Under the pieces are notes generated by a model. That model was not told the DNA's origin, did no database searches, and worked only from the letters and a program-made list of their open reading frames with translations. 64,000 bases of DNA from Lingula anatina. Taxonomy: Eukaryota; Animalia; Brachiopoda. Position 1 is the stretch's first letter, and every line of letters begins with the position of its first letter. The stretch lies in the NCBI GenBank assembly GCA_051362555.1, contig CM120643.1:24618848-24682847 (forward strand), written 5' to 3'. The position numbers and the translations under genes are program-made. Below, piece after piece: positions 1 through 64,000 of this stretch.

Positions 1-855
1 CTCTTACTCCTGTTTTCCTCAACAATACTCTTAAGCTTTAATGTCCGCCTCCAGGCACTCTTTTCTTGGCATATAGCAGTTCCTCTTGTTATATATTTAA
101 GTTATTAAGTTACCGGTACTTGAATTTTCTAGGAACATAGAAAAGTTGTGATCTGTCTTAAGCACTTATATTAACACTATACATCTCTATAATGAAATTA
201 ATAATGTATGTGTATATATAAACTTATTAGGATAAAGTATATTTGTTCATGCTTACATGAGTTGCTTTTTAGTTTCCAATGTACATCATGCAATTTAACA
301 GACTATTTATGTCTCCTTGATCTAAGCCAATTTGAATATAACAACATGCAGATAAAGTAATGTAAAAAACCAAGTATGATGTTCGAAATTTGGCCGATAA
401 GGGCCGCATTTATTGAAAGTCCCAAAGAAAAAGAAATGAAGCAGATTAATGATAAACACTGAATAGTGTTGACAAATGACATTTTAATTAACATTAATGT
501 GTGCGCCTGAAATATCTACATTTAAAATATAATTTCCAAAGAAATAGTGCACACATTTCAATTTAAGGGGTATTTGTTTCAGTTCCAAAACTTTCTTGAA
601 ATATTAACATCTTTGTTAATTTCTGTAGACTACCATTTTTTTCATAATGAGTAGTTCATTTAATAACATTTTTTTCTAGATTAAAAGAGTAATATTATAT
701 TTCAACAAAAATATAAATAGTTGGAACATCCTATAGCTGGAAAATTCTATTCTTTCTTCAATTGACTCCACTGTATGATGCCTTTTTTTCTACTAAGTCC
801 AAGACCTTTATCTTTGAGGTCTCATTTAGCTGAACATCATACATGGCCAAACACA

Positions 856-1029
856 GGCCCCATTCAGAATAGGGGACTAATTAGTCTGAGGGTCAAATAT
901 GGCAAACCACAACAAAGCTTGTTGTCTTATCTGCTAACAGACACTGATAGATATCCCGTGGGGAAGTACTCAAGTGGGTCAGCCATATTTGACCCTCGGA
1001 CTAGTTAGTCCCCTATTCTGAATGGGACC
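856..1029. mobile_element. MITE, 174 bp, PIF/Harbinger-like
   Basis: Inverted ends ggccccattcagaataggggactaattagtc / gactagttagtcccctattctgaatgggacc. The paralogous site near 13098-13120 (catggccaaacatagaccac) is empty, implying a 3 bp ATA/ACA duplication. Confidence 0.8.
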
Positions 1030-1112
1030 ATAGACCACCTTAACTCAGCCACTTGTACAGAATATTTCATCTTTCCACATGTAAAAGAAATGTACATTTT
1101 GTGTCCTTGCAG

Positions 1113-1898
1113 ATGGAAATACAAGTTATTTGTCACCCCTAGTCGCCTGGTGATGCTGACAGGAGCAGCACTGGCAGGCACATGTGGCTTTATAGCTGGA
1201 ATAGTGGGTTTACTGCAGTGGAGAGAGAAGGTAATGGGTCAGAATTCTTATTTATATTATTTTATTTATTTTCATTATCAATATTTCACATTTATTTCAA
1301 TTTATTATAATTAATATGACTGTTCTCTTTTTCTTTGTTTCATGCATTAAGAATTATCATTTGCCTAAATTGCTTTCAAGAGTTCACTCCTTAATAACAT
1401 AGGTAACAAAAGAAGGCCATCACAGTTTACAGGTTGATTGAAATTTGGCAAAGTTATTGCTGCTTTGATTTACGACAAACCCAAATGAGATTATTTTTGA
1501 ATTCAAGTCTTGAATTGTGTTTTTATTTGTAATGATAAAGCATATTTTTTCCTTTGATTAAAAGGTAGTTTTTTTCTAAAGACCATAAGTATTTTTATTC
1601 ATGAGACATTTAGTCTCCTTAGAAATGACATATTTTTACATCAATTTTACAGATCTAGTTCACCACTATATTTTCATTGTAAAAATTTCATTGTAAAAGG
1701 TAGTTTTTTTCTAAAGATCAAAAGCATTTTTTATGCATGAGACATTTAATTTCCTTAGAAATTGCGTATTTTTACATCATTTTTACAGATCTGGTTCACC
1801 GCAATATTTTCATTGAAAAAATTATTATATCTTTTCAGAGAGAAGATCAGAAAGAAAAAAGACAAGAATCTCACAAATTTCATTTTGATGCCATGTAG
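1113..1898 (+). CDS. ITFG1: Last two coding exons of ITFG1 (T-cell immunomodulatory protein / LINKIN), copy 1; upstream exons not in window
   Basis: Exons 1113-1230 and 1839-1898 with AG/GT borders splice to WKYKLFVTPSRLVMLTGAALAGTCGFIAGIVGLLQWREKREDQKEKRQESHKFHFDAM*, i.e. the transmembrane helix and the conserved FHFDAM C-terminus. May be a functional 3' end or an orphan fragment. Confidence 0.88.
1561..1825. repeat. Intronic tandem duplication, two copies of about 135 bp
   Basis: aaaggtagtttttttctaaaga...cattgtaaaaatt occurs twice; the paralogous intron (about 13830-13960) has one copy. Confidence 0.8.
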
Positions 1899-3617
1899 CA
1901 TGTAGAACACCCTTGCCTATGGCTCCTGGTGCTGAGGAACACTGGATATCCAGTTTCACTTTCATTTTAATGCAGTGACTGTAATGTACAGGATATGTAG
2001 TTCTATGTGACTATGAAAACATTTTTTCTCTTTCATTTTTATGACATGCCTGCAGTGTAAGGAAATTGATTTTCATTTAAGCACTCTTTGACACTAAGCT
2101 TTTACTGTTAGTAACTAAAAACTATTTAATCATTTAAAAGCTACATACTTTTTAGATACTTCTGGTGTGATAGGTAAAATAAATCTTTAGGAAAGTGTAG
2201 TTTTCTCCAAAAAGTCACAGAGCTCTTGGCTTCTTTTGTTTTGTTTATTTATTTATTTATTTATGTAGTCTCACATCCATGCTTAGTAAGAAACCGAAGG
2301 CAGCAATTGGAGTGACAAATTGGATTAACCTATAAGGTTGTGAAGTACAAAACTGGAACTACCAATATCACACCATGCTATTTAAAAAGCAGGGTTCAGT
2401 CAAAAAGGGCAAAAACAACAAATAGCTGTTTTCCTTACTTATTTCATATGGGAAATACATGACAGTCTGAGTTATTATTTTGTACAATATCACCAGGAAT
2501 GTGTGTGTGTGTGTGACTGCGTGTCTGCATACATGTTTGTGTGTGTGCATATAATCATGGTAGAATGGAAAATTCTTTTGACAATCTTATTTCTTCTGAT
2601 AATGTTATTTATCATTATTATTGTAATATTTTTGGTAATACTGAAAACTTATTTATTCTGTTGTTTAGATATTATGCAATGATATGAAGAAAAAAACAGT
2701 GAATTTTATACAGATTTGAATTCAAGTGGGAAAGGAATAGTTCACAGGGATGTTTTCAACATTTGAGACCTATATTTATAAGCTAGATCAGTTTATTCAT
2801 GTAGTGATAATATTTGTTTTAGAAATTTAAACTGAATTTTTTTTAAGCTCAATATAATTATTTTTTCTTTGTCTGCATAACTTAAAAATAATGTTACCTA
2901 TAAAAACATTTGATAGATGCTTCACTTAGTTTTATATTATATCAATTGCAAACATGGCTGTATGGACTTTTTAATATTTTACTTTATTTATTTAGTCTTT
3001 TCAATTGGACGTTGGTAAAAAAACTTGTCACATATTTTCTTTTTTTGAATGTTTTCTCTTTTGCCTTTTGAAGCAAATGTATTTAGAGCTCTTTGAGTTG
3101 AAAATTAATGCTACTTATATCTCTAACATTTAATTTAGTGACTTTAGAGAAGTCAGCCTAAAGGTATTTTCTTCATAAAGTACAAATAATCAGTGATAAG
3201 TGTTGATTAATTTGACATATTAAAGCAAAGATCAGATGTACATGTAACCTTTTTCTTTTTACACTAAATTTATTTTCCTTTTTTTGTCGATTGAACAATA
3301 AACAAAACTTAAAGGATAAACCATGCTAGTTGTTATACAGGCATTCATTGTCAGAGGTAAAGGATAAAATTACTGTCATTTGTTTAAACAATTTGCCTTA
3401 TTAACTCATCTGCTGTTAAAATCAATTTAAGTTGATAAATATCTATTATTGTGAAGTACTGGATATAAGTCACATATTAAACGGAAAAGTATATTTTAAT
3501 AATTACTTATCAATATATTTCTTGGAAATACCACTTTAAATTTAACATGGGCAGTTTGTATGGTCACTTAAAATTTTTTTGAAGAACCAACACAACTCAG
3601 TCTATATGTTATGGTCA

Positions 3618-6600
3618 CTATTTAGAGCAGACAACACAGGCCAGTTCTCTTCCATCCACATATGGTGGACAGGGGAGGGTACCACACTTAGCTTCAGCAG
3701 TGTAGAACAAGGCCCCGTTTTTGTCCTCATGACCCCCAGCTACCACTTCTGGAGCTTCATCGAGGCAGACAAACTCTGTTCTATGAAAAGTATCGTGTTC
3801 TGATATCAGGTATCCATTGTACTCTGTTGTCCACCCAGCTGGACATGTCTTCTTGGCTGGTATCATCACATGACTGGGACGTGTTTGGGTGTAGCATACA
3901 GCACAGGGGGCATCATGGTCTTTAAAATTCTGACCTCCTGTATTGATTGTTGAAAATATGTTAGATTTAATATGTTCATATTCCACACCATGTATGTAAG
4001 AGCCTAAATCTTGTCCTCCATCTTGGTATTTCCCCCACTCTGGTGTCTGTGGCATACACAGGTAATTACTGCCTCCTCCAGTTTTGTCGTAGTAGGTTCC
4101 AGCCGATATCCCTGATATTAAAAATGATAAAATGCACTTTTTTAGATTTAAACTAACTATAGGTGTAAAATTTAAAATAAAAATGTATAAATATATTATA
4201 TGTATAACAATTATTATTATTATCTTGAAGGCAAGAAAAACCTCACTTTAAAGGCCTGTGTTTTTATTAATTTACCTTTGTACAAAAGCTTTGAGTGCGT
4301 TGAACAAGTTGTTCTGCCCCAATGTGTATAAACTGCCCCACCGTGGCTGGTATTGGCTGGTAGACCTAAAAACATACTGTAAATCTAGACAAACATGTTG
4401 TATACACTGCTCCACCATGTCTGGTATTGGCTGGTAAACCTGAAAACATACATTAAACAAAGAGAACCATATTGTGTACACTGCTCCACCATGGCTGGTA
4501 TTGGCTGGTAAACCTGAAAATATATATTGAACCTAGAGAACGATATTGTATACACTGCCCACCATGGCCGGTAATGCTCTTATACAAGATACTATGAAAA
4601 TGCACACTTTCAAAACAGACCTCTTTATGATCAACTTAATGTTGCACAGCAATCTGTAGCCCATTCATCAGTATAGCTCTCTTATAAGAGTAAAACCTTC
4701 AATAGAATGGAAAAAATGAATCTATCTAATTAGAAGTCAGTGCAGAGAAATGTAGAACGGATCCCCCCCCCCCCAAAAAAAAAAAAAAAAAAAAAAAATT
4801 AACATAATCAAAAGGAAGAGATTCATGTAGTTAAAACAACAGACAAACCTGTAGATGGCACCCCTTTTTGAGCTGCAATTTGTCCCAGCATTTGTTTGAG
4901 TGTATCCAATGTTAGAGATCCTGGGTCTCCTTTAGGTCCAGGTGGTCCCTTGGGAAATTGAACAAAAATATTGGAAATGCTATAATTACACATAGGAATG
5001 TATATTAACAGAATTATAAACTGGTGATATCAATTATAGATCTGTTATCTATGAGTTGATTATTTGGAATAACATATCAAGAACATTTTCAGAAGTATAT
5101 CTCATGGAACACTTAATATTTCCCATTTTTCATGATATTTTAAAAAAGTAGAAAACAGTTTAATGTGTATTTTTTGATATTTCAAGAATTGGATATCATA
5201 GTTCATAGATTACATTATTGTCTAATTTTAAATCAAAACTAATATAAATATTCAACCATAATTTTGAATTACAAAACTAGCATAGATCGATATAGCCATC
5301 ATGCTAAGTTTTACCTGTATTCCATCTCTGCCATCTTTACCATCTCTCCCAGGTAATCCCTGTGGACACTGAACACTGCTCCCTGAGGAATTGACAACTG
5401 AAAAGTATATATTAGTAATACATTTTTTTTATTTCTTTGGATAATAACTTTGTCTTAGTGAAATCAATAAATGTATTTCATAATTACATATCAATTCTGA
5501 CAGTTACCTCATCATTCACAAGACATCAGTCAGTCATCACAACTTAGGGCTAAACATAGCCCAGAGGTGACCTCACCCAAAATCAATCATTTAAAATACT
5601 AAGTAGTACAGGTAAATTGAAATATAATTTAAAATATCATTTTGCATCTTATATTTAACTGTTACTAGTAAGGGATTGTTCTTCATGATATTTGATATTT
5701 AAAATGAATGTTTTATTGTTTAGAAAGATAGGGTATCATTGGATAAGACCTTATGTGGTAGCAAAATGTTTTCTGTTTTAAGTTATCATATAGAGTGCAG
5801 ACCTTTACCATTACCTTGTAGTGGTGACTGATATCCAAGCAGTCCAATGATTTGCTTGAGACTGTCTACTGTTAAACCTGGGTTCTGTGGATTAATTAAG
5901 GTATTTGGAAGATAAAGCGATGAAGTGTTCACATTTTGTCATTTCCCACAATAAGAACAAAAAATGGTATGTAATGTTAAAATTAAATCATATCTACATA
6001 AAAAAAATATGTATGATATTTATTTGGTATTTTTTCACTTTCAATTCCAACTTATTATGTCACATGTCCATGGATTCATACTGAAGAAGCAATTGTTAAA
6101 TATTATTACTAACAAAATTTTTTTGTTATAGCACGTGATAGTCATGTAATTTATCACAATTGAAGATGAGTGAAATTACCCAAATTCCATCCTTCCCATC
6201 CCTGCCATCTTTTCCATCCTTACCATCCCTGCCATCTCTTCCTGGGGGTCCTTGGGGTCCTTGTACACAGCCTGAACTTACCACTAAAATACATGTATTT
6301 TGATGCTGAGTGTCAGCTTAGGGATACATGCTAATGTTATCCGTCATGTAAATATTTTCATATAGAAGGCAGGATTGTCCCACTTTGATATAAATTTTTT
6401 TCTGACAATGTAGGTGAATAGTTACCCCAACTTGAGGCCACAGCAATAACAGTCATAATCAGCAGACATTGCTTAAATACACCTACTACTTCTTATATTG
6501 TGGAACAACAGAAATAAGCATCCTATTAAATTGGGGTTTTATCATTCCCCATAATTAAATTTGGGGCATATTCCTTTAACCCTGCAGTATATTTTATCAA

Positions 6601-7187
6601 ATTTTGTGATATCTGGTTTTGTACCATTTTTGATTAATCAAAAATGGTGCAAAAAGTTAATATAAGACTTTAATAAATAATATTATAACTTACAGTTTCC
6701 TTGCTGCACTTGTCTCTTGGTAATAGAATGGTGAAAGTTTGTTGCATTTCGCTCAGGAACAGTGACTGTTTGTGAATCTAGCTTCAACTTGATTTTCTGA
6801 ATATCTGACTGATTAAAAAGATTTGATTAGTCTTTTACTATCATTTTAAATATATGGAAATTAAATTATGTAGGCTGTTAAAGATGTTAATTTTTGTTAT
6901 TTGACTACAGTGAAGAGAGACAATTAAGGGATCAAACTATTGGAAAATTCACAATCATACAATTAGGCAAGTTGTGAAGCACAAAATACCTTAAGTTGTT
7001 TGTTTTCCTGTTTTACTGCAGCAACCTCCGCCTCCAACCTTTTCAGGAATGCTATCTCTCGTTCTTGCTTGTCCAGTCTTTCAACCAGTTTCATCAACAC
7101 ATCATCATTATTGACATCAGCATGATGTTGTAAAGTTGATGCAGAGACAGTAGCAACAATAAGGGCAGTGAATACATGAAAATACAT
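3618..7187 (-). CDS. Paralogue A: secreted short-chain collagen C4/spongin-like protein, long form, 8 exons, 417 aa
   Basis: Exons 7187-6990, 6808-6694, 6283-6180, 5884-5815, 5397-5315, 4948-4849, 4365-4276, 4111-3618; phases compatible, total 1254 nt, no internal stop. Signal peptide MYFHVFTALIVATVSA, Gly-X-Y runs, head VYTHWGRTTC...GGGSNYLC...APCAVC...CPAGWTTEYNGYL...LPCPPY...CVVCSK. Alternative ATG at 7199. Confidence 0.9.
4325..4575 (-). repeat. 74 bp tandem repeat built from the splice acceptor and 5' half of exon 7
   Basis: The unit tttYag|gtYtaccagccaataccagccaYggtgg recurs with exon-start positions 4365 (true), 4439 and 4513, plus a decayed fourth unit. Confidence 0.85.
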
Positions 7188-9043
7188 GATGTGCAGCATT
7201 TAAGGACAGTCAAGATTATGACCTGGGTGAGGCTTAGAAAAGCTCTTTTATCAATTGATTGGCCCTTAATTTATCAATTGGACTTGTCAAACACGGACAG
7301 TGTGGGGCTTAGCAACTCAGATTTTTACCAATATTTGCTCTAGTGAGCATGTAGGACAGAAGCACATGGTTCAGTAATAAAGTCAGTTGTGAATTAAGAT
7401 ATTACAGTAAGCTGCTTGTCTATTTTTTCTATTAATCTCTCTTGACAAATTAACCAGTAACACATTCAATCACAAACCTCTTACTCCTCAGTTCTCCTGA
7501 ATTAAACTCTAAAAAGTAGATTATGTGGGCACCACCAGGTACTCTTTACTCAAGATTTGACAGTTCATTTATCTTTTCAATTTAATATAGCTTACTGATA
7601 TCATTCAAACACATACAAGCACATGCTTCATTCTGCTCCTTAAATCTCAAATAAAAGTTGCATTTTCTATGTATACAAACTTATAACTTTTACCCAAGTG
7701 CCAGCTCTTTTCCAGTATATGCCATGCAGTTGAACTGTCAGTGAAAGTTTTTTTTTCAGTTCCTACACTTTTTGCACTATTTATTTCTTAGTTTATTTCT
7801 GTATTAATTAACTTACTGTTTTCTTATAAATTTTTCATACCAATTACTGGTATGTTCTTCTAGATGCAAAAGATAATGTTGTTTCAGCAAGCTTTGTAAT
7901 TTAGCATTAGCATTTAGAAACTCAGAGAATTATTCTAAAAAATATTAAAATTATAACAAGCCACATATAGATGTCAGTCAAAAATCACAGGTGGTTAGAA
8001 AGCTGTGTTCTGAATGGGTCTTAATTGGTAAATTACACATGGGTTTAAACATTAATGGAATGCATTTTCAAAGATTTTTCTAGCACCTACTTTGCTGGCT
8101 TTGTCCCTTGGAATCTTGAAGTACACAAATATCAAATTTCTAAACATTTGTACTTCCAGCACCTGTTTTGCCAGCTTTACCTCCTGGAATGTGTTAGTTG
8201 TACTGTGCCTCAACCATTGTGACCAGATATCTGAGACATTGTGCTTACCATTCATGTTAATTTGTTAATTCTCAAGATACATGTACTTAAACCCTTTCTC
8301 AAGATACATGTACTTAAACCTTAAAAATTTTAATGCCTCTTTTTCAGAAAACAATTCCATTTTTTCTTTAAAGGAAATTACAAGACGGCATACTAATTGA
8401 TATTTCTGATCATATACCAATTTAGGTGTCTGTCATGCTGTTGTCTGGAAAACCATTTTTAATGACTTACTTAAATTATCTTGTTTGCATTTAAAAATTG
8501 GAAGGAGAAAATCTTTTAGATAAAAAAAAATTAGTAAGTACTGAATGTAAAGTTAGATATGTAAACCTAGAATGTGAATTTTAAAATTAGTTTTCCATTT
8601 TTAAAGGAGGCAGAAATTACTAAGCATTCTTTCATATAATTTTACAACACAAGGCAAGTTTGCCACTAATTTGATTACAGGAAAAAAATGGAAAAAACTG
8701 AATTTCTGCTCTTCACAGTTATTTATTTACTCTACAGACACAAAACAATAGATCAAAAGCATATAATTATATTTGAAATCTTCAATTTTCATGAATAAAT
8801 CAAAAACCTAGAGTACATGTAGGCCATTTAAACATTTTTTGTTAATTTACTAATTTGCTGATGAAAATCGACTGGAAATTGCCTGTGACACAAGACTATT
8901 CCTAAGGTCATTCTTCTCTTAGTCACAGGTCATTTTTTCAACATATTTGACACTGTTTAGTACAGACAGCGCAGGTATGTCTCCTTATGGTACTTGTATT
9001 TAGTGCCAATATTACATGTATGACCCATATTTTATGTTCTTCA

Positions 9044-12000
9044 CTATTTAGAGCAGACAACACATGCTAGTTCTCTTCCATCCACATATGGTGGACAGGG
9101 GAGGGTGCCACATTTAGCCTCAGCAGTGTAAAACGAGGCAGCAATTTTGTCCTCATGGCCTCCAGCTACCACTTCTGGACCTTCATCAAGGCAGACAAAT
9201 TCAGTTCTCTGGTGTGTGTTAAAAGCTGATACCAGGTATCCATTGTACTCTGTTGTCCACCCAGCTGGACATGTCTTCTTGGCTGGTATCAACACATGAC
9301 TGGGACGTGTTTGGGTGTAGCATACAGCACAGGGGGCATCTTGGTTAGGAAGATTATGACCTCCTGTATTGGATGTTGAAAATATGTTAGAGTAAATCCT
9401 TTCATATTGCACACCATGTATGTAAGAACCAGTACCTTGCCCTCCATCTTGGTATTTCCCCCACTCTGGTGTCTGTGGCAAACACAGGTAATTACTGCCT
9501 CCTCCAGTTTTGAGATCATCAGTTCCAGAAGCTATCCCTAAAGATAAAGTTATATAATTCAGACATTTTGAATTGTAAGCTTAGTTGCCTATATTTTTAT
9601 GCAGAGGAAGATCAAGTATAAAATCTTTTAAAATGTAGTACATGTACGGTATACTGAATTATCCCTAGAAAAACTATTTGTTACAACATGCATTTTACCT
9701 TTGTACAAAAGTTTTGAATGTGTTGAACAAGTTGTTCTTCCCCAACGTATGTATACTGTCCCACCATTGTTGTTATTGGCTGGTAGAGCTGAAAACATAC
9801 AGAAAACTATATTGTGAACACGGCCCTACTACATGTATGTCTGGTAGTGCTCTAAGACCAGATAACATAAAAATGTACACTTTAGAACTGACGTCACACT
9901 TATTTTTGCACAACAACCTTTGTTACTTTCTACCAGGGCCACAGATTGATTTTTCACAGAATATTCACAGGTATGCCTTTAGATAAATAGACGGTCATTT
10001 TACTTATCTGATCCTGTAATGAAATCTCTAGGCTGATTACATGTGTGGTAATTGTTTGCATAACTGTCCAGGCTAAGTCACTTTGACAGCAATGAAGACA
10101 GTTAATTGCTCTGATTTAAATCACTTGTTCTTTTGTGACAAATAAAAGTAGCCCCTTCTGAATACTGTAGCTTGTTACAACATATTGAAAATAATTGAGA
10201 AATCTCCTTAGCAGCTCCCTATAGAACCGGTACAATTCCATCTGTGTGCAGGCAGATTTAACTGCTAGCTTCCATCTGGCCAAAAATCACACAGTGGTTT
10301 TTCCAATTTTTCCCTGTATAATCTTCCACCCTGGTAGAGGGTAAACCTTTGTAACATTTATCAGAACAACTGTCTGTTTAATAAAAAGTAAAACCCTCGA
10401 TAAAATGGAAAAAATGAATTTGTTAATGAAGTCAGTGGACAGTAACATACAGAACAATTAACAAAACTAAAAGGAAGAGGTTAACATAGTTAAAGCACCA
10501 GACAAACCTGTTGGCAGCACCCCTTTCCTTTCCAGCATTTGTTTGAGAGTATCCAATGTTAGAGATCCTGGGACCCCGTTAGGTCCAGGGGGCCCCTTAG
10601 CAAATAGAAAAAAAATTAATTATGAATTATTTTTATGAATTAATAACAAACTATTTGTATGTTTTTACAAAAAACAAGAACAAAAATTATAATGTTGAAA
10701 TGAAATCATATCTACATCAATATATATTTATTTGGTATTTTTTCACTATCAATTCCAACTTATGTATGTCACATCCCAAGCCTTAACACTCTAGAAGCAA
10801 TTTTTAAATATTGTATAATTATTATACGAGGGTTGATTGATAAGTAGTGAGCCTCATATAGAAGGCGTACACATTTTACAACATAGTCTCCTTGAGTATC
10901 TATACACTTTTGCCAGCGAGTTTTGAGAGCCTCTATGCCACTTTTATAGAAGCCCTTCTCTTGGCCGTTCAGAAGCCCCTCCACTTCACGTATGATGTCA
11001 TCATCTGACACAAAGTGAGTACCTGAAATGGCCTTTTTCAATTTGGGAAATACATAATAGTCAGAGGGAGCAAGATCAGGCGAATTAGGTGGATGTTCTA
11101 TCAGTTCAAAGCCACACTCGTTGATTGCAGCCATGGCAATTACAGACTTGTGAGCAGGGGCATTTTGCAAAAGTCACTTGCCTTGCTTATTTGAGAGTGC
11201 TACCTCGTCAACATAAACTAACCAAATGACACCAAACTTCTGCTACACCCCATTAGATAGTCTGGGAATAGAAGGGCTGAAAAGGGACATCCCTGCTTAA
11301 CCCCTTCCACACGAGGCTCACTACTTATCAATCAAACCTCGTAATTATATATGATGGCATACAATTTTATTCAAGAAGAAAATTTATTCTAAAAGTCATG
11401 GAATCTGTCATAAGAGAAGATCAGTAAATTAACCTGAATTCCATCTCTGCCATCCCTGCCATCTCTTCCTGGGGGTCCCTGGGGTCCTTGTAGACACCCT
11501 GAACTTACCACTAAAATACAGGACACAGTGGTTTGAATTGCTGGTTTTTAACAGGATACAGATGCTGCACATTGATACTCAACCATAAAATGCCTATTGT
11601 CACATATAATATTATATAAAATCAATACATCCTCTTGATATATCTTATCAGGAATTGTATAAAATGTCAGTTCAAGACTTCTAACAAATGATAGCTTACA
11701 GTTTCCTTGCTGCACTTGTCGCTTGGTAATGAAATGGTCTCCATGATGATGATTTGTTGTATTTCGCTCAGGAACAGTGACTGTTTGTGCATCAAGCTTC
11801 AACTTGATTTTCTGAATATCTGACTAATTAAAAAGATTTTATTAGTCTTTTTACTATAGATATGTCATTTTCAGGAAATTGTTGAACATAGCTATAGGTT
11901 GTTAATATGTTTTTGTAATTGATGATAGATAAGATCTTGTGGGTAATTCACAATGATGGGGTTGAGCAGAATTTTAAGCACTAAATACCTTTAGTTGTTT

Positions 12001-12180
12001 GTTTTCCTGCCTCATAGCAGCAACCTCAGCTTTCAGTGTTTTCATCTCTTGTTCCTGCTTGTCCAGTCTTTCAACCAGTTTTATCAACACGGCATTACTG
12101 GCACTGTCATGATGATGATGTCTTAAAGTTGATGCAGAGACAGTAGCAACAAAAAGAGCAGTGAATACATGAAAATACAT
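9044..12180 (-). CDS. Paralogue B: short-chain collagen C4-like, short form, 6 exons, 354 aa
   Basis: Exons 12180-11989, 11823-11700, 11510-11434, 10595-10508, 9788-9699, 9537-9044; 1065 nt, intact; lacks the equivalents of exons 4-5. Confidence 0.9.
10827..11341 (-). mobile_element. Internally deleted mariner (Tc1/mariner) element, 515 bp
   Basis: 29 bp TIRs cgagggttgattgataagtagtgagcctc, TA on both sides, transposase C-terminus NAPAHKS...HPPNSPDLAPSDYYVFPKLK...RWQKCIDTQGDYV. Confidence 0.92.
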
Positions 12181-13186
12181 GATGTACACCCGTCTGTAGC
12201 AGCCAAGACGCTGACCTGGGCGAGGCAAGGAAAACTCTTATATTGCTAAAGCCATGATTTATCAAGTGGACATGTCAGATTTTTACAATGTGGGTCTTAG
12301 AAAGTTGGGTTTTTACAAATATTTGCCTATTGATAGTTTAAGGGAAGCAGCTGATATTTCTTCTATAAATCATGTGTTAAGTTTGACAACCAGTCACAAA
12401 TTCAATCATAAACCTCTCACTCCTCAGTTTTCCTTAACTACAACTGTATACTCTTTAAGCTTCAGTGGTCACCACCAGGGACTCTTTTCTTGACATTTAG
12501 CAGTTCCCTATTCATTTATACGTTAAGTTCATATGTAACTTAAATTTCCCAGGAACATAGAACATAGATGTGTATTTAAACACTTAACACTACATCAATT
12601 TAATGTCTTATAAAATTTATAATGTATGTGCATATGTTAACTATGTTATGATGTTTTTTTCCTGTCTTCCATGAGCTGGTTTTTACTTATTTGTCTGACT
12701 AGTTGATCTTTTTCAATGTCTGTCAGTTCTTTAACTTTTTGCAATATTTATATCTTCGTTCATGTCTGTATGACTACCATTTTTTCATAATGAGTAGTTC
12801 ATTGAATAACATTTTTACTAGATTAAAAGGACAGTATTATATTTCAACCAAAATATTAACAGTAGGAACATCCTATAGCTGCAATAATTCTTTCTTCAAT
12901 TGACTCCACTGTATGATGCTCCTGTTTTTATTTTTTTACCAAGTCCAAAAACTTTATCTTTGAGGTCTGCTCTCATTTCTAACTGAGGAGTCTGGTGCAA
13001 CTCAGTCCCACTTTGGCTTTGAATATGTTACACACCCCTGTGTCCAATATTGGGTCCTTCTGTGCAGGTGATTTTACTGGTCTCTGATGTACCCTGTACA
13101 TGGCCAAACATAGACCACTTAATTTGAGCTTTACAGGATATTTAAACTATACACATTTAAAGAAAAGACATTTTGTGTCCTTGCAG

Positions 13187-14035
13187 ATGGAAATACAAGT
13201 TATTTGTCACCCCTAGTCGCCTGGTGATGCTGACAGGAGCAGCACTGGCAGGCACATGTGGCTTTATAGCTGAAATAGTGGGTTTACTGCAGTGGAGAGA
13301 AAAGGTAATGAGTCAGAAATTTTCATTTATTTTATTTAATTCACTCTCATTATCAATATTCTGCTTATTTCTGTTCATTTATTTATTTATTTCTTATTTA
13401 TTATTATTGATATATTATTTTCCATGCATTAAAGGGATAATAACTCTTCATATCTCTTAAGAGATATTAACAAAAAACCAAACTTTTTAGAAAAAAACCA
13501 GGGACTAACTTTGAATGTAAAAATGGATTCATTAACCATTGGTAAGTATGGGAAAATTGTTGTTTACTCCAGGAAAATTCATTTTTTGGCCGAAACGAAG
13601 AGTTATTATTGCTTTAAGGATTATCATTTGCCTAAATTGCTTTCAAGAGTTCATTTGTTGCTAATAACGTAGGCAATAAGAAAAGGCAATCACAGTTTAC
13701 AGTTTGATTGAACTTTGGTAGAGTTAATGCTGCTTTGATTTATGACAAACCCAAATGAGATTATTTTTGAATTGAAGGCTTCAGTTGTGTTTTTATTTGT
13801 AATGATCAAGCACATTTTTTCTTTTGTTAAAAGGTAGTTTTTTCTAAAGACGTACAATAAGCATTTTTTATGCATAAGACATTTTGTCTCCTCATAAATT
13901 ACATATTTTTACATCAATTTTACAGGTCTAGTTCACTGCAATGTTTTCATTGTAAAAATTACCATTTCTTTTTAGAGAGAAGATCAGAAAGAAAAAAGAC
14001 AAGAATCTCACAAATTTCATTTTGATGCCATGTAG
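13187..14035 (+). pseudogene. ITFG1: Duplicated last two exons of ITFG1, copy 2 (probable orphan fragment)
   Basis: Exons 13187-13304 and 13976-14035 are nearly identical to copy 1, with a Gly-to-Glu change in the transmembrane helix (FIAEIVG). No upstream ITFG1 exon is visible before gene B. 3' flank homology with copy 1 runs to about 15450. Confidence 0.8.
13433..13613. mobile_element. Kolobok-like MITE, internally deleted copy
   Basis: TTAA on both sides, ends agggataataactcttc / gaagagttattattgct; empty site catgcattaagaatt at about 1341-1355. Confidence 0.8.
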
Positions 14036-15069
14036 CATGTTGAACACCTTTGCCTACATATTGCTCCTGGTGCTGAGGAACACTGGATATCCAGTTTCAC
14101 TTTCATTTTTTATGTCATTACAATAATGTACAGGATACGTAGTTTCACTGTGGTTCTAAGTGACTATGAAAACTTAAGTTTCTCTTTCATTTTTATGATG
14201 TGCCTGCAGTGTAAAGAAAATGATTTCTACTTTACTAACAGGCATCTACTGTTAGTAACTGAATACTAGTATTTAATCATTTAAAAGTTGCATACTATTT
14301 GATGCCTCTGGTTTCCATTCAGTGTGATTAGTAAAATAAATGTTTATAAAAGTGTTGTTTTCTCTGAAAATTTGTGGTCAAAAGTTACAGAACTGTTGAT
14401 TTATTTATTAACTTTTGTAGTCTCACATCTGTGCTTAGTAATAAACCAAAGTTGGTTGTGACGTTCACTCTGGAATTATAGTGGTCCTGCCAAAAACAAA
14501 GACAAAAACAGCAAATAGCTCTTTTCCTTGCTTGTATGATATGGGAAATACATTGTACAATACCATGAGGAGTGTGTGTGTGTGTGTACATGTCTGCCAG
14601 TATGTGTACGTGTGTTGTGCATGCCTATTATAATGGCAGAATGGAAAATAGTTTGACTGCTCTAGAAAATTCCTTTGACAATCTTATTCCTGATAGTATT
14701 ATTTATTATTGATAATATTTTGATGTAATACTGAAAATTTTCATTAATATTGTTGTTGTTTAGATTTTCATGATATGATTTTTAAAAAATGAGTGAAGAT
14801 TGACAGATTGGAATCCAAGTCATGGGAAAAGAATAGATAGTTAACAGGTTTTTTTCCTCATTTAAGTCCTAGATTTATAAGCTAAATCAATTTATTTAGA
14901 GTAATAATATTTGATTTAGAAATTTGAACTGTATGTTTTTTCCAGCTCAATATTGTTTTTCTTAGTCTTGATTACTTAAATGAATGTTACCTATAAAAAC
15001 ATTTGATAGCTGTTTTATAAAGTATTATTTCAGTTGAAAGCTTGGCTATGTAGAGATTTTGATATTTTA

Positions 15070-15321
15070 GGCTTCGTTCACATGCAATGTCTATTTTCTA
15101 TTTTCTATTTTCGGTATGTCTTATGATCACGGTCTGTGTACTGAATATCCCGCGGCGTAATTACTGGCAGCGCGAGCCAGTTACTATAAGTTACTATAAG
15201 TAACTGGCTCGCGCTGCCAGTAATTACGCGGCGGGATATTCAGTGCACAGACCGTGATCATAAGACATACCGAAAATAGAAAATAGAAAATAGAAAATAG
15301 ACATTGCATGTGAACGAAGCC
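15070..15321. mobile_element. Palindromic MITE, 252 bp, Harbinger/Tourist-like
   Basis: Almost complete foldback ggcttcgttcacatgcaatgtc...gacattgcatgtgaacgaagcc with TTA/TAA flanks; absent from the paralogous segment near 2975. Confidence 0.85.
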
Positions 15322-18300
15322 TAATTTTATTAATCTTTTCAATTGGATGTTGGTAAAAAAAAACTTGTCACATATTTTCATATTTGAATGATTTCTCTTT
15401 TTCCTTCAAGTAAATGTATAATATTAATGCTACTTGTATCTCTAACATAATTCATAATTGTTAAGTACACAAGTGTTAAAACATCCAAAATTCATTTTAC
15501 CAAAATACTCCCAGCACTTGTTCTGCCAGCTTTACCTCCTGGAATGTGTTAGTTGATCTGTCTCAACCATTGTGACCAGATATCTGACACATAATGCTTA
15601 CCATTCATTTTGAGGCCTAGTTTTTTAAGACTCTTTCACTGTGTTTCTAAGTATTTCAAAGTATTAAAGTATTAGATTCTAATTACTGTGTCTGTCTATT
15701 TGCCAATCAAGTAACTTTAAAAAGTCGTTCACAATTTTTAATTAATTTTCTATAAAAACCATTTAAAGGAGAATTGTTTTTTATTAAAGTAAAATACTAA
15801 ATGTAAAGCCAAATCTCAATCTGAAATGTGTATATTTTGACTATAATACTTCTTTGAAGGAGGCAAAAATTACATACGTGTTATGTATAACTGCATGGTA
15901 TAGGTCATATTTAGCAATAATTCTAATTCAACATAATTGAGACCTAAGGTCACTATTTAAAAATAACACTGTCAAACCATTCTTTTAATGGACTCTATTT
16001 AGTACAGACAACACAGGCCAGTTCTCTTCCATCCACATATGGTGGACAGGGGAGAGAACCACACTGAGATTCAGCAGTGTTGAACAAGGCACCATTTTTG
16101 TCCTCATGACCTCCAGCTACCACTTCTGGAGCTTCATCAAGGCAGACAAACTCTGTTCTCTGATGGACATCACGATCTGATACCAGGTATCCATTGTACT
16201 CTGTTGTCCACCCAGCTGGACATGTCTTCTTGGCTGGTATCATCACATGACTGGGGCGTGTTTGGGTGTAGCATACAGCACAGGGGGCATCATGGTCAAC
16301 AAATTTCTGATCTGTATTCGATGTTGAAAATATATTTTGATAAATAAAGTTATATTCCACACCATGTATGTAAGAACCAGTACTTTGTCCTCCATCTTGG
16401 TATCTCCCCCACTCTGGTGTCTGTGGCAAACACAGGTAATTACTGCCTCCTCCAGTTTTGGTGTAAAAGGTTCCAGCTGATATCCCTATAGGTATGAAAA
16501 TTAGTTATAATATCAGTCACTTTGTCAATTATGAAAAAATATATATGTATGTACATATATACAAACACCCCTTTTATTATTATTATTATATTATTATTTT
16601 AAAGCTGAATAGAACTTCACTTACCTTTGTACAAAAGCTTTGAATGTGGTGAACAAGTTGTTCTACTCCAGCGTGTGTAAACTGCCCCGCCGTGGCTGGT
16701 ATTGGCTGCTAGACCTGAAAACATACATTAAATCTTGAGAACCATATATATATTGTTTAAACTGCCCCACCATGGTTGGTATTTGGTGGTAGACCTAGAA
16801 ACATGAAAACATACACTAAAAATAGTCATCAAGCATAATATTGCACAGTAATCCTTCTCCCTATTGCCAGAATAATGGTGTCTAATAATGGCACAAAAAA
16901 GGATAATTTTGGCACCAACATTCATATTTAGCGAATTATTATTGGATAAACAGCATGTTCCTTGGGTTTACCAGCCTTTAATCTTCCTTTCCTGATACTC
17001 ACATCTCTGTAAAAATTTTGGAAAAAGCCAAAGATCATAAGCGGACTTCAAGGTTTTTCATGTACACCATTCCTTTCATTGACTGAACTGAACTACAATT
17101 GCAACATAAATGCAGTGCCCTTTTCAAACCGTGTCAAGACAATTAAGACCATTTAGCGGTCATTTTATGTTTTAAGGGTATGAATTTCCCTATCAGATAT
17201 GTTCAACAAAAAGCAATCCATGCGCTTAGAATGTGATTTAAATCCTTTTTTGTGTGGCTTTAAGCGATAAGTAAAACTTTCATGAAATCTAAAAATAAAG
17301 TCAGTGTCAGAGGAAAGAAGACTACATTCCCCATATAAAAAAAAATAATCATCATTATTAAAAAAGAAGTGCCTGATTTAGTTATAGCACTATACAAACC
17401 TGTAGATGGCACCCCTATCTGAGCTCCAATTTGTCCCAGCATTTGTTTGAGGGTATCCAGTGTTAGAGATCCTGGGTCCCCTTTAGGTCCAGGGGGTCCC
17501 TTAGAAAATTCAACAAAAATATTGAAACTGCTATTTCACAAAGGAATATATATGAACAGAAGTATAAACTGGTAATATAAACTACAAATTTGTTATCTAT
17601 GAGTTGAGTATTTGAAATTACATGTCAAGATATTTTAGAGGTTTATCTCATGGAACATTTAATATTTCTTTTTAAACATGCATTTTCATGATATTTCAAG
17701 AAGAACAAAACAGTTTAAAATAGATGCACATTTTCATGACATTTTAAGACTGAAGTGGATATCATAGTTCACAGATTGCATTATTGTCTAATTTTCAATA
17801 AAAACCCAATATGATCCAATCATGATTTTGAATTAAAAAATGAGTAACTGTATACGTATCATGCAAGTTTTACCTGTATTCTATCTCTGCCATCTTTACC
17901 ATCTCTCCCAGGTAATCCCTGGGGTCCCTGAACACTGCTCCTTGAGGAGTTGACAACTGAAAAGGATATCTTAGTAAATATAAATGAAAATAATTATCAT
18001 TTGCATCTGATATTTTTCTGTTTTAACACTTAGTGTTAAAACACTTAGTGATTGGCTTTGATGAGTTATATTTAAAAAATATTGTTTAAAAAGGACTGGC
18101 ATCATTTTTCATCATTTTCCACCTAAAATCTATAAATATTTTAAAATGTCGACTAAACTATCATAACTTAATATATCATCTATAATATAGAGAGCAGACC
18201 TACGATTACCTTGTAGTGGTGACTGATATCCAAGCAGTCCAATGATTTGTTTGAGACTGTCTACTGTTAAACCTGGGTTCTGTGGATTAATTTATTTGTA

Positions 18301-18768
18301 ATAATAAAAGGTGAACATTCCTTGGGGAGTCATTTCTTACTTTGAGCATGAGGTTTATTAACATTCGAATCAAATTGCATCCACATGTACATCAAGTCAG
18401 TATTCTATATACATATCGATCGTGTTCACTATCAACTTATTTGGGCCAAAAAACTACAGTTCAGTACATTCTCATTACTTTTATATCAAAAAGGGATTCA
18501 TGTATTTTTTCACAAACAAAAATGAGTAAAGTTACCTGAATTCCATCTTTCCCATCTTTTCCATCCTTGCCGTCCCTGCCATCCCTGCCATCTTTCCCTT
18601 GGGGTCCTTGGGGTCCTTGTAGACACCCTGAAGTTGCCACTAGAACATATTATACAGATATATATTAGATTTGAAGTACTTATTTTACGTGAAGTTGCTG
18701 TTAACTGTAAGTCAACCATTGCATGTAAATATCTGTTTTCAAATATTTACCATACCCGGTACAGTTAA

Positions 18769-19083
18769 AGAGATAACTCTTTGTATGAGATCTATATTTC
18801 ACAATAAAAAACATTGTGAACAACTCATAGAAATATAATATATTCTGTTTTACCACAAAAACGGCTAAAACGGCAGTTATAGCTATTATTCTGATATCTG
18901 AGCTTGTCTTTAGACCACGTGACCTCCATTGATGGCTATACCCTGTTATTATCTCTTAAGAGATTATAACAAAAAAAAACTTTTTAGAAAAAAACCAGGG
19001 ACAAACTGAATATAAAAATGGAAAAATTGTTGTTTACTCTATGAAAATTCATTTTTTGGCCAAAACAAAGAGTTATTATCCCT
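18769..19083. mobile_element. Kolobok-like MITE
   Basis: TTAA flanks; same family as 13433 and 20127, opposite orientation to the 20127 copy. Confidence 0.8.
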
Positions 19084-19614
19084 TTAAGTGATTTGTTGGC
19101 TTACAACATTGGGAATGATGATGTAAACTGTTTAACATACAGTAGAATTATCTATTAATAAAAGTAACAGTTTTTACATGTGAAATTAATGTATCTGAAA
19201 ATGTAAGGCTTTGGTGAACTCAGAAATATAAAACAATCAGAGGATAAAACTTACAGGTAAAAACTCCTAATGATATCTTTAGGAACGTATTTAATAAATG
19301 TTTGAATGTAGGATATAGAGTTTAATATATTTCTAAATTTATTATTACTAAACATGGAGCATATCTTTTTTTTTAAATCATGTTAAGCAATAAAATTTTG
19401 TTAAAATGGTATAAATAAGTTAATGTAGACCTGTAACAAATAATGTTACAGCTTACAGTTTCCTTGCTGCACTTGTCTCTTGGTTATAGAATGGTTTCCA
19501 TAGTGAAACTTTGTTCCATTTTGCTCAGCAACTGTGATCGTACCCATGGTCTGTCCATTGAGCTTCAACTTGATATCTGACTAATATGAAAACAAAGCAG
19601 AAGAATATATATTT

Positions 19615-19970
19615 AATCATGGACATAATGAGAGAAGGACGAGAAACCCGGAGCAAGATCAAAGGATAATCGGCTTAACGTGAGCTCTTCATGAAACTAT
19701 GTGCGTTCGGATCACGCGACCTCCCGTACATGTAGCGAGCATATCGCAGTTGTCGATGAATTTTTGTGTCATTTGGGCAGGTAGTTCGCAAATAACATGA
19801 GTCAATCTTTCGGGTGGATGAGACAATAAAATTATAGAGATGAAGTATAAGTACAATTTGTTCTGTCAATTTGGAAACTATGTGAGAATTTGATATGTTT
19901 ATTCCTGGAGGAATTCAAAATGCCCTATGTGGTAAAGGCAATCTTGTTTTTCTCATTATGTCCATGATTT
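19615..19970. mobile_element. Unclassified MITE in intron 1 of C
   Basis: Inverted ends aatcatggacataatgaga / tctcattatgtccatgatt; CpG-rich interior absent from paralogous introns. Confidence 0.65.
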
Positions 19971-20126
19971 AATTAAATGTGTTAATAGATACGTGATTCT
20001 AAATACATGGAAATTGTAGAACATACATTTTCATTTTTCATTGACATTCAAGATAAGGTGGACAGAACTATTGGTAAAAACCACAATCATGCTGAGAGAC
20101 GTAATTCAAAGCCCAAAATACCTTAA

Positions 20127-20464
20127 AGGGATAATAACTCTTCGTTTCGGCCAAAAAATGAATTTTCCTGGAGTAAACGACAATTTTCCCATACTTACCA
20201 ATGGTTAATGAATCCATTTTTACATTCAAAGTTAGTCCCTGGTTTTTTTCTAAAAAGTTTGGTTTTTTGTTAAAATCTCTTAAGAGATTTTAACAGAGTA
20301 TAGCCATCAATGGAGGTCACGTGGTCTAAAGACAAGCTCAGATATCAGAATAATAGCTGTAACTGCCGTTTTTTGTGGTAAAACAGAATATATTATATTT
20401 CTATGAGTTATTCACAATGTTTTTATTGTGAAATATAGATCTCATACGAAGAGTTATTATCCCT
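20127..20464. mobile_element. Kolobok-like MITE, 338 bp, inserted in the last codons of exon 1 of C
   Basis: TTAA duplicated (20123-20126, 20465-20468); perfect 19 bp TIR agggataataactcttcgt / acgaagagttattatccct. AG...CT termini with TTAA fit Kolobok rather than piggyBac. Confidence 0.85.
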
Positions 20465-20883
20465 TTAAGTTGTTTGTTCTCCAGCCGGACTACTGCAACC
20501 TCAGCCTCAAGTTTTTTCATCTTTTGTTCTTGTCTGTAAAGTTTTCCAACTAGTTTCTTCATCTCTAGTTGTTGTTGGTCCACTCTTTCAACCAGTTTCA
20601 TCAAAGCACCATTATTGACATCAGCATGATTATGGAACGCCATTCACGCAAAAAATGCAGAAGTCAATTCAACAATCTATCGGCACTATTTAACAACCAA
20701 AACCTACTTTAACTATCTAAACTTAATTCTACTAAATTAGTTTTGGTCATTTTAATCATTCGTCAAAATCTAACAATCAATAAAGGATTCAAAAGTCAAT
20801 TACCGCAACTCAACAATCAGTCACCGCAACTCAACAATCAGTTATCGCAACTCAACAATCAGTTACAGCAACTCAACAATCAG

Positions 20884-20887
<4 letters not shown>

Positions 20888-20937
<50 letters not shown>

Positions 20938-23900
20938 ATTTATTCACTCAAAAAAAAAAGAAAATATACATATATAATAAAATATTTAAGCAGATAATCA
21001 AAGATTGAAAGATTAAATGCATGTAATACAATGCTGGTGATAATTACGGTAATTAAATACTAATAGGTAAATAAAAAGATCATAAATATATAGATTTACT
21101 CTCACTCACTCATCCATCCATACATACTACGCGTATGCATGCTTGTTGTGAGCTACATCTCGGCAACTATAACATATATAATGAAATATTTAGACAGAAA
21201 ATCAAAGATTAAATGCATATGATACTGATAATAATTACGGTAATTAAATACTGATAAATAAATAAGAACATAAATATATAGACTTACTTTCACTCACTCA
21301 TCCGTCCATACATACTACACGTATACATGCTTGTTGTGAACTACATAACGGCAACTATAGCGTACTAGAGGTGAAAATTTTAACACGTTATGGTAGGAAT
21401 GCGTTTCCATTTTGTATTGAACCTGTCTTCTTTTCCTGTCTTTATAGCAATGTATTTTTCTATTTTCTTCTTCTGACTAAGAAAATGTAGAAACAGTTCA
21501 AAATCATAGACTGATGGATTTTCTGAATTTTTGTTTATGAATTGTTTGGCCACAATAATGCAGAAATTTAAAGCTTTTACACGCTGGTCGCTTGACAGAC
21601 ACCCGTACATTTATATAGTTTTTTCATTTTTTCTGAAGTGTATAGTGTTATTCGGAATGTTCCACCAGTTTTCAAATGCAATCCAAAAATTTCTTGCACG
21701 TACACATTCTACAAAACGATGTATTATTGTTTCTTTCATATGGCAGTTAATACATCCTGGGCTAGTAACTATTTTCATTTTGAACAGTGTAGAATTTGTG
21801 TACAGCACATTGTGAATTATTCTGTATTGCATTACTTGTAGTTGAGTTTCTTTGACAGACTCAAATGGTATCAAGAAAACTCTCTGCCAATCATTTTCAC
21901 TTACGCCTGATTTGATAAGATGCAAACTTGCTGTGGGTAAATTTATTACATTTCTTTCTATTAGCTTATCGTAAATGGTTTTTGTAGAGGCTAGAGTCCA
22001 TACTATCTCATCTGAGTCTGTGTTGTCAACTGTTTCTGCATTTTCCCGAAGTTTACGTAGCCATGATATCGGAATTGATTTTTTTACTTTTTCGTATTCT
22101 AGAAAATTCGGCAGCTTAATGTCGAAGTTGTGTTGATTTATTATTTCTTCTAATGATATAAATTCACCATTAATATTTATAATATCTTGCATATAATTTA
22201 CTCCGGCTTTTGACCAATGCCTTAGATATATTGACTTTTTGTTTACAAGTATGAATCTATTATTCCATATTATCTGTTTCTTTATATCGGAGGCATTATT
22301 AGGGTCTGTTTGTATTAAATCACTCCATGCATCTAGCATGGCTACGTAAAAAGGTGGTATGTCCGAAATGTTAATATTCTTCAGTTCATAATTACAACTG
22401 AAAATAAGTTTTCCTCCCACACTTCTTAAATATTTCAGTATGTTTATAACCCACGGATCATCGTTGTCAGCTAACATTATGCGCTTAACCATTGAGGCCT
22501 TCAGAGACCGCACGTGCGATGGCACATGCGTCAAATTTAAACCACCTTTACTCTTTGGGGCTATTAATGTATTTTGCTTTAATTTTGGTTTTTTATCATT
22601 CCATAGAAATTTTTTGAATAAAGCATCTATCCTCAAAATAATATCATTTGGGGTCTCAAGAACTGTATTAGCATAAACCAGTTTAGCCAGACCCAATGTT
22701 TTCAGTATTTGTATCTTTCCAATCCATGTGAGGTCTCTGCTGGACCAAAGGTTAAGCAGCTTTTCAATTTGATCAACTTTACTATCGAAGTCTAGAAACC
22801 TGCAGCTTTCGTAATCGTAAGAGAAATGAATTCCGAGAGCTTTTATTGGTCTATCCGGCCATAGCAACCCGAGGGGCTTTTCGTCGTTGAATCTATTGCT
22901 TCCAAGACACAGGGCTTCGGACTTGCTCAAGTTTAGTTCTAAACCAGAAATTTGTTTAAAATTCAGATATTAATTTCAATGCGTTTTTAGCGGACCCAAC
23001 ATCATTTAGAAATAGCGTTGTATCGTCGGCATATTGGCATAATTTGTGTTCATGACGATCAATAGTAATTCCCCGTATGGATGGATCTGCGCGTATTGCG
23101 CAGGCTAGTATTTCTACGGCCAGCACGAATAGAGGGCCGGACAGTGGGCATCCTTGTCTTACACCTCTTGTAATTGAAAAGAATCGCGAGGAATATCCGT
23201 TGTTTGTAATACAACTGGAAGCATTGGCGTACATAATGTCAAACCACTGAATGAAGTCAGGGCCAAAGTTGAATATTTTCAGGCATTTTTTTATAAATTC
23301 CCATTCAATGCAATCGAACGCTTTTTTAAAATCTAAGAAAATTGCCATCCCTTCTTTATTTTGCCTTTTTGTTGAGTACATAAGATCCCAGATGAGTCTT
23401 ATATTTTCACCGATATATCTTTTTTTAACGTACCCGGTTTGGTTTTTGTTGATAATGGTTGGTAAAGTCATTTCCATTCGTTTTGCAAGTGCTTTTGCGG
23501 CTATTTTGTAGCTTACGCTTAGCAAAGAAATAGGTCGCCAGTTTTCCAAACGGTGTCTATCCTTGTCTTTTTTGGGAATTAGTGTTATTATACCCTGCCG
23601 TTGGCTAATATTTAACTGACCAGTTTCAAAAGCAAAATTTAAACAGTCTGCAATTTCCTCTCCTAATTCTTCCCAGAATTTCATGTAAAATTCTGCGGAG
23701 AGCCCATCGACACCCGGGGTTTTATTCTTCTTTTTTGTAAGTTCTTTGAGTGCGTTTTTGCACTCGTTGATGGTTAGCTTTCCTTCACATGCGATTTTTA
23801 GGTCGTTTGGAATTTGGGGTATGTTTTGTACATTGAAAAATTTGTTTGAGATTCTCTCGTTAAAGGTAGTGTTCTGTGAGGTGTACAAATTTTCATAAAA

Positions 23901-24053
23901 CTTTTCCTGTTCTTGTAGAATATCTTTATCGTTAGTTACTGTTAGTGTATCATTAATTTCTAGTTTTGTAATTGTATTTCTGACCCGATTCCGTTTTTCC
24001 AAGTTGATAAAGTAATTTGTATTGCGTTCGCCCTTTTCGTACCATCTCACTTT
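20888..24053 (-). mobile_element. 5'-truncated L1/Tx1-clade LINE (ORF2 reverse transcriptase and C-terminal Cys-His motif)
   Basis: RT motifs KTPGVDG, NWRPISLL, LDFKKAFD, GVRQGCPLS, QYADD; CINCHMKETIIHRFVEC; one frameshift near 22956 and one in-frame stop at 21611; AATAAA next to a 48 nt poly(A) (20888-20935); 3' UTR with an internal duplication of about 170 bp. Confidence 0.93.
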
Positions 24054-24536
24054 ACCGCAACTCAACAATCAGTTATCGCAACTCAACAATCAGTTACAGC
24101 AACTCAACAATCAGTTACTGCAAACGGTCATTCGCGGACTTAACACCAGATGGCGCGCGCGCACCGTCAGCGATCTGAAACGTCCTTGACCTTTTCCATC
24201 GTTTTAACAGTATTAAAATACGTGGTGCCTCGATTTGAAACCATTCAGCTTAAATTGTGTTTTTAATCTCCAAATACTTAAAAAAATCAATAAAGCTATT
24301 CGGCAAGAACCTATTATATCGTATCTTTTATATTAATTATTATTACATATCACAATAATAAACGAGTCGCCTTTTGATGTACGCCCGGCTATAACCTCTA
24401 TTAAAAAATATCAATTTTTATGAGATTCGTATCGTTTGGTTCCATTGCCTTGCTTTCAAAAATTAGAACAGGCGCTCCAAAATCGTAAGACGAAGTTAAA
24501 ATTTTTATATTGGCCGAGTTCGCCACCGACTAGAAT

Positions 24537-26354
24537 GCCTATACGCCCCCGCATCCGATACTCCCGCGCTTCTTTACATCACCGCACCAATACTCCCCCG
24601 CACCGATACTCCCCCGCTTCTTTACATCCCCGCATCGATACCCCCCCCCCCCCCCCCCCCCCCCCCACTGATACTCCCGCGTACCAATACTCCGCAAAAA
24701 CACTATTCCCCAAAGCAAAGATTCCCTGGGCTTTGTAGACACAAATCGTGCTTCAAAACCCTTTCTATTATGCTATTTTTTTCAAAGTTGCACAACCCTC
24801 TTGGGACACATAATTGACACATTTTATTCGAAATATATTGGGGAAAATAAAGGGCGTTACTCGAAGTCGATCTCAGACTTTGCGTGCAGCTTAACAGTCC
24901 GTAGGCCTACAGCTATGCCTTGTAAATTTGAGAAATGTTTGTGCAAAATTAATATTGTTCTCCTACTGTAGTTACCGTATTTATATTATACGCCCTTTTA
25001 TTTATTTACTTAAGGCAAAGTTAGTTTTAATCTAAGATGACGCAGCTATGTCTTTTCCTCAGGCAACGATGATTTTGTTTAATTATTAAATAATAAAAAA
25101 GCAGTGCTAAAGCGCTTCGTTTTCTGTTATCTTCCTCCAACCTTCTTTTCTGCTCTTAAACTTCTTTCCCTTGTCTTTTGGAGGCATATTAGAATCTGAA
25201 TTGAGCAAAATTCAAAATTTTTGAAAATTGTTGGACAACGAAATTGTGGAGACACGAGCATGCGTCGTGAGCACACCTTTTATTCTCGCAGTCCCGCCGT
25301 GTTTTCGACTTACTTCGTCATAGATGTGAGGGCGTGCGCCGTACTCAACACGCAAAGGGCACTTTCTCTTTCATTGCTTGCGACGTGCATCTTGGACCAC
25401 GCAAGTCTCACTTGCAAACTCCTCGCAAACTCCTTGCGAAGGGAGCAAGTTACGCTTGCGGCCTCGCTGTTTAAAGATTATTTAAACAGCGAGGCCGCAA
25501 GCGTAACTTAAGATTATTTGTAGAATAAAGCGTAACAAAGATTATTTGTAGAATCTATTGGAAATGTTTAGTATCCTCCGTACGTGCTTACATACGTGCG
25601 AACTCGAAATTTCGCATAAAGGACTTGCGTGGCACGTGAGATTCTCCGCAAAATTTGGACTCAAACGGGTCGTAAGAGCCCGTGCGGCCGGTTGTGACCG
25701 AGACTAATGTGTTGTCGCCCAAGATTTTTTAGGAACTTTGCGGCTTCTTTTGTATAATACCGATGCTCAATTGTAAGCAATTAAGATTTGTATGCACTGC
25801 GCAATAGCATAAAAACAACATCACCAAGGATCTCCCTGTGGCCATTTTTTTTCACTTATCTCACCAATATCCAAAGCGTTTTTCCATTTGAAAAAAGTAT
25901 TTCTTATACAATGTAGGCCGTGCTTCCGAGTCGTTGACCAATTTTTCAAATCTATATGTGAAAAAAATCGATGCAAGGTGACAGACTCTCCCATGATAGA
26001 CAGTCCGGTTCCCATCAATTTGCATATAGGTAATTCAGCCCCGCCCTAGATTTTGACCCACTTACGTCGATTGACCCTAACCTGTAGCCTATAATTAAAT
26101 GGATGGATGACTCTCCGTTACCCAGACCCTCAGTTTCGTGGAAATTGCATAGGGGGAGTAATAATGCGGGGAGTAGCCTATCGTTGCGGGGGAGTAACGG
26201 TGCGCGTATAGGCCTAACGGCAATTCTAGAGGGGATTTATCGATGCGGGGATCTATCGGTGTGAGGTCGTATCGACGTGCATAATGCAAAAATTTACTAA
26301 GGAGAAGTATCGGTGCGGGGGAGTATTAGTACGGGGGAGTATCGGCATGAACCC
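24537..26354. mobile_element. Unclassified non-autonomous element with inverted CG-rich subterminal repeats
   Basis: (cgatactcccccgca)n-like units at 24540-24700 are inverted against (tgcgggggagtatcg)n at 26150-26345; flanked by the direct repeat CTAGAAT (24530-24536, 26355-26361). The left terminus looks clipped. Confidence 0.6.
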
Positions 26355-26485
26355 CTAGAATATCCTCACAGCATTATCTGCAATTTTTAATGTATTTTGC
26401 AATATAATTTTCATTCCTCCCGATGGATAATTTTATTAATCAAGAGTGGGGGAGGGGTGGAAAATCCCCTTGGTGCCACATATAA

Positions 26486-29312
26486 CCCAGACAGCCTCAG
26501 TAATCTGGCCCACGTCTGGCCCAGATCTGGCAACGTCTGGCAATATCTGGGCCAGATTTTGCCAGACACTTGCCAGATCTGGGCCAAGTCTGGCAAAGTC
26601 TGGCATTTATGTCACATTTTGCCAGACACTTGCCAGATCTGGGCCAAGTCTGGCAAAATCTGGCATTTATGCCACATTTTGCCAGATGCTGCCCAGACTT
26701 GGGCCAGATATGGTACTTTCATTTTCAATTTTTATTTTCTATTTATTTATTTTTTATTGACCAGTGAGCTGAATGCATTGAACTGACGTCATTTGATAAA
26801 TTTTGATTTAATTTATCTCTCTCTCTTTTCTTCAAAGTCCCTCATAAGTGTGTTATTTGTTTTATTTGACTTGACATTTGAATGAATTCACTGTTCTAAA
26901 ACTTTTTGAACTACTCGTTCCGCTGTTGTAAGATTCCGCATTTTATGCTAAGCTGGTCAAGGACCCGGATGTAGCGTTTCTTAGAGTTATGGATATGAAA
27001 AAAGCACAAGCGTATCAAACTGATACAATTCGTTGAGTGATTTGATTCGTGATGCGATTTATTTCGAAGGCATCAACACTGGCGACGAGGATTAACACTA
27101 GTGCAAAACTGTGAGCCAACTTTCTTTGAAAAAAATGGAGGAAAAATGTGAAATTACGGAATTCGAACCGTACAGAAGTCCGGAGACATTAGGGTCACGC
27201 TCGACGCGATGGCTAGACAGTTTTAACCTCTTCGCTGACGGAAAAGATTGATCTTTTCAAAACCAACGGACGGCATGAATAATGAACAAAGATAGAAAAT
27301 TAAAAATACATGACAGAGGAGACGCGCGCTTATGTTGTATTCAGCAGGGACAGGTGTACAATATATTTTCAGGACTCTCCGAAACACAGGTTAGAAACAT
27401 GAATATACATAAGACAGTTAACGCTTTGAATGAAATTGGAACACCAGAAACTGTGAGTATGATGAAACCGAAGTCATTTGACAAGCCAAGCCAGTCTAAA
27501 CATTACGAGTTTAGACATGAAAAACGAAGTAGAAACTCCCTGACTGAGAAAACATGGAACGTTGGATCACTTTGCAAAAGTCTGCAAAACTGAAACTATT
27601 ATTCATGTAAATGACAGCTTTGAACATGATAATCCAGGAGTGCATATATACATTTGGTGTGGGAACCAATGCAATATACACAGAAGACATGGAGGAAATA
27701 GAGGAGTTGTTAATCTCAGTGTATTACCAGATTCAGGTGCATATTGTAATATCATTGATGAAAATACATGGAGAATGCTGAAATCCAAGAAAAATAAATG
27801 TGGCTCTTGTGGAGGACCAGAAAACAAACAGTATTATTCATGCACGTCTGAGAAACCTTTAAAAGTGAAGGGAACATTTGAATGTGACGTAAAGGAAGAG
27901 ACCAGTAGTAGTGAAAGGACATGGGATTTGATATGAGTTGATAAGTTTTGAGAATTTTCAGTGTGGTTTAAGGAATAAAAGTTGGAGTTCATATGCTATT
28001 CTGCAAATGTTTGAAAGGACATTTTAAAGACTGAACTGTCAATAAACATGTTTTGAAAGGACCGTTTCTGTCCAAGAAAGGAAGGGATGTTGTGTTTTGA
28101 CTTGACATTTGAATGAACTGTTGTTAACTTGGTAGAGTTACTTGTTCCATATTGTTGATTCCATTAATAATTATAAGCTTGTCAAGGAGCCAGATGTATC
28201 ATTTCTTAGTGTTATGGATTTGAAAAAAGCGCAAACATTGCAAACTGGTTCGATTCATTGAGTGATTTGATTCATGATGTGATTTAATTCAAAAGCATTG
28301 ATACTGGGGTTTGTTTTTGTGCACATGTAATTCTCTTTTAATTGTACATCTATATCTGTGCTGGAGTATACATATTTTTTTTTTCAGAATTTACATGTAT
28401 GTACAGTACTGTAGCCAGCATGCAAGTTGAATTACAGTTACTGCATGGTTATTTATAATTTTGTTATAACTCACCATCATCTAAAAAAACAATGTTTTTT
28501 CATTCATTATTCAAGATTTATTCATTACAAAACTATATTCATTAGTGATTATTATTATTAATGATATGTTTGAATTAGTTTAAAAATGACAATGTGTGCA
28601 AAAATATTTCCCCCTCAAACCCCTCCCCCATGTACATGCATAATTAATTACAATTTTTGTAATTTGTGTTAATTCAGATTCGATGAGCAGCTTTGTGTTG
28701 AAAAAAAATTGTTATAACTGTTTTCTTTACATGTATGTAAGTGACATTTCCTCCTGTTAAGTGTCTGTATATTTACCTTTTTGCAGTGTAGTTTTTTTTT
28801 TTTTTCAAATATACATTGTTTTGTACAAAAAGACAAGGAGTGACCCTTAATTTGTTACATGTTAGTTGCCAGCAAGGTTATATAATGTGTAATAATTTTG
28901 TTTAGGGTTTTAGCACAGAATAAATACTTGAATCTTGTATGTCTTTTTTTATAGTAATCTTATTGAATAATTAAAAATAATTTAAAAAAAAGAAAAAAAA
29001 AAACATTCTGGGCCATATGTGGTCCATGTCTGGCCCTAATCTGGCCCATTTGAATATGATCTGGCCCACATCTGGCCCACATCTGGCATGCCATACCTTT
29101 GCCAGATATTGCCAGATCTGGGCCGACATCTGGCCATATGAGCAAATGTGGACTGGGCCAGATGTGGCAATGTCTGGGCCAGATCTGGCCCAAACGTTGC
29201 CACATCTGGCCCACATGTGGCAAGCCATACGTGGGCCATACCTTTTGCCAGACATTGCCAGACGTTGCCAGATCTGGGCCAGACGTGGGCCAGATCACTG
29301 AGGCTGTCTGGG
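26486..29312. mobile_element. Non-autonomous CMC/EnSpm-like element, 2827 bp
   Basis: TIR cccagacagcctcagt(a/g)atctggcccacgtctggcccagatctggcaacgtctggcaat, CCC...GGG termini, 2 bp AA duplication, arrays of about 11 bp tctggc/gccaga subterminal repeats at 26500-26710 and 29005-29290. Confidence 0.88.
26851..28303 (+). mobile_element. Internally deleted, decayed Gypsy-type LTR retrotransposon
   Basis: Diverged direct repeats about 26851-27078 and 28088-28303; PBS TGGCGACGAGGAT at 27080-27092 (complementary to a tRNA-Ser 3' end); PPT aagaaaggaaggga 28074-28087; relic zinc knuckle DHFAKVCK and protease VLPDSGAYCNII. Confidence 0.85.
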
Positions 29313-30627
29313 AACACTATAAATGCGAAAGGAAATTACCCTATTTGTGAAGAGAAAATAAATGTATTTGTTTATTTCAAACAGCGTACTTTTCGCGCAT
29401 GCGCAGTAGTTTGAGACCTGTGCTATTCCGCATATTATTCGAGTAGGAACTACATGTGGTTCATTGCCATATCTAATTTCAGTATGATGTGATTGAACGC
29501 AATCCTACTATTATATACTTAACTATATCATGACAATACGAACACGATGAACCACATGAACTCCCATAATATGCGGAATTGAAAACATGGAAAAGGTCAA
29601 GGACGTTTCAGATCACTGACGGTGCGCGCGCGCCATCTGGTGTTAAGTCCGCGAATGACCGTTTGCGACAACTGATTGTTGAGTTACGGCAACTGATTGT
29701 TGAGTTGACGTCTGCATTTTTTGCGTGAATGGCGCACCATGCATTCGCGCCATTCACGCAAAAAATGCATTGTTGAGTTGCGGTAACTGACTTTTGAATC
29801 GTTTATTGACTGTTAGATTTTGACGAATGATTAAAATGACCACAACTTGTTTAGTAGAATTAAGTTTAGATAGTTAAAGTAGGTTTTGGTTAAATAGTGC
29901 CGGTAGATTGTTGATTTGACGTCTGTATTTTTTTCGTGAATGGCGCACCATGCTTTCACGCCATTCACGCAAAAATACATTGATACATTGTTGAGTTGCG
30001 GTGACTGATTGTTGAGTTGCGGTGACTGATTGTTGAGTTGCAGTAACTGATTGTTGAGTTGCGGTGACTGATTGTTGAGTTGCGGTGACTGATTGTTGAG
30101 TTGCAGTAACTGACTTTTGAATCGTTATTATTGATTGTTAGATTTTGATGAATGATTAAAATGACCACAACTAATTTAGTAGAATTAAGTTTAGATAGTT
30201 AAAGTAGGTTTTGGCTGTTAAATAGTGCCGATAGATTGTTGAATTGACGTCTGCATTTTTTGCGTGAATGGCGCTCCATACATGATGTTGTAAAGTTGAT
30301 GTTACTACTGTTATAACAACAGCAGATACAATTAAAGATACTAACTTGGTCATGGTGTACACCATTTATTTTAGGTATTATATATACAGTTGGTCTTTAA
30401 CCTGGGTCTTTGACTCAGACTAGAAGTTGATATGATAATATATGTATGTTGTTTATATAAAGAGATATTACTAGACCGAGCTGCAACTCATGTCATGTTC
30501 ATTAGTTTGTTTGACACAGTTTGACATGCAGTCAAGATAATAAATAAAACTAGTCAAATAAACATGTGTTGTTCCTATATAATATGGTATTAACAGACAT
30601 TTTTATCTCTTAGTTAAATTCAATAAA

Positions 30628-30966
30628 GGGGTCAAACGGCTGGCAAATGGACACTGAGGGGAGCTTCGTACCGATGTCACTCAACAAAACTCAGTCATGT
30701 CCACCGTCTCAATCAAGCTCTGCCAGGCTAGTCACATATATGTCTCGATCGCCTCCACATGCTGACCCAGGAAATGCTGAGGCAGCAGTGAAAGGCGGAT
30801 CTCAGGCTCCTGAAAACCCAAATCAGCAACCCCACCCCGGAAAACCGTTACAGTAACGGAAACAGATATTCAACACTACTTGATGTGCCGAGCCCCCTGA
30901 GTCATGTCAACTTGTATGGACCATTGTTGACGCCCTAGATGCCCGACGGCATAATAGGAGATAGAT
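30628..30966 (+). mobile_element. Short non-coding retroposon, possibly an RTE-derived bipartite element
   Basis: Ends in (gata)n tail; flanked by a duplication of about 15 bp, ag(t/c)taaattcaat(t)aaa; empty site at about 59684-59705. Motifs gcaaccccaccccggaaaa and gttgacgcccta resemble RTE-clade UTR ends (from memory, unverified). Confidence 0.55.
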
Positions 30967-31327
30967 AGCTAAATTCAATTAAAATAACCAGAAATTGCTG
31001 TACTTTACAGTAAACTTATTTTATAAACTGTACTATACCAACGCAAATCTGTCCAACCCATTTGCCTAATTAACAAACTTGCTGTTGAAATCATTTTTTG
31101 TATATAAATATCTATTAGCGTGAAGTACTAGATATAAAGCCAAATATAAAACAGAAATGTATATTTTAATTATTACTTCTGTCACCATATTTCTTGGAAA
31201 CACCACTTTAAATTCAATGTAAGCAGTTCATAAGGTCACTTCATAAAATGATTTTCACAGACAATCAATTCTATATATAGTCACTACTATTTTGAAGAAT
31301 CAACAAGGGTCAATACAGTCATGGACA

Positions 31328-34300
31328 CTATTTAGTACAGACAACACATGCTAGTTCTCTTCCATCCACATATGGTGGACAGGTGAGGGGACCACATTTA
31401 ACCTCAGCGGTGTATATCAAGGCACCATCTTTGTTCTCATGACCCCCTGATACCACTTCTGGAGCTTCATCAAGGCAGACAAATTCAGTTCTCTGGTGTG
31501 AGTCAAGAGCTGATACCAGGTATCCATTGTACTCTGTTGTCCACCCAGCTGGACATGTCTTCTTGGCTGGTATCATCACATGACTGGGGCGTGTTTGGGT
31601 GTAGCATACAGCACAGGGGGCATCATGATCGAGCAAATCCTGACCTCCTGCATTAGATGTTGAAAATATTTTAGTCCTAATAAGTTCATATTCCACACCA
31701 TGTATGTAAGAACCAGTACCTTGCCCTCCATCTTGGTATTTCCCCCACTCTGGTGTCTGTGGTAAACACAGGTAATTGCTGCCTCCTCCAGTTTTGCTGT
31801 AGTAGGTTCCAGCAATTATCCCTGATACAAAAAGTTTTAAAGCCATTTTTAGTAAGGAATTTAACCTGTAACTATCAGTGTCAAATTTAAAATAAAATAT
31901 TAATGTACCGGTATTCAAGTATTGTATTTATTATCATGATATTATTGTTATCATCATTGTTATTATTATTTTGACTAAATGGTTTAATAGAACCATACTT
32001 AAGAAAGATGTACTTAAACACTTTACCTTTGTACAAAAGTTTTGAATGTGTCAAACAGGTTGTTCTGCCCCAGCGTGTGTAAACTGCCCCACCATGGCTG
32101 GCATTGGCTGGTAGACCTGAAAACATACATTAAAACTAGAGAACCATTGTTTAGTACACCGTTTTACCATAGCTGGTATTGGATGAGGTATCAGGACAGT
32201 CCCCCTTCTCCTAGCTTATTCAGACAATCTCGGATCCCCTTTTCTATTTGATAAAATAAAAAAGTTACAGTTACCCGATTGCTTCTTAAGGGTATATAGT
32301 GCCAGAAAATTATGCTTATTACACTGAATGCACTTTTAAAAGGAGAATCGACACAGAGATAGATGATCATAGATTGATCATGCTGGTGCAATAATAGTGA
32401 ACATTTATTCAGAACATTCCATAACGTTAGATAACTCTTAGAGAACCTTTGCACCTATTCTGAGAAGACATTATTTTATTAATGAGTAAAATCTAAAATA
32501 AAGAGGAAACAATGAATGAATTCACTGTATATAACTGTAGAATATATATTTTCTAATTTGAAGACAAGATTGACAAAAACGTAAAGAACAATTAAAGAGC
32601 ATAGCTAGGACATAAGAGTTATTAGACAAACCTGTTGTAGTTGGCATGCCAATCTGAACTCCAATTTGCCGTAGCATTTGTTTCAGGTTGTCTAATGTTA
32701 GAGAAACTGATTCTCCTTTGGGTCCAGGTGGTCCCTTAAAAAATCCAATGTGTGAAACATACTTAGCCTATTAGCTTCTATCTACCGGTATATTAGCAGA
32801 CATTCCCTGCATATGCCATACAAACAAACTGGCAGCTTGATCAATTAACTTGGTCATTTAACTTGCCCATTATGCTGTTAACAATGCAAAGACACCATAA
32901 AGAATGGGTCCAGCCAGGGTGTAATAAACATGGGGTCTGGGCTTTTTATGCATAGGACTAGATTTGATCTGTGCCTATGACATATATATTTCATGATATT
33001 TGAAGGTTTGAACAAGATACAAAGGGTAAAAAGTTATCAGTACATAAGTTACATGACTAACTGAGTTTGAATTATTTTGGTCCCAATTTTTAACCTATAT
33101 CAAATCTTAGACATGTCTCTGAATTATAAAGCTAGGGAATAACCTTGCTTTTATTACATTAAGGAAAAGTTTTTTAATATTCTGTTCACACAGATATCAG
33201 TTAACTCATAGTATTACATGTGTAGAGGATTATGCTAATGACTTTATATCTGTTTATAATCAACTAGTTTATGCCATAAGTATGAATCTTGTTGCTCTAT
33301 CACCAAGAAGCTTTTTGTAAAATTATTTTTTTAGGATTATCATATATATATATTTGCAAAATTAACTTAGAGCGCATTCTCAACGAATTAAGCCAGGCTT
33401 TACAAAGCCGGTGACCTAAAAATGGCGGACGTACATGAAAGAAAAACCGCCTAATCTTTTAATAGTCTCTCCGCCTCCCCACACGTCGTCCCTGCGGGGT
33501 ACAGTAATTAAATCTCGGCTCCGTTCGCCATGCGGAAGCTACCTGAGAAATATTAAGTGCGCATGCTCATCAGTTAAACTCATGGTGAAGAAAGCATGGC
33601 GGCTGAAGGCGATCGAAGGAAAAAAGCTCTTCTGTTCTATTATGTTTGAAAACAGAGACGAAAAAGGAATAATTTGGCCCGTAGAGCAGCAATGAATCGA
33701 CTATCTACGGAGATAATATCACCAGAGATATTCACGGAAATATTAATGTTCGTAGCCGAGATTTAATTACTGTACCCCGCAGGGACGACGTGTGGGGAGG
33801 CGTGTGAGAGGCGGAGAGACTATTAAAAGATTAGGCGGTTTTTCTTTCATGTACGTCCGCCATTTTTAGGTCACCGGCTTTGTAAAGCCTGGCTTAATTC
33901 GTTGAGAATGCGCTCTTATATATATTTGCAAAATTAACTTATATAATTGTACATATTTTTAAATAGAAAAATCAGTTTATTCTTAAATAATATGTTGTAC
34001 GTAATTATTTGTAAAGTAAGTCTGGAAAATTAAGTTTAAACCTGGAATCCATCCCTGCCATCTCTTCCTGGAGGTCCTTGGGGTCCTTGTACACAGACTG
34101 AACTCGCCACTAAAATATAGGACACATATATATGAGTTGATTTGTCCCTTAACTATTAAGCATACAATAGTAAGACCCTATACTACTCTAAAGCTAAAAG
34201 ACAGCCAAAAGTTACTGCTAAAATACTTCTATGGGAATAAAAAAGATTAATAAACATTTGAATAAACATTTGAATATATACTGTAGAAATTGGAGTTTAA

Positions 34301-35010
34301 TTTAATGCATCTTCACATTTTTTAATGTGGAACATATTCTTTTAGTTGCTTTTTGGTCATGTTTAGCAATAATTCCTCAGGTTATATTGTGTAAAAATGG
34401 TGTAAACAAGTCAACATAAGACCTATTACAAGTGATTTAGCTTACAGTTTCCTGGCAGCACTTGTCTCTTGGTAATGGAATGCTTTCCATAGTGAAACTT
34501 TGCTCTGTATTTTTCAGCAGCCATGGTGGTTTGCCCATCAAGCTTCACCTTGTCTTTCTGAATATGTGACTAATTTGAAAGTGAAAGAAAGATTAATTAT
34601 AGTTTTAATTGGTCTACAGATATGTGATTTTTAAGTCATGGAAATTGTAGAACTTAGATTGTTAATTATTGTGTTTGTTTTAACTATTTATTGACATTTC
34701 TGTTAATTATTGGTAAAAACCATAATCTTGTCGAGAGACAATTAAAATTCAAAGCCCAAAATACCTTAAGTTGTTTGTTCTCCAGTCTGACTGCAGCAAC
34801 CTCAGCCTCAAGTTTTTTCATTTTTTGTTCTTGTCTGTTTAGTTTTCTAACTAGATTTTTTATCTCTAGTTCTTGCCTGTCCACTCTTTCAACCAGTTTC
34901 ATCAAAGCATCATTATTGACATCAGCATGATGTTGTAAAGTTGATGTTACTACTGTTATAACAGCAGCAGATACAATTAGAAATATTAACTTGGTCATGG
35001 TGTACACCAT
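31328..35010 (-). CDS. Paralogue D: short form, 6 exons, 374 aa (370 aa from the second ATG at 34998)
   Basis: Exons 35010-34765, 34569-34446, 34109-34042, 32734-32632, 32116-32027, 31821-31328; 1125 nt, intact; leader type MTKLIFLIVSAAVITVVTS. Confidence 0.9.
33370..33915. mobile_element. Harbinger/Tourist-like MITE, 546 bp, with TIRs of about 150 bp
   Basis: gagcgcattctcaacgaattaagccagg... / ...cctggcttaattcgttgagaatgcgctc, TTA on both sides; absent from the homologous intron of F. Confidence 0.85.
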
Positions 35011-35091
35011 AAATTGTAGGTATTATATATACAGTTGGTCTTTAACCTGGGTCTTTGTCTCAGACTAGCAGTTGATAATATTTGTGTGTTG

Positions 35092-35100
35092 TTTATATAA
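35092..35100 (-). promoter_or_regulatory. Candidate TATA box of MTKL-type paralogues
   Basis: TATATAAA on the minus strand about 85-90 bp upstream of the ATG, conserved at the same position in C (about 30452-30460), D and F (about 59522-59530). Confidence 0.45.
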
Positions 35101-35641
35101 AGAGATATCACAAGACCTAGTTGAAACTCATGTCGCCTTCATATGTTTGTTTGACACAGTTTGATATGAAACCAAGGTTATAAACTAGTTTTTTCGCATA
35201 TCTCTCCAGTCTACATGTACATGTGTTGTGCACATTCAGTATGGCCTGAAAATTATTTTTATCTCCAAGTTTAATCCAATTAAAATAACCAAAAATTATT
35301 GTACTTTATGGCTATTTTATTTATTACACAGACACAAATGTGTATCAAAAGTATATTATGTTTTCTTTTATTCACTTTTCACAAAAAACTTACAACCAAA
35401 ACCAAGTCATTTGCCTTATTTATTAATTTGCTGTTAAAATCAATAAAGTTGATAAAATGCTATTGGTGTGAAGCACTGGATGTATAGCAAAACATGAAAT
35501 GAAAAAGCATATTTTAATAATTACCTATCACCATATTTCTTGGAAGTGCCACTTAAAATTCAACATGGACAATTTTAATGCATGAGTCAGTTTGTATGCA
35601 ATTTGAAAAATCAAAACAGGTCAGTCATTATGTTACAGTCA

Positions 35642-37233
35642 CTATTTAGTACAGACAACACAGGCCAGTTCTCTTCCATCCACATATAGGGGACAGGGGA
35701 GGGTACCACATTTTACCTCATCAGTATGGAACAAGGCACCATTTTTGTTCTCTTGACCACCAGCTACCACTTCTGGAGCTTCATCAAGGCAGACAAACTC
35801 TGTTCTATGGAAATTATCATGAGTTGATACCAGGTATCCATTGTACTCTGTTGTCCACCCAGCTGGACATGTCATCTTGGCTGGTATCATCACATGACTG
35901 GGGCGTGTTTGGGTGTAGCATACAGCACAGGGGGCATCATGCTGACCAGGATTCTGGCCTCCTGTATTGGTTGTTGAAAAAATGTTAGAGTAAATCCTTT
36001 CGTATTCCACACCATGTATGTAAGAACCTAAATTTTGCCCTCCATCTTGGTATTTCCCCCACTCTGGTGTCTGTGGCAAACACAGGTAATTATACTGCCT
36101 CCTCCAGTTTGGGTCCAGTAAGTTCCGGCTGATATCCCTGAAAAAGTCCAAAAAGTTTTCATTTATTGTCATGTGGGCCAAAATTGAAAAGAAAACTTAA
36201 CCTAAGTACAAGTAATTTACTTCTCTTTGGAAACATATGTTTAGAAAAGACGTGTTTCAAGTATTTACCAGCATACAAAAGCTGTGAATGTGCTGCACAG
36301 GTTGTTCTGCCCCAACGTGTGTAAACTGCTCCACCTTGACTGGTAGTGGCTGGTAGACCTGAAAACATACATTAAACCTATGAGTCAATTTGTAAACACT
36401 GCTCCAACTCCAACCTTGTGGACCCTGGGGACCTTGTGGACAGCAAAGACTGCCAACTGAAAGTGGAGTTATCAGTTGGTTCTGTTTAGGATATGCTTGC
36501 TTCAATTTGAACTTCAAATATATCTACCACAGCAAAAGCTGTAAAATGCAGAGCTGCTTTCATTTTGTCATTGAAATCGGTCCTGTTATGCTCTTTTTTA
36601 GATAATGAGATTGTTTGTTACACAACCAATGCTAGTAATCTCCTACTATATACTGTTGACCCATGCAGCATCTTACATATGACCCAAGATTAAATATTAT
36701 ACTCACGGCTGCCAAGTACTTGTCTTTTGGTTAAGTAATGGGTTTTGTTACCATCATCATTTGAGTACTGCGCATGGAAGGTAGGGTTTTCAGGGTTTTC
36801 AGTGTTTGATGTCAGTTCTTGCAGTTTAAGGCTAATTTCCTGTATCTTGAACTGAAATTAGGTATCTTTATTTCTGTAGATTATAAATTTAAATTTAAGA
36901 TATTCATAAGCATCTCTTTTCAGACTCTACTATTTCTTATTTTATAATAAAATCTTTAATCTTTTGCTATTTTCAAAATTCTGCAATGATGAAATCGTCT
37001 TGATTAAGATTTTTTATTGTAATTCAATAAGCAGTCTCTGTTCTCATATATGTTTCTGACAGTTGAAATTCATGCTAGGAAGATATTCTTTATACATGCA
37101 CGCATGCGTACAACCACAGCTAAAGCAATATTATAATTTATATAGTAAGAACGTTTATAGCTCTAGCTCTGTTGCCTATTTTTTCTACCTTCAAGTTCTT
37201 GTTTTCCCTTTTGAATGTGTGAACATCTGCTTC
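35642..37233 (-). pseudogene. Paralogue E: divergent compact member, frameshifted and 5'-truncated by a BEL/Pao insertion
   Basis: Exon 1 remnant 37233-37189 (EADVHTFKRENKNLK), exon 2 36851-36707 (...THYLTKRQVLGS), mini exon 36456-36415 (LGSLCCPQGPQGPQG), exon 36358-36269, last exon 36137-35642 with a 2 nt insertion near 36091 that causes a premature stop. Confidence 0.82.
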
Positions 37234-40200
37234 TGTTACGAATAAGCAAACTTCTTTAGTCTTTTTCACATCTATTTTATTTGCTTGTCATTGAAATTGT
37301 CACGTAGAAACTGAAATGAACAAAATACATCAAATTAAGAAATTATCCTTAAATTATGTTACAATTACAACTTATAAAGTTCTTATTAACTGCTTAAATT
37401 ACTAAATGATTCATAAAGTCTTACCTCATTGCGGGAATTAGTGACTTTTAATGATCAGAACATAACTATGATAAGCGTGTGTGTCACGGGTCTATCCTTG
37501 GATTCTCAAATATCATTGGACGACCGCATGAAGTGATGACGTCATGACACAATTACACTAAAACACCGGCACATCTAAAGCAATGCTGAAGGTACACGTA
37601 CGTAATGTCAGTGTACAATTGTATCAATTATTTAGTATATAATTTTTTTTATTATTTCTTAAATATAAAAAATGAAAGTATTTTTAAACGTGCATATAAA
37701 AAAGTTTATTGCCGTTGTTATTTATTTATGTAATGAATTAAACATTAATGTAACATCGTAATACTAAACACTGTTGTCAAAGAAAATGAAGCGTCTGATA
37801 CAAAGTATCAAACGCGGCATTCACGTGCTTGCTTGCGGTGCGTTCAGTACACTTTGTTTACACTGACATGTTGAGGTCAGAAACGCACAATTTTTTCTGT
37901 ATAATATTACGCAGTTTTAATTTTGATTATACAAAAGGAATCAACAAATGATGGCATAAAAACACCTATGCTTTATTCTTATATTACACGGATTGCAATT
38001 GGATTTTATATGGGAGTGATATCAACCCACAATGTGAGCATCGTGATGAATAATATAGGCCTACAGACTAGGAATCAGTTATCCTAGCTTTTACACAAGA
38101 TTTTTTTATATAGACAGAGAAAGGTTTTAATTCTAGGATTCACATTTTGCTTGGGTTACTTGAAAATGCTTATAAATCAAAGGTGTCTGTTGCAAATATG
38201 GAACATAAATACTGTAGGCCCTACAGATGGAAGGGCACTGCTCATATTCCTTTGTACTTCATTCTCACAGCGCATTCTTAATTTTAATTTTATCCAGAAA
38301 TGTGCAAAAAATACATATAACTAATGCTATGACAAACAAAATGTGGAAGGCTTTAGATCATTGATTTCGGAAAAGCTCTGAAACCAATTTTCAGACAAAT
38401 TTCAATTGAATTTGCATGGTAATTATGTGGAGGGAGTAAATCATGTAAGTAAAACTCATTTCATAAGAAATCTAAACACCTTGCACACAAATGTATGTTA
38501 CAATATATAAGCTTTCAAAGTTCAAATTAAAGTCTTACACAAGAGAAACACAGGAATATTTTTATAATCGAATAAGAGGGAACTATTGATCTTAAGATTT
38601 ACAGTAGATTAGAAAATTAAGCTTGTAGCATTGTAGAACCTAAAAACCATACTGTAGGCCTACAATTATTTATTAAATTAATTAAAAAAACTGATTCCCT
38701 TGAACAAACAATGTTTAATTTCTGCTCATCGTTTTCTTAGTCAATATTGTGTTTATTTTCTAACACTTTCTTTCTTTTATTTGAAGTATTGTAGCACTGT
38801 TTTGCCAATTTAATATTTGAGCTTTAAGGTTAACCTGTAAGCGTGTTCAAAATTGTTCTAATCTATTACGTATTTCTTGATAATGTTTAGGGATATTTTT
38901 TTACAACAAATACGTCCATTTTGAACGTTGTTTGCCGCACTTTAGTCACGTGTAACAACATATGCATCAAACGTGTTTTAAAATAATAAAAATTCAACAT
39001 ATAACATAATATGTTATATATATATATAGAGAGAATATATATATATAGAAAGCTTATTATAAGAATGGTCTTTTTTGGAAAATTAAAGTGCGTGCCCCGA
39101 AGAGCCTTATGAAAAATATTTATTTCGCTTGGGATAACAATTACGGAAAAAGCCGATCGAGATGGTAACTTTCTCAATTTCACTTCAGCATTGCTTTAGA
39201 TGTGCTGGTGTTTTTGCGTAATTGTGTGATGACGTCATCACTTCATGCGGTCGTCCAATGATATTTGAGAATCCAAGGATAGACCCGTGACACGCGTGCT
39301 CTAGTCAAAAAAGTAAAACGCTATCTCCACCGATGTGCATAACAGCTAAGACGGGCCAAACCTTAACATGGCTCCCCTAAATTGTGAAAGCAATTTACAT
39401 AATATACACTGTTTACCTTATCATTACGTATAAAAAATATTTGCTCGGAAATTATTAAGAATTACCGTACCTTAAACACCTTTAAGGAACATCAAAACTT
39501 ACTGTTAATTACTGTATTAAAACATAAAATACTTTGCAATCCCATAAACACAAATAGCTCAACATGTAACTGTCTTTAGAAAACAAAAGTGTTCATTAAA
39601 TCTACACAAACTGTAGCATAGAATCATAACAAACTGACATTGTCACAGTTAACAGTTATTTTGGCTCCTGGACGGGGTCTTCTCCGGTCAATAAAAGAAT
39701 TAACTTGTGCACTGGTCTCTCATATGTAGAGTCCCTAACTTTCAACTTGACCTTACGCACATATCCATCTGCACTTTGAAAGGTTTCTGCTATGCGACCA
39801 AGTGGCCACTGATTTCTTGGTGCACTGTCATCTATCATGAGAACAATATCTCCAACTTGTACATCTGTACATTGTTTGATCCACTTTTTTCTCTTTTGTA
39901 ATGTAGGAAGAAATTCCTTTCTCCACCTGTTCCAAAATTCATTGGCTAGATATTGAACATGTCGCCATCTTCGATGAAGGTAGGCCTATGTGTCTTTCCT
40001 TATGAAATTCCCAGGTGGTGGCATCACGACCTTAGTTTTCAGGGTCAGGAGCTGATTTGGAGACAAAGGCATTGGAGAATCTGGTCACTGTGTATCAATG
40101 TAAGTCAAAGGTCTACTGTTAACTATGGCTTCTGCCTCAGTTAACAATGTGGACAAAGAATCATCATCTAAACGGTCACTGTGAGCTGTGAGAAGTCCTG

Positions 40201-43200
40201 ATAAAGCATTTCTGGCTGATCTGATCATCCTTTCCCACATGCCTCCCATATGTGAAGCATGAGGAACATTCATTTCAAATTGAATCCAGTCACAGTGGTC
40301 TTTCAGAAGTTCGCTCCTGATCTTGTCCTGATCCATATCCATAAAGGCAGTTTCTTGCTCTCCCTTAACTCCAATGAAATTGGTTCCACGGTCTGCTCTG
40401 AGTAGACGTACTGGTCCACGCCTGCATACAAAGCGTCTGTAGCAGTTAATGAAAGAATCTGTGCTGAGTGAATATGCAACTTCTATATGAATAGCACGTG
40501 ATGCTAAACATGTAAACATAGCACCATATCTCTTCATCTGCTTTCTTCCCTCCTTCACATAGAATGGTCCAAAAAAATCTACTGCACTGTAGGTGAATGG
40601 AGGTGCTGGTTCCAGTCTGTCAGCTGGAAGATCTGACATTTTCTGACTCTGTGAGTTTGCTCATAGCTTACGACAGGTCACACATTTCCATATATATGAT
40701 CCAATCTTTGCACGGCCAGAAATTATCCAATAACCACTAGCTCGGACTTCATTAAGAGTAATGCCACTTCCTGAATGTCCGCATCGTGTATGATAGTGGT
40801 CAATTATGAGATTTGTAACGTGATGATGCTTAGGCAGAATCACTGGGTGTGTAAGCTCTCTGGATAGATTTGCTCTCTTTATACGACCACCTACTCTGAG
40901 TAGTCCATCTTCACATAAAAATGGGTCTAGGCGGTATAGTGAACTGGTTTTCTTGATTTGTTCGTTGCAATATCTTGCCTGTTTTCTCTCTGTGTGTTCA
41001 CTGTTATCTTCTCTGTTAATTGCTTTCAGTATTGCAATTTCCTTCTCAAATGTAGCAATCTGTGTTGACTTGAGAATGATCTTTTCTGCCACTTGTATTT
41101 CTTGAACATTCAACGGTTCATTGCTGGTCTCAACTGTGTTCTGCTGTGTAGATTTCCTGTTCTTAGCTTGTTTCAGCTTCTGTATGAATCGTAAACACCA
41201 CGTAACAACTCGTGTTGCTCTCTTCCAGGAAGAAAACCTTTTCAATACATCAGACAAGTGATCGTGGTTGGTTTCTACTTTAGTAGCAAATACATTGACT
41301 TCAGATTTGCGTACTTCTGGGTCATCTGGTGCTAGTCTGAATTGGGTATCAGTGGTAGATAGTGGTTCATCAATGCACAGAAAGTCTGGCCCATTCCACC
41401 AATGTTCATTCTGTAGTAGCTCTGTCACACCTGTTCCCCTGGAGGCTGTATCAGCTGGGTTGTCACTGGACTTAACATGCCTCCATTGCGATGGCTGACT
41501 GACTTCTCTAATTTGTTGTACATTCTATTTGCTACAAAGACATGAAATCTCTTAGCATCATTATTGACATACCCTAGAACAACTTTGCTGTCAGTCCAAT
41601 ACACATGGGTGATGTCCTCATACTCTAACTCCTTGGCAAGAAAGGGCCCCACCTTTATAGACATCACTGCTGCTGACAACTCTAGGCGTGGGACTGTCAC
41701 TGGTTTAGAGGGAGTTACCTTGGACTTGCCCATAACTAATGTGGTTGCTATTCTTCCTGTGTTGCTTTTAAGTCTCAAGTAACTACACTGACCTAGGCCT
41801 TCTACACTGGCATCTGAGAAGTGATGAAGTTCTGCAGTAGTTACTTCACCAAAATCATTTGGCTTATAGCACCGTGGTATATTCAACTTGGTTAAGTTCA
41901 GCAAATCTGAGCGCCATCTTTCCCATCTGCATCTAATACTCTCTGGCACTTGATCATCCCACTCTGCACCGTCTCTGCATAGCTCTTGGAGAATTTTCTT
42001 ACCGGCAAGGATGAATGGTGAGACAAGGCCTAAAGGGTCAAATATGGAACTTACAGTGGAGAGAATTCCCCTTCTTGTTAATGGCTTATCATTGATCTGG
42101 ACCTTAAACTGAAAACTGTCCGCTTCTACACACCACTGTACTCCTAAAGCTGGGCATATTGGCAATGTGTCTCTGTTAAGGTCAATGTTTCTCATTTCTT
42201 TGGCTCTCTCTGACATTGGGATTGTATTCATCACTTCACGGTTGTTTGATACTAGCTTGTGAAGTCTTAGGTTACCTTTGTTCAGCAGCTCTCTTGTTTC
42301 TCTAACAAGACGTATAGCTTCTTCACTTGACTCGATGCTCTTGAGTCCATTGTCTACATAAAAGTCATTCTTAAGAAAGGCAATGACGTCTGGTGAATAC
42401 TCATCTTGGTAGTCCTCTGCTAGTTTCCTCAGTCCATACAATGCGCATGCTGGTGAACTTATCGCTCCAAATATATGAGACATCATTCTGTATGTGATGG
42501 GATTACTACTGAGGTCACCGTCTTTCCACCATAGGAACTGTAAAAACTTTCTATCCTCTTCTTTCACTTTAAACCTGTGAAACATGTTTTCCATGTCACC
42601 CATGATTGCTACTGGCTGCTCTCTAAACCTCAATAAAACACCTATGAGCTAGTTATTCTGATCAGGTCCTTTCAACAGGCAGTCGTTTAGCGCAACATTT
42701 TCATGTTTTGCACTGGCATCAAACACCACTCGTAATTTCTCACGTTTCTTGGGGTGATATACACCATGATGTGGTAAGTACCAACCTCCATCTTCATGAG
42801 GTGATTCTTCTGCATAGCATTTATCTATGAGGTCCTGCATAAAACTGTTATAGTGCTCATAATACTTCGGGTTGTGGATTAGCCTTTTCCTTAGCTGCTC
42901 TAGTCTGATCTCAGCTGCTGGTTTGTTGTTTGGCAATGCTGGATGTCCATCTTTAAATGGTAGTGGCATCTCGTAAAAACCCTCGTTGAAATGTATGCCC
43001 TCCTCCATAATCTTCATGAACTTCTGGTCTTGAAGGCTTAGCCTTTCATCTTTCTGTTGGTCGAAACCTTGGTCAAAGAGACTGCAAACCTCAGCGGGGC
43101 TGATCTCTGTCACTTGTGTTCTAAAGGCAAAGGCATGTGTTGCAAAGCTCTTGTTCTCATCTATGGGTCTTGATTTGTCCACTGGCCCTACTATACCCCA

Positions 43201-44567
43201 ACCTAGGTTACATCTGTATGCATATGGCTCCTCTCCTCTACCATGTACGTATTCCAGACCTCTAATGGCTTTCATGCAGTTTACTCCCAACAGCAGTCCT
43301 ACCTCTATGTCTGGGCGATAAGGAGTAATCTTATCAGCAATTGAGTGCAAGTATGGCCATTTCCTAGCAGTTTCTGGTCTGGGTATCTGCGATCGCTTAA
43401 CTGGAATGGAGTCTCTGGAGTATGTATCTGGGAGCTCAATCAATGTCTCTTGGTTAAGACCTCTCACAACAAGTCCTCCAACTTTCCTGCTCGGGACAGT
43501 TTTTTCTCCAAGTATGGTTTAAAGTCTGATGTCTACATGCTTCCCTTTACATTCGAGTTCACTGAGGGTCGAGGACTTTACAAAGCAGGCATCTGACTGC
43601 TCGTCTAGTACTGCATATACCACTGAATAAATGTCTGGATTATCCTTGTGGTGCACTACAACTGGCACTATCATGGAATGCACATTCTCAGAACTGTGGG
43701 TGGTATGGCATACAGCTGCACCCACTACTTTACTAGTGTAATTGTCATCATGTAGAATTGTTGGATGATAAGAGTTACATTTTTGGCATTTCATTTTACT
43801 TCTGCATTCATGTTTTCTGTGACCATATGCAAGGCACCCAAAACATAACCCATTATTCTTTATAATGCCGATTCTTTCATCCATTGTCTTTTCTTGCATT
43901 TCTGGGCATTGGTGAAGTTTATGTTGTTCCTTGCATAATATACACTTGTGAATGTGTCTTTCGTTGCTGGATGCAGAGGTACTAGACAGTACTGTTTGTG
44001 CTGGAACTCTTCTCCTTGGTGCTGGTATAGGTCTCTCTGGTGGTGGTGGAACCTTTCCAAAAATGGGGTCAGCCAATTTTCGTGCTTCTTTCTGTACAAA
44101 ATCGACGAAAACCTGAAAGGTTACCTTCTGTCCCCTTTCCTTCCTTTCATATACTATGCTTCTCCATTTATCATGCAATCTGGACGGCAGCTTCATCATT
44201 AGCCTCTTAAGGTTATCAGGATACTCGAGGACTGGGATGGCATCTATTTCTTTTACTGCATACTCACATTCCCTTAAAAATATGCCGTATTTGTCTAGTG
44301 CGACATAATCATCATGCTTTATCACTGGCCACTGTATGGCACGGTTTATATACGATGTTGCAATCCGTTCTTGGTCCCCATACCTTCTCTCAAATTCCTT
44401 CCATGCGGCCTTGAAACCAATGGTTGCATCTAAGTGAGCGAATCCTAGCGTAATTTCATGAGGCTCACCTCTGGTGTATTGAAGTAGATAGTTCAGTTTT
44501 TCATCATCAGAGTCGCATGTTTCTATGATTCTACTTTTAAACTGTCTCTTAAACAGCACATATTTGA
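37234..44567 (-). mobile_element. BEL/Pao LTR retrotransposon, 5'-truncated, with frameshifts and stops
   Basis: Gag zinc knuckles (CILCKEQHKLHQC, CFGCLAYGHRKHEC), protease AVLDEQSD, RT YLPHHGV...LRVVFDAS...FYVDNGL (catalytic D to N), RNase H LHHFSDAS, integrase VDFFGPF / DRGTNF / GGMWERMIRS. PPT ttaggggagcca, then a 3' LTR tgttaag...cgtaaca from 39368 to 37234 (about 320 bp after removing a nested element). Confidence 0.93.
37480..39294. mobile_element. Non-autonomous TIR element, about 1.8 kb, Ginger-like termini, nested in the BEL 3' LTR
   Basis: TIRs of about 110 bp, tgtgtcacgggtctatccttggattctcaaatatcattgg... / ...tccaaggatagacccgtgacac; 4-5 bp duplication (g)cgtg; no intact ORF. Confidence 0.75.
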
Positions 44568-45328
44568 TATTGTTATCGGTGCTGCATATATGCTGAAAAA
44601 AGTGAAAAAACAGCATAAATTCCCTAAAGTGACCCGATCATGCTGATTTTCGACCTTGACCTGCGTATTATGAATATTCATCAGTTCTGTAAGTTTCAAG
44701 CCAAAAGGTAAAATGGTTTTCCACTTATCGTGTTATCGGTGCTGCCTATATGCTGAAAAAAGTGAAACAAGGCAGCAAAGCTGTCAAATGTACAGACAAA
44801 AAACAGAAAATAAAGATGCAAAATAGGTCATTTTGTCAATTTTGATGCAATAATAAATAATGCTTATAATAGCACTGTCAGTCAACACTGAATTTTAATC
44901 ATGCACAACAGGTACCATGGTCAATAACAGGAGCGAACCCAGAGATATTTTCTCTGGGTTATAAATAATGTATCTATGTTGATCCATCCTCCATTTTTAT
45001 GGTCTTCCAACAGAAAAAAATAGATACCAGTCAATATAATCTTAATAACCTGACCGTCTTCCGGAAGACCCAGAAGATGGTCTCAATCCACCCCTTCAGT
45101 AAGATTACAGTTTCAGGACCATGAGAGTTCAAATTCTCATGATGAAAGTCTCAATATTTGAAAAATGATGACAGTGCATAAAATAATATTACATAATGTT
45201 TAAAGACATAAAAAACAATACAACTGCTTATGTGGAAATATAGAAAATGTGCAGAGCCTCAGGCAGATGAGAGTTAAAAGTCACAAATGCCAGTGTTTGA
45301 GAAAAAATTAAAAAGGAAAACATAACAA

Positions 45329-45550
45329 AACTAGAAAAGCACTCCGAGAGCGCAGACCTCTGCCAAGACAGCAATTGTTGATTATTATTGATTGATTATT
45401 GATCCGGACCACCACCAAAAACCAATCATTGTCCTCCTTGCACACTTCTGACAGTTCCTGAAAATTTCATCAAAATCGGTCTGTACTTTTTTGAGTTATG
45501 TTGATGACAGACAAACAGGGGTGAAAACATAACCTCCTTGGCAGAGGTAA
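45329..45550 (+). mobile_element. Helentron-type non-autonomous element (HINE / pearl-like)
   Basis: aactagaaaagcactc...ctctgccaag, core tgaaaatttcatcaaaatcggtc, gacagacaaaca microsatellite, terminal aacctccttggcagaggtaa; second copy at 62000-62226. Confidence 0.75.
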
Positions 45551-45593
45551 ATATAATTCCAATGATGCTGCCATTCAAACTTTTAATCTTTTT

Positions 45594-45595
<2 letters not shown>

Positions 45596-45646
<51 letters not shown>
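45596..45646. repeat. (TA)n microsatellite
   Basis: About 25 TA units seen directly. Confidence 0.95.
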
Positions 45647-45649
<3 letters not shown>

Positions 45650-48497
45650 AAAACTTATTTGCAATATTAAACAAAATTTACCTGCATAATTATCACTGCT
45701 TACTTATTATTAATCTAGCAGAGAGCTTAACCTTTGGGAGTTTACAGGGAAATATCAACAAGTGTGCTTTATGTAATCTCATTTAATGGCCTATTAATGA
45801 CTTTATAACTCTGAACTTAGCTAAGTGATACCCAAGACTGACCCTCTCAAAGATCTTTCAGGCCCATAAGTCACATCTTAAGAAAAGCACATAAGAATAA
45901 TGCACAAAATAGGAGACTACCAATTCTGATGCAATAATACATTATGTTTAACTGCACAGTCAACATCAAATTTTAATTATGCACAACAGGTAACACCAAC
46001 GTAAGTAAAAGCATAAGGCTTCAGGCCCAACAGAGTTCAAGTTTATACTTTGAAAGTGCCAGAATGAGAAAAATGAAAATTTCACACAAAATTGCATGAA
46101 TTCAATGATAAAAGATAACCCAATTGAGCTGGCTTTCTAATTTGAACTGCATGCCAATCCTAAAAATCATACTTGTAGGTTTAAAATAATAATAAGTAAC
46201 ACAGTTTTCTTTTCATAATGTTTGCATTAGCAGTGCAAAAAGATTTTTGTCAATTTTAATGTAACATTACATAATAAATTATATAATAATTATCACCAAT
46301 TTTTGATTATTGACTATAAATAGCATGGGCATTTAGAAAATTTGATTACTATTCGGCTTCATGTCCATGGGAGCTCCCAGTCCCACAGTGAATATGCCAA
46401 CACGATAATAATGAATTTTTCACTAAAATGTATAACTTCCAGAAAAAGAAGCCAATTAGACTGCTTTTCCAACTCAGGCTGCATTTTAGTCCTGTGTTTC
46501 TTTTTTGAAAGTTTGACAGTCATAAGTAACACGGTTTTCCCATAATGGTCATCATGGCAGCAGCACCAAAAATTGTGTTTTCTTCTATTTTGATGCAACA
46601 TTACATAATGCTTAACAGCATAATGACCATCAATTTTTAATAATAATATATACGTATCATGGATTTTCAGAAAATGTGACTAGCATGGGTCTTCAAGCCC
46701 GTGGAGATTCTAAGTCACACCTTGAAAATGCCAATATGTGAAAAATGAAATTTTCACAAAAAACTGTTTAACTGCCAGAAAAATTTACCAAACAGACTAC
46801 ATTTCCTACTGAAGCTGTATTTTAGTCCCATGTTTCTTTCCTGTAAGTTTGAGAACAGTAAGTGACATGATTTTCCTTAAGTGCTCATCATGGGAGCAGT
46901 GCCCAAAATAGGGGTTTCTTCAAATTTTAATGTAACATTACATAATGTTTAACAGCATAATGACCATCAATTTTTAATAATAGAATATTAGTAACATGGA
47001 CATTCAGAAAATGTGACAAGCAAAGGTCTTCAAGCCCGTGGAGATTCTAAGTCACACCTTGAAAATGCCAATATGTGAAAAATGAAATTTTCACAAAAAA
47101 CTGTTTAACTGCCAGAAAAATTTACCAAACAGACTACATTGCCTACTGAAGCTGTATTTTAGTCCCATGTTTCTTTCCTGTAAGTTTGAGAACAGTAAGT
47201 GACATGATTTTCCTTAAATGGTCATCATGGGAGCAGTGCCCAAAATAGGGGTTTCTTCAAATTTTGATGCAATATTACATAATGTTTAACAGCATAATGA
47301 CCATCAATTTTTAATAATAAAATATTAGTATCATGGATATTCAAAAAATGTGACTAGCAAAGGTCTTCAGGCCCATGGAACTTCAAAGTCACATCTTGAA
47401 AATGCCAAAATGTAAACAAGACAGCACTTTTCTGAAATGGGTTTATTTCCATTTTTAACACTTTTTTAACATAAAACAAAATTAACAGTTTACTGCCATT
47501 TTTATATGACCAACTAAGAAAATTGATGAGATGGGAAAAATATCAATAGAACAGTATTAAATGTCCAATTTCCTCCATTCTGAGATTCTGAACATAGTGG
47601 ATGATTGAATCTGACAAACTGCAATGATATGTGTTTATTTCCATTTTTGACACTTCATTACACAATTCACGATAAAAAGTTTACCATCATTTTTACATAA
47701 TCAACTAACAATGTTGTAAAGATGCAGGAAATGTCAAAAAAACACTTTTACATATCTTATTAGTTCAATAATGAGACTATTAACATGCCTAAGAATTGAA
47801 TCAGAGAAAATGTGAAAAAAAAGCATTACTTCCCTAAAAATGACCCAATCATGTTGATTTTCAAACTTGACCTGCGTTTTATAAATATTCATCAGTTCTG
47901 TAAGTTTCAAACCAAAAGGTAAAACGGTTTTCCACTTATCGTGTTTACGGTGTTGCATATATGCTGAAAAAAGTGAAAAAACAGCATAACTTCCCTAAAA
48001 ATGGCCTGATCATGCTGATTTTCGAACTTGACCTGAATATTATGAATATTCATCAGTTCTGTAAGTTTCAAACCAAAAGGTAAAACCGTTTTCCACTTAT
48101 CGTGTTTACGGTGTTGCATATATGCTGAAAAAAGTGAAAAAACAGCATAACTTCCCTAAAAATGGCCCGATCATGCTGATTTTCGAACTTGACCTGAATA
48201 TTATGAATATTCATCAGTTCTGTAAGTTTCAAGTCAAAACGTAAAACCGTTTTCCACTTATCGTGTTTACGGTAAAAGTGCACGCCAACGGCGACGACAG
48301 ACGCAGGTGACGGCTATATGTACAGACACATCTGTGTCTGTACATAAAAAGTTAACTATCATTTTTACATAATCAATTAACAATGTTGTAAAAATGCTGG
48401 AAATATCAAACAAACACTTTTACTTATCTTATTATTTAAATGAGACTGTTAACATGCCTAAGAATTTAATCTGAGGAAATGTGAAAAAACAGCATAA

Positions 48498-49597
48498 GGC
48501 CACACTTTTTTATTTTTATGGATGACATCCTCTGGGGACCCCAAAATCGGTGCGAGCGGGCGAAAAAAAAAAAAAAAACAGTCCAAAAAAAAAAAAAAAA
48601 AAAAAAACTGCTTAAGAAAAGTTATGTTTTCAGTACACAGGTGGAAACACTAATTTACCACAGAAACACGTATCAAACTAACAACATGTCTTTATCCATG
48701 CTCTCAAAATATTAAAGCATTGTGAATAGGGCCTACTTCGTAGAAAGGTAAAAAGTCATGAATATATATATGCTGCATATTACCAAATCTATTTAAGGTT
48801 ATTTCATGCATTCTGTTGGTATAGCAATCAATAAAACAAATATCAAATAAACAGCGTGTCTTTATTTGTACTCTCAGAAAATTTAAGCATTGTGAACACC
48901 TCACAGAATTGTTAAAAAATGAAGCAAAGATAGGCCTATGCTTCCTACTACCAAATCTAAACAAGGTAATTTCGGTCGATGCCATTTTGTCTACTTCGAC
49001 TCACACGTAGCAGCCAACTATTAGGTGGCCTGTCCAACCTTCAGTCCACCAAATACCACGACGCTCTTGTCGACCCTTTTTTCGCTACAAAAATAACCCT
49101 GGTAAGCCTATGTGCTGCTTTGGACAGAATGTCACTGAAATTTTCCGGGCGATGATTGCTGGCCGCGGCCAGCCTTTCGTATAATTGTAAAAAGGTGATA
49201 TCTCCATGTCCAATATCAATGGCAAACCAATCCAAAACGACGGCCCCCGTTCTTTTTATGACTTAAATTAATTGTCGTGTATTTTGAAATTAAAGCTAGA
49301 GATGAATTTGACGGCAAAGCGGCCATATTTCCACGTGGTGATAATACGCATGCGCAGAAAGCTCATTTTCCGCACTCGGAACTACTCGGATGTCTCCGCA
49401 GTCGACAATGACAGCATGGAGCTTGCGGAATTAGCCGAGGATTGCCGATTGCATTTTCCGGCAAATTCAATAACGACGTTTGTGACAACCGACTTCCTTG
49501 GGGGGGGGGGGTTTTTTTTTTTTTTTTTTTTTTTGGAGAACGGACGAAAATCGGTGCGCGCGCAGGATGTCATCCATAAAATTAAAAAAGTGTGGCC
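48498..49597. mobile_element. Non-autonomous element, 1100 bp, Zator- or Harbinger-like
   Basis: TIR ggccacacttttttatttttatggatgacatcct / aggatgtcatccataaaattaaaaaagtgtggcc; TAA duplication; empty site acagtataacttctaaaata at about 55961-55980. Confidence 0.85.
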
Positions 49598-49986
49598 TAA
49601 CTTCTAAAATAAAGGCCCGATTATGCTGATTTTCGAACTCAACCTGCGTTTTAGTTAGTTTGACTACTCCTGTGAGTATAATGACAATTGGCCTATCTGT
49701 TTTTCTTATATTGTGTTATCAGTGTTGCATATATGCTGAAAAAGTGAAAAAACAGCATAAATTCCCTTAAAATGACCCAAGCATGCTGATTTTCGAACTT
49801 CACCTGCATATTATGAATATTCATCAGTTCTGTAAGTTTCAAGCCAAAAGGTAAAATGGTTTTCCACTTATCATGTTATCGGGGTTGCATATATGCTGAA
49901 AAAAGTGAAAAAACGGCATAAATTCCCTAAAAATGACCCCATCATGCTGATTTTTGAACTTGACCTGCATATTATGAATATTCATC

Positions 49987-50963
49987 CACGCTCGGCTGTC
50001 ACCTTGATTGGATAGTAAACGATTGTCGTAAAATCGCTAAATGATATTAAAATCGGGTACATAAACTTAAAAACCACCTAGGACAACCTTAGACTGCCAC
50101 ATTAATCCAATACAATGCAAACATAAACTATAACAAGTAGTTAAAGCCTTCAAACCGAATGTCGTAAAGTCCCCATATACCTCCATAGAGACAATAAAAT
50201 ATAGTAAGCTTCTGAAACAAGATAAATCCAGTTCCAACATAATAATCGAAATAAAATACTGTCGGGCATCGGAGCGGCCTAAAACTTGGCACGCTTACCG
50301 CTAATACTGCAGGCTACATCATCCCGTCGCTCGTTTGTAAATTCCGTGCATGGCATACGCACAATCAAACCGTATATCCAAATTGCACCTCTGATGTTTG
50401 AATTAGTCCTCTACGCTATTCAAATCAAGAAGTGACGTAACCGCAGAGGTCACCGTACACCGGGCTTACGAAAAATAAGCCATGCCATTGGACAATGCGA
50501 CCTCTGCGGTTACGTCATTTCCTGAATTGGATTGTAGAGAGGACTAATTCAAACATCAGAGATGGAATTTGGATATACGGTTTGATTGTGCGTATGCCAT
50601 GCACGGAATTTACAAACGAGCGACGGGATGATGTAGCCTGCAGTATTAGCGGTAAGCGTGCCAAGTTTTAGGCCGCTCCGATGCCCGACAGTATTTTATT
50701 TCGATTATTATGTTGGAACTGGATTTATCTTGTTTCAGAAGCTTACTATATTTTATTGTCTCTATGGAGGTATATGGGGACTTTACGACATTCGGTTTGA
50801 AGGCTTTAACCACTTGTTATAGTTTATGTTTGCATTGTATTGGATTAATGTGGCAGTCTAAGGTTGTCCTAGGTGGTTTTTAAGTTTATGTACCCGATTT
50901 TAATATCATTTAGCGATTTTACGACAATCGTTTACTATCCAATCAAGGTGACAGCCGAGCGTG
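49987..50963. mobile_element. Foldback element, 977 bp, arms of about 465 bp, 8 bp TSD
   Basis: cacgctcggctgtcacc...ggtgacagccgagcgtg, near-perfect palindrome with a spacer of about 45 bp; TATTCATC duplicated (49979-49986, 50964-50971); inserted in a 161 bp unit. Confidence 0.92.
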
Positions 50964-51946
50964 TATTCATCTGTTCTGTCAGTTTCAATCCAAAAGGTAA
51001 AATGGTTTTCCACTTATCGTGTTATCGGTGCTGTATATATGCTGAAAAAAGTGAAAAAACAGCATAAATTCCCTAAAAATAACCCAATCATGCTGATTTT
51101 CGAACTTGACCTGCGTATTATAAATATTCATCAGTTCTGTAAGTTTCAAGCCAAAAGGTAAAACCGTTTTCCACTAATCGTGTTATCGGTAAAAGTGCAC
51201 GCCAACGGCAACGGCAACGGCGACGACAGACGCAGGTGACGGCTATATGTACAGACATATCTGTGTCTGTACATAAAAACATATTTAGAATACAGCCGTA
51301 TTCCTTGGCTTACCTTTCTTGTTGCTCGCTGTGTAAAATTCTTTTCCGACTTTCTTCTTTCGCGGTAGCTGTATATCTGCACCTTTGTTGGAATGTTGTG
51401 CCCACGTGATTGGGTTCGGGTTACTGATTGGTCCAATGCCTAGTGGTCTGGGTCATGACCCGGAGATAGTTAACGCATGCGCTGGGGCACGTAAGAAATT
51501 GATAGGAATGACTCCCGTATAACAATATATTGCGTTATAAAGGAAATTATAGTTTTACAATAATTTCTGTATTTATATAAAGAGATTTTCATTAGTTTGT
51601 GTGACACATTTTGATAAAAGTGAGAGCTTTAAACTGTAAACTTTCAAGGTGATCTTTCTAATGTATATCCCTAATCCAAATGTGTTGAGCACATTTAGTA
51701 TAATGGTATAATTGTATTGAAATAAAGAAAAAACAGAAAAAAAACAAAAATTCAGCTCTTCACAAGTTACTTTATTTACTATTCAAACACAAATCAAATA
51801 ATCAAAAGCATTTAATTATATTTGGTATCTTTAGATCAATTTTCATGAATAAATCAAAAACCAAAACTACATATGTAGCTTGGTCATTTAACTTTTTTTT
51901 CCTTTCTTTACTAATTTGCTGCTGAAAATTTAATGGAAATTGCCTG

Positions 51947-52096
51947 CAGGACCGTAGCCTGAGCAAAATGCCAGGGGGGGCAGTAAGCGGACTTGAGGGG
52001 GCGAAGCTACCGAGGGGGGGAGGGTGTGGTGTGTAAAATTCCAAATTCCAGGGGGGGGGCAACTGCCCCCCTGCCCCCCTGGAGGCTACGGCCCTG
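51947..52096. mobile_element. hAT-like MITE, 150 bp, 5 bp TSD
   Basis: TIR caggaccgtagcc / ggctacggccctg, GCCTG duplicated; empty site gaaattgcctgtg at about 8875-8887. Confidence 0.8.
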
Positions 52097-52406
52097 GCCT
52101 GTCTACATATATTTCATTTTTATTTGGCTATAACATGTACTCATTTAATGAAATATGTGTATCTTTGAATTAGTAATAGTAGCTACATTCTAGGAATAAC
52201 ACATTTAAATTCAACATAGGCTATTCCTAAGGTCATTATATCACAAATTAGCACAGTCAGGCCATTCGGTTCTCCTCTTAGTCACAGGTCATTTTTTCTA
52301 ATTTTTTGTCATTGTTAAGTAAAGACAACACAGGTACCGGTATGTCTCCTTGCTGTCATTGTAAAGTGCCAATATTACATATATGACCCATATTTTATGT
52401 TCTTCA

Positions 52407-54847
52407 CTATTTAGTACAGACAACACAGGCCAGTTCTCTTCCATCCACGTAAGGTGGACAGGGGAGAGAACCACACTTAGCTTCAGCAGTGTAGAAGAAG
52501 GCACCATATTTTTCTTCATGGCCACCAGCTACCAATTCAGGAGCTTCATCAAGGCAGACAAACTCTGTTCTCTGGAAAATATCATGATTTGATACCAGGT
52601 ATCCATTGTACTCTGTTGTCCACCCAGCTGGACATGTCTTCTTGGCTGGTATCATCACATGACTGGGGCGTGTTTGGGTGTAGCATACAGCACAGGGGGC
52701 ATCATGGTAACGAAAATTCTGACCTCCTGTATTGGATGTTGAAAATATGTTAGGCGTAACATATTGATATTCCACACCATGTATGTAAGAACCTAAATTT
52801 TGCCCTCCATCTTGGTATTTCCCCCACTCTGGTGTCTGTGGCAAACATAGGTAATTACTGCCTCCTCCAGTTTTGTCATGGTGGGTTCCAGCAGATATCC
52901 CTGATATAAAATTATAAAGGCCATTTTTAAAGATTTTACTCTTTAATCATAGATGTCAAATTCAAAATTATATATACAGGCACCATACAGGCTCACTACT
53001 TATCAATCAACCCTCGTGTGTATATATATATATATCGAGAATTATCTCGAGTTCGAGATATTATTATATATATAATATCATTATTAGATTGTACGCATAG
53101 AGATAATTCTCGAGGAATATGATAATGCTGCTTCAATAACGTTCATCCTAAAACACCCCTAAAACCGAATAAAGTGACCCTATATCACGCTCTAGAGATG
53201 TTATACGGAATAAACTCGTCCACGTGCGCTGGTCACCTCCCGCCAAATTCTTACGTAATAATGTCTGTCCAATTTGGTCAATTTTTGCTAAATACTTGTC
53301 GTGGACGTTCAACTGGCTTGAGAAGTATTTAATCAACCGTCAACACTGACCATGCACGTCTCAGCTGAGCCACACCTAGCTCGGACTGCTGCAGAAATAA
53401 GGTCCCAAGGCAAAACCTTTACTTTTTAGTGACATTTTTGTTAAAAAGGGAGCGTCGGACCGGAATATAGTCAAACTTATTTTTCACAAGTGCAAAGGAG
53501 AAAGAAATTTACTTTTTGGTGATATTTCTGACAACGAGGCAGTTTCGGAATTTATTTAAAATCGACGGATGTTTATAACAAGTTCACCAGAGTAATAATT
53601 CTAGTTTTTTTATTGTTATTTCTGACAACGAGGCGGTTACGGAATATAGTCAAAATCAAGCGGATGTTCATTTCAAGTCCACAGGAGTAATGGTTCTACG
53701 TTTTGGTGACATTTTTTTTTACTACGAGGCGGTTTCGGAATATACATGTGCTGGTTTTCAGACCATTCATGTGCTACATGTAATTACAAATTCAAAGGGG
53801 GAATGCATTTGATTTTTACCGTTATATCTGATAAAGAGGAAGAATGAACAGCTTAAAAACAAAAGGTAAATAACACAATCCTCGTTAAAATTTATAGATT
53901 TACAAATAATTTGTATGCATGTGTGGCTTAAATGTAAGCTATTCCCCGTTTTCACACCATACCCATATGATATGACTTGGTGTAATAAAATGATAAATAA
54001 TAATTGTTAAACGTGAAAAGTTTATGCTAATTTTTTAAGAGCGTGAGAGATTTTAAATTTGTCTACTGTCCACTATTCTCTTGATGCCAAGAAGATCATA
54101 TGTTCACTCTGCCTTTGGCTTTCAGCATTAAAAAGACCTCGACTGATTTAACCAAGATGTAGTCATGAAATTCTAGACTACATCGAGGTTAAATCCGAGT
54201 TTTCCGAGAGACGCTACGCAGAAATGTCGAGTGAAGCGAGACATTTTTGGGTAGCGGCTCGAGGTTGCCCTCGATCTTCACTGAAGCTTGCCTAGTAAAT
54301 GGACAGGCTTCAGTGATCATCATATCGCCACGGTCATATAACATCCCTAGGTATGTATGCAGGGACATCCTTTTTAAGCCCTTCTATTCCCTGACTATTT
54401 AAAGGTCTGTAGCCGAAGTTTGGTGTCATTTGGATAGTTTATGTCGACAAGGTAGCACTCTCAAATAAGCAAGGTAAGTGACTTTTGCAAAATGTCCCTG
54501 CTCACAAGTCTGTCATTGCCATGGCTGCAATCAATGAGTGTGGCTTTGAACTGATAGAACATCCACCTTATTCGCCTGATCTTGCTCCCTCTGACAATTA
54601 TCTATTTCCCAAATTGAAAAAGGCCATTTCAGGTACTCACTTTGTGGCAGATGATGACGTCATACGTGAAGTGGAGGGGTTTCTGAACGGCCAAGAGAAG
54701 GACTTCTATAAAAGTGGCATAGAGGCTCTTAAAACTCGCTGGCAAAGTGTATAGATACTCAAGGAGATTATGTTGAAAATTAAAGAAAAATACTTGTAAA
54801 ATGTGTACCCCTTCTATATGAGGCTCACTACTTATCAATCAGCACTC

Positions 54848-54924
<77 letters not shown>

Positions 54925-57900
54925 TTTTTCAAAAATTTGTATTATTATTATCATTTTACATTGTTATTATTATTTTGAATAGCACTTTACCTTTGTGCAA
55001 AAGTTTGGAATGTGTTGAACAAGTTGTTCTGCCCCAACGTATGTACACTGCCCCACCATGGTTGGTATTGGCTGGTAGGCCTGAAAACACATATTAAACC
55101 TAGAGAAACACATTGGACTGGTAAACACTGCCTCACAATGGCTAGTATTACTCATACACCAGATACCATATGAAAACTAACACTTAAAGAACAGACATCT
55201 TAATGATCAACTTACTAGTAATGTTGCACAAGTTTTATCCAGTTAATAGCTGTCTCTAAACTAAAAAAACTAAAACATTTAAAAAATGGATGAAAATTGA
55301 ATGCACTAATGAAGTCCTATCAATGCAATTAAAGTGTAGAACGTATTCCCTAATTAATAAAAAGAGATTCACGTATACTGTGCATAGGTAAAGCACCAGA
55401 CAAACCTGTAGGTGGCACCCCTTTCTGAACTCCATAATGACCATCAATTTTTAATTATAAAATATTAGTATCACGGATATTCAGAAAATGTGACTAGCAA
55501 AGGTCTTAAGACCCATGGAACTTCAAAGTCATGACTTGAAAATGCCAAAATGTAAACATGACAGCACTGTTCTGAAATGGGTTTATTTCCATTTTTAACA
55601 CTTTCTTAACATAAAACTAAATAAACATTTTACTGCCATTTTTATATGACCAACTGAGAAAATTGATGAGATTGGGAAAGTATCAATAGAACAGTGTTAA
55701 ATGTCCGATTTCCTCCATTCTGAGATTCTGAACATAGTGGATGATTGAATCTGACAAACTGCAATGATATGAGTGTATTTCCATTTTTGACACTATATTA
55801 CACAATACATAATAAAAAGTTCACCATCATTTTAACATAATCAACTAACAATGTTGTAAAGATGCAGAAAATATCAAACAAACACTTTTACATATCTTAT
55901 TAGTTCAATAATGAGACTGTTAACATGCCTAAAAATTGAATCTGAGGAAATGTGAAAAAAACAGTATAACTTCTAAAATAATGCCCCGATTATGCTGATT
56001 TTCAAACTCAACCTGCATTTTAGCAGGATTGACAACTCCTGTGAGTATAATGACAATTGGCCAATCTGTTTTTCTTATATTGTGTTATCTGTGTTGCATA
56101 TATATTGAAAAAAGTGAAAAAACAGCATAACTTCCCTAAAAATGGCCCGATCATGCTGATTTTCGAACTTGACCTGCATATTATGAATATTCATCAGTTT
56201 TGTAAGTTTCAAGCCAAAAAGTAAAATGGTTTTCCACTTATCGTGTTATCGGTGCTGCATATATGTTGAAAAAAGTGAAAAAACAGCATAACTTCCCTAA
56301 AAATGGCCCGATCATGCTGATTTTCTAACTTGACCTGCGTATTATAAATATTCATCAGTTCTGTAAATTTGAATACAAAATGTAAAACGCTATCCCACTT
56401 ATCGTGTTATCGCTGAGTGCACGGCGACGGCCACAGCGACGACAGACGCAGGTGACGGCTATATGTACAGGCACATCTGTGTCTGTACATAAAAACATTT
56501 TTCCACTTATCGTGTTATCGGTGCTGCATATATGCTGAAAAAAGTGAAAAAACAGCATAAATTCTCTAAAAGTGACCCGATCATGCTGATTTTCGAACTT
56601 GACCTGCATGTTATAAATATTCATCAGTTCTGTAAATTTGAATACAAAATGTAAAACGCTATCCCACTTATCGTGTTATCGCTGAGTGCACGGCGACGGC
56701 CACGGCCACGGCGACGACAGACGCAGGTGATGGCTATATGTACAGACACATCTGTGTCTGTACATAAAAACATTTTTCCACTTATCGTGTTATTGGTGCT
56801 GCATATATGCTGAAAAAAGTGAAAAAACAGCATAAATTCCCTAAAAGTGACCCGATGATGCTGATTTTCGAACTTGACCTGCGTATTATGAATATTCATC
56901 AGTTCTGTAAGTTTCAAGCCAAAAGGTAAAATGGTTTTTCCACTTATCATGTTATCAGTGCTGCACATATGCTGAAAAAGTGAAAAAACAGCATAAATTC
57001 CCTAAAAGTGACCCGATCATGTTGATTTTAGAACTTGACCTGCGTATTATGAATATTCATCAGTTCTGTAAGTTTCAAGCCAAAAGGTAAAATGGTTTTC
57101 CACTTATCGTGTTATCAGTGCTGCATATATGCTGAAAAAGTGAAAAAACAGCATAAATTCCCTAAAAGTGACCCAGTCATGCTGATTTTCGAACTTGACC
57201 TGCATATTATGAATATTCATCAGTTCTGTAAATTTGAATACAAAATGTATTTAACGGTATTCCACTTATCGTGTTATTGCTGAGTGCACGGCAACGGCGA
57301 CGGCGACGACAGACGCAGGTGACAGCTATATGTACAGACACATCTGTACATAAAAATGTCTGTACATAAAAATGTAAAGAGTAATTAAAGAGCATAGGAC
57401 ATTAGAGTTATTAGACAAACCTGTTGTAGTTGGCATGCCAATCTGAACTCCAAGTTGCCTCAGCATTTGTCTCAGGTTGTCTAAGGTTAGAGAAACTGAT
57501 TCCCCTTTTGGTCCCGGTGGTCCCTTAAAAAAACAATGTGTGAAACATACTTAGCCTATTAGCTTCTATTACATTAAGACTGGGTTCCCATGCTAGATCG
57601 ATCCATCTGGATTGGTCTAACTCCCTGGGAAGTCTCACTAAATTGCCGTCAACTAACTGGCTCAAATGTCTGTCACGCCTACAGAATCGGCTAGGGTGTA
57701 AATATAATTACCCCCCTAACAGCCTTAATAGGCGTGACAGACATTTAAGCTGGTTAAGTTGATAACAATTTAGTGAGGCTCCCCAGGGAGATAGATCGGT
57801 CCAAATATCTGTGGGATTGGTCCCTAATAAACCTACATTGTAGTATGGTTACTACTGATACAATATTATGTGCATCATTAGATAGATTAATTTCGCATAC

Positions 57901-59432
57901 TAATACAATTTGAACGTTTATCTTAGGATACTCTTTTTCTTAATCAAATGTGATATATTTTCATGATATTTGAAGGTTTGAACAAGATACAAAGGGTTAA
58001 AAGTTATCAGTACATAGTTTGTATGAATAACGGAGTTTGAATTATTATGTTTCCAATTTTTAACCTATGTCAAACGTGAGACATGGCTCTGAATTGTAAA
58101 GCTAGGGAATAACCTTACTTTTATTACTTTTAGAAAAAGGTTTTTGATATTCTGTTCACACAGATACATGTATCAAATAACTCATAGTATTACATGTATG
58201 TAGCAGATTATTCTAATGGCTTTATATCTGCATATAATCAACTTGTTTATAAATGCCATAAGTAAGAATCTCATTGCTTTATTATCAAGCATTTTTTGTA
58301 AAATTATTTTTTAGAATTATACATTTTTTTTCTTTGCAAAATTATGATATATGGATGCACATATTTCAATAGAAAAAGCTGTTTATTCTTAAATAACATC
58401 TTGTACATAATTATTTGTAAAGTAAGTCTGGAAAATTAAGTAAACCTGGAATCCATCCCTGCCATCTCTTCCTGGAGGTCCCTGGGGTCCTTGTACACAG
58501 ACTGAACTCGCCACTAAAATAAAGGACACAGATATAAGTTGATTTGAATAACTGGTTTTCAACAATGAGACTGATGCTGTAAGCTGCCCTAAACTATTAA
58601 GCATACTTTAAAGATATAAGACAGCCAAAAGGTACTGCTGAAATACTGCTAGGGGAATAACAGAATTAATAAACATTTGAATAAACATTTGAATGTATGC
58701 TTAGAAATTGGAGTTAATGCATCTTCACTCTTTTTTTATTAAATGTGGAACATATACTTTAAGTTGCTTTTTTTTATCATGTTTAGCAATATTCCTCAGG
58801 TTATATTGTGTAAACATGGTGTAAACAAGTCAACATATTAAGAACTATTACAAGTAATTTAGCTTACAGTTTCCTTGCTGCACTTGTCTCTTGGTAATGG
58901 AATGCTTTCCATAGTGAAACTTTGCTCTGTATTTTTCAGCAGCCATGGTGGTTTGCCCATCAAGCTTCACCTTGTCTTTCTGAATATCTGACTTATTTGA
59001 AAGTGAAAGAAAAATTAATCATAGTTTTAATTGGTCTACAGATATGTGATTTTTAGATCATGGGAATTGTAGAACTTAGATTGTTAATTATTGTGTTTGT
59101 TTTAACTATTCATTGACATTTAAGATAATTATTGGTACAAACCACAATCATGCCGAGAGACAATTAAAATTCAAAGCTCAAAATACCTTAAGTTGTTTGT
59201 TCTCCAGTCTGACTGCAGCAACCTCAGCCTCAAGTTTTTTCATTTTTTGTTCTTGTCTGTTTAGTTTTCTAACTAGATTTTTTATCTCTAGTTCTTGCCT
59301 GTCCACTCTTTCAACCAGTTTCATCAAAGCATCATTATTGACATCAGCATGATGTTGTAAAGTTGATGTTACTACTGTAATAACAGCAGCGTGTACAAAG
59401 AGAAATATTAACTTGGTCATGGTGTACACCAT
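52407..59432 (-). CDS. Paralogue F: short form, 6 exons, 374 aa; apparent chimera of two paralogues
   Basis: Exons 59432-59187, 58991-58868, 58513-58446, 57523-57421, 55080-54991, 52900-52407; 1125 nt, intact. An orphan 3' stub of a second exon 6 with a donor but no acceptor lies at 55434-55406. Confidence 0.82.
53030..54355. mobile_element. Unclassified CpG-rich insertion, about 1.3 kb, in the last intron of F
   Basis: Absent from all paralogous introns (which are 130-210 bp); internal repeats ttctgacaacgaggcggtttcggaat; no clear TIR or ORF. Confidence 0.5.
54360..54848 (+). mobile_element. Internally deleted mariner, second copy, 5' TIR displaced
   Basis: HPPYSPDLAPSDNYLFPKLK; right TIR ends at 54848 before (TA)n; same deletion junction as the 10827 copy; an isolated TIR lies at about 52989-53016. 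Confidence 0.9.
55433..57372. repeat. Second copy of the composite repeat with a 161 bp array
   Basis: 55433-56100 matches about 47294-47800 and 49598-49740 without the nested MITE; 161 bp units at about 56070-57280. Confidence 0.85.
57577..57825. mobile_element. Decayed palindromic MITE
   Basis: ctccctggg...ctcactaaattg...aaatgtctgtcacgccta inverted against taggcgtgacagacattt...caatttagtgag...ccagggag. Confidence 0.55.
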
Positions 59433-60065
59433 AGTAGGGATTATATATACAGTGGGTCTTTAACCTGGGTGTTTTACTCAGACTAGCAGTTGATATGATA
59501 ATTATTAATAGATGTATTTTGTTTATATAAAGAGATATAACTAGACCAAGCTGCAATTCATGTCACCTTCATATATGTTTGTTTGGCACAGTTTGATATG
59601 TAGCCAAGGTTATAAACTAGTTTTTGGTGTATCTCTCCAGTCTACATATGTTGTGCACATTCATGAAAATTATTTTTATCTCTTAGTTAAATTCAATTAA
59701 AATAACCAAAAATTATTGTACTTTATGGCTATTTTATATATTATACAGACACAAATGGGTATCAAAAGTACATTATGTTTTCTTTTATTCACTTTTCACA
59801 AAAAAACTTACAACCAAAACGAAGTCATTTGCCTTATTTATTAATAATTAATGTTAAAATCAATTAAGTTGATAAAATGCTATTGGTGTGAAGCACGTAC
59901 TGGATGTAAAGCAAAACATAAAACAAAAAAGCATATTTTAATGATTACCTATCACCATATTTCTTGGAAGTGCCACTTAAAATTCAACATGGGGAGTTTT
60001 TATGCATGTGTCAGTTTGTATGCAATTTGAAAAATCAAAACAGGTCAGTCATTATGTTACAATTA

Positions 60066-63000
60066 CTATTTAGTACAGACAACACAAGCCAGTTCTCTTC
60101 CATCCACATATGGTGGACAGGGGAGAGTTCCACATTTAACTTCAGCAGTATAGAACAAGGCACCGTTTTTGTCCTCATGACCACCAGCTACCACTTCTGG
60201 AGCTTCATCAAGGCAGACAAATTCTGTTCTATGGTTGCCGTAACTATCATGTTCTGATACCAGGTATCCATTGTACTCTGTTGTCCACCCAGCTGGACAT
60301 GTCTTCTTGGCTGGTATCATCACATGACTGGGGCGTGTTTGGGTGTAGCACACAGCACAGGGGGCATCATGGTCATAAAAATTCTGACCTCCTATATTGG
60401 ATGTTGAAAATATGTTAGACTTAACGTGTTCATATTCCACACCATGTATGTAAGAACCTAAATCTTGCCCTCCATCTTGGTATTTCCCCCACTCTGGTAT
60501 CTGTGGCAAACACAGGTAATTACTGCCTCCCCCAGCTTTGTTGTAGTAAGTTCCAGCAGATATCCCTGATATAAAAAGTTATGAAACCTTTTTAAAGATT
60601 TTAATCTGTAACCATAGGTGTCAAATTCAAAATGAAAAAAAAAATTATAGTCAAACATTTGTATTATTATTATCATTAACATTGTTATTATTATTTTGAA
60701 TGAATGGTTTAATAGAATCACACGTAAGAAAGATGTTCTTTTAGCACTTTACCTTTATACAAAAGTTTCGAGTGTGTTGAACAAGTTGTTCTGTCCCAAC
60801 GTGTGTAAACTGCCCCACCATGGCTGGTATTGGCTGGTAGACCTGACGATATACACTATTTATGAATTCAGCACTTGGAAATTGAGCATGCATTCACCCC
60901 AACCAAAGAATTAACAAAATTAAAAGGAAGAGATTCACATAGTTAAAACACCAGACAAACCTGTAGGTGGCACTCCTTTCTGAGCTCCAATTTGTCCCAG
61001 CATTTGTTTGAGGATATCCAATGTTAGAGATCCTGGGTCCCCTTTAGGTCCAGGTGACCCCTTAGAAAATTGAACAAAAATATTAAAACTGATATTTAAC
61101 AAAGGAACATACATTATTACATATTAAGTATAAACTGATGCATATTTAATCAAATTGCTTTATAGGTTGCATTATTCTCTAATTTTCAATCAAAATAAAT
61201 ATAATTTTTCAATCATAATTTTGAATTACAAAGCTATTGAATATATATATATATATATATCCGTATAGCCAAATGCTAAGTTTTACCTGCATTCCATCTC
61301 TGCCATCTTTTCCATCTCTCCCAGGTAATCCCTGTGGTCCCTGAACACTGCTCCTTGAGGAGTTGCCAACTGAAAAGTACATGTATATCTTGTGACAATA
61401 ATTCAGAGAGTTTTCTTTTAATTGCATATCACTTTGGGCAGTTACCTTACCATTCACAAGGCATCAGTCAGTGGTCACAACATCAGGCCAAACATAGCCC
61501 AGAGGTGACCTCATTCAAATCAATAATTGTATAGTTGGAAGTATTACAGGTAAATTGAGATTTGAATTAACATATTATTTTGCATCTGATACTTTACTGT
61601 TGCTACTAAGTGATTGTTCTTCATGATGTTTATTTGAAATAAAATTTTATTATTTAAAAAAAGGCATCAATTGATGAGACCTTAATTTATGTGAAAGCAA
61701 AGTGTTTTCTGCTTTAAGCTATAATAAAGAGAGCAGACCTACCGTTACCTTGTAGTGCTGACTGATATCCAAGCAGTCCAATGATTTGCTTGAGACTGTC
61801 TACTGTTAAACCTGGGTTCTATGGATTAATTTAAGATATTTGTAATAAAAAGCAATGAAGTGTTCAGATTTTGCCATTTCCCTCATTAAGAACAAAAAAG
61901 GGTAAAATTATTTGACATTTATTTTGTATTTTTTTTTTCACTATCAATTCCAACTCATGTATGTCACATGTCCATGGCTACATACTATAGAAGCAATTGT
62001 TACCTCCGCCAAGGAGGTTATGTTTTGACCCCTGTTTGTTTGTTTGTTTGTCTGTCTGTCATCAACATAACTCAAAAAGTTATGGACCGATTTTGATGAA
62101 ATTTTCAGGAACTGTCGGCCAAGGAACAGATGATTAGTTTATGGTGGTGATCTGGAGCAATAATCAATAATAATAATCAAAAATTGCTGCCTTGGCGGAA
62201 GTCTGCACTTTCAGATGCTTTTCTAGCATGTTGTATGATTATTACTACCAATAATTATTTGTTATGACATATGATTTTATTTTAGAAGGATAAATTATTT
62301 TAAAAGTAATTTATTGCAATTGAAGATGAGTTAAGTTACCCGAATTCCATCTCTACCATCTTTGCCATCCCTTCCATCCCTGCCATCTTTGCCCGGGGGT
62401 CCTTGCACACACCCTGAACCCACCACTAAAAAATATGACACAGATGCTCATTTTCAGCATGGGGACACATTTTAATGTTATCTGTCATGTAACTATTTAG
62501 GCTACATCGATAACAGTCATGGTCAGAAGAAATTGCTTAAATACGCCTAATAGTAATTATGTTGTGGAAACAACAGAAATAAGCATCTGATAAATAAATT
62601 GGGGTTTTATGATTCCCCATTATTAAATTTGGGGTATATACCTTTAATCCTGCAGTATTCTTATCAAGATTTATGATATTTGGTTTCTTAACATTTTTGA
62701 TTAAACAAAAAGGGTGCAAAAAGTCAATATAAGACTTTAACAAATAATATTATAACTTACAGTTTCCTTGCTGCACTTGTCTCTTGGTAATAGAATGGTG
62801 AAAGTTTGTTGCATTTCGCTCAGGAACAGTGATAGTTTGTGCATGAAGCTTCAACTTGATTTTCTGAATATCTGACTAATTTTTAAATTAAAAAAGTTTG
62901 ATTAGTCTTTTTACTATAGATATTTCAATATCAGTAAAGATTATAGAATGTGGGCTGTTAAAGATGTTAATTTTTTTATATTGATAGCAGTGAAGAGAGA

Positions 63001-63260
63001 CAAGGGATCGAACTATTGGAAAATTCACAATCATACAATTAGGCAGAATTTGAAGTACAAATTACCTTAAGTTGTTTGTTTTCCTGTTTTACTGCAGCAA
63101 CCTCCGCCTCCAACCTTTTCAGGAATGCTATCTCTCGTTCTTGCTTGTCCAGTCTTTCAACCAGTTTCATCAACACATCATTATTGACATCAGCATGATG
63201 TTGTAAAGTTGATGCAGAGACAGTAGCAACAAAAAGGGCAGAGAATACATGAAAATACAT
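60066..63260 (-). CDS. Paralogue G: long form, 8 exons, 412 aa
   Basis: Exons 63260-63066, 62875-62761, 62425-62340, 61818-61749, 61369-61287, 61060-60961, 60842-60753, 60565-60066; 1239 nt, intact; 2 aa insertion in a variable loop (EHDSYGNHR). Confidence 0.9.
62000..62226 (-). mobile_element. Helentron-type non-autonomous element (HINE / pearl-like), second copy
   Basis: ttacctccgccaaggaggttatgtttt...(tgtt)n(tgtc)n...cttggcggaag...ttttctag; absent from the homologous intron of A (about 6090). Confidence 0.78.
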
Positions 63261-64000
63261 GATGTACACCAGTCTGTAGCCTCTAACACACTGACCTGGG
63301 CGAGGCAATGAAAACTTTTATATCACTTAAGCCATGATTTATTGAATGGACATGTCAAATGTTTACAATGTGGGTCTTAGAAAGTTGGTTTTCTACAAAT
63401 ATTTGATAACCGATAGTTTAAGGGCAGCAGCTTATATTTTTTCTATAAATCATGTGTAACACTTGATAACCAGTGACATTTTCAATCACAAACCTCTTTC
63501 TCCTCAGTTTTCCGTAACTATACTCTTTGAAGTAAGTAATGACTGGGCACCACCAGGTACTCTTTTAAATATAAATTACTGAATTCGTCCAGGCACATGC
63601 AAGCACTTTACTTTAAATAACATATAATGTTAATATATTGTATGTACAAACATCTGCTATTAAACTAAGTATGTTTTTACACATTTAGAGATTTCTTTTT
63701 ACATTTTACCCACATAACACCTCTTTTTAAATGTATGTCATGCAACTGAGCTGTAAAAGCTTGTTCTAGTTCAGACATTCAAAAATCATTCTGAAGAAAT
63801 ATTGAAATTATTGTGCAAGTCCACAAACATATGCCCATTAAAAATCACAAGTGGTTAGGAAAACTGTTTTAAATTAATCTGAATTGGTAAGTGTTTGAAA
63901 CACTATCAGTTTGAAAAAACATTTTCCATTGATACTTTCAGCACCTATTTTGCTAGCCTAATTATCCTTGGAATTTTGAATCACACAAGTGTTAAAATTC

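What the first reader, a model, noticed from the sequence alone, without database searches (positions are those of the whole stretch)
3618..63260. Tandem family of spongin/NC1-like secreted proteins with a fixed framework and hypervariable loops: candidate diversified recognition system
Seen: in the seven head exons the framework is almost invariant (GGGSNYLC.PQ.PEWG.YQDGGQ, GSYIHGV.Y, DAPCAVCYTQTRPSHV.IPAK.TCPAGWTTEYNGYL, RTEFVCLDE, Y VDGRELACVVC). Change is concentrated in short patches, listed A-G. HV1: YYD, DDL, FYT, YYS, YWT, HHD, YYN. HV2: DL, GT, ST, GT, NL, NL, DL. HV3: EHIKS, ERIYS, NFIYQ, ELIRT, ERIYS, QYVTP, EHVKS. HV4: QNFKD, HNLPN, QKFVD, QDLLD, QNPGQ, QNFRY, QNFYD. HV5: EHDTF, AFNTH, DRDVH, ALDSH, THDNF, NHDIF, EHDSYGN. 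HV6: DKNGAL, DKIAAS, DKNGAL, NKDGAL, NKNGAL, EKYGAF, DKNGAL. The changes are radical and rich in aromatic, His and charged residues, and the two in-frame indels fall in or beside these patches. Known: such proteins are normally annotated as structural short-chain collagen C4-like, whereas this pattern is typical of ligand-binding families under diversifying selection (C1qDC, FREP, VCBP). Inference: a germline-encoded repertoire of soluble binders (immune, allorecognition or gamete/adhesion) on an NC1-like scaffold. I know of no description of this, but could not search.
Basis: partly seen in the sequence, partly recalled or inferred. Interest (0 to 1): 0.88.

Follow-up and report, generated by a model that had tools for sequence, protein, structure and literature searches.

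The report
Spongin-type collagen cluster with hypervariable loops
This is a tandem cluster of seven spongin-type short collagen genes (five intact) from a probable lamp-shell genome, whose collagen-IV-like heads differ mostly in six short loops predicted to share the outward face, likely kept different by selection so that the secreted proteins would bind different targets.

Summary
Confirmed: seven minus-strand copies; five intact, C split by a 9.6-kb insertion, E truncated and frameshifted. [quoted passage not shown] Variation clusters in loops (p=5e-5). Genes are mosaics, and the head framework is short of silent changes, which points to gene conversion. Standard codon tests favour positive selection (LRT 46; 11.5 for intact five), but the signal vanishes with free site-rate variation (LRT 1.5) and only partly survives realistic caps (13.0, 6.5). 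Two of three paralogue sets from other organisms tested this way flag the same loops. Sites chosen in one set give omega 4.0 here and 8.5 in another. By homology the loops map to collagen IV's distal trimer face (inferred; trimer not modelled). RNA shows spliced transcripts and loop variants absent from the window. Best reading: collectin-like diversified binders (0.5); no ligand is shown. No paper describing this turned up in my searches. The scan noted a similar mussel array earlier, reported without selection.

The parts
3618..7199 (-). Copy A, intact, 8 exons (6990-7199, 6694-6808, 6180-6283, 5815-5884, 5315-5397, 4849-4948, 4276-4365, 3618-4111), 421 aa: signal peptide, coiled coil, KR site, two 9-triplet Gly-X-Y runs, NC1-type head
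   Evidence: open frame, AG/GT at all junctions
9044..12180 (-). Copy B, intact, 6 exons, 354 aa, one 10-triplet Gly-X-Y run
   Evidence: RNA reads join 11989/11823 and 11700/11510 at CT..AC
15995..30356 (-). Copy C: exons 2-8 open (15995-19580); exon 1 split into about 20465-20636 and 30281-30356 by a ~9.6-kb insertion with inverted ends; probably non-functional in this haplotype
31328..34998 (-). Copy D, intact, 6 exons, 370 aa, 8 Gly-X-Y triplets
35642..36358 (-). Copy E: only exons 7-8 present, 2-nt frameshift just after HV1; pseudogene
   Evidence: only short weak matches (13-37 nt) to 5' exons in 36401-52400
52407..59420 (-). Copy F, intact, 6 exons, 370 aa; mosaic: 5' part groups with D, 3' flank groups with B
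60066..63260 (-). Copy G, intact, 8 exons, 412 aa; 5' part like A, 3' flank like E
4086..4094 (-). HV1 in copy A (alignment columns 36-38); column 38 is flagged here and in two other paralogue sets
4005..4010 (-). HV2 in copy A (columns 64-65)
3963..3977 (-). HV3 in copy A (columns 75-79; sites 76, 78 flagged)
3918..3932 (-). HV4 in copy A (columns 90-94; site 93 has seven different residues in seven copies)
3801..3917 (-). Silent-poor core block (columns 95-133): 2 of 34 invariant columns vary silently vs 30 of 87 elsewhere; likely homogenised by gene conversion
   Evidence: scan p=0.017
3786..3800 (-). HV5 in copy A (columns 134-138); aligns with collagen IV SM1' hairpin
3708..3725 (-). HV6 in copy A (columns 161-166), weakly variable

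Best explanation
The window holds a birth-and-death cluster of spongin short-chain collagen-related genes (five intact, two broken) whose secreted, likely trimeric products carry collagen-IV-NC1-type heads that differ mostly in six short loops predicted to lie on the outward face, and selection likely keeps those loops different so that the proteins would bind different foreign or surface ligands in the manner of collectins. Shown: gene structure, fold, loop clustering, mosaic genes, spliced transcription and extra loop variants in other individuals. Inferred: unequal crossover and gene conversion shuffle 5' and head modules and homogenise the head framework, while short divergence peaks persist at the loops. 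Untested: trimer formation, the common face, any ligand, any immune role.
For: Architecture: hydrophobic N-terminus, coiled coil, KR site, Cys before 8-18 Gly-X-Y triplets, 10-Cys head; so short a stalk fits collectin/ficolin/C1qDC-like proteins better than fibrils (own knowledge). Codon tests on 7 copies: M1a/M2a LRT 46.0, M7/M8 50.0, M8a/M8 44.3, 40.4 with double-nucleotide changes; 11.5 (p=0.003) for the 5 intact; 0 for N-terminal exons of 6 copies. With site rates capped at flank-level neutral distance: LRT 28.9, 13.0, 6.5 at caps 0.4, 0.6, 0.9. In other organisms, 2 of 3 paralogue sets tested (12 and 7 sequences) give LRT 36 with sites in HV1, HV2, the HV3 loop and HV5. Columns 38 and 64, picked in the 7-sequence set, give omega 4.0 (p=0.0007) here and 8.5 (p=6e-9) in the 12-sequence set; here their third positions are invariant across 5 and 4 different residues. 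16 of 35 family-wide tolerant columns are invariant here, so tolerance alone does not pick the variable sites. Mosaicism: AU tests reject the 5' tree for head (p 0.014-0.019) and 3' flank (p<1e-4). Divergence peaks under conversion are a described mark of selection (PMC3924837, passages). HV5 aligns with collagen IV residues 144-148, the SM1' hairpin of the equatorial layer. Expression elsewhere: neuroglandular cells in Nematostella (PMC12549020, passages); top gill transcripts beside C1qDC and apextrin in mussel (PMC4581086, table passages).
Against: With free site-wise rates the test is null: LRT 1.5 (7 copies), 0.0 (intact 5), 2.7 and 1.8 in the two other sets. Intact 5 under caps: LRT 2.9 and 0.2. 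Patches as a whole with their own silent rate: omega 1.65 (p=0.08) here and 0.77-1.00 in 4 other sets. The 9-sequence set is null under M1a/M2a, and the 9- and 20-sequence sets are null in the cross-site tests at the gene-wide silent rate. Cross-site signal here drops to omega 2.0 (p=0.07) at twice the silent rate. Patches are loops that vary family-wide (entropy 2.6 vs 1.5). The literature seen treats the family as matrix, adhesion or shell protein. An earlier scan note reports no selection in a mussel array. No ligand or tissue data for this organism.
Confidence: 0.5

Rival explanations
1. Ordinary matrix or shell-organic proteins. The loops are tolerant surface loops drifting near neutrality, and they only look hypervariable because purifying selection and gene conversion hold the rest of the exon nearly identical.
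For: Null result with free site rates; patch dN about equals patch dS (0.52 vs 0.55 by NG86), similar to flank distances of roughly 0.3-0.8; patch omega 0.77-1.00 in four other sets; same loops vary family-wide; family described as extracellular matrix (PMC5395295, passages).
Against: The null model needs 5-9% of codons at 3.6-7 times the mean rate, and the flagged positions recur across organisms. Patches of 6-21 nt persist beside a 43-nt block identical in all seven copies and pairwise identical runs up to 119 nt. Columns 38 and 64 change at positions 1-2 while position 3 is invariant.
Confidence: 0.27
2. The loops are selected, but as a self-docking code: as in collagen IV, heads would meet face to face, and loop differences would set which trimers pair (network assembly, adhesion, gamete or self/non-self matching) rather than bind microbes.
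For: The same face joins trimers in collagen IV: the equatorial layer with SM1/SM1', loops Lb7b8/Lb7'b8' and SM3 (PMC6211539, passages; PMC6527180, passages); fold is NC1; family members are up in the anemone pedal disc (PMC6626399, passages).
Against: Spongin heads lack the domain-swapping region and HSQ motif of collagen IV (PMC5395295; no HSQ here). Rapid turnover, pseudogenes and loop variants between individuals look more like a host-microbe race than a fixed assembly code (inference).
Confidence: 0.2

Closest known systems
[quoted passage not shown] 2006, seen only as cited in PMC5395295 and others)
   Same: Signal peptide, short Gly-X-Y domain, 10-Cys NC1-derived head without HSQ; 40-55% identity to so-labelled and unlabelled relatives
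   Different: Very short stalk (8-18 triplets) plus N-terminal coiled coil; young tandem array with conversion and loop-restricted divergence, not described in the papers I could search
Collagen IV NC1 domain (PF01413; PDB 1li1, 5nax)
   Same: Fold: Foldseek E 5e-5, TM 0.44; VIA Z 7.0, rmsd 4.8, 151 aligned
   Different: 14-20% identity; no Pfam C4 hit in 111 of 111 members; no HSQ; no long collagen domain
Collectins, ficolins, C1qDC and FREP recognition proteins (features recalled)
   Same: Secreted, Cys plus short collagen or coiled-coil stalk, globular head, tandem expansion with variable head surface
   Different: Head is NC1-type, not C-type lectin, fibrinogen or gC1q (no such Pfam hit); no binding shown
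ApeC-domain proteins (PF16977), peptidoglycan binders of amphioxus and molluscs (PMC8361754, PMC9585378; search listing and abstract starts only)
   Same: Weak language-model resemblance (score 0.80, 138 of 256 features)
   Different: Below the tool's threshold for a lead to trust; no Pfam ApeC hit

Membership tests
[quoted passage not shown] | Secreted protein with a short collagenous (Gly-X-Y) domain | tested here: met
   hydrophobic N-terminus (11-residue mean 2.1-3.2) in 5 of 5 intact copies; 8-18 triplets per chain
[quoted passage not shown] | C-terminal NC1-homologous domain | tested here: met
   model of the 89%-identical relative P0001 matches only collagen IV NC1 at Z>=2 among 48,161 chains; 24 Foldseek hits at E<=0.001, the listed ones all NC1
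[quoted passage not shown] | Ten cysteines (7 shared with collagen IV + 3 own) and no HSQ motif | tested here: met
   10 Cys and no HSQ in A, B, C, D, F, G; criterion from PMC5395295; positional match to that paper's figure not checked
[quoted passage not shown] | Forms spongin fibres or matrix networks | not testable with these tools
   needs biochemistry or localisation
Collagen IV | Long collagenous domain and HSQ-containing C4 repeats | tested here: not met
Collectin/ficolin/C1qDC-type pattern-recognition proteins | C-type lectin, fibrinogen or gC1q head | tested here: not met
   no such Pfam match; fold is NC1
Diversified recognition family (works-like claim) | Sites with dN/dS above 1 in the head | tested here: inconclusive
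   positive in standard, capped and cross-taxon tests; null with free site rates
Diversified recognition family (works-like claim) | Variable residues on one exposed face of the oligomer | tested here: inconclusive
   patches lie in loops of the models, HV6 touching a strand end; face inferred by homology; no coordinates or trimer model available
Diversified recognition family (works-like claim) | Paralogue-specific ligand binding or induction by microbes | not testable with these tools
   RNA runs carry no tissue or treatment labels
ApeC-domain proteins | PF16977 match | tested here: not met
   0 of 111 members at E<=0.1

The most novel reading that the evidence does not exclude
Spongin-type NC1 heads are an unrecognised, invertebrate-wide class of collectin-like recognition proteins: the face that collagen IV uses to join trimers has been turned into a variable binding surface, diversified repeatedly at the same loop positions in unrelated animals by selection acting against gene conversion.
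Probability: 0.35. Interest if true: 0.85.

Novelty: new variant of a known kind. Interest (0 to 1): 0.6.

Why it matters
[quoted passage not shown] If their heads are diversified binders, invertebrate innate immunity or adhesion gains a further scaffold beside C-type lectin, fibrinogen and C1q heads, built from the basement-membrane NC1 fold. The five intact paralogues differ mostly at named loop positions (38, 64, 76, 78, 93, 134-138), so a direct binding test is simple to design.

Tried and rejected
No whole genome is held, so the family could not be counted genome-wide. The head-exon-only model lacks the first strand and gave only weak NC1 matches (E 0.17, Z 4.2); the full-domain model was clear. 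Profile and single-sequence PDB searches with the full domain gave no collagen IV hit; only the local alignment did. PHI was significant on all sites (p=0.003) but not with one site per codon (p 0.10-0.40), so recombination inside the head exon is not shown by PHI. The internal two-fold repeat was not significant by pairwise alignment (p=0.16) and rests on the strand pattern. No RNA holder was listed in the index; raw-read runs of the same species label were laid instead. Sequence and place look-ups in earlier findings were empty. Literature searches showed no paper on hypervariability or selection in this family; one search returned off-topic papers; PMC12373286 has no mention of collagen, and PMC13425148 none of spongin or short-chain. 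Aouacheria 2006 did not come up as a held paper and no Lingula immunome paper appeared in the 25 of 33 rows listed; supplements were not read and could list these genes. Codon models are my own implementation (GY94/F3x4, naive empirical Bayes), not PAML/HyPhy.
Full report
Observation. Seven copies of a cysteine-rich head exon lie on the minus strand at 3618, 9044, 15995, 31328, 35642, 52407 and 60066. Variation is clustered: 68 of 195 domain columns vary, 63 of 99 extra residue states in the head exon fall in 28 of 165 columns, autocorrelation p=5e-5 (patches chosen post hoc). HV6 is weak, changes are not much more radical than elsewhere (105 of 132 vs 49 of 66), and aromatic+His enrichment is modest (40 of 182 vs 20 of 154).

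Gene anatomy. A, B, D, F and G have open frames of 354-421 residues with canonical splice sites. Each has a hydrophobic N-terminus, a coiled coil (weak coiled-coil-type Pfam hits), a KR site, a cysteine just before 8-18 Gly-X-Y triplets, a short predicted amphipathic linker (by eye) and a 10-Cys head encoded by exons 7-8. C has open exons 2-8, but exon 1 is split by about 9.6 kb with inverted ends that holds a LINE-type reverse transcriptase. E has only exons 7-8 and a 2-nt frameshift. The closest database proteins are from Lingula anatina (89, 83, 66, 64%); the rest are 40-55% identical, several named short-chain collagen C4-like (120 of 135 listed). The window is therefore probably from a Lingula brachiopod (inference).

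Fold. An AlphaFold2 model of the full domain of the 89%-identical relative P0001 (pLDDT 91.6) matches collagen IV NC1: Foldseek E 4.9e-5, TM 0.44; VIA Z 7.0, rmsd 4.8, 151 aligned, with only 2 chains at Z>=2 of 48,161, both NC1. Ten cysteines and no HSQ agree with the spongin definition in PMC5395295 (passages). The patches lie in loops, HV6 touching a strand end. A weak local alignment puts query 59-106 on alpha1 NC1 97-146. HV5 then falls at the start of SM1' (residues 144-154), and HV4 falls just after the Met93 loop; both belong to the equatorial layer that faces away from the collagen stalk (PMC6211539, passages). HV1 and HV5, and HV2 and HV6, sit at equivalent places in the strand pattern of the two halves; placing HV2/HV6 on loops Lb7b8/Lb7'b8' and HV3 in Lb8b9 uses recalled collagen IV topology. 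One face is thus inferred, not measured.

Conversion and mosaicism. In the five intact genes, 5' exons and introns group D with F (100% support), the head groups B with D (99%) and the 3' flank groups B with F (100%). AU tests reject the other topologies (head vs 5' trees p 0.014-0.019; 3' flank vs 5' trees p<1e-4). D and F differ by 1.5-2.6% in exons 1-3 but 13% in the head; E and G differ by 7% in the 3' flank and 9.5% in the head. Fourfold sites in the head differ at about 0.07-0.19 per pair, against about 0.2-0.4 in most flank comparisons; columns 95-133 have silent variation in 2 of 34 invariant columns vs 30 of 87 elsewhere (Fisher p=0.001; scan-corrected p=0.017). Two other paralogue sets show no such silent-poor core (12 of 23, 14 of 33; a third 12 of 26). 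Gene conversion is the likely cause (inferred); PHI with one site per codon is not significant.

Selection, for. Own GY94 site models on exons 7-8 of 7 copies: M1a/M2a LRT 46.0, omega about 10 at 3% of sites (38, 76, 78, 93, 137); M7/M8 50.0; M8a/M8 44.3; 40.4 with double changes; 11.5 for the intact five; 0 for N-terminal exons; 48-53 on three random trees. With site rates free but capped at neutral distances of 0.4, 0.6, 0.9 (flanks span roughly 0.3-0.8): LRT 28.9, 13.0, 6.5. From 80 of 410 metagenome loci, 78 full heads clustered into six groups of 3 or more; the four largest were analysed. Of three run through M1a/M2a, the 12- and 7-sequence sets gave LRT 36 with 8 of 11 and 2 of 4 flagged sites in the window's patch columns (the other two in an insertion of the HV3 loop); the 9-sequence set gave 3.0. 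Columns 38 and 64, chosen in the 7-sequence set, give omega 4.0 (p=0.0007) in the window and 8.5 (p=6e-9) in the 12-sequence set, still 2.2 (p=0.02) there at three times the silent rate. In the window their third positions are invariant. Several site sets and scales were tried, uncorrected.

Selection, against. With fully free site rates the LRT is 1.5 (7 copies), -1.1 (silent-poor blocks removed), 0.0 (intact five), and 2.7 and 1.8 in the two other sets. The intact five under caps give 2.9 and 0.2. Whole patches with their own silent rate give omega 1.65 (p=0.08) here and 0.81, 1.00, 0.77, 0.78 in the four other sets, against 0.19-0.27 for frameworks. Cross-site tests fade at twice the silent rate in most pairs, and are null at the gene-wide rate in the 9- and 20-sequence sets. 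The patches are loops that vary across the family (entropy 2.6 vs 1.5), although 16 of 35 tolerant columns are invariant here. I put selection at a few loop sites at about 0.7. Persistence of short divergence peaks under conversion is itself a described sign of selection (PMC3924837, passages).

Expression. Four RNA runs of the same species label laid on 900-20700 give low depth on the exons, the right strand in the stranded run X1, and joints at B's introns 1 and 2. Most reads differ from the window by 1-5%, so they come from other alleles or paralogues. On G's head at 82% likeness, four runs gave 232, 65, 274 and 65 reads, 2 of them 99% or more alike. Loose ends and replaced stretches, translated by hand, show loop versions absent from the seven copies: HV1 NYD (11 reads) and a B-like EYL (8 reads), HV4 HNFVQ (6) and QEFVQ (8), HV5 NRDDY (3, as in P0003). 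The repertoire is larger than this window; tissue is unknown.

Mechanism. Best reading (0.5): secreted, likely trimeric, collectin-like binders on an NC1 scaffold; unequal crossover and conversion shuffle and homogenise the genes, selection holds distal loops apart, and copies are lost (C, E). Rivals: tolerant loops drifting in a conversion-homogenised matrix protein (0.27); a selected head-to-head docking or self-matching code as in collagen IV (0.2). Indirect support for a secretory-surface role: Nematostella spongin-like genes are mostly neuroglandular (PMC12549020, passages), and a mussel member is a top gill transcript beside C1qDC and apextrin (PMC4581086, table passages). Other papers assign matrix, adhesion or shell roles by annotation (PMC6626399, PMC12040131, 10.1101/2025.07.05.662347, PMC13093298; passages).

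Novelty. The family is known; membership is met on the sequence and fold criteria. Five searches found no description of hypervariable loops or selection in it, within an open-access library in which the founding 2006 paper appeared only as a citation. An earlier scan note (e1-9866974) describes a mussel array with variable loops but no selection or recent conversion; its DNA was not seen here. Rating: new variant of a known kind, interest 0.6.

Noticed in passing
window 1105-1900 (+) and copy at about 13185-14030 (+): Last two exons of a membrane-protein gene, spliced 1228 to 1837 in RNA; its C-terminus resembles ITFG1/LINKIN (label recalled; no Pfam or PDB hit). The 3' end was duplicated together with the A-type gene in the block 1-7337 versus 12414-20126.
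   Followed up: partly
window about 20637-30280: About 9.6-kb composite insertion in exon 1 of copy C, with ~270-bp inverted ends (93%), a LINE-type reverse transcriptase (21611-24068, -; RVT_1, zf-RVT) and an inner inverted repeat (26486-26646 vs 29154-29312).
   Followed up: partly
window 39656-44637 (-): BEL/Pao-type LTR retrotransposon in several broken frames (DUF1759, Peptidase_A17, integrase zinc domain, DUF5641), upstream of truncated copy E; described only.
   Followed up: partly
window 10769-11299 and 54356-54872: Two copies (89%) of a DDE transposase remnant, mariner-like by recall, inside introns of B and F; transcribed reads lie on the first.
   Followed up: no
window 44571-57372: Dispersed arrays of a ~161-bp repeat (88-94% alike) and a 337-bp tandem repeat (46252-47413).
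   Followed up: no
window 4325-4573: 74-bp tandem repeat (3.4 copies) that duplicates the acceptor and start of exon 7 in copy A; C has one such extra copy (16754-16795). Possible alternative acceptors.
   Followed up: no
L001-L080: Metagenome collections hold many close paralogue sets of this head (410 related stretches); two sets show selection signals at columns 36-38, 64 and in the HV3 and HV5 loops.
   Followed up: partly
P0001 residues 9-197: Weak language-model resemblance to ApeC-domain clusters (score 0.80); a lead only for a deeper NC1-ApeC link.
   Followed up: no
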